Below, piece by piece: positions 1-64,000 of a stretch of DNA of 64,000 nucleotides. Position numbers and translations under genes: made by a program. The stretch's first letter is position 1. Each line of letters opens with the position of its first letter. The notes below the pieces were generated by a model. It saw only the letters and a program-made list of their open reading frames with translations. It made no database searches and was not told the origin of the DNA. The stretch is taken from contig CDROCS010003335.1 in the NCBI GenBank assembly GCA_977020255.1, forward strand, positions 186,001 to 250,000. The letters run 5' to 3'. Origin of the DNA: Obrimoposthia wandeli (taxonomy: Eukaryota).

Positions 1-161
1 ATTCATTGTAATTCGAATTTGTACCTATAATTTGCATATATATGTACATTCCACTATCGTCAAGACATCTTGAATTCGCTGTGTTGATGCTGAATGTCAA
101 CTAACTTGCGTATCTCAACTTAAATTGTTTCATTCGACAATTGACGAACTTATGTCTTTAG

Positions 162-282
162 ATATTGACCGGGGAAGATTGGAACGTTGTAATGTACAAT
201 GGTATTCGCTCCAAAGGTGGCGTCAAGGGAAATGGAACAGTGTTTTCAATTTATTTTATACTGTTGGTCGTATTTGGTAACT
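162..282 (+). CDS. cac: Cav2 exon: domain II pore loop and IIS6 ([20 protein letters not shown]...LVVFGN-Y)
   Basis: AG at 160-161; 121 nt; ends phase 1 at GTATCCTT. Confidence 0.95.
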
Positions 283-3200
283 GTATCCTTTTCAATAATC
301 ACTGATTTCTAGAACGACCCTAACAGAAATGGAAATAAAATAGCCAGCCAAATTCTCAGTATGATAAAAATAAAAATATTTCAGATTGGAATAAAATGTT
401 TATTATTTCTTATCATTTAAGCGAAGTAAATCTATAGAATATCTACTTCCTATTTCTTCTTTATTTCACATATAATAAAAAAATAAACTTTGAATTATTA
501 AAATAATATTATTTGAATCAAAATTGTATTAATAACTTCATCAAATATTTCATACATTATACATTCTTCAATTATTAAGATGACATACAGAGGAGGTTAT
601 CAAAGTAATTTTTTAATATTTACAAAAATACTCTCAATTATAAATATTCGGAACAATTGTAGACAAATAAAGATAATCAGATATAAATAAATTAAATTAT
701 TATATTTTCATATATAATATTTGTGTTTAAATGTTACGTTACTAAGGGTTTCATAAATATATGTATTTATAACAATTTTAAAAAAAGAAGAAGCAATCTA
801 CTTAATTAAGTTACTTTGATGTTAAGTAAAATTGAGAATATGTAAAAACCGTCAAAAATGATGAGGATGAAATGATTATCATAAAATATTTACTATGCCA
901 TTAATTTAAATTTTAGAAATGAGGTAGAATAAAATATATTTTAAATGTATAATATGGTGAGAAAAGATTTTGCTAACCAAGTTGTTTAGGATAGATATTA
1001 TAAAACTCTTTGACTTTAACCTTCGATAATCTCCCTTGTCAGTTTCGTTTAGCAAATAATTTATTTCATTTATCATTTTGTACAGCTGATTTCCGTTTGT
1101 AAACTTTGTAAAAATTGGCAAAACAAGTTAACCGGGAAAGTAAATCAACCTAAAATATTAACAAATGAAGTTCAATTATACAAATTATTAATATATATTT
1201 TAACACAACCGAATAACTAATTTGTAGCAAATTGATTTAAATTAATTTTAACAAAAGTCGTAACAATAACGTTTATCTAAATATCAAAGTTTTGAATAAT
1301 TAAATTTAGAAGCTTTAAATACCTTACATCAGTTTTTTAATAAAAGTTTGGTTAAAAGAAATGCTTTTTATTTTCGAATACTAAAATTTTACACAAGAAA
1401 ATTTTGGATTCCTGACATTCTTGCTAGTTTCTGTTGTTGTTATTTCACTTTCTCACCATACATTTTATAAGGATATTAGAGAAATAATAATAGGACAATT
1501 TATGTATAGTTACTTTGTAAATAGATTTAGCCTAAATGTCCCTTTACCTAAATTTGAGATTTTTTTCTTTATATTAGTTATCAAAATAATTTTTGGTAAA
1601 ATTATTCTAGTTTTAATTTTATGTTTTATTTTGAAAATCTCAAATTTCTCCTCATCACAGTTCTAATTACCTGTAAAATCCATGACTAAAATTTTGGCTC
1701 AAAAAGACCTCTGGAAGTTAGTTTGAGTTGAATTTTAATTATCTTTAATATTGCTTATTTTGTGCCCTAAAATTGAAATCTCAATCAATACTGGTGCTAA
1801 TTTTTATGGAGTGAGCAAATATTTATCACAATTCGTATTTGTAATTTGTGGACAGCGTGAATCGATATAGCTTGTGTTTTGTAGGCCGTCTTCGTATCAT
1901 GTCTCGCTTGTTTGCATCAGTTTACAATTCAATCTATCTCTTTATATTTATCTATGTATGTATATTACTTTTAGATACAAACTTCAGGCACTAATTTATT
2001 TTGTTTAAATAATCATGTAAAATTCTAAAAATGTACTTTTTGAGTGCCTGACAAAATAAAGTGTATAGCTTTATCTATTTTGAAAAAAATTCATATAAAA
2101 CCATTAGAAATTTCAATCTCGATTTTAGTCAGTTTTCTATTTTAACTTGATATTTGTTTATGGTATAAACAAAATAAAAATAATTATGTATAAGAATATA
2201 TATTCAGTTTTTCTGTCAAAGTAAGCGTTGTATACCGGGGTTAGAGTAACATTTTCACAAAACCATGATGTTTACAATTTAGACTATACCCATGTTTTTA
2301 TAATATTTTTGGTGATTCAGATTATAACGATCAAGGTAAAGAGGAGTACAAAGAATACTAATCTCGTTTGAATAATGAAGCGTTATTACACATTAGGATA
2401 TTTGGTTTTCCCCTTATTTTCCTGTTTATTGAAAAGTGATAAAGAATCCTTAGCCATTTATGAAAAAGCATGTGTATTCTAAAAATTAAGATAGCAATAC
2501 CATATAATAAAATAACTTTTTACAGTCATCATTATCAAATTACTTTAGATTTACTTCATTAGATTAAAAAAAATTAACATGTAAAAAAAGAAGAATTTAT
2601 GATGAAAAAATATTTATAAATGCAGCTTAATTCAAAAAATCTGTTCATATATCGAATATTTGCAAAAGCTTATAAATGTAGATACTATTTTTTTGTAATT
2701 TTATGCAATTTTAGTACTAATTTGTTTTAATAATAACTACTTATAAAATTACTGCTTTATAAATCTATCATTAACTAAGGTATGAGAAATCGCCGAATGG
2801 TCGAGACATTGTGTATTGGTCGTCATTATTCAGTTGTCATCAGTACAAAACAGTGTATTATATATTGGTCAGAATACAAATATTTCCAGTCTCGTTTGCT
2901 TTAGTGGGATTTCTGTCCTAAGTCTGCATTGATTTTTTACTGTCTCAAAATACAGCATGTCGTTTAATCCAAGATTTTCAAGAGCACATTTTAACCGAAT
3001 GAGGTAGTGTCGCTTTTCATCTGCTGTTGGAGACTCATCATGTTGACGTCAACTCTCATACAGGCTGAGTCATGTGAATCATATACATACACGCATATAC
3101 ACATAATTTTTCTGAATTATAAGTTCAGATATTTATATCAGACGATTCAATTATCAAGACAAAAACCAAAAGTTATTAATTTATCAGAATGATGGCCTCA

Positions 3201-6200
3201 GTTTCCGAAAAATGGGACTAAAACTCTTAAGAACACTATTAAATGTGCTAGGTTCAGAAGAAAGGGAGTCGCCGAAACATAGAGGCGACCAGTATTGCAT
3301 ATCAGATATATTACAGTTCAAAGAATGATAAAGAAAAACTTATTGTGCAAAATCGTCACAAAAACATACATAATCTAGAATTAATTTTTAAATCATTGAA
3401 AGTTGGTCAAAACCAAGCGGATAAAGCAATGTTTAGCAATAATATTTTAATTATGACGGTCCTATTTAACTGTAGTAATTTTTTAATTCAATTTATTGCA
3501 TCTTCCTATTTTAATATTACTTGGTTATTATTATAACATAACATATATAAGAATTAATTTTCAAAGATACTCTATAAATCATGTTTGAGTAGTTGACTGG
3601 TATTTTCTAATCATGAACATCTTGTGTATCATGTAGAAGCTCATAAACAAGCAAACAAGTGAAAATTAACTCATCGACTATTATTACAATGTCACGAGTC
3701 TTCAACTAATTGCTCCTTCGAACGAAGTTATAATTGTTGCTGATCATTTTAAATGCGAATTTCACATTTGTAGTTTAATACTTTGTGGTTTAAGACAACG
3801 TATTTAATTTGTTAATTTAATGCTTTTAATGAGATTGGAATTTAAAATGATTATTTAAAATTGCAGAAATTACTTGAATTACTCAAATTAAAATACTCCA
3901 ATGTCATTAAAGAGGTACATTAAGGTACATGAACAAGTCATTTCTTAATTAATTGATCTTTACTATATGAAATTATATTTTGAATTTATTTAAAGCAGGT
4001 CTCAAGTTTTCGCTGTTAACTATTTGATATGAAATCAATGACATTAAAATTCATTTTTGAAAGTTGACTTAAATTTAAAATTGTTAATCTAAAATCTTTG
4101 TATAATTTAAATAAAATTTTAAATGGAATTAAAAAAATATATACAAATAAACAAAAGTTAAATCAAACATAATTTAAAATGAAATATTTGAAATTATTGA
4201 AAATCTTATGCGTATATTACAACACTTCATTATTTTTTATTAAAGTTGGAATAAATTTCTATATTATATTATATCTAAAATTGTAATCCATCTAAATATT
4301 AAAATGCATGTTTTTGAACTAAATAACAAGCAAACGCCTACAAAAGAAATTATGAAAAGATTAAATTGTTTTAATTAATTGTTGGGGTTTCTATACGAGA
4401 CTTGTATAGATCCTCTTGTGTGCGGAGGGCCCCAACGTGAGTTCGAATAGAAGCAGGTCTTAAAGTTGGTCGTGGCCTACTTAGTGTTATGGTTGCCTAT
4501 CTCTTTTACTTATCTGAAGGTGTTTGGTTTGACGTCTCTTAATCTGAAGGGTTCAAAAACAACGTGTTCTAATGTAGGAAATTGTTTATTGGTAATTCAC
4601 GAAACTAAAACACAACAATACGTTTATGTACGTATTTTCTAAAAAGTATAGTAAAAATTCCTAAGACTTCTGTAAGTCTCTACAACAAGTGGGGATGAGC
4701 CACGTATCGATTTTAGTTTTAGGTTTGCTTGGCGTTAGAGTTTTTACTCTAAAAAGAATGCAGACAATTTTAGTTTATAGAATTTTACAGAGCTGTTGCT
4801 CTAAATTACTTTAATATGAAAAACTCTATCAAATATGATCAAACTAATTCTTTTAATATGAAAAACTCTATCAATTCTTTAATATGGAAAACTTGATCAA
4901 ACTAATTCTTTTAATATGAAAAACTTTATCAATTCTTTAATATAGAAAACTTGATCAAACTAAGTCTTTTAATATGAAAAACTTTATCAATTCTTTAATA
5001 TAGAAAACTTGATCAAACTAAGTCTTTTAATATGAAAAACTTTATCAATTCTTTAATATAGAAAACTTGATCAAACTAAGTCTTTTAATATGAAAAACTT
5101 TATCAATTCTTTAATATGGAAAACTTGATCAAACTAATTCTTTTAATATGAAAAACTCTATCAATTCTTTAATATGGAAAACTTGATCAAACTAATTCTT
5201 TTAATATGAAAAACTTTATCAATTCTTTAATATGGAAAACTTGATCAAACTAATTCTTTTAATATGAAAAACTTTATCAATTCTTTAATATGGAAAACTT
5301 GATCAAACTAAGTCTTTTAATATGAAAAACTTTATCAATTCTTTAATATAGAAAACTTGATCAAACTAAGTCTTTTAATATGAAAAACTTTATCAATTCT
5401 TTAATATAGAAAACTTGATCAAACTAAGTCTTTTAATATGAAAAACTTTATCAATTCTTTAATATGGAAAACTTGATCAACTAATTCTTTTAATATGAAA
5501 AGCTTTATCAATTCTTTAATATGGAAAACTTGATCAAACTAATTCTTTTAATATGAAAAACTCTATCAATTCTTTAATATGGAAAACTTGATCAAACTAA
5601 TTCTTTTAATATGAAAAACTTTATCAATTCTTTAATATGGAAAACTTGATCAAACTAATTCTTTTAATATGAAAAACTTTATCAATTCTTTAATATAGAA
5701 AACTTGATCAAACTAAGTCTTTTAATATGAAAAACTTTATCAATTCTTTAATATAGAAAACTTGATCAAACTAATTCTTTTAATATGAAAACTCTATCAA
5801 TTCTTTAATATAGAAAACTTGATCAAACTAATTCTTTTAATATGAAAAACTCTATCAATTCTTTAATATGGAAAACTTGATCAAACTAATTCTTTTAATA
5901 TGAAAAACTTTATCAATTCTTTAATATGGAAAACTTGATCAAACTAATTCTTTTAATATGAAAAACTTTATCAATTCTTTAATATGGAAAACTTGATCAA
6001 ACTAAGTCTTTTAATATGAAAACTTTATCAATTCTTTAATATAGAAAACTTGATCAAACTAAGTCTTTTAATATGAAAAACTTTATCAATTCTTTAATAT
6101 AGAAAACTTGATCAAACTAAGTCTTTTAATATGAAAAACTTTATCGATTCTTTAATATAGAAAACTTGATCAAACTAATTCTTTTAATATGAAAAACTTT

Positions 6201-9200
6201 ATCAATTCTTTAATATAGAAAACTTGATCAAACTAATTCTTTTAATATGAAAACTCTATCAATTCTTTAATATGAAAAACTTGATCAAACTAATTCTTTT
6301 AATATGAAAAACTTTATCGATTCTTTAATATAGAAAACTTGATCAAACTAATTCTTTTAATATGAAAAACTCCAATTATTCTTCTAGCTCACTTACAATT
6401 CTACAACTAAATTCCAAGTTGCTCCGATGAAATCGCTGCGCTGCTCCTAATTGTCGCTCCGCGCAAGATCCAGTACTCGCTTTCAGTTCCGAGTAAATCG
6501 CTGTGCTACTCTGAGTTGTGGACCTGCGACTCGGCTTAGTTGAAGGGCTACGCTGCTTGTCTGATTTGAATCGTATCAGTTCTGAAATTTGCAATGCCAA
6601 TTCTGAAATGATTGAATTAATGTTGCTCAAAATTAGGAGCGCTCACCCAAGTTTTTCGCTGACTGTGTGTATCCGGTCGCGACAATGACTTTCTTCCTGG
6701 TTTTCTGTGTGGTAGGTGTGTCAATGACTTATATAGTCAATTTTCCCGCTGATTGCCTGTCAATCAGTCCAATTTCTGACTGCTGGATTCTTTGGTCAGC
6801 TTGTCACCTGGCCTCTTGAAGTCGGTGGCAATTAAAATGTAATGATTAAAAATATGCTTACTGTCAATCTTCTTCTTAATTAATTTTCCTTTTTCTTCGA
6901 TTAATCTATTTTCCTTGCTTACTTAATTTTTGCTTAGTTTTCTTAATTAATTTCTTTTTTTTTGCACTTTAATATTTTTCCAATCAACCTATATATATCA
7001 CACATCACACACGACCTTCGTGGTCCTCCTAATATTTATTCTTATCTTAATTTCAATAATTTTAATTTTGAATTTTAAAATTAATATTTTATTTAATTTT
7101 CAACCTTGCTTTCAAGGATTTTTATTTTAGTATAAATTCAACTAATTATTTTAATTTTCTAATTCCTAAACCTAACATAATTACACTTCTTTATATTACA
7201 CATATTTTGTAAAAATAGTTAAATTGACAAAGGGATTATTTTTGAAATGACAAATGTAGCTAAATAGCAGCCATAGGATGACTTTAAATAATAAATTAAT
7301 ATTTTTGTAAATCAAATTAGACATTTTACTTCCCAGTGAATCCGCTCGATTATTTTTTGGCTCAGAGTCAGATTAGATTTATAAACAATTCCTGATAGCT
7401 AATATAACATTATGTTAAAAACTGAAAATTCTTTTGACATTTACTTCATTTGGTAATACAACTTAAATTTAATTCATTATTAAAAAATCATGTCGAATTT
7501 TGCTTAATTTGATCTTTGAAAGTCTTTAAATATTTGTTTTTTAGAGTTATTACCCTTTTTTAATATAATTGAAGTAAGTAAATCGGATCGAATATGAAAG
7601 ATCAACAAAGTCGAGTAAAGTCTCACACCTCATATAGAAAATCAGAAAAACATACCGATACACACAAAGAATTTTCAACTGCCACGACTTGTTAATGGTG
7701 ACAAGGCGGTTCCAACTCAACGTCCTCGTTTTTGATATGATTTATATGTAGGTTTATATTATCTAGCTACCTACCTTTACACCCAGACTAGTATGTTGAC
7801 ATTGAGGTGATTTGCTTTAAGAGTGAGCCATTTTCTTTCAGTCCAATGGAAGTTTGTAGGTTTTATAGCCGTAGCTGAATTGATTTATTCTGTTGATATA
7901 TCTTAGTGTGTGAAATCTGCTCAATTGCTTAAATGTCAGTCGGGAATGAATTAATATACTCCGTAATTATTTTTGTTAATATGTAATAGTACACAATGCC
8001 TGTTCATTAATCAGTAGATACTGAAGATATAAGATGACTTTCAGTTGGTAGTCAGTCGTACTGAATTATCAGTCAGCACTGATAAATTGGTTTCTTGTCT
8101 GTATCGTTCATTACTTGTCGAAAATGTCATTACATTCCTATCCATTTTGTACGAATCTTAACTTAACATGAGAGGTGTATTTATATTTGCATATCAGAAA
8201 TTTATTATTGTTTTTTGTTAAAGAGAGGTATGAGAGAAAGAAGAATACATACAGTAAACCGATAATATGCGTTGAATAAAATCAAAAGTGAGCATAAGGT
8301 AACTACAGCAGTGGCAGGCCGTAGGCATATATATATATATATATATGTGTGTTCTGGACTGTTGCTATTGATGATGCTGTTGCCGGGTCCATCTGAGATT
8401 ATTGCAGCATTCGTGTGGATCGAATGCTGAGGGGAGTTGAGCTACAAGTTGTAATACATGACATTAAAAAATATTCGTTCATCTAAAAATCAGGTCTGAC
8501 GAGGACTTGAGCCCATCTTGAGGAAAAACTTTCGATTTCTGTATTTATAATTGAAATAAATTTAATTGATATTATTTTAACTCTAAAACTAAAAAAAATC
8601 TTTAATTTAACTGACGGTTACTTTGTCTATAAAAATTGTAAACTGTTTCAAATTACTCACAATGTTTATATAACCCACTAGTTTTGACATCTTTCTCCAA
8701 ACACTACAAGGAACTCGGTATTCTATTTTAAAATTTTCTTCATGAAAAATGTAAAATCGACTTTTACTAATACCGAAAATGTTATATTTTTAGTCATTTT
8801 CCTACAATCTTAGACAAAAATAAGGCTAATATACAAAAACTTTCGAAACTAAAATGCAATTTATTATCAGATTGCTGTAAACATTTTCTCAAAATATCAC
8901 AAAGTAATGTCAAATATCCTATCAAATTTAATAAACTTTTGGATAACAAAATTTATGATAGGTCAAATTATGTCACTCCGTTATTGAAAGGGAATATCTG
9001 TTTAGGTTTATTGTCTTATTAACGGTAATAAATTTTATTGGAATTCTCTGTTCTATAGCTAAATGAAGAGCAAATGTAAATTTAATAAATATAAAGAATG
9101 TAGCACTTTCTGTTATTTGGGCATACTACAGAAGAGTTGAGCTAAATCTCTTTATGAAAGTAAGCGAATAATTAGAAATACTGTGGCTTTCATCATTGAA

Positions 9201-12200
9201 GTCGCAAAATTTAATACGAATGCCTAGTGGGCTATTATTAGTAAGTAGAACAGGCGAGCTGGGATGAACCAAACAATCAGTTAAGGGGCCAAACCATTTA
9301 GCTCAGTTGCTATTTTTGTAAAATAGTAGAAAACGAATTTCAAACTGATAAAAAGAAAAAACGTACTTCGTATTGTTTTGAAAAGACACGAAGGGTTCTG
9401 AGAATATAATTTTAATTAGTGGTTAGATTATAAAAGAATGTACTTTTACGGATGAGTATATGATTCCAATTGCTATATTGGAGATCATTTAAAAGCCAAA
9501 TTTCAAAATGTGTGTTATATTTCATGAGAAAAAACTAATATTTTTTTATGATTTGGATTGAAATCAAAATAATCTATTTTATTATCTCGTAATTTATCAT
9601 GCTTTATTACTTGTATATCTTTTCTATCAATATTGATTTTCATTGCATTTAAACAAAATTAATTGGACATTACCAATACCGTGCTATGAATATAAAGTTA
9701 TTTAGATTTGGATATAATAGAAAGACTCAAAATCTTTAAAATAAAAAGTCTAATTTGTGGCAATTTAGAAAAAAAAAGATTTATCTGATCTGGCCTTTAA
9801 AGCACAAATTAATCGACAATTATCCTAAATTATCGAATTTTATATCTAGCAGCAAAACTTTAGTAAAACGAATATTAACGGACCGACAAAATGAAATATC
9901 CATAAATTGTTAGATTATACTTCCTTAATGAATTAATGTGTGTAGGTTGCAGTAAGAGAAAATAATGGTAGGTGCAAATCAATCGTCCAAAATGCATTGA
10001 TTGATTAAAGACTAATTGGACTGTCTAATTTCTGGTTGCTTCCAACGTTTCCCTCAGGATGGCTGGCATTCGTTCATTCCACTTCGTCAGTTCTTCTTGA
10101 CAAAAATGGCCCAATAAGCATTCGTATTAAATCATGCAACACCAAAATAAACAAATGTCTGTAATTGATAAAATAGCGCCTATTTTAAACACTTATCTTG
10201 ATAGTATCTGTTTACCCTTAAAATAAAAAGATCACAATCAAACAAATTTTCTTTAAAATTGGAATATTCTTTTAATAAATATTAATAAAATTTTATGCTT
10301 TTTCACTTGACTAATATTCGTTTTAATTTATAGTTTTTCATAATATGAGTTCAACACACACAAAATCATGATTTTGTCGATATCAGCTTCCCTTTTTGAT
10401 GAAAAATTTCTATCTAAAATTTGAGAGCTTCGTGATCAAATTTGTGGAGAGCCATATTGAACAAATACACATTTTTTGTGAAAATTTTATGAAAGAATTC
10501 ATATGGAGATTTATGTGGATCACAATTGTTTCCTTAACTCGAGTGAATCAGATACCCTATTGAATGTCTTTCTGGCTATCGCTGTGGACAATCTGGCGAA
10601 TGCCCAAGAACTCACTGCTGCCGAAGAAGAGAAGGCCAATCAGGAGCGTCTGGCTGCAGAGAGTGCTTTAGCAGCAGAGAATTCGGTTAGTACAGCTGTT
10701 GTAATGTTTTGTTTATGTACATATAACATTTTAACAAAGCTGTTAGAATTACATTAAAATTAAATAAAAGTTCCAGTACCAGCGAATATTTCATGGATAT
10801 CCCTTTGCCACTAATCAATGCCAGGATTTAATTCATACTCCTACTTATTACAAAAATATATTCTCACAAAGCCTAAATATTTTTATGATCTTGTCGAGCC
10901 TTGTGCAGTGAGCATGTATATGCAGCTTATGAGGACGCATATTGGTTAAATAAATTCTCATATAACAATTATTATGATGGGATATTTTACATTTATGATC
11001 CAAATATTTACAACAATTTAATAATGAATAAAAACAGTATCAATTTTGAAAGTTTTGAGAGGAGTTACAAAATACAAAAAATATAACAAACCGTTGGAAA
11101 AATTTTATTTCAGTTTATTTGAGTTTACAAGCCGAAAGTGAAATTATTTTAACAAGCTTTTACAAATAAAAAGTATTTAAATCAAAAATACACCATTTGA
11201 AAGAATGTGAAGAAAGGTAAACTATATATGTTTCCTAGAACTGGAATTTGAAGCAACATAATTAAGAAACGACAGTATATTAAAAGTACAATCTCAAGAT
11301 AAAGATTTGCATGATATTTGTATATCAATTAAAGTTCAGTATCCTACTATTTCGGTTACAGCTTTAAAAATTTGAAGTTAGTTTACACTACTTATATCTA
11401 TGAATCAGGACTTTTAGCCTTGGTAAATGTAAAGAGCAGAATGAGGGAGTCGCCACAGAGATTTGAGGAAGAAATGCGACTAAGCTTATCTGAGATTGGA
11501 CCTAGGATTTGTATCAAGAACTAGTTTTCAATAAGTTTATATTTAATATTATTTTATGAACTTGCTTTTCTTTACCTTTTTACTTTCTTTAAAAAACGAA
11601 AACCGTATTTCATATCTAAATAATATTTTATAATTTGAGGGCTGTAAGGGATGTTAAATTGTGAGATTACTGCACAAAATTTTCACCATTGCATTATACA
11701 CTGTTTCAGAGAAATCCTGACAACTTCATTGGTCGACTACCTCTATCGGCCGATCCCCCGATGGTTCAAGTTTGTCCTCCTTCTCCCCAAACCGCTAATA
11801 GCCTCGTTTCAAAGAATTTCTGCTTGTAAGTAAACCATTTTGTCTTGAATTTCCTATTTGTACCTTTTGTGCATTTTCAAATTGTTCTCATGAGCAACAC
11901 ATATTTCTATTTTTAGAAAATATTCTCTGAAATAAAATACTTGTGTAAAATTTGAGTCTTTAAATTAAAACCGGGAATAATAATTACACGCAGCCTAAAT
12001 ATTCATTATAGTTTGATCATATGGATTCGTTTATATATTTAAATAAAGTCATGGGAAGAAGGTTTCTAAACTTAATAAATTTTAATAATTTTAAACTCCT
12101 GTTCCATATTCGGATAACAAAATTGTGCATTTAAGTCTAAATGATACAGCCTTTATCCCATGCTAACATATTTCGTCTTTTCTTGTCCATGTAATATGTT

Positions 12201-15200
12201 TGAATATAAATTTGTTAATATAGATTCTGCATGTACTAATATTTGAATTGAGAATAAAAAAAAACGTAATGACGCGTTTCAAAACTACTGATTTTGGCAT
12301 GCTTTCTTTATTAGACTGTATTTATATGTAGTATTAAAATTTTACTTCGAAGTGCTAATTTTATTACCCCCTCAGTTCAAAATATAGATGCACGTCCCTG
12401 ATTATTTGCACTTCTTCCGTTCGAATATCAGCGATACAATTATCACCATACTCAAATTAATATAATCCAATGCTTTTTTCCGTATTTTTTTTCTAATTCA
12501 CCCACTTCTTGTAACGCTTCAAATGCTTTTAATTTATAAGAAATACATTCGCTTCGAAAAATATTTAATCGTCAATTTATCCAGTACATATGAAATTCCT
12601 CATTAAATACTTTAGATTGTAGTTTCATGTTTTATTATTAAAACATTTGCATTATTCAAACTTGATTAGAATTCAAAATATTTCTATTTATAACTCTTTT
12701 ATGAATCGGATACATCTTTTTAGAGTTAAAACTGTTTGAAACCAAACATAGAATTGTAAAAGAGCATTTTGTTTTAGAAATTGATTTGTTTTAAACCTGT
12801 TTGATGATTATTTTATAATTGTAAGAAATTCGTTGACAATTTTTAACTGAATCATACAGAGTATGATGAATAAATTTCTTTTTAAAATAGCAATGAATCG
12901 CAAACAGCATCGATCGTTGTAGGCTTTTTGATCAATTAACAATCTTGTGTCTGAAAATCTGAATATTTTATTGAATTTGACTTTATTTTTGTGTCTCAGC
13001 ACAACAGTTTAGAAAGTTATTTTAAATAGGCGATATAAAAGGAAATTTGAGTATCACTTGAAAGGAAGAACGATTCTGGAAGTTTTTCATTATTTTCTAA
13101 ATAAATTAAAATAACTGTTTGGTAATTGATGGGAGAGTATCTGTTTAAATCCGAACTTTCCCTCAAGATAGCTGGCATTTCGATCGTAGATCAGTGATTA
13201 GAATTACTGGGGATCAAAGTCCTCAACATATTATGAAACATTACTTGGGTACGTTATGTGGCTTTCTTCATACGAATGCCTATTGCGTAATTTTTCGTAA
13301 GCACCCCACACTATATTAAAATTTTCAACTTTATTGAAGAAAGCCACACATCGTACCCATATAAAGTTTGAGAATAATTAAAAATAAGAAGACCAAAAAG
13401 GAGACATTGTTTGATATTATCATTCAATTCCCAAATTACTTTATTGGTTAGCAGCACCTAAAACTTACGATTTGTACACACTAAAGAGGTAAGATTTTCC
13501 AATATAACTTTACTTTTCTTATTTTAAGAATATTTTAAAGCAACCTCTGAATCTATTTTAAGCCTCCAGACTACTACAAAATAGAATCATAAAATGAATT
13601 AAGAATAATTCAGATATAATAAGACAAACAATACTTACTAATTTTAACTTTTAAAATGCTTTCAAAAGGTTGCCAAATATCACAAAAAAAATCAAATTGT
13701 TTGAAAGTCCCCTGGGCATTTGTTCTTCTAGTTATCATAAAACCTCACTATGACCTTGATCTCTATTTTCAGTGAGCAGAACCAAGTGGAAATCAACGAC
13801 AAAGGTGCTCTGATTAACCAGCCAAATGGAAAGTTGGCCATGATGAACAAAAGTATGCCTATAAACCTTTAAGAAATTCGGTCCATGATTTAGTGTTATT
13901 TTAATCTAATAATTTTACTTGACGCTTTAATCAATCAGGCCATTGTGATTCACGAATGTGCTTTGTTTTTTACGCACATTTACATGTGTAGTTGTGTGTG
14001 ATTGGGGTTGTAGTCTATACATATCCATTGTTAGGCTAATATAGTTTAAAGCAGTGTTGGTGACCTTCAATATTTTATTACTCGGTTAGTTAAAGTGAAA
14101 GTTATGGGTAAATCTTAACAATTCTTAATGTTAAAGTAGAAAAATTAAAAACCCAATATATTTTCCCTCTAATATTATTAATAATAATGCTTGTTTAATC
14201 TAATAAAAAGCTTTGGCTCCAAGTACTTGTCTGCAAGTAAGATAGCGATATAAAGAAGCAGCAATTCTAGTTGAGCTGTTGATGGGATCATTGCATGTCG
14301 CAGGGCACGTTTTGATAAAAATGAATATTTCTTAAAAGTTATTACCAAAAAGATCCAACTCCATCGGAAGACGAAAGAGAATATGAAACTAACTTAACAA
14401 CATATGTATCCACCTCTAACAATTGGAGAATGTCACAGTAAAGATTTAAGAATGAAAGAGAATTGCGCTTCACGTTTTGAAGAGTTGAAATATTGTTCAA
14501 ACCAACTTAAACAAGGTTCGATTCATTATTTTGTCTACTTGTGTTTTCTTAAAATTAAATCAAATTAACAAAATATAACAAATAATTCTTTAAAATGCTT
14601 AATCCCTATTTTTACGAGCCAATCCAAAGAAAATATGGTCAATCTTGAATCTCTGAAAGTTGCGAGAATCTAATCAATGTTGATCCACAAAAAGACATAG
14701 AAATAAGTAGGTTATAACAGGATTATTCTGTATTCAATAATAATCGTCAAAATGTAGTAAAACGATTGATCTATTTTAAAAGTATAAGTTTAAGTGAAAA
14801 AAACAATTTAAATACCAAAAAAAACTATGGAACCCTTTGTTAAGTAAGTTTTGATAATGGGTTTCCCAGAAATAAAAATAGAGTCGAATCAAGATAAAAT
14901 AAACAAATTTATACATAATCACCTAACAAATATATACACATGAAAAATTCACTTTCATTTTTATTAAATACACACAAAATTTTGAATCGAATTATGAAGT
15001 GCAATGCTCTTAAAGGAAATCATTAAATTCCTCTTCATCAACGAAGCTGCAACTTTCTAAACAACCAGTGGTCTTCAAGATTAAACTCGGACGAATAAGG
15101 AGCCTGTCGTTTGCGTGAATGTCCATTTGAATACAGAGATAGAGTCATTATTGAGTATCATAAAGTCTCGCATTACCATGAATAAACCAACTGCTTCGCC

Positions 15201-18200
15201 ATTTAATAGGATTTGGCAGATGACTGAAATTTGGGACTTGTTTTGCAGAAATTGCGCATAAACCTGCTCATTTATATTTTACCTATGTGGGACTATTTCT
15301 GCATACGCTTCTCCACTAAAGGTTACTGCAACAATAACCTGGTATTTTTCTATCAGTGGGATTTTCAAGAAGCTTATCATTTTCCAGCTACTGGTTTGCA
15401 CCAAGGACGATTTGAAGCTTTTGTTCCCAAATCTCTCAGATAAAGCCAATTTTTGTCGTGTAAACTATCTGATTGGAATCATTTGCTTCAAAGAGATTCA
15501 ATACCTCTTGTGCAATTTCCCCACGACGAGCGTTTTGTTAGTCATGAGGTTGTTTCAGCATCAACTTGAAACATAGACGGGGGAGATGAAACTTAGAGTG
15601 TAAATTATTTTTGAAACTCCCAACTGCCAAACCGAGAGTTATACAGAGTTGCCAGATATATATTCAATTGGCGACCACTAGCACATTTTGAATTCGCCTG
15701 ATGTTGGAACCAGAAGCTGCAGTAGCCGGCCTTCCACTCCTTGCTGCATAATCAAGTAATTGCCTTTCTCCATCTTTAACATCCTTTATTTTCTCATGAC
15801 GGACGTTCTTCTTTCCATGCAATGTCGAGCATTTAGTGGATATCAGCTACGGATTAATTATTCCTCGTCATCGTTATCACAAAAAATGATGATTTTCACA
15901 CTTATAATTCATTTACTTTCGTGATCTAAATTAGTATCAAAATAACTTACTGATCTTTGAAAAACAATGAAATTCAAATTTCATAATGTAATTGCAAGTA
16001 GCAACAAATATTAGGGATTTTATGATTGCAATAAAATATTATTGATTTGACCAAGAGACCATATGAATGGTTCACTTTAAGCATAGTAAACGCCTTAGTA
16101 AAGATTTAAAAGTGACCAAGAAATAAGTTTGTTATAACACAATTATTCTGAATTCAAAAATAATCATAAAAAATATAGTAATCCTATTGATAAACTTGTA
16201 ATTAAGATGAATTCAAATTATTTTACCAAATCAATAATACATATTAGACAAGCATTATAAACCAAATATAAGTTTTTCCTTATTACTTTCTGAACAGTTC
16301 AAGTAGTATTCATTTAAAAGTATTGAATGTTTATAACCTAAACTGAATTTCAGACAACTCCAACTTTAATTCTACTGAAAGTGACCCTGTTCAAGTTGTC
16401 CCTGCCACGGAGAATATCCAGAGAAAACCCGTTCTGCCATACAGCTCCATGTTCATCTTCAGTCCGCTTAACAGGTTCCGTCAACATTTTTATCCTAGTT
16501 ATATTGAAGCAACTTTCGAATTTGCCAAAATTTGTCGTTACAACATTTACGTCTTCTATTATTTTTTAATAAACAAACTCTTTAAAATGTATAATTTATT
16601 TTGAATATTTTATGTTGAAATGAGATAAAAACGAGAAAGAAAACTAAAATGTGACATCAGGCTCCAGTTGATTTCTTTCCCAAATCAGGATCCGGAGATT
16701 CTGTCATTTTGTGGTGAACCTGAGATTCTTTGACCTGTTCATCATGATTGTCATATGCGCGAGCAGCATTGCCTTGGCCGCAGAAGATCCCGTATCCACC
16801 GATTCCTTGCGAAACGTGATACTCGAAAGGTTCGATTACGCATTCACCGGCGTCTTCACTGTCGAAATGACCCTAAAGGTTAGTGACACGCTCAGTCTTT
16901 CCTCGTTTCTGCTTATCAAAAATAGTTCAACAAGCATTCATATTAAATAGTTCGACTTAAAGTTATCTCGACATCAATTCTGTAAAGTCTGTTCATCTAA
17001 ATTTGACAATTTTGAATAAACTCTTTCAATTATGAAAGGTAAAAAGTCGTTTTTTACTGCTCTTACGTATGTAAATATCTTTGTTTACTACATGATTTGA
17101 AAGTACGACGTACATACCTGAAAATCCCATATCACCTATGGCTACCTTGGCCATGATTTTAAACCATCGAATGATTTGAGACAGTTTGACTAATATGATA
17201 TTTCCTCGGCAAAACTCTTGAGAAACTTCTGTTTCACTTAATGAACTTTCCTATTTCAATATAATTGAATACACACAACGCTGAGATACATTCATCTCAT
17301 TACAATATTTTATATGTTATATCTACCCTGATTTTGTATTGAACAATTAGATCCCTACGCTGCCATTCATTAAGGTTGTGCATTATATAGAATAATCTAA
17401 AATATCCGAATTTTATAGTGAATTGTTGGAAAAAGATTTTTGCATATTTTGGGATCAACCGTTAAAATATTTAAATGCTGGTTGATACTTCAATACTAGC
17501 TGTCTAACTCACTTAAAATGTTGACCTTGAAAATATGCAATAATATTTAGAACTATTCTTTGTAAATCAGATTTTGAATTGTACTTTATGAAATATACTT
17601 TATTTCCTTAACGAATTTTATAAACCTTCCTAAATAAATCTGTTGCTAAGAAATGTTAAGGACTTATAAGGAATTTACTTTATGTACATTTCATAACGTT
17701 ACTCAGCATTGTTGCTACCAGATAGGGATTGACCAATTAGAGACCGGTGTTCGTTAGGTATTTGCACTTTAGTGCGCGTTGGTTGTTTGACTATATAATA
17801 GACAGACATTTTGTGATGTTGAAGTTTGTTTTTGTAAGACGTTTTGGTTGCCAGAAAAGAATAATGAATAAATAATATCAGCTTTTTGTCCAACTATAAA
17901 ATTACATCGATTTGATTCATTTTGAATCTAAAATTAAATATATGACTTTCATAATTGAATATGCAATTTAATACATTAATCAATAAATTTTAATTACAAT
18001 ATAAACTCGATATTTTATCTGTGAACATTTAGGCGGTATTCATGAACTATCTTTAGTAAAAAGGAACAAGAAAAACTATCTATATTTCCTTAACGGATTT
18101 TATAAAGCTTCCCTAAATAAAGCTGTTGCTTAAGAAATTTTAAGGACTTTAAGGAATTCCCATTAGTATATATGAAATGTACTTATCTCAAGAAATTATT

Positions 18201-21200
18201 TTTAAAATACATATTTTAAAGAAAACGTTAAAGAAACAATGAAGCTTCCTCATGTAAATTACATATATAATTAAAAATTTGTAAAAATATTTTTAAAAAT
18301 TTAGGACAGAGTTTTAAAATTATTGGAAAATGCTGTCAGCTATTTCCAAAGGTTAGAAGAGAACTTCGGATATTTCTAGAGTAAGATGTGAGAAAACTAT
18401 GTACGCTGTGATGTTATTATACCATTCCCACTGAGAGTGACATTTTAGCTATCCAATGACTTTGCTATCATATAAATGAGAGGAAAAACTTTATCGTACT
18501 TAGGTTCAACCGATAGTGCTGGATGTAGTTTGATAAACAAACCTTGAAATTATCAATGAAGATATATGTAAGAAAACATTTTTCCAATACGATCCTAATG
18601 TATGTTTTATTAATGAAATATATGTGCTAGGGTTTGACTAGAGTTCGTATCAGCATAAAAAGATTAGAGTTATGGATTGTAATTAGGGTTAGATGATTAG
18701 AGTTAAGGGTTAGAGTTAGATTTATAATTAGGCTTAGAGTTAGGCTTATGTTGGAGGTTATTAGGTAAATTTTTGAAACATGATTACATAGAAATATTGA
18801 TATATATTGAATATATTGATCAGATAATCAATCCATAATAATAATTTAAAATTTAAAATATTAAAAATAAAAGGTTTTGGACCATTGAAGATTGAAGGTT
18901 TTACCCTTGAAGGTTCATGCGCTTTCGGTAGTGACAATTTTGATGGCACAACCTTAAAAATACATTTCAACACATGTCAATGCCTGTCAACACATATAAT
19001 ATGACGAAGTGCCACATCATCCTACTGACCTCCTTAGTTAAGGAAAAATTTTAGTTGAAAAAGGATGTTTAATACAGACCTTTAATATAAAATGCTTTTA
19101 GACATTTTCAGTATTTTGACAATTGTTTTCACTGCCACAGATAATTGACGTAGGCATCATTCTGCACCCGAATTCCTACTGCCGCGATCTCTGGAATATA
19201 TTGGATGCTACTGTGGTTATTTGTGCTCTAGTTGCCTTTATCATTGGGTAAGATCCGTTCACAGCAATATTGAAAAGTTATAGCTTATATTCAGTTTTAT
19301 TGAGGTGTACGCATTTATTTAAAGATAACTATCTACATTTTACATTATATTATTCTAACTAATATTTGTATCTGTGAACACTTTAATATGATTTTGAATC
19401 AGTCCAAATCAATGTTGGAATCAACCGGTAATTTTAAAAACTACATTTTAAAATAGGTTTTACGTCTAATTTATTACTTTGATTTATAATTAATACATTT
19501 TTGTATAAATTAAGTTTAACTTTTTAATTTTTTATAAATTACAAAATCTATTATATAAAAATAAATGTTTAATGATCAAATAGTATTTAAATTAAAAGTT
19601 TATTTAAAAAAATTAATTTCGATAAAAAAAATTCTAAAATAAATTAATTAAAATAATTTAATATTTAAAAACTTTTTTTTTTCAAATTTAATTTTTGTAA
19701 TTTTGATATATTGTAGATTTTCTTATAATATAAATTTACAAATATTTTTAGTTTCGTTAGAATATATTAGGAAAGTATTTAATTAAGAAGTAGTTTTCTC
19801 AATAAAAAAATACATCTATTATGCGTTAATCATTAGATACATTGTGAACAAAAAGATAAAACATGAAGTGAATAATATATTCAAACGAAGCCATTTCATC
19901 AAAAGTCATCTTTCCACTCTCATACATTCTTCCGATCAACTAGACCTCGTCTTATAAAACTGCTCTTCAAATGGAGAATCACCTGTGGTTTTGTGAATAT
20001 TGGGAAAACTGTGTAGAATTTGATTTCACACATCGCATATAGCGATTAATTTTATATTTAGCTTTTTCAAATACCAATCAATCAGAATGACAGAGTTTGG
20101 GCAACAGCAATTGAAGAAATATCAGAGCAAGAAAGATACATCACACTCACAATGCCTTGCAATTCTAATCTGCTTCATCACAAGAGAATATTATTGGTGA
20201 TAACAGACAATGGTCAGTCATAGACATCTGAATATTTCAGAAAAATAATTTCCATACAAAATCTTATAACCATTTTTTAAAATGAAGAAACTGTTATTGA
20301 TGGTAAGCTTGCAATATTCCTATCCGATGAAACACCCTGCTTCAAGATCTTAGCTAATCAGCCCTACCTGATAAACAATAATTTCATTTTTTTCAAAACA
20401 GTCAATGAACTTTTTATTAAAATTTTACACAATGCCTTAAATGAGATTTTCAATGGCTTATAGTAAGGAAATTCTTCTTCGATGTCTTCATAATCGTTTT
20501 GCAGCAGTTTGTGGACGCATATGAACTATTAACGTTTGCTTTTCACTTGAATGTAGTCAATATAAAACCAGTTTTCCTGCTGATCTATGAAAAATTAAAA
20601 AAACATTATTAAAATGACTTCACTTCCTGTGTTTTCTTTTTGTTTGAATGGATCTTTTTGATTATAATCCCTCCACTCAAATATTTTACTAAACTAGAAA
20701 GTAACAACCTTAAATAATACGATAAAATGTTAATGAGTTGGCAAATGAGCTTCAGCATCTTCTAATATTCCATTAAATGATTTCCCAACCGTTTTCACAC
20801 AATTATGAATCGAGCCACTTTAATTCGATATTTTGTCTTTTACTATGTTGACTCAATGGATTTCGTATTGGTAATTGTAGTCGTATCCATTCATGTTTTA
20901 ATCATTCTTTCTTTGCATATACTTGATATGAGTAGAAGAGTCATTCTTAATTTCAAAATATCGACTGTTTTGGGTTAGTAATATTTTTGAGAGGTTAAAC
21001 TGTAATCGAAAAGATCTGTTAAAAGTGTTGATATGGATTAATGATAATTTAATTTTTTTTAATGTAACCCTGAATAAACAAGTCATTTTATTTTTGCTCA
21101 TATTTGATCATTTATTTTCCCTATAGAAGAATTCCAAAAAACGACGACAAGTAAGTTCAAATGTTTCTGTTTTGAGCTCCTCACGTTTGACACAACTATT

Positions 21201-24200
21201 GCACGTATATGGTTTTGTCCTTACTTTTATGATGTCTAGCGAGACCCTTTGCAATCGTATTTGGCCGATTAGCCATTTCGTTTCTACAAATTCCGGTGTA
21301 TAGTTTATCGATATTCATATATTATATCCTTTATTTATATGTATTGTGTTATAAAATGTTTCGTATATTTTAGTTTATTTTCTTGAAATTTTGATGGAAT
21401 TAATAATTTATATTCGACCTTTTAGTTAGATAACAACAGTTTATACCGCTTGAATATCGCCTATAATCTTTTTTTAGAAATTTGAAGAGGCCTCTGGAAA
21501 AGTAATTAAACTCTTTTTCTGTTATTTTCTTCTCAACTAACAATACAGAACGCTCAAATAAAACTGCCAACTAGACAAATGAAAAGCTGTGTGTTTTTGA
21601 AATTTAATAAAATGTATTTAAATAGCTGAAATTATTTTTAGAGAAATACTGGAGTATCATCTTCTATGTTCAATTGATATACAGAGTTTTTAAAATAATC
21701 CATCGCATATTTGAAAATACAATAAATCCATTTTAAAGCAAGATAATTATTTAAATAAGCATCAATAATTTTTTTTAATAATGCCTGAAAATTATGCAGA
21801 GATTTTTCGAAAAATTTTCAATGATTTCTTTTGATGTTTCAGGAGAGATTGAAGCTTAGGCTTCAGTTATGTAGACTTTAAGCTCACCAAGGGTTGCTGA
21901 ACGTCTGGCGTTTACAAAATTCAAATTTGTAAACCAAATTTTGATTAGAATTCATTAAAACAATTTTAACTCAAAATTTGGTGTGATTTCAGAAATTTTA
22001 TTAAAACTTAACATTGAATCCACTTCAATAGAACACATTTAATTAATTGAAATTCTATTCATAAAATCAAATATAATTCAATTTCAATCCATTAGAGTCT
22101 ATTCATATCTTGTTTAAGTCTAAGGAAACATGTCTTCACAAATATACTGTCCTAAATGATCGAGTTACCATCTCCATCTAAGTTTACATATTGATTTTGT
22201 TTATAAACATTTTAATAAGATAAGATATGAAAATATCAATATTTTTTAATAACTTATAACATAATACCTCCAGCAGTAATGTTCCAAATTTCTTTCAAGC
22301 TTCCATCATGTTTTGTCTTGTAAGCTTGAATCATGACAAATAGCTCCCATTTTCTTATCATTGTCAACTTTGTAGTAATCCATGAAAATATATTCATGAG
22401 CTCGAATCATCATTAAATTATTATAGATCTTTTTTTCAATATTTAATTGATGAAAGAAATCAATCAGTTGTTTGATATCTTGTTCGTGCATATTCTTGAC
22501 GATTTGATCGAACTTTATTTTATTCAATTTGACGTGATTAAAGAAGAGATATGATAGGCTTCTTCAGTAGATACATAGCTCATTTACAATAATGACAAGG
22601 AGAAAAAAATTGAGAATTTTAAAAATTTGATGGTATTCTTGATTTTCTTTTTTTCGAATATATCTTCAAATAAATATTAGATAAAATCATTAGTATCCTT
22701 GTTTTTAATTTTCAATTAGATTGCATTGACGGTTGACTTGATATTTTTCTTCTCTAGAGTATTCTTGGGAATAACCTTCTTGATTTTGATGTTTGTCAAC
22801 ATTGTAATCAGAAGTAATGGCTGAATTTAATAGTTAGTTGTGTATATCCAACCTAACCTTACCTGATTAGTCAATCTTCAATTGGATCCATGTGTATGTG
22901 TATGTATATATGTTAGTATTGATTTGCTTATACTATTTGTGTATTTTAGAATTGTCTTTGTTTATACCATGTTGGTGTGTGTTCGTATGCGTACGTATAT
23001 GTATGTAAACCTGTGTGTAAATTATAACAGACAAATTATAAACCTCATCCTACCTTATAAATGGAAAATATGTCATTAAGTAGTATAAAACCTTGTCAAT
23101 ACATAGAAAAGCATGAAGCTTATACTTAGTCATTTTCAAATCACAAGATTTGTTAGGAATTTGTCGATAAGTGGGATATAGGAAACCAATTACAAGCCGG
23201 AATTTATAATATTGCATTAAAATTGAAAGAAATCAATCAGTTACAGTGACTAAAGATATTGGAAAGAAAATTGATTTGCATCGTTTATCAAATAAATCAA
23301 AAATGGATTGTATATTCGAACCGAAACTATTTTTTGCTCTCAGAGTGAATAATTATAATTCATTATGTGTTAATGTATTTTCAAGCTATAAAGTTATTAT
23401 TGTCAAACTCAAAGACTTGAAGTATTATTATGATGTTGTTTCACTTTTGCTTTTGCTTATAACATTATCTTAATTGTTATAAAATGAAATGCGATGGTTT
23501 AGTAAAATACTTATCTTATTATAAAAAGTTAAATGATCTATTAACCAAAACAATGATGAAATATATGAAAATAAAAGTCAAGTATGAAATGTATAGATTA
23601 GATATGAATTGATATTTATCATTTAGTATTAATTTCATAAACAATCCATTTCTAAGCAGTTTAGCAAAGGCTATATTTTACAAGCATGATAAATCTCAAC
23701 TGTATAATCTGGTAACTTGTATATTTTGTCATGGTAAAATCTCAAATTGAGAATTTTATGTTAAACCAATGAAACGTCATAGTTAATATTTTCCTTTATT
23801 TCCATTTATTTAAAAAATAAATGTTTCAATTGTGACATTGAAAGAGATAACAATATAAAATATTGATTTTTATACCAAACCAAAAGTATTTGTAGTGTAA
23901 ATAATAATTATGAAAATCTAATAATTTCACCAACAACTCATCTGAAATCCAATAAAGTTGAAACTGGGTGTATAATAGAACATTATATAATCGATGAAGA
24001 AATGAAAAGTAAATTTTATACACTTCAAGTTGTTAAAAGGAAAATAAATTTCAGCAAAGGAAGATTAAAATCTGTTCTATATTATAGATTAAAAACTGAA
24101 TGTGGTTATAATTCAATTGTTTATTAAATGTTAAGCATGATTGAACAAGGAACCATAGAAACGATTTATTAATATTTTATCATACATTGTAGAATATTTT

Positions 24201-27200
24201 GAATGTTTGAAATTGAAAAGATAGATGTCATGTTACTTCCATGTATCATTTGAAAACTTATTTAACATATTCTTAGAAAATTAATGATAAGTTCAATATG
24301 CAGACGAAGTATTGAACGAAGAGTTAGAAAAATCAGATTTCACAGTTTAAATATGTGCACAATCAAAACATCTTACCTAAAACAAATTTAAAAATTAATT
24401 GGTGCAATGTATATGAGATGAGATGATCCCGAAGACTTATTTAGTCGCAGCAGCACCCAAAGCGCTATTATCGAAAGTAAAATCAAGTCACGAAATAAAT
24501 ATATAGATGGTTGAGCAATCAACTAGCATACAATCTCATCGAGCACATGAAAAGAAGGTTTCCAACTCAAGCATATACGGTTAATAGTCCAATTTATTTA
24601 TGGCAAACCGATTTGAAGGAAATTGTATCTTATGCTACTATTAATGGGAGTTCCAAATATATTTTAATGTGTTGTTGGATGTTTGTTTTAATATTCGACA
24701 ATCCGTAAAACGGCAGAATTTGAATATATCGTTCTCCACACCATCTTGGATTTAACTACATAATGTATAGTATATGATATTAAAAAGGAAATACAGAGTA
24801 AGTTTTATGTGCAAATGTTACAGATAATTGATAAAGCTAGTGTATATAGAATTCAGAAAATCTTGAAATATACATGTAAAAGTGTAAATAAACTATACGA
24901 TATTTAAATGGGATGGTTGTTCAACACAGCCATAGATTTCAGCAAAATAGCTCGAATAAAAAGAATGTATATGATTTTACAATTTCCTAATACGCACCTA
25001 ATAATACTGGATCAAAATTTATTATCGATTGAAAACAATCCAATATAACTTGACGTATCATGAGAAGCAGCATAAACAGAGTTTACATATATGAATACAC
25101 ATTTTATCTTACAAAAACAAACAGTATAATAAAGTATATAGAAAAGAAAACTGAGAAATGGGAGATTATATTGGAATTATAATTCAATTGAAATCCAGAA
25201 AAGTAATAGTATCTCAAACAGAAACTTATTTATACCTGATTTGAAAATAACAAAAGTATAAGCTGTATGCTTTTTTATGTATTGACAATGTTTTGTACTA
25301 CTAAATAGCATATATTCCATATATCAGGTAGTATAAGCTTTATAATTAGCTTGTTATAGTTTATAATATATTTGAGAGTTTCATTATAAAAAGTATCTTT
25401 CAAATCACATCTCATTATATAGTATTTTACACACATACACAGAATAATAAAGTAGGTATTTGTTATAAGCTAATAATAAATATTTATGTCTTCCTTTCTC
25501 TTATCTTATTATAATGTCTATGAACAAAATCAAATTATATGGAGATGACGGTTAAATAAAACAGGGGAGAATATTTGTGAAAACATAACTCCTGAAACTT
25601 AAATAAGACAGAAATAGACTAATAGATTGAGAATAAATTGATTTAATTAATCGCATTGAAATTTGAATTATTGAATTTGTTTTAATGAAGTGAATTCAGC
25701 TCAAATTTAGAATTTACATCAATATTTAAATTACATTTCTTAACATATTTGAATTCATCGAAAAATTTGGATAATAAGTTTTCTTGGTTAAAAAGTGTCA
25801 GTTTTGTGGATGAACTATATCAAGTAGTCACTGTTATTAAAAAAAGTGTTTAAATGGTAAATTATATTTATTTTACATAATTTGCGTATAGGTCTAAAAA
25901 TCATGTCTAAAAGTTAAAAACTCGACCGTGAGTGCAAGTTCATTGTTGTGCAAACTGGCCACCAAACTGCCACTTTTTGTTTTTGTTTTTAAATAAAATA
26001 TCTTAATTAATTATTGAGGTATTGCATTTTGAAGGACTACACTACATACTTAATTCATTTTTCCCAGAAACTACAAACTATATTGGAAAAAATATTATAA
26101 AATCACCTAATAGATGAAAAATATCATCAAACAATGCGGTGCATTTATTGCATATAAAATAAAGGACATTATTTTATTAAATTTTCAACATTTACTTTCA
26201 TTTTTAATTCTGAATTTATATTTGAACGTACTGTACTTTATTGTGAACTTCACTGAAATTTGTTCTATTAACCTATGTAACATTTTGTAACATTTGGCGA
26301 TTCTTGCAGCCAAACAATATCTGAAGGTCGTTGTTGTAGATGTTTTAATGGATCTTCATTAGAAATTCAAAACAGCGGTTCCTAAATATTATTTTACTGC
26401 TATGTTTCATTTATATATACATATATTAGGAAAATAGTTATCTTAATAATTGGCCAAACAATCTATGGATAAACTTGTTTTTAGATGATTCTGAGTGAGA
26501 ACACCAATACTCAATGACTAGGTCACGACACTGCTGTTCAGATACAAGTTTCCTTTTTGGATTTTAAGCAAGCAAATTTTGATTAAAATTCCCGTGATCT
26601 TAATTTGAAGTGTGTCAAGGTTATTTTGTTAAAACAAATATTTTACATGAAAGGAGTTTTATTCTTGAATAAAAATACTATTAATTTAAAAAAATTGCAT
26701 TGAATAACTAATTTGTACTCTCTTAAATTTTGGTAAATTTTTTAAAAATTTCTTACATATTTTTATCATCTGTTTTTTATTATATTTCCTCTAGAATTTT
26801 TAAAATTCTTCGGTATTGCATTGGGAAACAAGAGTTTTCACATGTATTATTTCTATATCTTTTTATTAATTAACTTAGTCTTGCAAAGGCTCCAATTATA
26901 TCACTTTGTCAGTAGTTTTATAATACTTTTGAATGCAATATAATCTTACTACTTTTTTAGTTATAAGCATTTATGGTTATTTATTTACCTTTGAAGAATA
27001 TCTCAAAAATATCAACTCATTTTCTAAACAAACAAATATAACGAAGATAATGCATTTCATGAGATTTCATTTTTGATTTGAAGATCAACTCAGCATTTAA
27101 AGCTTGAAATAGTCAGCCAGAATTGAAATATTTTTTGTCAAATGCAAAAATAATTATGTGTCAGATTCGGTTAAAAAACGTTTTCATACATTTCGAATTC

Positions 27201-30200
27201 ATTATTGCCTGGGAATAGGTTGCTAAACTATTTTTAACATAAAACACATAAATAATTGACTTTTTTTTCTAACACGGAACCGCTGTGCTGAAAATCTTAT
27301 TCTATTTGCAACTCCCAATGTTTTGTTTTTGCTGTTTATAGAAAATAGTGTATTTTTAAATCTGTATTTAATATTTAATTATGAATTAATTCAAATACAT
27401 CGGCTAATCTAGTTAAAATCAAAGAGAACTCAAAGAAATGTGTTGATATTTCATACCTCACATAAATGATAAAATAATCTTCCTTGTAATTTAGTAATAT
27501 TTAAACTTATAATTAAACGGTATGTCTAAAACATCAAAATTTCTCAGAAACATCGGCTAACGAATCATCTTAATATTTAAATATGCTTTTTCTGATTTCT
27601 TGCACTCATTTTGATTTTTCGGTTATAACGTGCATTCTTCTTTCTATATATATATATGTTACTGACAATACTGGTAATTTCTGATTCGGCAATTTGGAAT
27701 ATTCTTCAAGATACCCTGTGTTCATTAGCTATTTTTAAGATATTTTTTGAAATACTTGAACAAATCTGTATATGTACAAATTAGCAAGATATTAGAAAAT
27801 AAATAAGTTGATGTATTTCGATGTATTTATTTGTAATTATAAAATTTATTTTGGATGATGAAAATACTCTTTATGGGTTATTTTATATATCTTTAAAAAT
27901 ACAAAGAAAAAATGGGATCCAATATAATGAAGTTGCTAAAATAGACTCAATGGGTACCGGTCAATGATATAAATTTATATAAATATTGAATTTGTCTAAG
28001 CATTACTGGTAACGTGTACATAGATTACTTGGCTTGTAATGAAAATTATGTTCTAATATAAGAAGTGAAGAAACCTTAAAAGTATTAATTCAAACATTAA
28101 ATTTTTAGTTTTTTTTAAATTTTAGAAATTTTAATCTCTGTAAGTATTTAAATTATCGTGCTAAAGAAATTTTCATTGTAATCATTTTAAGTCGTTTGAA
28201 GGTTATCCTCATGTCTCGTAAACGTCATTTATTAACTTTTGAAATAAAAATGGACATTTGAGAAAACATCGAAGTATCTAAAGAACACAACTACAACACT
28301 TATAACAACGCGAAAGATATCTACGTAGACTTGAAGATTTATTCCTAATGTATATTTTGTATATTTTCGTAAAGATATTTGCATTTTACCCGATGTTTCT
28401 GAATATTTTTATTTAATTGACTAAAAGCATAAGTAGTGTATTATGCACATGTTTATGGGCATTTCCATTTCAATACTAGATAATTCATTATTTTTTCAGA
28501 GAATATTTTTAGAAATTTTCTCTTGCTATAAAATAAATGTAATTACCCAATAAAGTGTCGAGCGATAATTTTTTTTTAAATTTCTAAGAATATATATTTG
28601 TAAAGGTTATTGATAGAAACAGACATCGCACATTTTTCTTAATATTTCATCACTTTTTATTTGTTGATTGAAATCGTTTCTAATTTGCATTTAATATTTT
28701 TGGACATCACCCAAATACATAATCAAATTTCTGAATTTTTTTATATAGTTTAAATGGTTTCGTAACTAACGAAATCTTTTAGTGAGTATTAGTTTTGAAG
28801 TAACCTTAGCAGTTGGTCTTATTAAGTCATTAGTTTTGGGGTTTTGAAAAAACATTAAACATATTAATTACCTAATAAATTTGTTTTTTACTTATTGCAA
28901 TTAATGTCCAAGTACAGGTTTTATCAATTAACCATGTTTTGTTTTTCTTTGCAATGAAATATTTTTCTATCCTATTTTCTAAATACACATTCAATAGAAA
29001 AAAATCCTCCTTTGTTTTCTTATTTTTCACATTTTTCTTATGACTCTAAAGGAAATTTGCTTAAACAGCAATTAGTAAATTCAAATGAAATTTGAATTTG
29101 GCCAGTTCAAGACCAGAATTGATGAAAGTTGCACTTTTATGTGTCAGTATGCGTAAATATATAACAGCCAGGCAGCAGTATTTGTCAAACTTTGCCAAAC
29201 AGTGAAGTTGAATTTAGGTGATGTTTTGTGATAGAAGTGAGTTTTTTTTGGCATTATGTAAGCTGTTTTAAGTGAATAAAAAGTTGAGTTTGGTAAAAGT
29301 GTGCCTTTTCGTTTGGATCAGCTAAATATCAGAATATTTTATGAAAAGGTTAATAACAATTCAATGAAATATAATAAAAATACAAATTGTAATTATATAT
29401 AATATTCGCTTAAGTTTATTGTTTACTTGTAAATATCTTTTTAAATTCACTTAAATTGCTCAAAACATTTTGATAATAGATCACTAAAAAATATGATATA
29501 GCTTCTTGAATTGATCTCAGACTGTGAAAAATCATGTACCTTTAAATTAGTATCAAGACTGTATGAAGGCTGCTTAAGTAGCTTAATTCCGTTGGAATGC
29601 AACCATTGTTGTACTTTGTGTGCAATGAGAAGACGAGCATTATCATGTAGTATAATCACATTCACTCAAGGATGCATTTAATTCAAAATATGTGGATATA
29701 TTACTTAAAAATTTAATTTACAGTTCAAAATTAACTGGTATACCTTCACCCTCTATTTCAGGATAATATTGTGATTTTGAAGAGTTAGAAGAAACATTTT
29801 TTTGTAAACAATTATTAGGTAAACCACGTGTAAGAACTTTGGATCAATCAGTTGAAGTACTTACCCAAGAGGTTGGACGGCTGTATAACATCTTATCGAA
29901 TAATATTTTGTTTAAAATATTTATACATTCAGTGACTCAATTTTCCTTTTTTACCATAAGTTTATGATAAACACATTTTTATTCGATTTATTGATCTAGT
30001 GAGGATTTCAGTAATTCAGCTTAAGATAGAAAAACTTGATCTTTCATTTTGCTCTATTGGTACCTTTATTAATTCAACATTCTCCTCGATACCACTTTTT
30101 TTAAATTCTTTATATATTTGTTGGAATCTTTGCAGTGAAGGAATTGGATTATTTCATGAATATTTAAATAATTATGAACTTGATAAGGTTTTTATCCATT

Positions 30201-33200
30201 TAAAAGCATCGAATATATATATATATATAAATTAACAGATCTTAGGTTTATTTTCATATTGATTTTTACTTTAAAAATGTATTGGTCTTAACTTGTTTGA
30301 CAGCTTATAAAAATATTTAAGACTCAAATCGGTGATTTGGTTTTTCCATATGATATGCATAAATTTCATATTTTTGCCTATTTAAACGAAAGTATTTTTT
30401 CTTAACGGTAATTTATAATTTTGACTGAAAAAGATTAAATTTTAATTTGAGGAAAATGAAATACTATTCATAGAAATATACAAAAAAATTAAAAGTTGCT
30501 GTATTTTTAACTTCTGAAAAAAAAATTATTTATATAATACAAAAAATTGCTTTGTCATTTGTTTGGTTAATATGTGGTTAATTATTTGTTGCTTTTTCTG
30601 CTACATTTGTAGCATTTTAGTTTTATTTGGAAATGTTTGTCTGCGTAGTAGTTGACGAGCTTTAATATTGTAATTTTTAATGATTTTACTAACACACAAA
30701 GAAACGGTACAAATATTTAATGAATTTTTGAAATAAAAAAAGAGTTTTAGTCGTTGAAACCAATGTAGATTTTTGAAAATAAAGTTGTAGGAGTTTTGTA
30801 GATTTTCTTAATCTAAACATACAATGGATACTACAAACCATTTCGTTGTTTTGCATAAATTGAATAAATTGTATCTTTAGTATTTTTCGTCGATTTGACA
30901 GTTTGTGATTTTTTCAGAGTGCAGTTTTAATTGATATGTTTGATAAAGATTTATCTGTTTTCTTTATTATCTGGAAATTTTTGTTCATCATAAAAATGAA
31001 GTATTAAAGTATAAAAATAAGATATAAAATAAAATTATTAAAGGATTTGTTGACTTCAAGATCATTATTGGTTTTATCCTTTTTGAAAAACGTTCTTACA
31101 TTAATTCATTTAAATTTTTTCAAAAAGTTTAATTATCTGGCTTTAAAAAACGAAAAAATAGACAAGCTCATGAAAAGCAAAATATGAAAGAAAAATAAAG
31201 AAAACTATTTTCAAATATTCAAGACAAATATGTTTAGAAATAAATGATAAATATTTTGTCCATTTAAATATGTAATTCACCTTTTATTTATTGAACACAT
31301 CTTAAAGTTATTATTTTCGTAAAAGCTTTCTTTTGAAATGTAAGTTTACTTTGACATAAATCCATTTAACATTCACCTTTCAATTTATTAAAACAGTGTA
31401 GCTTTTATTATTTATCGGAATATAAAATTGATGTATTTTGGAAATATTATTTTCCAATAAATACATTTAGTTTTTACTTTATGTTAAGATAATAAATAGC
31501 AAAATAAGCAAATAAAATCACTAAAATTAAAGGTCATTCTTTCTGTGATTAAATAACACATTCAGGTGTCTATTGGTTACACCTTTGCAAAGTTCATTTA
31601 TACGTTTTTTCTATTTTGATTAATAGTTTCAATGTCTTCTTGAATTTTAGCCGATAATTTGTGTTTCGATTCAAAACTTTCAATACCATACACATCATGT
31701 TTTAGAGATTTAAATATATTCTCGACTAATGATAAATCTGAACTTCTAGCTGGCCAAATTAAGGTTATTATATTATCACACACGAAGTACGCTCGGGTTT
31801 TCTTTTGGGTATGAAAGATAACATTAAATTTGCATTCCCCCTTAAGACAGGCATTATACGGTCCTTCGAAATTATTATATACTTCTCAGCATTTGAGTTA
31901 TCTTGAACTAGTTTATTCATAATGATTGCATTTCTCGATAGTATACCATGATTGATTCTCCCTGAAATTGTTTGAAATCCTGAAAATTATCTGTGCGTTC
32001 TCCATCTAACTATCATGGCAAGCAATTATCTAGACCATATAATGAAAATCTTACCTCATCAGTAAAAATTACGTTTTTAAAATCTTTTGGTTAAACATGG
32101 TGAATCCGGCAGATTTTGACGAAATTTAAAAACTTTCAAACGACTTTTCAAATTTTTAGAATATATTTTTAATTTGATTTTCTATCTTTTCATTGTTTTA
32201 CATTGGTTTTTGACTTGTTACTACAGCGTTAATTTTATTTCGGGATACAGTATAAGCTTTAGCTATCCAACTTATACCAAAATTTTGATATTATTTATTT
32301 GATTAAGTCTTGATTTTGTTGACAAATTGTTTCTTTCTTTCACCTTACTTTTTGAGAAAGTTTCTTCTTTTTTTTAAATAATTCACTTTTACAACAACAA
32401 AAAACTTACTTTTATACACTGTTCGATAAACTTTATTATAAATCGCTAATAAAAATATGGATTTTTAATGATTTCAATTGTATCTTTAAACTTTTTAAAA
32501 TCAAAAAATTATTCGTTTGTAGTTAATTGTGTATATTTGTACTATTTAAATATATATATAATATCCCCTTACAAAACTTACAATTTCAAAATAATCTTCA
32601 AATAATCATACCCTTCAATGAGTTAAAGGTGAACTACACAATAAACGACGACCAAATGAAAGAATTGTTTTTATGAACAAATAGTGTTGTTCCCACTTGA
32701 TAGTGTTTCTATACATCATTCAATTATCATCCAAAAATACTCAATGCTCACTTACTAAATCTGTGGACGATGACCCTCCATTGGTCATCTTGTAATTCTT
32801 ATGACAATGATTTCGTGGAATTACTAGTTCGATTTCATGTATAATCGGGTACCTATTTTCACAGTTTCAAGGTTAAATCACAACACCCTACATTTTCTGA
32901 TAAAATATAAATTTACTCGACTTGTGTGTAAATACATTCGACATTCCTATTATAAAAAATGTTTGAGGTTTACTTCCACTGCGAGATTATAGAAAACCGG
33001 CAAAGTTTCACAATATTGAAGTGTTGAAAGAAGATTTTAATGAAGAATACAACAAAATGTCGGCTAAATATTATCAAAACAAGCATTATTTTTTGTGAAC
33101 GATTGATTGAAAGTTTTGTCGTAACAATAACAAAGATAATAAAAACAATAAATTTCATATAGCGCCAATATCTAATAAATCTATGATTTATTACTTAGAA

Positions 33201-36200
33201 GTGCTTCCTGTTTTCCATTATTCATCCGGATATTTATAAATAGTTAAATCTTCAACTGTTTCTTGACTTTTCAACATGATTACAGTTTCCTATATTCATC
33301 AGTAGATTGTTATCAATATTCAAAGTATAAGTTTCAAATATTCCATCACTGTGTTTGTTATTTGAGTTTTTTTATAAATATGCAGTCATCATCGATGCTC
33401 CTAAAATGTATAAAAATTCCCACTGTATCAGGTTCAAGAAATCTTTATAATAATTTGGGTTTTTATGAAATACATTTTTTAAATAATATCTCGGATCTTC
33501 TATTCAATTTGACCATTAATATGTAGTCAATTTAGCTTCATTAAATATTCACTAGTATTAGCAAGTTTCTTTAATATTTCGACGTATAGTTTACATTTTT
33601 AATTTGACTATTTTGTTATTTTTAGTTCCACAAATAAGATATATTATTGTAAAAATAGAAAGTAATTCATATAATTATTGTAAAATATAAGAAGTATTTT
33701 GAAAAGAAAAGCCACAATAATTTCATTAAATTTATATAAGTTACATTGAAAAATAAATTTTAAGAGATTGAGCAGCTGTACGTGAAAGTGATAAAATACG
33801 TAAGGTTATTGGTCTATTAAAAAATTAACGATAAATAATAAACTGGAAAGCTAAAATAAGTAGAGATAAAAATATATATAAATAAGTAACAAGCTGGAAT
33901 ATAAAAAAGAAATTGAACGTCCGCTATCGATATGAATTGAATAATGTAACCAAAATAACTAAAACCTTGAGTATCATTGTAACGATAAAAAAACTACATG
34001 TGAAGAAGAGACTAAAAAACAGAAAAATTTGCAAAACACAGCCACAGAGATTTCAGTTGAATTGAAAAACGCTCTAAGATGGAGGTTATATTGATGATCA
34101 AATTTTAATTACTGACAGAACAGGTTTATATTGGAAAAAGTGTCCAATAAAATGTTATTAGCAAGACAAAATCTCAATCTGTTTTTATGCGATCAGAGAA
34201 CCCCTGTTTTCAAAGAGCTGATTTCAAAGAAGATTTAATTAAAGCAAAAAGCCATAGAATTTACGTTAAAAGAGCTTAATGAAATGGTTTGTGATTGTTA
34301 ATTTCGATAGGGATTCCGATTTTGATGTTATAGAGTAATGTGTGGAGAAACAGAAAAAATGTTGTGAAGCAAAAATGTTAATCAAAATATTTAAACATTA
34401 ATTGGATCTAAAAACAATATAAACTGAATAAAAGAAGGGAAATATTGGTTACGTCCTCGAAGAAAACATTACAATGAATTGTCAAATTAATAGTGATAAG
34501 AAAATGCAACAATCATAAAAAAGATTTGTCTAATAAGAAAATACCGTACTACTGAGATAACTACAATGAGAAGGCATTCCATTATTTTATCAACAATTTA
34601 ATTTCAAACGGCTTTACTGTTTAATATCCCAGCTTATAAATTAAATAATTTACAAAATTATTATACAAAACCGCCAGAATTATATTCAAATTAAAGAAAA
34701 GTGTTAGTATATGTTAACATTTAAAGAAGCTTCATTGACTACTAATCAATGCTAAAATTTAATAAAAAAATCTGCTTATTATCAAAAAAAATTCTCTTCA
34801 AATATTTATAATGATAATCTGTAGATTGGTCAAAAGATTCTCAAGTGACAAACAGAGTTTATGAAATATTTGAAATGTATGCTTTGAATCTTTAAAACAA
34901 TTTATCGATGAATATAAGAAATAGACATTACTATTCAAAAAATATTATGAAGAATAATGAAAAACAGGAAGCACTTCTGAATAATAAATGATAGATTTAT
35001 TAAATATTGGTGCTATATTGCATTTTTATTGTTATTATATTTTAGAGCAGGTTGTGGCACTAAATAATCGTTTCAACTAAACAGTGTTTTATTTAATTTG
35101 TTCTAAATTTAACTTTTTTACATTTCAAATACGCTATAGATCTCGATTTTTTGCAGTTGTTTTTCTGTATTTTTTGACAACATTAGCTGCAATAATAGAG
35201 ATTTCACTATACTGAATTAAATTATTTGGTTGTACATATATTGGTTGTACATATGATGACAAATCAAGTAAAATACAAAATATTATAGTGGGTTGGTTCA
35301 AAAATACTGTTCAGAACGTTTTATATACAACAAAACGTTTATGAAAGAAAGATGAAATAGTCTTTATAAATGGGTGGTGCTTTATATTTTCCCTTTGACA
35401 CTGAATCTATTTAAACTCAGCAACCGTGGGAGTCGCTATTCGAAGAACCTCAACACGATCAAATCCCTCAGAGTTCTTAGAGTGCTACGGCCATTGAAAA
35501 CCATTAATCGAGTTCCGAAACTGAAGGTGAGATTTTTACCAATTCTTTCTATAGAATGGTATTAAAATAATTTTCAAAATATTGGGTTTTTTTCTGTAAA
35601 GGACATTTTGTAGAACCTTCTCATGACATGTGTGAAAAATATTGACATCTTTTCGGTTAATTCACCACAAAATATTAATTAACTTCACAATTAAAAGCTA
35701 AAATTCATATATTTGCTAAAATTCACACCAAAAATCTTTTTTGTTTAAAGTTGAACTCACTTTTATTTTTATCTTAACTCTTTCAAAAGAACACACATAA
35801 GTACGTTCCTCAAAGAACTTTCGATTGTTTGCATGTAAGCTGATGTTTCTGAGTCTACGAAATTAATACTATGATTATCTGTCAAATGAATATGATTTGA
35901 TTCATCCTTCAAATATGTATATGCTTTCCAACTATCTGATACAATTGTAGTCTTCAGTTAAATACAGCTTCGGGTTGTGTTCAATAATGTGATAGCAGTT
36001 CTATCTGGCTCACATTACATGAAAAATTATTTGAAAAAAAATTCATGACATGCCACCAAATATCCATTGATATAACAGTTAACATCCAACCTAGTTCTTA
36101 CGAAGGCAAAAAATACTTTTTAAATACTTTCTCAAAAATGGCCAACTAACCCATCACAGCCACACACGCCCAGTGTGCTCAATCATCACAGAAAGCACTA

Positions 36201-39200
36201 AATGCACCATTTCACACAACAGAGCCTGATAGGTCAATTCAAATTTTCCCTTATATTTGGCTTAGTCAGCTAAAAAGATAGAAACGTCAGTCATAGTTAG
36301 ATAAAAGATTGTCAGATACATTAACCCACGATATTTCAACTCAAGAACAACAGATAAACGAACTAAAGAATCATGGAAATAGTTTTGCAATTAGAGGCGT
36401 TATTACTTGAATGTTTATTAAACCTTTTTTGTCATTTTTTATAAAAATCTAGGCCAAAAACTTTACAATGATAACAAAAATTAAAACATCTATTCATCGT
36501 TTCTTGGAAATGTTACAGAAAAGCATTGTAATAACTTTATACGCACAGTTACTCAGTAAGCAGTTGTATTAACAGTTGGAGTAGCCATGTCGTTTGTTGT
36601 TTTCACAATTTGTCACAATCCGATGAATATTAACAAAATATTTGATAAATATATATAGGGGAATAAGTGAAATAACAACCTGTACTTTCCTTGTCCACAA
36701 TTTATCGTAAATAGTCTTGGATATCATTGCCATAAGTTCTTTCATATAAGTCTTGCTGATATTAGACAAAAAGAACCAATCAAAAAAATAAATAATTTCT
36801 GATTGTGTTACTAAAATTTAAAGTCTGCGTGGTGAAATGTTCGGAAATTTTTCTGCTTGTACTTTTAATTTCTAAACTGTGATACAATGAAGTTGTGAAT
36901 AAAATTAGAAAAATATAATAAGGCTTTAATAATTAAAATTGCACCAAATACAAAAATATTTTATTTGATAAAAAAAACTAAATATATGTACTCAATAATT
37001 AAAAAATTAATCTAACAAATATAATTTTATTCCTGTAATTTTCATCTATGTTTATTGCACCACTACTACTTATTCAATAGGTCTGCAAGAGCAATGTCTT
37101 CAAATCTTGTTTGCTTTCTAGATTTAATTTTTTTCTCAAAGAAAATAACAATTCACATTATAGGTTCTTTCAAACTTAGATACAACTTTTTATTGCATTC
37201 TTATCACTCTTCTTTTTTTAATACTTTTATAATATGCCAGAAACTTTACTTCAGTTTTTTAATTAGGGTTTTCAGGCTACGACGTTTTCTATAAATTCAA
37301 ACTTAATACTTGTAAGATGAGCTGGGAATAAAGTCGTAGACTGCACCAACATCAAATATTTATGCAATATCATATAATCAAATGTAAATATATCATTGAG
37401 TTTCCCGTAATATAAATTGTTTTACATCTGAATTTTCTTTCGTTCGAATAAATTTATTTATGCTATTAGACCATAACTTGAATTTCGAAAAGAAATACTG
37501 GCGCACTTCATACAAGTTGAATTTCCTTTCAAATATACAGAATATCTAAATACCTCAGGCATTTATGTATTGTAGAAATTACTTACATTTGATTATTTTA
37601 AAACGGAATGTACATTTAACTTTATTGAACAATTGAAATGTTATTTTTATAATATATTCATATATTTTTCTAGGCTGTGTTCGATTGTGTGGTTAGCTCC
37701 TTGAAAAACGTTTTCAACATCCTCATTGTCTATATACTGTTTCAATTCATTTTCGCTGTTATCGCGGTACAACTGTTCAAGGGAAAGTTCTCTTTCTGCA
37801 ATGACTCGTCAAAGAATACAGCAGAAACTTGCAGGTACGATTTTTGTTACTAATTGTATGAAAGTTTTCTTTAAATCCATATTTCTAAATTAGTATTTTT
37901 GGTAATATTCTTTTCAGAAAAAATATTGAAACTTAATATATAATGCTGAATTTTAATAAGTGATTTGAGAATCTGAGAATCAGCTTGATATAATGTGATT
38001 TGCAGCAGCAGAAATTGAATACCAAATTTTAGTACACAAATTTTAATGTATGTATCAATAAAACTGTAACGAATTACTTAAACACTCCTTGGCGTGTTTA
38101 GAGGATACTACTTCAACTACCATTCGGAAACCAAGATCCCAGAAACGCAGGAACGAAAGTGGAATCGGCATGACTTTCATTTTGACAACCTCTACTACGC
38201 TATGCTGACCCTGTTCACAGTCACAACAGGCGAGGGCTGGCCCACGTGAGTTATAACATGACACAACCTCGATATGACACAACCTCGATATGACACAACC
38301 TCGATATGACACAACCTCAATATGACACAGCCTCAACATGACACAGCCTCAACATGACACAGCCTCAACATGACACAGCGTCGATATGACATAGCCTCAA
38401 CATGACACAGCCTCGATATGACACAAACTCGATATGGTACAGCCTCGATATGACACAGCCTCAATATGACACAGCATCGATATGACACAGCCTCGATATG
38501 ACACAGCCTCGATATGACACAGCATTGCTATGACACAAACTCGATATGGCACAGCCTCGATATGACAAAGCCTCGATATGACACAGCATCGATATGACAC
38601 AACATTGATATGACACAAAGTCTACAGTTTTTTTGATTTACCTTATACAATTAAGTTACATCAAATTTTCAAGGTCATCTGAAACTTGCCAATATATCTG
38701 ATGTCATATTTGATGAGTATTCCTGTTTTCCTGTCAGAGTACTTAAGAACTCCATGGACGCCACAATGGAAGAACGGGGACCAACTCCAGACCATCGCCA
38801 ACAAATGGCAATCTTCTACATTGTATTCTTCATCGTGTTTCCATTCTTCTTCGTCAATATCTTCGTAGCCTTAATCATCATTACATTTCAAGAGCAAGGA
38901 GAAAATGAACTAATAGACCTCGATCTGGACAAAAATCAGGTTAGATTGGAATTATCTAATAATTATGTACATGATAATCAACTAAATAATAGAGTGATTG
39001 GATAAAATATTAAAATAAATTAAACAGATGTTAAAAATATTTTTCATCATTCTCATGTAATTTATGCATGTTTTATAGCTTTCTTATCAGTTCTAGACTG
39101 ATGCTATTTCATGAATGGTCAAGGAATGATGACGGTTTGCACTAACACTTCGTGCAAGAATGTTCATAGGTAAAATAATCAATAGCAATTAAACAAAAGT

Positions 39201-42200
39201 TTTGGAAAACCATTCAACAAAATAAAAGTATAAACAATTATAGAAGTATCAACTGCAATATCGACAACAAAGGCGGCGAAATAATGAGGTTAGTTACAAA
39301 GTTAAAGTTGATCAAACAAACAATGTTTATGAATTTCAAAACTAGGAGAAAAAAAAACGAACAAAAATTGACAGCATTAAATTAAAACATATAAAGGTTA
39401 CACTTGAAGTATTTGCAGCAAAGAAACGATTTTTTACAAACTGACTGGCTGACTCCAATTTTAAGACGAACGCTTTAATTCATGGTTGACCAATCCTTTT
39501 GTGCCATAAGCCCGGTGTACACATTTAACCTTTTATGATTTTCTTAAAAAACACCTACTAATTTCTAAATGCAAATATATATTACTCCAAAACACGGAGC
39601 ACCATTTTAGTGAATTATCTAGCACTGGAAGATTAGTGACAACTCAACAAGGTCATGTGGTAGACTTTATTGTTCTCCTGATTCCTGTCAGTAATCCTCG
39701 TGCGTTGACTGGATTTCATGGATTTCATTCAAGAAAACGTTGTTAACATATGCAGGTAATACCAGAAAAGGGATGATTCAAAGACAGAATGTTTGATAGT
39801 AGATGGAAATCGTTCTCATGGTAGACATGTTTTGTAAAATCGAAAGTTTCTTCATCACTTTCTTCCATTTGCTGGTAGTTTGATGGTATTGTAACATCCA
39901 CATAGAACAGCGGAATTCTTCCGACGACCATTTGAGCGTAGTACAGTACATCTCGACGCAAAATGGATATCAGTTGTGCACAATTAATATTCTACAACGT
40001 GATCATATAATCATTTAATATACTGTGTGGCATATTATGTGCAATAGAATATGGTCACAATATATTAAATTTCAAATCTATTAGGCAGGTCACACAAGTA
40101 CACCTATTTTACATTTGTACATTAAGGATGAGCACAAACATTATTCAATGAAAATCCATCGAAAAGCACAATTTTGGATGAACTTACTAAGTTCCTTTTA
40201 ACAAGAAAATAAAATGTTGCGCATAGGAGTTTTAACTGGATTTCCCGAATGATAATTAGTAAGATTTAGATTGAATTTATTGGAAAATTATATTTTTTTC
40301 ACAATTAATACTTAATTTTAATGAAATGAAATTTAAATAATGAAGATTAAATTTAAAAATTGCTTTTATTTGGACTTTAATTTTAAAGAATACAATAAAA
40401 TTGGCCACAAATTCATATTGACCACTATACATTAACTCTAAATTCATATTAGCTAAAATTATTAATTTTTTTAAACTTAGTAAAAATCTGAATCTAACTT
40501 ACTAAGTTACAATAGGTGTAGCCACTGTGGCTGCAGAAGACCACATGTGATCTAATCGATTTCTATGAAAATGCCAGGTTATGTTCAGAGAGTTATTATG
40601 ATTATTTAGAACTGAATATGACTATTTTAATGAGAATGGAAAGATGCAACATTTCCTTATGAGTTGAGTTTTCATTTGTGGGGAAGCAATACCAGAAATT
40701 TCGTATTTTGATGAATTTCACTTTTTCTGCACGACCACTTGCTAGCCGTTTGACTTTTCATTGAACAATAACATTCATAAAAGTAGTCATGTTAATAATA
40801 CAGTTAATATAAACATATTACGTAATCAAGAAAATGTATTTTTAACAATGAAATGAAATGCCCTAATATGTATTTAAATAATTGAAAATTTTGGGGGTTC
40901 TTGTTTCTTTTTCAGCTGAAATATCTTCAAAAAATCCGTAAATGTTTCCTGAAAATAGATTATTTTGAAAATAACAATTATTTATTTATCAATTTTACTC
41001 GATAAATTAATCATGTACCATTTTTAATTATTTTATACCATTTCTAAGGTATCATTATTAATCTGTTACATATTCTTTATTTATTAATCATCATCTGATT
41101 GAGTAATATCTTAAGCCAAAAAAAACTATTTTTTCTATTTCATTTATATTTTCGATCATAACGTTTGAGAAAGTTTCAATTTCTGCATTTAAAATATTTA
41201 TAAAAATTCAAAATTATCTTTTTCTATTTTTGTTTACTTTATTTAATAAAAGGTTAAATATTTAAATTAAAAAATAAAGTGTCTATATTAAAGAGAAATT
41301 TTCAAATTTATTTAAAATTTCTCTGTGTTTTTTAAGATTTTTTTCTTCTTTCATTAGATGTTCATTGTTAATATTCTGTTCCGTCTTTTAAAGAAATAAA
41401 TGGGTCTATGAATCCGAAAATGCAAGGTTTGTTCTAAATATAAAGTGTTCATATGATTAAGGCCTAACTGTATATGTAGTATATAATTTCTTAATTTAGA
41501 AAATCAATAGCTAATCAGTAGAAAGGCAGGCAGTATCATTATTGACGTACTACCCCATTAGTCTGGAAAGTGACATGAAGAAACCTGGCCTAAGCTAATC
41601 CAGTAAATTGATGAAGACAGTATATTTCTGGAAAGTGACTTTCGGTCATAGAACAAGCAATACATAAACCCTCTTTAACTGGGAGACGAGAACACCGCCC
41701 TCCAGTATAAAGACCAGTAATAATCAAAACATGCACGTTTCTAAAATGTTGGTTGGCAAATCAAGTAATGTTAACTATAACAATAACCAGGTGCATTTAA
41801 ATCACACTTCTAGCAATAATAAATTAATCCTCTTTGTGTAACTTCATAATTATACTTTGAAAATCACAACTAATTTAATGACAAAACTTATCAGGCCATC
41901 CTTTACCACATTGAAGATCTTTGTGTTAATTTCATAGCTGTTTTCAGAAACAATGTATCGACTTTGCCATCAACGAGAAGCCACTTTGTCGCTACATGCC
42001 CAAGAACAAGACGACCTTGAAGTACAGGGTATGGAGATTGGTGGTGTCTACGCCATTCGAGTACTTCATCATGGTGATGATCGCGCTCAACACTTTGATT
42101 CTCATGATGAAGGTAAATTCCTTCGGATATGATTTACTGTATTTGACATTTCTAATTTTCTGGTTAAAATTGCTCACACTTTTTCCCAACAAATATTCTA

Positions 42201-45200
42201 GAACTCGCTATTCTCGTTATTTTGTATTGCATGTCAGATAAAAGAATTTTACGATTGCTTTTATTTCATTTCATTTAAAAATTAACTTTATTTTCATTTC
42301 GATAACTTCGTGTATTTTCGTAATTAATCCATCAATCGTATTTGTTTTAAACTTCTAATATTCAAATTATCTGTAATTTTATTGGATTAACAAATATAGG
42401 TCAACCTGTAGTTTACGTCTGTACTCTCGTTTTTCAAAACTAATAACATCCACAAAGTTATTTTGACTGTGAAATTTATAATGCAATACGAAAATTACAT
42501 TATTAAATGTTTTTATAGATTTCATGAATAAGCACCAGAATATGGTTAATATATAGCATTATTTAAGGACATAATTTTGCCATACGTCAATGTACAAATA
42601 ACTTGGGGATATAGCTTTCGGTGTTCATCCTCGTCATTGCGTGTTTACATTCATAAGAGTTACACATAAGCCTAAATTTCGCTGGTAAAAGAGGTTCTGC
42701 TGTGGCACAATAGAAGTAGGGGATTGTGGTCACGGCATCATGTTAGGACGCAAATCTTACATTTAAAATTGGTAAACTTAAAACAATTTTGATTTCACAA
42801 AAGTTTGGCAACATAAGCTACAGGTTAACTGAAATATTTTTGTTTTAACCATTATTGAGAATTTTGTTAAATTTAAAGATAAAAAGGTTAGAAAACACTT
42901 TAATTTTGAAAAGGATTTTTTTTAATTTGTTAAACATAATATTTAAATAAAAGTTTGTTTAAGTTACAAGCAGGTCTCAAGTTTTTATGAGACAAACCAA
43001 TTAACTAATAAAATTTTGTCACATGATAGATATTGAAATTTTCAAAGTATTTCTCTATTTACAGTTTTTAAAGTTACATTTATTGTAAATAGACTACATT
43101 TTAAAAAAAGAATTTAATAGAGGAATTTGATAAAAATTAACTTCACCGATCAAATATTTTTTAAAAAAACACGATATTCCTGTTGAAAGTATGTCTGACC
43201 AATTTTGATCTATAAATCAAATGATTTTCAAAAATATAATGCATATAGATGTTGTTATATCGGTTTTTCTGTCATTTTCTGTCTGAAACAAACCACATTC
43301 AAATAAAACGTTACTTTTTCAATGTAGATTGCTATTTAGCAATTTTTTTATAGTTTTAGTTCAATTTTAAGATTTGATAACAAATTAAACAATGATAAAT
43401 TTACTTTCTTTTAATTTTCATTTAACTTTATATACAGAAAAATATTAAAAGTAATAGTCTATGTATTTTAATAATTGCATAAATTATTATTTTTAATGTC
43501 TGGTCAAACTCGAGTCCTGCCTACAAAGCTGGATATAACCAACATTATATGTCTGAATACTAATAGATTTTATATTCTTGAGAAGTAAAATTAATTTAGA
43601 GCACTTTTAGAAAAATTTGGTTGCCTAATTTCAGAAACAAGTATATAAAAAATTAATAGTTTAAGTATAATATAATTTTATATTAATTACCTTTTTGACA
43701 ATACATTGTTTTTAAAACTATTGATCTAAAGATTATATTCAGTTTAAATACTAAAAAGTGCAGAAATATAGATTTTTTTGTTTACTAAAATATTTTAAGT
43801 AAAGGAATTAACATTTTGTTAAAAGTTTTATAATACTCTGAAAATGAATTAATATAAACAAATTTTAAGATCATTTATCTGTTATAGTTCAAGAATTGAA
43901 TAAAAAATCATCATTTTATTTTAGTTTAAAATTATTATTTTTATAAAAATAAAATTTAATATAATTAAGAGATTATATTTTGGTATGATCTCTTGTTAAT
44001 ATTTTTATATTATTCTTTACTACCTTTACCTAATAACTGTTATTATTTTCAGGAATATTTTCATAGTTTGACGAAATTTCAGGCGAATAATAGTGCTCTC
44101 GAAAATAGTTTGATTGTAATTCACATAAGTATAGCCACGTGCTTTTCTCAACCAAATCTCTGCATACTCATATAGACATGACATATCCAAGCTGCTGAAA
44201 TCTAGTGCATAGAATCGCTTCAGTAACATCCGAATGCAGATCCACACTTAAAAGACTCACACAAGTAACGGAAATTTATATATATATATATTATTTTATT
44301 TTATCAACAACATAAAAACCGTCGCATACAACAACATGTAACAATCAGCATCAATCACCGCACCAACTCAAGCACATCAACACATATACAGCAGCTAAGT
44401 AGATACTTGATTTGCTAAATCTAAAACTCTCAATTACATGATCAGAAAAATTTCTGAATTACGTAACTGAACTTTATAGAACATTTAGATCTGATCAAAT
44501 AGAACAAACGAATTTGAGAAAATGTACTTTATAAAAACATACCAAAGCAATGCGAGATACTACTCTAAATACACTAAACAATTCATTAAAAGATAAACAA
44601 CTTTATTGAAAATGACCACCAACTATAACACATTGCCTGGGCCTCTTCCGATAGTTACTGATTCACATAATTTTGTTTCATAGAATTTTCCTTTAATACA
44701 TTAATCAAATCAATGATTTCTTGCATTTCTGAGTTGTATACTTTCTGTTTAACAGTTTCTTAAAGCCAAGAGTTCAGAGGACTTAAACCACTTCTACCAA
44801 ATCATTTTTTTCTAAATGCTTCTAACATCTCATCTTCAATGAAAATGAGTTCTTATTTTGAAAGAATAGTAATTGTTAATTTATGTTTTTATGTTTTTCT
44901 TGATATTGGGGTATCAAGCAGTCTTTAAATAAAGATAAATAAGCCTTATTTTAGATTTGTTTATCTTGGTTCCGCTGTGAACTTAGTCATTTCTGTGCAG
45001 TACTATCGCGAGGAGAAGAAACCTTCTAGTGCAGCCTCTCATGATCGGGATCAACAAGCCTACCTCAACTATTGCAACACCCTCATCTTCCTCAATTCTG
45101 CCTTCACTGTCATGTTCTCCATTGAATGTCTCCTCAAGATTATGGCATTCGGACCTAAGGTCAGCAATTTAAAGAATTTTGAAAAATAAAGAAATAAAAT

Positions 45201-48200
45201 TTTGAAAAATTCTGATTTATTGACTATTATAAATCATATATCTAACTGTAATATTTACCAAGCTTTTGTCAAAATTGATTCAGAATTTAACATATTTGAA
45301 AGTCGTATTCATTCCTTATAAAAGAATTTTTATAGTAGAATTGTAAAATAAAAATTTTATAGGATAGATTCTGATAGTGATTCAGAAAATCGTAGTTTAT
45401 AAGAAATCAATGTTATTTAAATAACAGCAATATAATTAATATAGCGCTAATATCTAATATTATGCTCTAAATCTTTACAGCAATTTGAAAATGAATATAA
45501 GAAACTATGACAATATGAAAAATTTCAAAAAGCAGCTGAATATTTCTAATTAGAAAATATTACGAATTATATCTGTAAATTGTAAAACTGTAAAGGTTCG
45601 AAGATTATATTTTTCAAATATTCCATCAATCTGTTTGCTATTTGAAAATTTCTTAATCAATCTGTAGTAATTATCGCTACCCTTAAGATGCATATAAACA
45701 CTCACTGTACTAGGCTTGACAAAATCATAGGAATAATAGGCTTTAATGAAAGAATACAATTTTGAGTAATTTGAGTAATCTTGAATTCATGTTAATGGTC
45801 TTTATTCCCAGTTTTTCATATACCTTTATGATATCATAAACAGTCTGTCTATGAACATTAGGTTCCGTAATATACCGCGCGTATAAGGCGTATAAGGTGC
45901 ATTATCTGTTTAAAAATGTGCTTGAATAAATTCAACCAAAGAATCTCAACTATTTATTTATTTATCACTTTATATAACACTTTATCACTTTATATTTATA
46001 ACTTTCAAACGTGACCTTGCAAAAATTAGCGTCTTTAATGTACTTTTTTGTGTGAAATTTTGAAAATAACTTCAACTTAATATATCTTAGGAATTTTCGA
46101 TATGAAATACACGTATAAGGCGCAGTGGTGTATAAGGCGCAGCCCCTAATTTATTTTAAAAAATATGTAAAAGGGTGCGCCGTGTACATGCGAATTTACG
46201 GTACTTGACAATAACATGAGTTGTAACAATAGAACGATCTTTTTTGTATTGTATGGTGACTGCACGGCGATCATTTTCATTAAGGCTTTGTATTATATCA
46301 ATATGATAAAATTATGAAACTTTACACGATTGTGTCGGTAATTAATTTCTGACCAGTCAATTGTGCTTAATTAGCAAATAATTCAAACGAGTTAATGAGA
46401 CTCAAAAATCTAAATGCAATTTAAGGTGCTCAGTTGTTGCTCATGCGTATACGGCGATATTCAGACATGTTTGGCTGATCAGGTTTGCAATGCAATGCCT
46501 AATAAGAGTACAATAGTAGTGTTTTGAATTTATGTAAGTTTTGTTGATGTTGGGGAATGAAGAAATTAACGGATTGTTTAATCGACAAACTTGCATGTAA
46601 ATATAATTGAATCCGTTGCATGCTTTTAACGTCATAAATAAAACTAATTTAAAATTTTAGTAAGCACCCGTGAGAAAGAATATAATTACCTTTTGAAGAT
46701 GGCTGAAGACTTTTATATTCAAAAGCATTTTGAAGAGTTAAAGTACCATCCGATTCCAGTTTAAGATATTCTCTAAACAATCTTTGATGCACATTTTAAT
46801 AATTGGTGATCATTAAATTTCGTCATAAAAATGTGCATTTTTCCATTTTGCCTTTTCTGAAAATCAGGAAACAAATTTAAGTGTATCATTTAGCGTAAAT
46901 TAAATAATGTTACGTTTCGCGATTTGGCAAAATCTTCATAAATTGGAGTTTAAAAATTATATTTTAGTTTGCAGTGAAATAAAATTCATTTCAAATGAAG
47001 AGGTTTGGAATTTTCATTTATCTTAAAAAGGAATTTTATGCATTCATCTGAACCCAAATGCCTATAGTTATATCAAATCTCATTTTCAGAACTACTTTCG
47101 AGACCCCTGGAATATATTCGATTTCATCACAGTCATTGGATCGATTACAGATGTATTGGTATCAGAATTGCAGGTTTGATATTGCTGGCTTTTTATATTA
47201 ACGTCAATAATGCTTACAACATTAAAAAACATGTTAAAAGAAGAATTTAATTAATTTAATTTTCTCCTTTTTGTAGCAGCAGATTGTTAATACCATGACA
47301 TTTAAAACCCTTCATTATAATTTATTTTAACATGAAATATATTCTTTGTTTCGGAGCCGAAGATAGAATATAAAAAGTGGTAACTTCAATTCATCTAAAT
47401 CTTTCATTGATTTATTTAAAACTTTAAAAAATATCTTACCATAACAACTTGACTTCGATACATAAATCCCCAATGTTAACTTAAATTAACCTGTTAAAAC
47501 ACATAAAATATTTACATAATATTTTACTTAAAAAGATTACCAGATCCATTACCCGCCCATCATCGTCATCTCACTGCCCACTATTGAATTTATTTCTAAA
47601 AGTATTTTAATATATTTTATTATTTCGGAGGTTCTTCAACATTCTTCGATCAACGAAAGAAAATTTGTAAATAATTTTGACTATGAAGTAATCCATAATT
47701 CTATGATGTAAAATTTAATTAATAAATTAAGAACAACAAATTGTAATAAAAAATAATTATCCATCTGCTTCTATACATTTCGTTCAGCAAGTTGATGTAA
47801 ACCTTTGCAATACCATTCGATATCAGTGTTATCTTTAAAGAATTCTCCAGAAAAGAAAGTTACCGTGGATTATCTGAAAATATGAAATTCTGAAGGTGAC
47901 ATGTCTGGGGACATGCAGGATAAAGAAGTAGATCGAATTCAAAGAAATGTTAGAACAGCTACGATGGAATGTGTTACTCCACCCGCCTTTTTTGCCACAT
48001 ATTGTTCCATACACAATAAATATTTTAAAACCTGACTTCAAAAGAACTGAATTTCTTCAATCATGGAATACATTTATTACCTGAAAAATGGGAAAATCTC
48101 AAAGGTATAGAATTTGATTAAAATATTGTTTGTTAATTTTATTATTTTTAATATTATTGTTTATTTTCAAAACGGTGGAAACTTATTTAAATACCTAATA

Positions 48201-51200
48201 GAAAACCAAAGTGACTAATATTATTTTGACAAAAGGTAATCATTACACAGTAAAAATTAAAATCAATTTAAATCAATCCCAAAAACTAAACATCGATATT
48301 AAATACATGATAATATAAACTTTCTTATAGAAACGATTTCTACAAAATTTTAGTCTTAAAATGGGTTAAAAAACTAATTGGTCTAATTTTCGTAAAATAT
48401 TTAAAATAATTACGCCAATTAAAATAAATATAATTTTTTTATATATTTGAAATGTTTTCTATTTATTTTAATGAATTACCTGTTATTTTAAATGAACAAA
48501 TTTATCCAATGCTTGTAAAAAGAACTCTGTAATAAAAGAATACTTCACAAAAAAGAAATATGATTTTTTAGGATTTATTCTTTATGTGATCTCTCTGAGA
48601 TAATTTACTTAAGGTTACTGGTTTCTCACATCATCCATTTATTTAGAAGAGTGCATCCCGAGAAGGTTAGGGGGACTTCATCAACAACAAAAATAATCTA
48701 CAAAATTTAGCTATCCATCTAAAACAACAAAATTTAAAATAACAGGTGCCTTAAAACCCAAACGCCAAATTCAGCAGTACGAGAATATAACTAAAAGCTC
48801 AATTTCCTTAAGAAAAGACACTCCTTTCAAGTAGTCATAAACAACTATAAGAGAAATGCATAAACCTTGACTTGTAAGTAATTTAAGTTTCTTCGATTAA
48901 ATAGTTTCTTTTTTTTGTTTTATTTCAAACGAACGTTTTGCAAATTATTCCCTGTCGATGTCAGTTGAAACTAATGGACGATCCCATGGCTATATCAAAA
49001 ACGTTAAAACCTAGGATCTACAGTGAACGATGAAAGGATGATCAATTTAGTTTAATATCTGGTAAGCAAAGCTTTTGGAAAACATCAAAATTATAAAATT
49101 ATAGATACATTTTAAAAATAATCTACTAAAGATGTTCCTAAAATTTAAAGTATAACATGCAAAAAGAGCAATAATTTCTGGAGAAAACCGAATTAATTTT
49201 TTTAAACAATTTTTAAAGATGGCATTATTATGCAATTAAAGCCATTACGATCCACTACACAATTCATTTCATATTGTTTAACTTTTTCTTTAATCATATT
49301 TATGTCACATGTCTTCATCTTATTCATTCATTAAGTCATCTAAAACAGTTAAAACGAAAGTTGAAAGGGGCTCTTGTTGTTAAACTTTCTTGCATTCTTC
49401 ATCACTATACATGGCAATGAAATACATGATTCAAAATGTTCGCTGTTTGAAAACCATTTTAATGCAATTACCTGACATAGAGTTCGATGACTTGAAAATC
49501 TAACTACACGCTGTTAAAAGCATGCAGTTCTCATGTTTTCACCTTTCGTAAATGTGTGATAGCTTTTTATCATCCATTTTAACTCATTTCGAACTTAAGT
49601 TTTATTAACGGAAGTATCCAATGGCTGAGGTTTCTTCGTGAGATCACCATGAATATTAGCTTGTATTGAGTGTGATTCTGCAACTTTTTAAAACAATTTT
49701 CATCTGTAAATTACGAAGGAATAGGACAAAATTCATTGACGGTATGGAATATTTATTAGTATTTGGTGTAATGTTCTCATGTAAATGTTTATAAATATTA
49801 TATTAAACTTTAATCAGATTGAATACAAAAAAAATAATAAGTACACCATTAAAATTAACTAAAGATTCTCTTCTCAAAATTGAATTTGTTAAGTTATGAA
49901 ATTTCAACAGTTTGTATTAGAGTTTCTTAAAATACATTAAAATGAATTTCTTTGCCATTATTTTGTGATTTTTGATTAAATTCTTATGTGATTATTAAGC
50001 GTGGATATAATTATTAGTGTTTTAAAATGAAGACATCATTTATTTCAGCCGAAATGTAAAAATTTTAAATCAATTTTTAAACAAAGAGTTTTAAATTTAA
50101 AAAGCATTAAACGTTTTGTTAAAATAAGAAAATATAGGTCACTTCAGTCAAGCATTAATAAAATTGATCCAGTGTGTTATATACGGAATTTTTATAAAAG
50201 CTCCTCTTCCAGATTTGAAAATGGATGCACATACCCAATTTTATTAAAATTTTAATCACAAAAAAAGGTAATATAAAAAATGAACATACAAAGAAATTCA
50301 TTTTTTATGAAAATAAAATTTTAATTACGAGTAGTAATTTCGTCTTTTAATATTGTATGTAGCTTATGTAGCATTATTATTCAAGGTTATATAATTATGA
50401 TGAAACAAATAATTATTGGTCAATCTGTATATAACCTTGTAAATCTAAATGTGATTACTAAGTACAAGTATTTATTTTAATTAAATCTGTATTTATGGAG
50501 TAATGTGAAGAAAAATAAAATTCATGTTTTGGTAACCCACTTGCTCTCAATAACAATTCTTATTTCAGTATTCTTTTTACCCAATAGATATTGAATTTTA
50601 ATGGCATTCACTGTAGCTTAATGAATTGTTGGCTGCATAAGAAGAGTCAGATGGTCGATTGGTCATTTGTTTAATCTTATTGACTAATTGTCATAAATAT
50701 CATTTGTATGTTTGACAATACACTTACATGAAACTTACAATTCAATCAAAATTAAGCATACAATTAAAATGTGAGTTTTTTTCACATTAAATAATGCATA
50801 TTTACGCAATTTTGGGTAGGAACATTTGAGTTTGTTTGTTTAGCTATATGATGCATATAAAAAGTCATTAACCCTTAGAGGCATATAGATGGTTAATTCT
50901 TCGGCAAGCTCATATTAACCTTAATTTCTCAGCGATTCACAAACATTTTATAAATAAAAATTCACATATACCTAATTTGAAATGATTTCTATCAGTAAAC
51001 GTCGACAGTTACATATTTTAAATGCAATCAAATTAAACTAAAAAAGTAAAATTTCCCATGTTAGTGTCATGTTAAATAGTTAAGTAAACATTAGTTGAAT
51101 TATTTTAACCTTACTGATCTCATAGTACAGTATATAACTAAATACTAATAAAAATGTCGACTTTTAACTTTCAGTAAATTATTGTCCTGATACTGTGAAT

Positions 51201-54200
51201 ACTTTTGTTACGAGTCCAGTTTTGTTGCTTTTCAAGGGTTTAAATATATTTGTTGATGTTGTCTCATATGAAGCATTTCAAATTCATCAAATATTAATTT
51301 GTAATCATTTTTTCTTAATTGCTGGGCAATTCGGGTTAAAATTATTTTGCTGAAGAAACAACATACTACAAGCCATGGTAATTAACAGTCCCATGTGTGT
51401 TTAGATAAATTAAAATAAATATTCATGAAAAAATGTACATTGAATAATTGAAAGGAAAAATGTAAGGTATTTTAAAATTTAAAAATATTTTCCCAGTAAT
51501 TCGAAATATTTCTAAAATAAAAAATTACAAAAACATTCTACTCACAAATGAAGTAGCTAAAATTCAAAATATTTCTTAAACAAAACTTTTTTGTACATTT
51601 ATAGAATTTTTTAATATAAATTTTATTGTATGTGTATCTGAAAATGTCTAAATGCTAAAATTTCTTGAACTAATTAGAAATGATTTAAACTAAACTTTTA
51701 TCATTGCGAATCGTAATTTTGATAATTTTAGAAAATTAGTGTCACCAAAAGAGTAAATTTTAAATTGGTACCATGCTAGCTGCCAGGTAATACAAGACAG
51801 ATCAACTCTCGCAGTGTCATGGCCAGATCAAATTATTTAGCAGCATAATATCTAAGTCTTTGAAATGAATTAAAAAAACTTTTAATAACATGTTTTTTAA
51901 AATACATAAATTTGAAATAAATTCGAATAAAATAATTTTGAATTATTAAATAAATTAATTAATTGGATTAAAATTAAATAATTATATATATTTTAGTTCA
52001 GTTAAACAAAACTAAAACTGAAGAATATTATCTCAATTTAATATCCAGAGAATACTTTGCTGAAATTCGGTATCTTCCTAGTATATGTAGGAACATCGTG
52101 TATCTCCCAAGTAGAAAGTTCCCTGAAAATGTCTGGTTTCACCCGAGTAAAGAATAGTAACGTAAAGTGTGCTTTCCTGCTTATTAGAGAGGCACATCAG
52201 ACAGACAATCTACTATAGAATGTTATACACGTAGAACGATTAGATCATTGGTACCCTTCCATCTGATCCAGATACAAAACAGGCACAAATTCAATATGTG
52301 ATTTATGCCTGTTCTATACTGAGCTTGGGAGATGTTCTCGTGAGTGACAAAGTACACTTTACATTTCTTAAAGAAATTGAACATAAAATATTATTCGATA
52401 CGAACTGATTCAAAGTAACCGTTACAACTTCAATTTTTAGTAATTCCCTAAATAAAATTATGTAATTTTTTGTTGTTGCAAGTTTACTAACTGTATTTTC
52501 TGAATTTCTAAGAATTGAAGTTGTAATAGTCATTTAGAATCAGACTTTTTTTTTAAAGCAAGAGCTTATACAATATTCTTGACACCCGCACAGGACTCTA
52601 ATTTTCTGAATCTGGGTTTCCTGCGTTTGTTTCGGGCGGCAAGACTCATCAAGCTTCTTCGACAAGGCTACACCATCCGGATATTGCTGTGGACCTTCAT
52701 TCAGTCGTTTAAGGCGCTGCCCTATGTCTGTCTTCTGATTGCGATGCTCTTCTTCATTTACTCCATCATTGGCATGCAAGTCAGTCTTTGAAAGCACCCG
52801 TTAATAATTTTATAAATGGCAAAATTGTGAGACGTGCTTTGTAATGTAACATTGCATGCTGAAACTCATATTTCAAAATTATTTGCACTTTTTCCTAAAT
52901 GATATATCAATACTAATAAAACAAAGAATGGTAAATTCTCAATAAACAAAATACAAATTATTCAAAATGGTCTACAAAAATGACAAGTCAGTTTCAAGAC
53001 TGCAAATTGCAAATGTTCAAACTCTTTCTCTTTTATTTGTAGTATATTTTTAATGAATAATGATCATCAGACGCCTTTAAAGAAGTTGTATCAATCTTAT
53101 AAAGCATACTTTGTTATGGATATCGGAGATTTAGGAAAATCATGGGCACATCAGTACTGGTACAACATCATTTTTGATTGGTATTGAAGTAAACCGGTAG
53201 CAACGCGGTTTCCTATTTCACTGATGTAGCAAAAACCCAAAAAATGCATTGATGGCTGCTTTTTTGTTTGAATAATATTTCAGTTTGAACAGAAAAAAAC
53301 AAAAGTATGTCCCCTACCTAATCCATCGGAAATATTATTAAATCACACAATGAAATTTTAACAGAATAATTTGATTCCAGATGGCAGTACTCGATAGAAA
53401 TAAATAATAATAATGGTTAATATACTTTGTTAAGGTAGTCAAATTATATAATACGCAAATACAGCTATTTAATTTGATAGGACTGTTGCAATTTAGCAAA
53501 CGTCAATAGGCATTATTAGCCTCAATAAATAGTTAAAATGGAATTAAAACTTAAACCAGTGGTTTCCAAAGTGTGAGGCTCGACCCTCAAGGGGGCGACT
53601 GATTTTCGAAGCTATTTTTTGAAAGTTTTCTTTTTCTCAGTGGAGCGCCTTCTAAAAAGTTTGGAAATCGCTGATTTAAAATATTAGATTAAAATTATAT
53701 AGTTTTTTTCATGCTTTTTAAAAGCCTTCTACCGATCTTTGATTGAAAATACAGCTGGGAATATTTCTGCTCAGAAGTTGTCAATAGAAATGAGTCTAAT
53801 TGGATGACAAATTCGACAAAGTTTCTTCGAACTTAAATGAGTCCCGTCTGAATGAGTTGAGGAAATCATTTGCATAATTAATAGTGCCTCTATTCTTTCT
53901 GCAGGTATTCGGAAACATCAAACTCGAGAGCGACAGTCAGATCAATCGACACAACAACTTCCAGACTTTCACCAATGGCCTGACATTGTTGTTCAGGTAC
54001 ATCTATATCTCCTGTTCTCTCAGCTTCACCACCAGATTCCTGTCATTAACTCCAGACGTTCTCGCTGTATAATAGTCATTTTTTCAAAATATCTAAATAA
54101 AGTTTCACTTCATTTAATTTCAAATCTATAAATTTCGATCAAATATTTTAGCTATTCGCAGTCAATGGTTGCGATGTGTGGCTTTCCTAATTGAAATCTC

Positions 54201-57200
54201 TTGATTTAATACGAATGCCTGGATGGTTTTTTTTGGTAAGCAGAACTGCCGATGTACGATGAACTAAACATTCAGTTAAGATGCAAGTTGGAGCCATGAA
54301 AAACTGTGAATGGGCAAAACGGTTTTGATGTGAAAATCTATAATGAGATTTATTGAAAGTTGTCATACGTCAGGGTGTTTCAAAATCTGGTGCAAAAAGT
54401 AAATCAATTTATATCTTATCCAAATATAAAAATATGTTGTAGTTTTCGAATTTAAAACGTTTGAATATCAGATTTTTTGATTTTACATATATTTTTACAT
54501 AAAACCTTTATATCTTGACATAATTATTTTTAAAATTATAACCATTTTTAATGAAAACAAAATATATATACAGCCAATATTTATATTGTATATTCAAATA
54601 TATCTATATTTAACTCAAACAACAATTCATATGTGTAAAGCACGTCGAATACAGAATTTTGGAATGTATTCTGACATAATTCCGAGATTCTAGTTTCGAA
54701 TTTTTAATTCTGATATGGAGCTTGGATCATCTCAATACACATAATTTTTGATTGTTCCCTAAGGTTTGGTGATAAAGGAGCCCTTTGTTTCTGAATCTTC
54801 TACAGTATCTATGTTCTGGTATAGTAACCTCCAAGTGTTCAGAGTTCACACGATGTTTCATTCTTCTTATTGTGCAAGCGATTCAAGTTAGCACATTCCT
54901 ATATGTATTCTTGTTTTATCCTTTTTTCATACTTTTCACTACACTATGAAATTAAAATATATACACCAAAAGTTGTGCAATTTCACGATGTATATGATGA
55001 GGAAAGTTTCAAATTTTAAATAATGTTAAATAAACAATGTTGTTTGAAGTCTTGTTTTAATATTCTATAATCCGTGAAACAGCCGAATTTAAATATATTT
55101 TGCTCCAAGCCATCTTGGATTTGGGATTTGACTACAAACAATATATGAAATCTAAGTCACCATCCGTGATACAACCGACATGCATGGAAATAGTACCAAC
55201 TGCGTCTACTCAATATACGTTTAACTATACGTCAAGAATTTTAATCGGATAAAAGATGACGACGGAATAATGTACCAAAGTCCGACATACACTAATTCTA
55301 TAGAAATTCTTGTAATAAATTTTCAATTTCTCGATTTCAAATTCCCCAATAAAACGTCAAAAGACATTTCATCTATAGACAATTTATATCATCATGTAGA
55401 CATTATTCTATATAGTATTCTATAGTATACAAAACTTTGAGACATTAATTTCACCCCTTAGGTTTATTGTACATACACAATATATGCGTGAAACAACACT
55501 TGAGAAAATAATTTAATTTTTGAAAATAAATAAAGTCATAAAAAATATTAAGCATATATAAATTAACAAGCTGTGAAAAATATTTATATTTTAGAGTTGT
55601 AAAATGTCTGATAATGATAAAAAAACTGAAAATATATGTCGAAAATATCGCAATAAAAATATTTACAAAGTGAATAATGTCCATAAGCACTTCTTTCATT
55701 TAAACACAGCCATTAAGCTGATCATAACCTGAACATAATGCATTTTTTTATTTGAAATTGTGAAAAGCACGTTATTAATAATTCGAAAATTTTCTTTTCA
55801 TACTTAAAAGATTTCACGACGAATAAACACAATTAGTTTCTTTGAAATATATAATCAATAATAAAATTATTATATAATTAAATTTCAACTATTTATATTA
55901 AAACCCAAAGGTTCAATTTACCCAATACTGACAGATTAATTTAATCGTTCATCTGTTTGATGAAATAATGATATTTAATTTTTGAACTGACTTTTGAAAC
56001 ACCCTGTACTAATCGAACCATGTGGTATCTGATTCAATCCAGAGTTTCCCTTGGGATAGCTGGTAAATGAAGAAAAATTTGTATCGAGTAAGGCAAATGG
56101 TTAGAAGTATTGAAAATGTAAGGTCCACAACTTATTCTCGAACTATAAAGGGGTACTTTTTGTGGATTTCTTTGGTATGAATAGACCAACTTTATAAAAA
56201 TGAGTTTAGAAAGTTATATATATGCATGTTTTTTACAAACCACTATGTGGTAATGATGTTGTGTTTACTTCTTTATGTAGAATGTAGTTCAAACAAAAAG
56301 CATGTATAGACGTTAGTAGAAATATATGTAATGAAAGGCCCTTAGGGGCATATAAAATCAAATTCAGGCAGGGTTACACAAAAGAAATATAAGGTCAACT
56401 GAATAAATACTAATTATTCCGGTCAAAGAAAATTTAGTTTCTTCATGAAATGGTTTCTGCGCTGGGTGTTGTCTAAAGCTCCCATTTGCACAGGTGCGCA
56501 ACCGGAGAATCGTGGCAGGAGATAATGCTGGCATGTGATGCCGAAGCAAGTTGTGTCAAAAAGACGATGGACGCCGACTGTGGGAGCACGCTGACTTATC
56601 TTTACTTTGTGTCCTTCATTTTCTTCTGCTCCTTCCTCATGCTCAATTTGTTTGTGGCTGTTATCATGGACAACTTTGACTATCTCACGCGAGACTCTTC
56701 CATACTGGGTCCTCATCACCTCGACGAGTTTATCCGAGTGTGGGCCGAGTACGACCCCGGAGCCAGGTTTGTCATACTCCTCGTCCCATTTTACATAGCA
56801 ATCAGCCCTGTCTTTGACACACTAAGTATTACAAGACCCATAAGCCAGTGATTTTGAGCTAATGTAACAGACAATAAAATGACAAGAAGAAAAATAAACT
56901 TTAAATTGTCTATCATGTCTCAACATGACATTGTTCAGCTTAAAATTTTAAATAGCACAATTATTCGATTAACTTACATTATTCATGAAAGTACAGCGCC
57001 AAAATAAAATAAGTAATGAACGAATAATTTCGAGAGTTAGTAGAAAGGTACTGATAAAGAATTCTACTAAGTCCCTTACGCTTACCTTCAAATGTCGCTC
57101 CGATCTCCCTGTAGGACTAAAATTACACAAAATATAAGTTTGCAATTTTGGAAGCAAGGATGTTTTTTAGTTAACGGAATAGAAAACTAAAAGTGTCGTC

Positions 57201-59524
57201 TTCAGATATTTTTCATAACCTCAGGGCTTAAGAGATAAGGCTTAATTTTGTTTGAAACGTGTAAAGAACTAGTTTAGAGGAACAGGTTCAAGAGACACAT
57301 CACTTTGGAAACTGAATATCTAAAAATAATAAATAAATTTAAAATGAATCAACAAAATATATTCAAATGTATTATCAAATTAAACTTCTTTGCTTACGTA
57401 ATTGGAATAAGAAACTTTTATTCAATTTTTTTTTTGATAATTATTTTTATTTTTGAAATATAAATCAAACATATGTTCTCCATCCTAATCTATAGTCTTC
57501 TGTAATTTTTACTTAGTTCAGAGACGCAAAGAAGTGTATGGTATAATTATGAGAGTATGTTACACTTAGAAATGATAACTTGCGGTTTCAGTGTTACCTC
57601 TGATATTTATTCATCACACTAATCAAAATTCATGAAAGTTTGTGTCTAAAATATCCTGCGTTATAAAATAGAAAAAAGATTCTTCTTTCACATGATAATG
57701 GCAACATAAAGAAAATTACAGAAACATGGTCAGAACTAAACGAAATTGAGGTCTTACCTCATCTGATTAAGTACCATTAAGTATTTATTTATTCCGACCA
57801 ATGGATCACTTTTTCAAAAGTGTGTTTGAATCAGGCTGTCATGACTTCTTTGCGTCTCTGAACTAAGTTAAAATTACAGAAGACTATGGAATAGGATGTC
57901 GAACATATGTTTTATTTATATTTCATGCTATTAAATATATTTTTATATAAAAGGTTATCGACTTACAAATCAACGTAATATGTAAAACTTAAAACATTTA
58001 ATACCTTGCAAAAAATATCTGATAACGAATAACTGTGGAGTGGAACATTGTTTCATTTAGCTTATGATAGCTGAACCCTTAATAATTGTGGGAAGTCACA
58101 GTCTAAAAGCCGTCTAGCAAACAGAATAAATGTGGGAAAACCGACTAGACGAAACTGGAAACAGATGTTTGATTCCAAATTAAGAAACAGCAGCAGAAAT
58201 TGTTTATTAAGATTTTTAATATTTAACTGTAGTCGTCCACAATACTGAACAACATATTTATGTATGCCTGGAATTTAGATTATTCTCAAATTTCCAAACA
58301 TTTATCCCAATTCTCTAAAATAAATAAAGACTATGTTGTTTTAAGTTAGATTAGTCAAGTTGTATTCGTTTATTATCAAAAAACAAATACTGTATTTTAA
58401 ACATTATTTAAGGGTCAAATAACATTTATTTTTAATTTTCAGTGGTCGGATTCATCACACCGACATGTATGAAATGCTGCGCAACATGGAACCTCCAGTG
58501 GGATTCGGAAAGAAGTGTCCATATCGCCTGGCATATCGAGTGGGTAGTGATTATTTAGATAACTGTTTGACTGTGACTGCAACTGTGACTAATGGTTAAT
58601 TTCTTGCAGAAGCTCATTCGTATGAATATGCCAGTAGACGACAACGGAACAGTTCATTTCACCACCACCCTGTTTGCGCTGATCCGGGAATCTTTGAGTA
58701 TCAAAATGTCGACCGCTGAGTACATGGATATCAAAGATATGGAGCTGCGACAAACAATCTGCAAGATGTGGGCCGTACAAGCCAAAAAGAAGCTCAATAT
58801 TCTTGTACCTCCTGACACAGGTAACATATTCTACCCTGTAATCATATCTAAGATGGCTGCAAATGCAATTTGAATAGTTCAAATTTCGTAATTTCAAAAT
58901 GTTTGAAAAGAAAATGTGCTGAACGATGATTATAATTAATCCTTGTCGGCGTAGATAGATTCTGGAGTTGTCATTAAGTATCCTGGTAACATAAGTATTG
59001 CCACATTGTCTAAAACAAAACCAAGCCAAAACAAGATGCCAGAATGCAACCAATTTGTGTGCAAAATAATTCCAACTAAAGACCTATTTATGATGAACTG
59101 ATCTTGGTGTGTAATCCTGAACTTCAATATGTACAAATTTCCATGATCATCTAATAATAGATCATTATAAATTATGATAATACTCTAACTATTAGTAATT
59201 GAAGGAGACGAATAAGAAATTTTAAAAAGTCAAAAAGGTTCTGTATGAATCAGAAAGGTAAATATCTTAACTCCTTTGATTTCGTTAGTTGTAGTTGAAA
59301 TAGGTTCAAAATTCTCAACAGAATTGATCATTTTTATCAGTTTACTTTTTGTTTAACAATACTGACCTGGGGATTACCAAATGTCATGGTGAAAGAAAAT
59401 ATTTTTATTCTCAAATCCAGAATTGGTTTTCACCAAAATGACGGTGGGGAAAATCTACGCGGGTTTCTTGATTCTCGAGAACTGGAGAGCCTACAAAAAT
59501 AGTCAAGACCAAAATCCGAAAGCC
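162..59524 (+). CDS. cac: Cav2-type voltage-gated calcium channel alpha-1 subunit gene, partial (21 exons joined in window, domain II pore to IQ-like motif)
   Basis: Phase-consistent exon chain of 2877 nt. Pore-loop glutamates TGEDW (II), TGEGW (III), TGESW (IV). Cav2-diagnostic [26 protein letters not shown] (Cav1 has IKSFQALPYVALL), [13 protein letters not shown], and [15 protein letters not shown]. The symbol denotes the Cav2 orthology group only. Confidence 0.97.
4381..7030. mobile_element. Composite GC-richer insertion (possible retroelement remnant) enclosing the 58-bp satellite
   Basis: GC-richer flanks at 4381-4800 and 6373-6840; an 84-aa minus ORF (6376-6630) ends at the array; TGTGATG and a TATA-like TATATAAG on the minus strand. 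No RT, gag or integrase motif seen. Confidence 0.3.
4810..6372. repeat. 58-bp tandem satellite, about 27 copies, each a dimer of related 26-bp and 32-bp subunits
   Basis: Unit AAAACTTTATCAATTCTTTAATATGG + AAAACTTGATCAAACTAATTCTTTTAATATGA; the register shifts by 2 nt per 60-nt line, giving a period of 58. Confidence 0.97.
9145..9293 (+). pseudogene. Degenerate 28S (LSU) rRNA-derived fragment, copy 1
   Basis: GAATGCCTAGTGGGCTATTATTAGTAAGTAGAACAGGCGAGCTGGGATGAACCAAAC..GTTAAGGGGCC resembles LSU core GCCTAGTGGGCCATTTTTGGTAAGCAGAACTGGCGATGCGGGATGAACCGAAC..GTTAAGGYGCC; GTAAGCGAATAATTAGA lies upstream. Confidence 0.85.
9940..10070 (+). pseudogene. Degenerate 28S rRNA-derived fragment, copy 2
   Basis: GTGCAAATCAATCGTCC...AAAGACTAATTGGACTGTCTAATTTCTGGTTGCTTCCAACGTTTCCCTCAGGATGGCTGGC vs LSU GTGCAAATCGGTCGTCC...AAAGACTAATCGAACCATCTAGTAGCTGGTTCCCTCCGAAGTTTCCCTCAGGATAGCTGGC. 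Confidence 0.85.
10552..10685 (+). CDS. cac: Cav2 exon: end of IIS6 and start of II-III linker ([27 protein letters not shown]...ENS)
   Basis: Conserved [14 protein letters not shown]; 134 nt; donor GTTAGT at 10686, phase 0. Confidence 0.95.
11150..11660 (+). mobile_element. hAT (Charlie/Buster-like) transposase 3' remnant with hATC dimerisation domain
   Basis: [12 protein letters not shown].. then (frameshift) [36 protein letters not shown] matches the hATC pattern YP.L...A...F.TTYLCE.GFS....K.K.R.RL..E..MR..LS.I.P.I. Confidence 0.75.
11710..11825 (+). CDS. cac: Cav2 exon: II-III linker ([39 protein letters not shown])
   Basis: GC-rich island with TTTCAG acceptor and GTAAGT donor; 116 nt bridges phase 0 to phase 2 exactly as the flanking exons require. 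Sequence itself is not conserved. Confidence 0.82.
13140..13285 (+). pseudogene. Degenerate 28S rRNA-derived fragment, copy 3
   Basis: CCGAACTTTCCCTCAAGATAGCTGGC...TGATTAGA..GGGGATCAAAGTCCTCAACATATTATGAAAC..GGGTACG..GAATGCCTA follows LSU order across D4-D5. Confidence 0.8.
13310..13380 (-). pseudogene. Degenerate 28S rRNA-derived fragment, copy 4 (inverted)
   Basis: Reverse complement reads TATTCTCAAACTTTATATGGGTACGATGTGTGGCTTTCTTCA vs LSU TATTCTCAAACTTTAAATGGGTA. Confidence 0.8.
13773..13852 (+). CDS. cac: Cav2 exon: II-III linker ([26 protein letters not shown])
   Basis: TTTTCAG acceptor, GTATGC donor; 80 nt, phase 2 in and phase 1 out, fits both neighbours. Confidence 0.8.
14050..14520 (+). 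mobile_element. Possible hAT-type fragment
   Basis: CAGTGTTGG terminus-like start and [16 protein letters not shown] resembling hAT L..EF..RF.D/E; weak. Confidence 0.25.
15010..15830 (-). mobile_element. Decayed mariner (DD34D-type) transposase
   Basis: Minus strand: [20 protein letters not shown]...[13 protein letters not shown] (HTH region), FIHGNARL (HDNARP) and QAPYSSEF (HPPYSPDL); multiple stops and frameshifts. Confidence 0.7.
16354..16474 (+). CDS. cac: Cav2 exon: end of II-III linker (...[18 protein letters not shown])
   Basis: Conserved PYSSMFIFS motif; TTTCAG acceptor; 121 nt. Confidence 0.92.
16689..16878 (+). CDS. cac: Cav2 exon: IIIS1-S2 ([35 protein letters not shown]...FTVEMTLK)
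   Basis: Strong Cav motif [10 protein letters not shown]; 190 nt; GTTAGT donor. Confidence 0.96.
18625..18765 (+). repeat. Degenerate interstitial telomere-like (TTAGGG/TTAGAG/TTAGGC) tract
   Basis: ATTAGGGTTAGATGATTAGAGTTAAGGGTTAGAGTTAGA..TTAGGCTTAGAGTTAGGCTTA. Confidence 0.55.
19141..19247 (+). CDS. cac: Cav2 exon: IIIS3 ([36 protein letters not shown])
   Basis: CAG acceptor at 19138-19140; GTAAGA donor; 107 nt, phase 2. Confidence 0.95.
19990..20570 (+). mobile_element. Decayed Tc1/IS630-like transposase
   Basis: [14 protein letters not shown].. NQNDRVWAT.. [13 protein letters not shown].. [27 protein letters not shown] resembles the NDR(V/I)W and F.HD.APC motifs of invertebrate ITm transposases. 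Confidence 0.6.
21127..21150 (+). CDS. cac: Candidate 24-nt microexon in IIIS3-S4 loop (adds RIPKNDDN)
   Basis: TTTATTTTCCCTATAG acceptor and perfect GTAAGT donor; 24 nt preserves frame between the phase-2 exons at 19247 and 35421, with no stop. Confidence 0.7.
21790..21950 (-). mobile_element. ITm (Tc1-like) transposase C-terminal scrap
   Basis: [29 protein letters not shown] resembles P.T..ELK..I..A...I.P.......NF. Confidence 0.4.
22060..22802 (-). pseudogene. Decayed unknown ORF, divergent from the TBP-like gene
   Basis: Long near-open frames with few stops or frameshifts ([13 protein letters not shown]..; [16 protein letters not shown]..; [28 protein letters not shown]..); family not recognised. 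Confidence 0.45.
23061..23473 (+). pseudogene. TATA-binding-protein (TBP)-fold-like pseudogene, intronless
   Basis: [29 protein letters not shown]...[16 protein letters not shown] aligns by eye to the TBP repeat (IVSTVNLGCKLDL..; SYEPELFPGLIYR...LIFVSGKVVLTGAK); an upstream frame has SFSNHKIC (first-repeat IFSxGK). Confidence 0.6.
23485..23813 (+). pseudogene. BIR (baculovirus IAP repeat) domain pseudogene
   Basis: One frame: [49 protein letters not shown] matches BIR E..RL.TF..W..LA.AGFY..V.C.FC.G.+.NWE...P...H...P.CPF; two stops are TGA at Trp positions. Confidence 0.85.
24188..24330 (+). pseudogene. RING-HC finger remnant (IAP-type)
   Basis: [11 protein letters not shown], then after a frameshift HLKT(Y)LT(Y)[17 protein letters not shown]; Cys positions read TAT (TGT>TAT decay). 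Matches the IAP RING C..C..V.LLPCGH..C..C...C..CR..I. Confidence 0.6.
24490..25190 (+). mobile_element. Maverick/Polinton-type retroviral-like (c-)integrase pseudogene
   Basis: [36 protein letters not shown]...Y...NGSSKYIL matches the Polinton integrase WL..Q..YTLH+P....F.R....V..I...WQ.DL.....N.G.KYIL; downstream LQI.DKAS (LQTD.G.EF), WIK...YNLTYH and MGDYIGI (GD.VRI). Confidence 0.75.
29440..29680 (-). mobile_element. Mariner transposase remnant
   Basis: [34 protein letters not shown] = HDNARPH..A....L...G...L.HPPYSPDL. Confidence 0.75.
31570..32000 (-). mobile_element. Tc1-like (DD34E) transposase remnant
   Basis: [21 protein letters not shown] = WPA.SPDLNPIEN.W..LK. Confidence 0.75.
33690..34200 (+). 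mobile_element. pogo/Tigger transposase remnant
   Basis: KRKATIISL (N-terminal HTH start), [13 protein letters not shown], and [22 protein letters not shown] = GY...Q+FN.DETGL.WK.MP. Confidence 0.7.
35421..35526 (+). CDS. cac: Cav2 exon: IIIS4 voltage sensor ([35 protein letters not shown])
   Basis: S4 basic repeat; CTCAG acceptor, GTGAGA donor; 106 nt. Confidence 0.96.
37674..37834 (+). CDS. cac: Cav2 exon: IIIS5 ([47 protein letters not shown]...)
   Basis: Conserved translation; 161 nt; GTACGA donor. Confidence 0.96.
38102..38245 (+). CDS. cac: Cav2 exon: domain III pore loop (...[23 protein letters not shown])
   Basis: TGEGWP selectivity filter; 144 nt; GTGAGT donor. Confidence 0.95.
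38258..38617. repeat. 16-bp minisatellite (ATGACACAGCCTCGAT), about 22.5 copies
   Basis: Direct reading of the units; the 16-aa periodicity of the overlapping spurious minus-strand ORFs confirms a 16-nt unit. Confidence 0.95.
38738..38939 (+). CDS. cac: Cav2 exon: IIIS6 (VLKNSMDAT...[22 protein letters not shown]...DKNQ)
   Basis: Conserved translation; 202 nt; phases fit. Confidence 0.96.
41560..41730 (+). mobile_element. Possible Penelope-like GIY-YIG C-terminal scrap
   Basis: [23 protein letters not shown] resembles EA+.I....PSLNRD.G.H.LP..Y; short and weak. Confidence 0.25.
41948..42112 (+). CDS. cac: Cav2 exon: III-IV linker and IVS1 ([18 protein letters not shown]...LNTLILMMK)
   Basis: 165 nt, phase 0/0; GTAAAT donor. 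Confidence 0.96.
45001..45159 (+). CDS. cac: Cav2 exon: IVS1-S2 loop and IVS2 ([53 protein letters not shown])
   Basis: GCAG acceptor ends at 45000; 159 nt; GTCAGC donor. Confidence 0.94.
45863..46203. mobile_element. pogo-like MITE
   Basis: Left T(A>T)CCGTAATATACCGCGCGTATAAGG; right end reverse complement TACCGTAAATTCGCATGTACACGGCGCA; internal repeated GTATAAGGCGCA motifs. Confidence 0.65.
47090..47173 (+). CDS. cac: Cav2 exon: IVS3 ([28 protein letters not shown])
   Basis: 84 nt, phase 0/0; conserved motif. Confidence 0.96.
47780..48050 (-). mobile_element. Possible pogo DDE_1 fragment
   Basis: [10 protein letters not shown]...[11 protein letters not shown] resembles GW....F...L+.D.H.SH; weak. 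Confidence 0.3.
49330..49720 (-). mobile_element. pogo (POGK-like) DDE_1 transposase remnant
   Basis: [41 protein letters not shown] = IPGG.T..LQPLD+SVNK.FK...W..WM..G.H.FT..G.MR. Confidence 0.7.
52594..52779 (+). CDS. cac: Cav2 exon: IVS4-S5 ([62 protein letters not shown])
   Basis: 186 nt; Cav2-diagnostic sequence. Confidence 0.97.
53557..53673. mobile_element. 117-bp hAT (Charlie-type) MITE
   Basis: TIRs CAGTGGTTTCCAAAGT and (reverse complement) CAGCGATTTCCAAACT; 8-bp flanks ACTTAAAC / ATTTAAAA (6/8 identical TSD). Confidence 0.75.
53905..53996 (+). CDS. cac: Cav2 exon: domain IV S5-P ([31 protein letters not shown])
   Basis: 92 nt, phase 2 out; [10 protein letters not shown] motif. Confidence 0.96.
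54170..54300 (+). pseudogene. Degenerate 28S rRNA-derived fragment, copy 5
   Basis: GATGTGTGGCTTTCC..TAATACGAATGCC..TTTTTGGTAAGCAGAACTGCCGATGTACGATGAACTAAAC..GTTAAGATGC. Confidence 0.85.
54371..56006. mobile_element. 1.6-kb non-autonomous Tc1/mariner-type element with 15-bp perfect TIRs
   Basis: CAGGGTGTTTCAAAA at 54371-54385 and its reverse complement at 55992-56006, followed by TA; left TA not adjacent; no transposase recognised. Confidence 0.55.
56007..56155 (+). pseudogene. Degenerate 28S rRNA-derived fragment, copy 6
   Basis: ACTAATCGAACCATGTGGTATCTGATTC..AGTTTCCCTTGGGATAGCTGG..GTAAGGCAAATGGTTAGA..CAACTTATTCTCGAACTATAAAGGGGTAC. Confidence 0.87.
56494..56766 (+). CDS. cac: Cav2 exon: domain IV pore, IVS6 and proximal C-terminus ([12 protein letters not shown]...[24 protein letters not shown])
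   Basis: 273 nt; highly conserved translation. Confidence 0.97.
57454..57925. mobile_element. MITE-like element with about 82-bp terminal inverted repeats
   Basis: 57454-57535 vs reverse complement of 57844-57925, including the identical core ACTTAGTTCAGAGACGCAAAGAAGT. Confidence 0.85.
58443..58539 (+). CDS. cac: Cav2 exon: EF-hand-like region, 97-nt exon equivalent to vertebrate exon 37 ([32 protein letters not shown])
   Basis: 97 nt; conserved PP.GFGKKCP. Confidence 0.95.
58610..58820 (+). CDS. cac: Cav2 exon: pre-IQ region ([33 protein letters not shown]...LVPPDT)
   Basis: 211 nt after a 70-nt intron with a GACTAAT branch-like motif. Confidence 0.96.
59421..59524 (+). CDS. cac: Cav2 exon: IQ-like calmodulin-binding motif ([35 protein letters not shown])
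   Basis: CCAG acceptor, GTACGT donor; 104 nt. Confidence 0.92.
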
Positions 59525-60884
59525 GTACGTTTTCTTTCTAATCTCTCTGCTTTCTACTTAAGCTATTTCGACATAAGGAAGGGTTCTCGTTGTGTAAATA
59601 GAAATGTGCATAAAATATGAACGCTATAGTTGAATGAAAATTTATAATTAATATTAATAAATCATCAATCGACAAGATTACAAAATGATATGTTTCCCTT
59701 GACTATGTAGATAATTAATTGTTTGTATTCAATACTAGAACATTAGATTTTTATTCACCCCATACACATACACATTGGAACGTTTTGACCGATTGACAGA
59801 CCTGAATTAACCTTAAGGCAAGGTATGCATTTTGCCTAGTGCCTACAAAATTGGAGAGGCTTCGATATCTGAAGAAAAACAAAAAAACTAAATTACGTAA
59901 ACATTTTAACTGAAGTATTTCAAAGAATCTCTACTTTATGACTCTTTTTAGTGGCAAATTCAAAAATTACATTTTCAAAAGTAATTTGTTTTAAACATGA
60001 ATCATTTAATTTTTGTCATTTCGTCTCTACTAGCTTTCTTTTCTCATGACCCGAGTCATGACTTCTTTTATATCCATACTGTGCTAATTGTTTTAAAATG
60101 AAACCTTTATGATATAATTTATTGCAAATAAAATTAAAAAATATAATTGTTTTAAAATCACTCAATTAACAAGCTATTCTTTAAATAGTTAAGCATTTTA
60201 AATTGGAGAGATTTATCACTTTATACCACTAGTTCAAACTATTACCATTCCAAAAAAATACATATTTCAAAAATCAAAATATCGTAGCATTTTTATATAG
60301 CCTAGCTTTAAATTTAAAATTAAAGAAATTGTTTAAAAACAGTTGGACCAATAAACGATTTTACGTAATATGGAATATTTAAAATACATTAAAAAATCAT
60401 TGTTGTGCATAACACAATTTAGAGCAAATGTAAATAAAGGTTTCCTAAAAGTAAATTCAATTTAAACGTTAATAAGCATTTTAGAAATATGAGTTCGAAA
60501 TCGCTTACGGCCTACAAAATCATTAATCTGTCCTTACTCATTGATAAAAGTTATGTAAAACAGAGATATTAAATCAATGTAGAGATATATTAACCATTAG
60601 GAGTGTCCACTGGAAATCCGTAGTGGAATACGAAACAGTTATATCATATTATACAAAACTTAAGAAGTAACAATTATGTTAGGTATTTTCATGTCGAATT
60701 GTTTTGTTGTTATTATTTTTCCTATAACCTCAACCATCGTATTCCGAACAATGTTCCTATCGGCTTTGATAAGTTCAGATTTATTGTCCGTTTGTTGTCG
60801 CCTTCCAATTGTTCTTCTATGCTGCTGCTTCAATGTGCCCCATTAGTCAGAGTCTACAACATTCATTTCTACTTCTTGCGATAG

Positions 60885-60937
60885 GTCCACGGTGAATCTG
60901 AGATCGGGCCAGACGATGTAGTGGTTGTCCGAATTAG
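60885..60937 (+). CDS. Possible next Cav2 exon (VHGESEIGPDDVVVVRI-R)
   Basis: Pyrimidine-rich acceptor TTCTACTTCTTGCGATAG, phase 0 entry, and a GTTTGA donor as used at 47174. No recognisable conservation, and it lies in a stretch that also reads as decayed minus-strand coding sequence. Confidence 0.25.
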
Positions 60938-61859
60938 GTTTGAATGAATTGTAAACGCTGTTCTCGAATACCATACCATTATCAGTTCTGTTGCTATAGT
61001 CTTCTTCCTTTTCTTAGTATGAGGTGGTTCTTTTGAAACAAGTCATTCTTGACATAGACTCGTGTTTATGACATTTGATCCGACTGCAAATTTGAATAGT
61101 ATGCTAGAAATTGGATTTGAATAGGCCAATGATGGGACACGTATGAATGCTCTGTACAGTGTTTTGTTATCTTCAAGCAGAGTGTATGCAGCTATACGTT
61201 TATATATAAATTACAAATAGCCATGTCACTGTTAATACTGACAAAGTGATATAGAATGTTATGATTAGATGGATTGGTTTACGTAAAGTAGTTGTTTTCT
61301 GTGATGAATTTAAATGTAGTTTGGATTAGCAATTAAAATAATAAAAGAAGTTGTCGATAAATATTTTTAATAAAAAGGCAAAACAAAATAATTAGTGTAT
61401 TTAAAACTTAAAATTAGTATGAATATGTTATTTGTTTCTAGTGGTAAAAAATATCATGTTGTTCTTAGAAAATTGAATTTATCAATTTTAAATCCAAGTT
61501 TTGTAAAATTCCTTACAAAAATTTTTTTTCAAAAAACACATTTAACAAAATGATTTCTGCTTTTCATTTCAACAACAAAAATATTATAAAAATTAAATTC
61601 ACACAACTGTAACATTTTCGTACGGTATTTTTTATGTTATTTATAATTGTATTAAAATGTCTCTTTGAACACAAGAATAAGAAATTATATCACGAACTCG
61701 ATTGAAAGCTTATATACAATTAAAACTTTAAATAAACCTGTATGTCACGTGTGGTCCATATTAGATTTTAGACTGGCAAACATGAGAAAATATTAATCTG
61801 AATGGTTGAATATTTTAGAATGTAAGAGTACATCTCTCTTTTTAATTATTTTCAACAAT

Positions 61860-62400
61860 TTAACTATGAAGACGAATTGCAAGAAAATGAAAAAATGCAC
61901 ATTAATAAAACAATTACTCGAAGTCAAACAGGGAGATAAAACAAAACTATCAAATTTTAGACCGATTTCAAATCTAATATTATATCGAAAGTTCTTGAAA
62001 ATTTTATTTCAATACAGTTAAGTAGTTATTTAGAAATAAATAAATGTACTCCTCTTCTACCAATGAGCCAATACACGTTATTATTCAAATGAAAAGCCAT
62101 TGCCTAGTGTAAAAAATATTATATAAAAATCCTAAATAATGAAAAATGTGTACTTATGATACTTCTAGATCTATATGCAGTATTTGACACTGTTAATCGT
62201 GAAATATTGTTAAAAGATTTGCAAAATATTAGAACCAATAGGAAGTAGCTGAATTGGTTTAAAAATTATTTACTTTTGTGCAAACGTTCTTGTATCATTT
62301 ATGAAACTGTCTCAGATCCTGAATACTTAAAGTGCGGTGCTCCTTAGAGTTAAATTCTAGGTTCAATGCTGTTTTTGATTTATACTGTCAATCGCAGCAA
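61860..62400 (+). mobile_element. CR1/L2-group LINE reverse transcriptase fragment (pseudogene)
   Basis: KQGDKTKLSNFRPISNL.. ILLDLYAVFDTVNREILL.. LNWFKNYL.. CGAP*S*ILGSMLFLIY = RT motifs NYRPIS, LDLS.AFDTV.H.ILL and GVPQGS.LGP.LF.IY. Confidence 0.85.
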
Positions 62401-62477
62401 ATATTAGGAAATTGTTGGTTTTATACAGTTACGATTAGATTTTGTTGGATGAAATTTGATTTTAAAAAAGGTTAATA

Positions 62478-63622
62478 CTAATGTGGATAAAAAGTATCGA
62501 GACTTGATATCATATGAATTAAAATTTCTAGTTTTGTTTAAATATCTTAATTAATCATAATGACTAAGCCTTATTTTTAATCATTTTTATTTGAAGAAAG
62601 TATTTGAATATTAATATTATAACAATTTTATAGAAAATGTATGAAGCTGATGAAATAATAAGCGTTATTAAATATTTAATTTGAAGAACATGGAAAGACA
62701 TGAAATAGTTAAAGAAATTCAAGAAGTGTACAGGAAAGTAGCAATGAGTCGTGCTAACATATATAAATGGATTAATGAGTATTTATCGGGGAGGGAGTAT
62801 GTTTTTGATGAAGCTAAAAGTAGAAGACCTCATGAAATTGGAGAAGGCAAATTAGAAATGTTAACTAAAATTGTTAAAAATGGAAGGAAAGTAACGCAAT
62901 GAGAACTTTTAATGCGACTAAATGTTTGTAAGAAAACAGAGAAGAATATGTTGCAACAATTATGAATACGTAAACTATGCTGTAGATTTGTTCCTATGTT
63001 ATTAACACATGAAATGCGCAAAAGACGGATGGCAGCTGGTAAAAATAATATTCGTCTGATTGGAGATAAGTTAATAAAGAATACAATTACTGAAGATGAA
63101 ACATCATTGAGCCTTTTCATTCCTAAACGGAGTGATTAAAAGTGATTATACTGCAGGATTTATAGATTCCGAATATTATTTTTCATTAGTAAAAGAAACA
63201 GATCCCTTCGTAGAAAATCTAGAGATCAGACAATGTTTTTGTTACACGATAATGCTCCAGTTCATAGTGCAGTAAAACCACAGACAACAGTAGTACAAAC
63301 GGGTTTTATGCAATTTGGATCATCCTCCTTATAGTCCAGACCTAGCCTCAAATTAGTCATCTTAAAAAGCATTTAAGAGGAAAGAAGTTTACTTTAAAGA
63401 TGAACTAAAAGAAACTGTTGACAATTTTCTCATTCAAAAAGACGATATTTTCTTTAAAATACCTTTTGAGAAGCTAGTTGAACGGGGAAAAAAGTGTGTA
63501 TTGGAGGAAGGCGGTTATGTTGAAAAATAAACCTAAACTATAATGTATTGCTAAATATAAAATCTTAATGTTATAACACTTTTTATTCATGTCGAGTTTC
63601 GATACTTTTTATCCATACCATG
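62478..63622 (+). mobile_element. Near-full-length decayed mariner element with TIRs and TA TSD
   Basis: TIRs TA|CTAATGTGGATAAAAAGTATCGAGACT and (reverse complement) TA|CATGGTATGGATAAAAAGTATCGAAACT. Transposase motifs KWINEYLSG..DEAKSRRP, FVPMLLT, ITEDET, LLHDNAPVH, HPPYSPDLA and KCVLEEGGYVEK*. Confidence 0.92.
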
Positions 63623-63801
63623 TATATTGTTGGAATTTTTGTTGAATATAAAGATTGGTTTGACTAGTTTGATTTGCTGCTGTAGAATGTTGGATAGTTT
63701 TGGCGGACTAAGAATAACAACGCAATTGATTTTCTTTTAAATTTGATATTTTTAGAAACTTTGATAAGTTTGTCCCAGTTTAAATATAGTTATATGGAGA
63801 G

Positions 63802-63995
63802 GATATCAGTAGGTGGATGTGTCCGGTCTAATCCACACCCCCTTCCCCCCATTGTCCTTTAAAACCGTGCATGTGTGTGGAGTGAAATTTCACTCCATAC
63901 ACCTACACGAAATTTCACTCCACACACATGCACGGTTTTAAAGGACAGGGGGGAGGGGGTGTGGATTAGACCGGACACATCCACCTACTGATATC
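63802..63995. repeat. GC-rich 194-bp foldback (palindromic MITE-like element)
   Basis: Arms 63802-63891 and 63909-63995 are complementary apart from 3 extra nt in the left arm; 17-nt spacer. Confidence 0.93.
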
Positions 63996-64000
63996 GTATT

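Follow-up and report, generated by a model that had tools for sequence, protein, structure and literature searches.

Pieces of an internal 28S rRNA segment dispersed in a genome, probably as cDNA patches captured at breaks

We found that one internal segment of 28S rRNA is dispersed through the host genome in thousands of pieces. These pieces are probably independent cDNA patches of the host's mature 28S rRNA that were captured at breaks, with no master element involved. RNA-templated insertion at breaks has been documented chiefly in experiments and in human data sets of small size; if our explanation is true, the genome would hold a natural large-scale record of such insertion at chromosome breaks, and thousands of neutral, datable insertions of known ancestral sequence would become available for mutation-rate work.

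28S rRNA pieces in the window and in the genome

The window is the whole stretch of DNA analysed here, 64 kb in length. A scan of the entire window with Rfam gave no LSU match and a scan of a 1.3-kb slice gave only a weak one, so host rDNA was taken as the reference (L022, G000:C6911; 28S positions are L022 positions minus 7813). All six places that a sequence-only reading had assigned to one 28S segment matched host 28S nt 1021-1397, and the internal deletions it described were evident on alignment. Using nhmmer, we detected eight 28S pieces in the window (E from 2e-21 to 0.02) and no matches in the reversed window sequence that served as a control. In agreement with that reading, which recognised no other part of the rDNA, there were zero pieces from 18S, 5.8S or the 3' part of 28S. 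Identity to host 28S was 77-89%, apart from one weak piece at 69%.

The piece at 9182..9293 (plus strand, nt 1271-1382) was 89% identical to host rDNA, and weak similarity continues 5'-ward across an internal deletion to about 9145 (28S ~1190-1230). A tail-to-tail fusion joins 9933..10070 (plus strand, nt 1021-1178, 79%, 3-nt and 17-nt deletions) to the inverted piece 10069..10145 (minus strand, nt 1285-1361, 83%); its junction, read from decayed sequence, appears to include about 5 nt of microhomology. The 3' end of the inverted piece coincides with a genome-wide hot spot. In the same way, 13136..13303 (plus strand, nt 1135-1336, 83%, four deletions of 4, 10, 1 and 19 nt) is fused tail to tail with an inverted fold-back partner at 13314..13377 (minus strand, nt 1242-1305, 87.5%). 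Another minus-strand piece lies at 16907..16961 (nt 1285-1339, 80%). Further downstream, 54164..54284 (plus strand, nt 1258-1378, 84%) is the first unit of a head-to-tail tandem whose second unit has its right half at 56008..56172 (plus strand, nt 1119-1282, 77%). The weak piece at 54282..54359 (plus strand, nt ~1029-1118, 69% over a 70-column core, E 3.6e-5) is the left half of that second unit. Between nt 1118 and 1119 the unit is interrupted by a 1636-bp element (54371..56006) with 45-nt terminal inverted repeats that are 76% complementary; its longest open frame is at most 82 aa, and we take it to be a Tc1/mariner-type derivative. The region 54164-56172 looks like a single tandem insertion that was later split by this element. 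Three pieces were absent from the earlier list (10069-10145 and 16907-16961, both minus, and the weak plus-strand match at 54282-54348). When the fusions and the split tandem are taken together, the window pieces trace to about 4-5 insertion events, fewer than the six independent copies first proposed. Two exons lie nearby on the plus strand: a probable channel alpha-1 exon at 10560..10688 (start of the II-III linker, no Pfam match), which we presume to belong to a voltage-gated calcium-channel alpha-1 gene, and an exon of the same gene at 56495..56767 (Ion_trans, PF00520, E 6e-16). The 28S pieces sit in non-coding DNA, probably in introns of this gene, and we propose no function for them there.

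The idea that the copies were something other than random rDNA debris was borne out genome-wide, where coverage with host 28S peaked sharply on the segment in question. In first-look searches, a 361-nt probe (28S nt 1123-1483) gave 5148 candidates and a 66-nt probe (nt 1163-1228) gave 1216; the corresponding counts of candidates were 321 with nt 1-817 as the probe, 128 with 419 nt from near nt 1455, 491 with the terminal 1142 nt of 28S, and 1296 with 18S in full. Four of the six rRNA pieces in 400 kb sampled elsewhere came from the same segment and none from ETS, ITS1, 5.8S or ITS2, while the 80 kb adjoining the window contained no pieces of the segment. The window was thus richer in pieces than the genome on average (for at least five in 64 kb, P is about 5e-4), an excess that is only partly explained. 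The genome total is roughly 5,000-15,000 pieces. Identities of the copies to rDNA ranged from 100% down to 77%, indicating that the process is long-running and also recent.

Descent of the copies and their 3' ends

The 71 fetched loci, which included repeat fetches of the same places, fell into 44 unrelated junction classes. The 44 copies had been chosen by high score and are therefore young. Each was nearest to rDNA: none of 895 pairs was closer to each other than to rDNA, the summed pair distance was 0.97 of the expectation under independence, and the commonest variant occurred in 5 of 42 copies, with no diagnostic changes in common. The older window pieces behaved similarly, 16 of 18 pairs being less alike than either piece was to rDNA and none of the 18 more alike than the better rDNA match. 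The best genome matches of the first window copy were rDNA itself and near-perfect rDNA copies (at most 89%), with two shorter alignments reaching 90-91%.

These observations weigh heavily against the view, favored in the sequence-only reading, that an internal part of 28S was amplified from one or a few masters into a family, either as a SINE or carried by a transposon. The many copies and the sharp coverage peak would suit such a family, and a few changes recur among old window pieces, with G1139T, G1316T and C1322T, for example, each present in three of them; however, these changes are A/T-ward like general decay and may also reflect earlier states of the rDNA. A D5-like variant that had been read as a family mark is present in the host's ordinary 28S (L020 2738-2790) and so cannot mark a family. 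Besides the star phylogeny, the structure of the 44 copies argues against a family: neither a tail nor a short TSD was found, and the 5' ends were scattered over nt 818-1281, whereas a SINE would have a defined head. Flanks at the 3' side were unrelated and without base bias over 12 positions, and fixed ends with common flanks, as for cargo of a MITE, Helitron or LTR element, were absent among the 44 unrelated junction classes. The segment also has two internal T4+ runs (nt 834 and 1324) and no sense A or B box of a Pol III promoter by the consensus patterns that we assumed. One 18S piece (nt 631-1355) is transposon-type cargo, with fixed ends and common flanks within a shared repeat that measures 2.7 kb or more. 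For the 28S segment, the SINE family is largely refuted, and we consider descent from masters extremely improbable.

The 3' ends of the 44 independent copies were strongly clustered, with 28 at nt 1361-1375, 6 at nt 1381-1389, 6 at nt 1406-1410 and 4 elsewhere. The three clusters, with 40 of the 44 ends, fall on linkers that the Rfam structure line shows as unpaired, or on the margins of such linkers, and only 4 of 39 dispersed matches crossed nt 1439. A reference error as the reason for this drop-off was excluded by four dispersed copies that run across nt 1340-1439 at 97-100%; one of them begins at nt 1345.

Insertion junctions and the template

Two empty sites could be rebuilt. The first (L147) showed 6 and 5-6 nt of microhomology and a deletion of 8-9 nt, the second (L082) 2 nt of microhomology and a 2-nt deletion; microhomology with microdeletion, as in class 2 templated sequence insertion, was therefore seen at both. 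Flanking duplications of about 32, 110, 250, 345 and 540 bp were found in 5 of 44 copies, and none of 9-31 nt. Matches of 6-8 nt that might be short TSDs also occurred in 5 of 44 copies, against 2.3 expected from mismatched flanks (threshold of at least 6 nt). No base-composition signal of a target or nick consensus was present beside either junction in the 44 copies, and the old window events had no convincing flanking duplications. This junction anatomy suggests endonuclease-independent insertion at double-strand breaks.

The same data bear on whether the copies might be tailless retropseudogenes, in which a LINE endonuclease nick at its preferred site yields a T-rich flap that primes internally on A-rich linkers of intact 28S, followed by target-primed reverse transcription (TPRT) and a staggered second nick. 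Ends at A-containing single-stranded linkers, 5' truncation and the duplications flanking five copies would agree with this route. Yet short TSDs were no commoner than in mismatched-flank controls, a target consensus was missing, both empty sites carried deletions, and most of the duplications far exceed LINE TSDs. This origin therefore appears unlikely.

The template left a further trace at the 5' side. Among 38 dispersed matches near nt 818, 30 begin at nt 813-830 (about 25 of these independent), with the mode at nt 818 and no starts at nt 799-812; A817 is spanned by 8 of the 38, and in one read-through copy (L008) base 817 was read as A. The mode is one base 3' of the adenosine equivalent to yeast m1A645, A817 being in register with yeast m1A645, Am649, Cm650 and Cm663. 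m1A at this position is conserved from yeast to human and is a strong reverse transcriptase (RT) stop, and cDNAs arrested at m1A end at p+1. We infer that A817 carries m1A in this species and that arrest of RT at this base caused the pile-up. A 5' boundary at m1A+1 supports an RNA template for the 28S copies. A comparable pile of 18S 5' ends was expected just after U1191 (m1acp3Psi) and was not confirmed: every one of the best 40 matches, from 262 candidates, crosses the site, shorter matches being invisible here, and 18 sequences aligned across it (rDNA units and shared-repeat copies included) had no mismatch at this base. Similarly, no clear pile of ends was seen among the best matches of the 28S 3' probe at the base near the 28S 3' end that we take to be equivalent to human m3U4530.

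Capture at the DNA level was also considered, in which parts of the rDNA array (from circles, R-loops or fragile sites) enter breaks and DNA structure sets their ends. DNA patches too give microhomology, deletions and inversions according to passages of PMC5110952, A817, U1191 or D7a is crossed by some of the copies, and a few 18S pieces (L108, L110) extend into ITS1 or adjoin it. In addition, a second class of pieces crosses the D7a region intact; because mature protostome 28S is usually cut there, some templates would have been precursor RNA or DNA. However, DNA capture leaves unaccounted for the 5' boundary with its mode at m1A+1, the position of 3' ends in rRNA linkers and at the natural 3' terminus of 28S, and the lack of spacer pieces in the 400-kb sample. 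Moreover, the 28S/18S fusions, 28S(+)/18S(-) chimeras in L079, L087 and L095, fall at preferred ends of both molecules. As a general explanation, DNA capture is quite improbable.

A discrete processed template is another candidate. If 28S were cut in vivo at ~nt 817 and ~nt 1364, by extra hidden breaks or as decay intermediates, RT would copy the fragment end to end and the 5' boundary would be a cut. Clustering at both ends is consistent with this, as are the tail-to-tail fusions, which fit free RNA 3' ends as primers, and a 28S tandem jump in L079, which passes onto a second molecule at nt 1367 as from a free 3' end. On the other hand, the 3' ends occupy a 15-nt stretch and two additional sites, most of the 5' ends lie scattered, the boundary coincides with the m1A+1 base, and for mammalian tailless copies, in passages of PMC5322556, no truncated RNAs that match them were found. 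We regard end-to-end copying of such a fragment as very unlikely; a mixed form, with a 3' cut and a 5' m1A stop, is compatible with capture of cDNA patches at breaks.

For that preferred explanation we propose the following mechanism. A free end, usually a broken chromosome end and sometimes another rRNA fragment, would anneal to an accessible unpaired linker of 28S through 1-6 nt of microhomology; the usual linker would be the one that directly follows the small hairpin closing at nt 1360, with nt 1381-1389 or 1406-1410 used less often. The copies end at these positions, and priming at the linkers would explain it. RT, most likely that of a non-LTR retroelement able to jump templates, would then copy 5'-ward and usually drop off within 100-500 nt, the few copies reaching A817 mostly halting there. 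L1 ORF2p accepts 5-nt primers as well as RNA primers and is able to jump between templates. Microhomology-mediated end joining would attach the cDNA to the opposite end of the break, with either a small deletion or a long tandem duplication as the result and without a tail or short TSD, and the copies would decay neutrally and later be split by transposons. A broader proposition is possible, though we hold it to be doubtful: mature LSU rRNA may be a routine template for repairing heritable breaks, with one linker as the general landing site of broken DNA ends and RNA primers and about ten thousand primer-extension products whose ends record, over evolutionary time, m1A, accessibility and possibly an undescribed rRNA cut site.

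Related systems and other rRNA pieces

The closest parallel is class 2 TSIPs, or endonuclease-independent retrotransposition, described in passages of PMC5110952 as short patches from elsewhere in the genome, without TSD and poly(A) and with microdeletion and microhomology at junctions; cDNA used to repair a break was proposed. People carry 25-30 TSIPs each, and "ribosomal" does not occur in those passages, whereas here one internal rRNA segment dominates, its fixed copies number in the thousands, their ends are preferred positions, and their 5' boundary is linked to a modification. Therian tailless retropseudogenes (passages of PMC5322556) likewise have no tail, arise independently from abundant RNA and are 3' truncated at defined single-stranded positions, but they are L1 TPRT products with TSDs, which are absent here, and they under-represent rRNA, with 10 copies derived from 28S and 2 from 18S against thousands here. 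SINE28, as presented in part of PMC4994717, also consists of dispersed 28S-derived copies that were repeatedly re-derived from rRNA (27 human loci among 109 LSU fragments). It comes from the 28S 3' end, however, and combines an A-rich tail with TSDs of 5-28 bp, L1 nick hexamers and transcription by Pol III, whereas our pieces derive from internal nt 818-1410 and have neither tail nor TSDs. Chimeras of 28S rRNA and LINE-1 (parts of bioRxiv 10.1101/2025.02.02.635956) similarly carry 28S fragments that are internal, measure a few hundred nt and have a recurrent end, which was attributed to template switching or ligation. They occupy 18 loci and mostly share the orientation of the LINE; the partners seen here are other rRNA pieces, often tail to tail, and most copies are without a LINE. 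Displaced, decaying human rDNA units (PMC5381670) are likewise neutral, genome-dispersed rDNA-like debris, but they include intergenic spacer and near-full units of DNA origin, unlike the mature-rRNA segments found here with a positional peak of at least 30-fold. In the Creative Commons literature of PMC and bioRxiv, we found no comparable population of rRNA retro-copies and no m1A stop in genomic copies.

If the explanation is true, a modification-linked stop would separate RNA from DNA origin by genome sequence alone, and rRNA modification could be inferred for organisms without RNA data. Besides, 28S copies of this kind can mislead phylogenetics based on rDNA, the filtering of reads and the annotation of repeats, which would mislabel them as SINEs.

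Systematic fusion to LINE or mRNA copies was rejected, since coding frames beside the junctions were not in excess (4 of 176 flank-strand combinations with at least 80 aa). In one locus (L031), a piece of a further 28S segment lies tail to tail with a truncated non-LTR RT frame. The two 18S copies of the rDNA were 82 mismatches and 66 gap columns apart, which may reflect an assembly error in C6911 or a real second rDNA type; the C2426 copy was matched better by the dispersed pieces.

28S pieces in the window

The host genome is AT-rich and 1.35 Gb in size. Its rDNA unit on contig C6911 comprises 18S, 5.8S and the first 1699 nt of 28S, the 28S 3' part lies on C2426, and we take the host rRNA to resemble that of flatworms. 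Comparison with this reference revealed eight 28S pieces in the window, all within nt 1021–1397 (E 2e-21 to 0.02; 77–89% identity to rDNA), and relaxed BLAST added a ninth, weak piece; the reversed window sequence, used as a control, had zero matches to rDNA. As the sequence-only reading had proposed, only one rDNA sub-region was present, 18S, 5.8S and the 28S 3' part all being absent from the window, and several internal deletions were evident against host rDNA. The D5-like motif which it took for a family variant is the host's own 28S sequence.

The six copies it counted were all real 28S pieces, but they represent fewer insertions. A plus-strand piece at 9933–10070 (nt 1021–1178) directly joins a minus-strand piece at 10069–10145 (nt 1361 to 1285), and a plus-strand piece at 13136–13303 is followed by a minus-strand piece at 13314–13377. 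At 54164–54284, nt 1258–1378 is followed by a weak piece to about nt 1118, and a 1636-bp element with terminal inverted repeats (54371–56006) directly precedes nt 1119–1282, which starts at 56008; this reads as one tandem insertion that was later split, its left half being weak. Joining the fused and split pieces therefore gives 4–5 events. An Ion_trans exon at 56495–56767 and a probable exon at 10560–10688, which we take to belong to the same calcium-channel gene, locate the pieces in that gene's non-coding DNA.

Other repeats in the window include tandem arrays at 4836–6371 (58-bp units, 26.6 copies) and 38258–38617 (16-bp units, 22.5 copies), a near-perfect, MITE-like inverted repeat at 63802–63995 (arms of 48 and 45 nt, 96–98% complementary), similar sequence to which flanks a 28S piece elsewhere (L032), and long inverted-repeat pairs at 22096–25620 and 33150–35025, spaced 1.5–3.4 kb, which are probably old DNA-transposon ends.

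Genome-wide peak and ends of the pieces

Searches along the host 28S peaked sharply on the same segment, with 5148 candidates for a 361-nt probe (nt 1123–1483) and 1216 for a 66-nt probe (nt 1163–1228), versus 321 for nt 1–817, 128 for a 419-nt probe starting near nt 1455, 491 for the last 1142 nt of 28S and 1296 for the whole 18S. These first-look candidates, which are not copy numbers, amount to ~14–18 per nt in the peak versus 0.3–0.7 elsewhere. Forty 10-kb stretches, sampled at fixed positions on contigs from earlier match lists, contained 4 peak-segment pieces plus one each from 18S and the 28S 3' part, with ETS, ITS1, 5.8S and ITS2 unrepresented. The 4 pieces extrapolate to ~13,500 genome-wide (95% range 3,700–34,600). 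The window is above this average (P ~5e-4 for 5 or more); the 80 kb flanking it held no piece of the segment and one of nt 513–846. Lower repeat cover (13% versus 33%; 6–19% in the four sample stretches with matches) and compound insertions explain part, but not all, of the excess.

The 71 fetched loci (repeat fetches included) represented 44 independent junction classes, 91–100% identical to rDNA and, being selected by score, young. Their 3' ends fell at nt 1361–1375 (28 copies), 1381–1389 (6), 1406–1410 (6) or further upstream (4). With the nt 1163–1228 probe, which imposes no selection on the 3' end, 22 of 29 loci (duplicates counted) ended at nt 1361–1375. By the Rfam structure line, this cluster covers the linker past a small hairpin closed at nt 1360 and the first positions of the following helix; the other two clusters are internal loops. 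Only 4 of 39 dispersed matches crossed nt 1439. The 5' ends were mostly scattered, as expected of a reverse transcriptase (RT) that drops off. With 3' ends spread over three clusters and most 5' ends scattered, it is very unlikely that the template was a fragment already cut at both ends.

Longer copies showed a 5' boundary. Among the best 40 of 52 candidates for a probe of nt 798–897, two rDNA units being excluded, 30 of 38 dispersed matches started at nt 813–830 (mode nt 818; ~25 of them independent), none at nt 799–812, and 8 spanned the site. The first A in the loop of helix 25.1, A817 lines up with yeast m1A645, and Am649, Cm650 and Cm663 keep the same register (positions from PMC5199042). 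Yeasts and human are reported to share m1A at this site, where it strongly stops primer extension (bioRxiv 10.1101/313874), and cDNA is reported to end one base 3' of m1A (PMC4787781). The boundary at A817+1 is the best evidence for a mature-rRNA template, m1A being presumed in this species. This stop trims only the tail of long copies; it is the 3' priming site and short cDNAs that determine the peak.

Relations among copies and their junctions

The sequence-only reading had suggested a 28S-derived SINE or amplified family. The predicted peak was found, but in 0 of 895 overlapping pairs were the two copies more similar to one another than either was to rDNA. Summed pair distances were 0.97 of the independent expectation, and the most frequent variant occurred in 5 of 42 copies. 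An old window copy, used as query, matched best to rDNA and near-perfect rDNA copies (89%), with only two alignments, both shorter, at 90–91% among the best 40 of 1051 candidates. In 16 of 18 pairs, window pieces were less alike than either was to rDNA. On the other side, three changes each recur in three window pieces; they are A/T-directed and may also be older rDNA states. The 44 junction classes showed neither a 3' tail nor biased base composition on either side, and their short TSDs were no more frequent than in mismatched-flank controls. A promoter scan with general A and B box patterns found neither box on the sense strand of the segment. In contrast, SINE28 copies are described as tailed, with TSDs and with nick sites of the L1 type (PMC4994717). 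With such star-shaped relations, a SINE or transposon-borne family is extremely unlikely. Changes of C to T and of G to A were only ~1.5-fold commoner at CpG sites (3.6% versus 2.3%) among the 44 young copies; CpG observed/expected was 0.83–0.86. Both values suggest little DNA methylation in this genome.

Two copies lay in repeats with empty sites among the sampled sequences: one (L147) had microhomology of 6 nt and 5–6 nt at its two ends and had lost 8–9 target bases, and the other (L082) had 2-nt microhomology and had lost 2 bases. Direct duplications of ~32, 110, 250, 345 and 540 bp flanked 5 of 44 copies. Three of 44 were fused tail-to-tail to 18S pieces with overlaps of 1–6 nt, and one locus (L079) also jumps head-to-tail from one 28S molecule to another. 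Such tail-to-tail fusions are the reverse of twin priming; the simplest reading is that the end of one rRNA served as primer on the second. In L031, a 28S piece of a second class, starting further downstream, adjoins tail-to-tail a truncated non-LTR RT frame (L030 and L031:745–1365; weak RVT_1 match), which did not continue on the far side of the piece.

These junction features are those of class 2 templated insertions, for which an origin as break-patching cDNA has been described (PMC5110952), and they also match the abilities of a non-LTR RT, which can use 5-nt and RNA primers and jump templates (PMC10830420). A free end would anneal for a short time to the exposed linker of 28S, an RT working in trans would copy a few hundred bases, halting at m1A if reached, and end joining would seal the cDNA patch. 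We consider this the probable origin of the 28S pieces; the end positions, the star-shaped relations and the junction types are observed, whereas the m1A in this species, the break and the enzyme are presumed. Canonical TPRT yielding tailless copies is unlikely. Tailless retropseudogenes are known, with only 10 from 28S listed in human (PMC5322556). The kind of event is already known from such retropseudogenes, SINE28 (named as the 28S case in a review of rDNA and transposons, PMC10946416), 28S/L1 chimeras (bioRxiv 10.1101/2025.02.02.635956) and class 2 insertions. A comparable scale, one internal peak or a boundary linked to modification had no precedent in our searches of the open literature.

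Second-class 28S pieces and 18S

Second-class pieces (L025–L033 and the matches to the 419-nt probe) start near nt 1447–1515 and span D7a intact. D7a is described as the usual cut site in protostome 28S (PMC6925239); therefore, these pieces were copied from uncut RNA or from DNA, unless this animal cuts its 28S at another place. Capture of rDNA at the DNA level would fit these intact pieces and is, beside the boundary at A817+1, quite unlikely for the dispersed pieces. Six of nine second-class pieces share an end just past D7a, with divergence beyond, and this may point to an unusual cut site in 28S.

A 5' pile-up was also predicted after 18S U1191. All of the best 40 of 262 candidates spanned the site, in a search blind to shorter matches and in which a repeat-borne 18S piece crowds the ranking; at U1191, 18 aligned sequences were free of mismatches. 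This gives no support for a modification stop in 18S; one chimeric 18S piece starts at nt 1197. The repeat-borne piece (L114, L119–L123, e.g. G000:C3282:254520-255247; 13 of the best 40 18S matches) has fixed ends, nt 631–1355, within a shared repeat that is 2.7 kb or longer with 93–98% identity and, unlike the 28S pieces, is a true transposon-borne rRNA fragment. Two full 18S copies (L104 and L105) show 82 mismatches and 66 gap columns when aligned, reflecting either a second rDNA type or an assembly error; dispersed pieces are closer to L105.

Elsewhere, a tandem array with a ~1157-bp period (G000:C492:190864-207338) carries a 40-nt 28S piece (nt 1345–1384) in its units. A 28S copy on G000:C2426 contains ~350 nt of extra sequence (L023:5096–5447) at what we take to be the R2 target site, possibly a truncated or deleted R2-type element.
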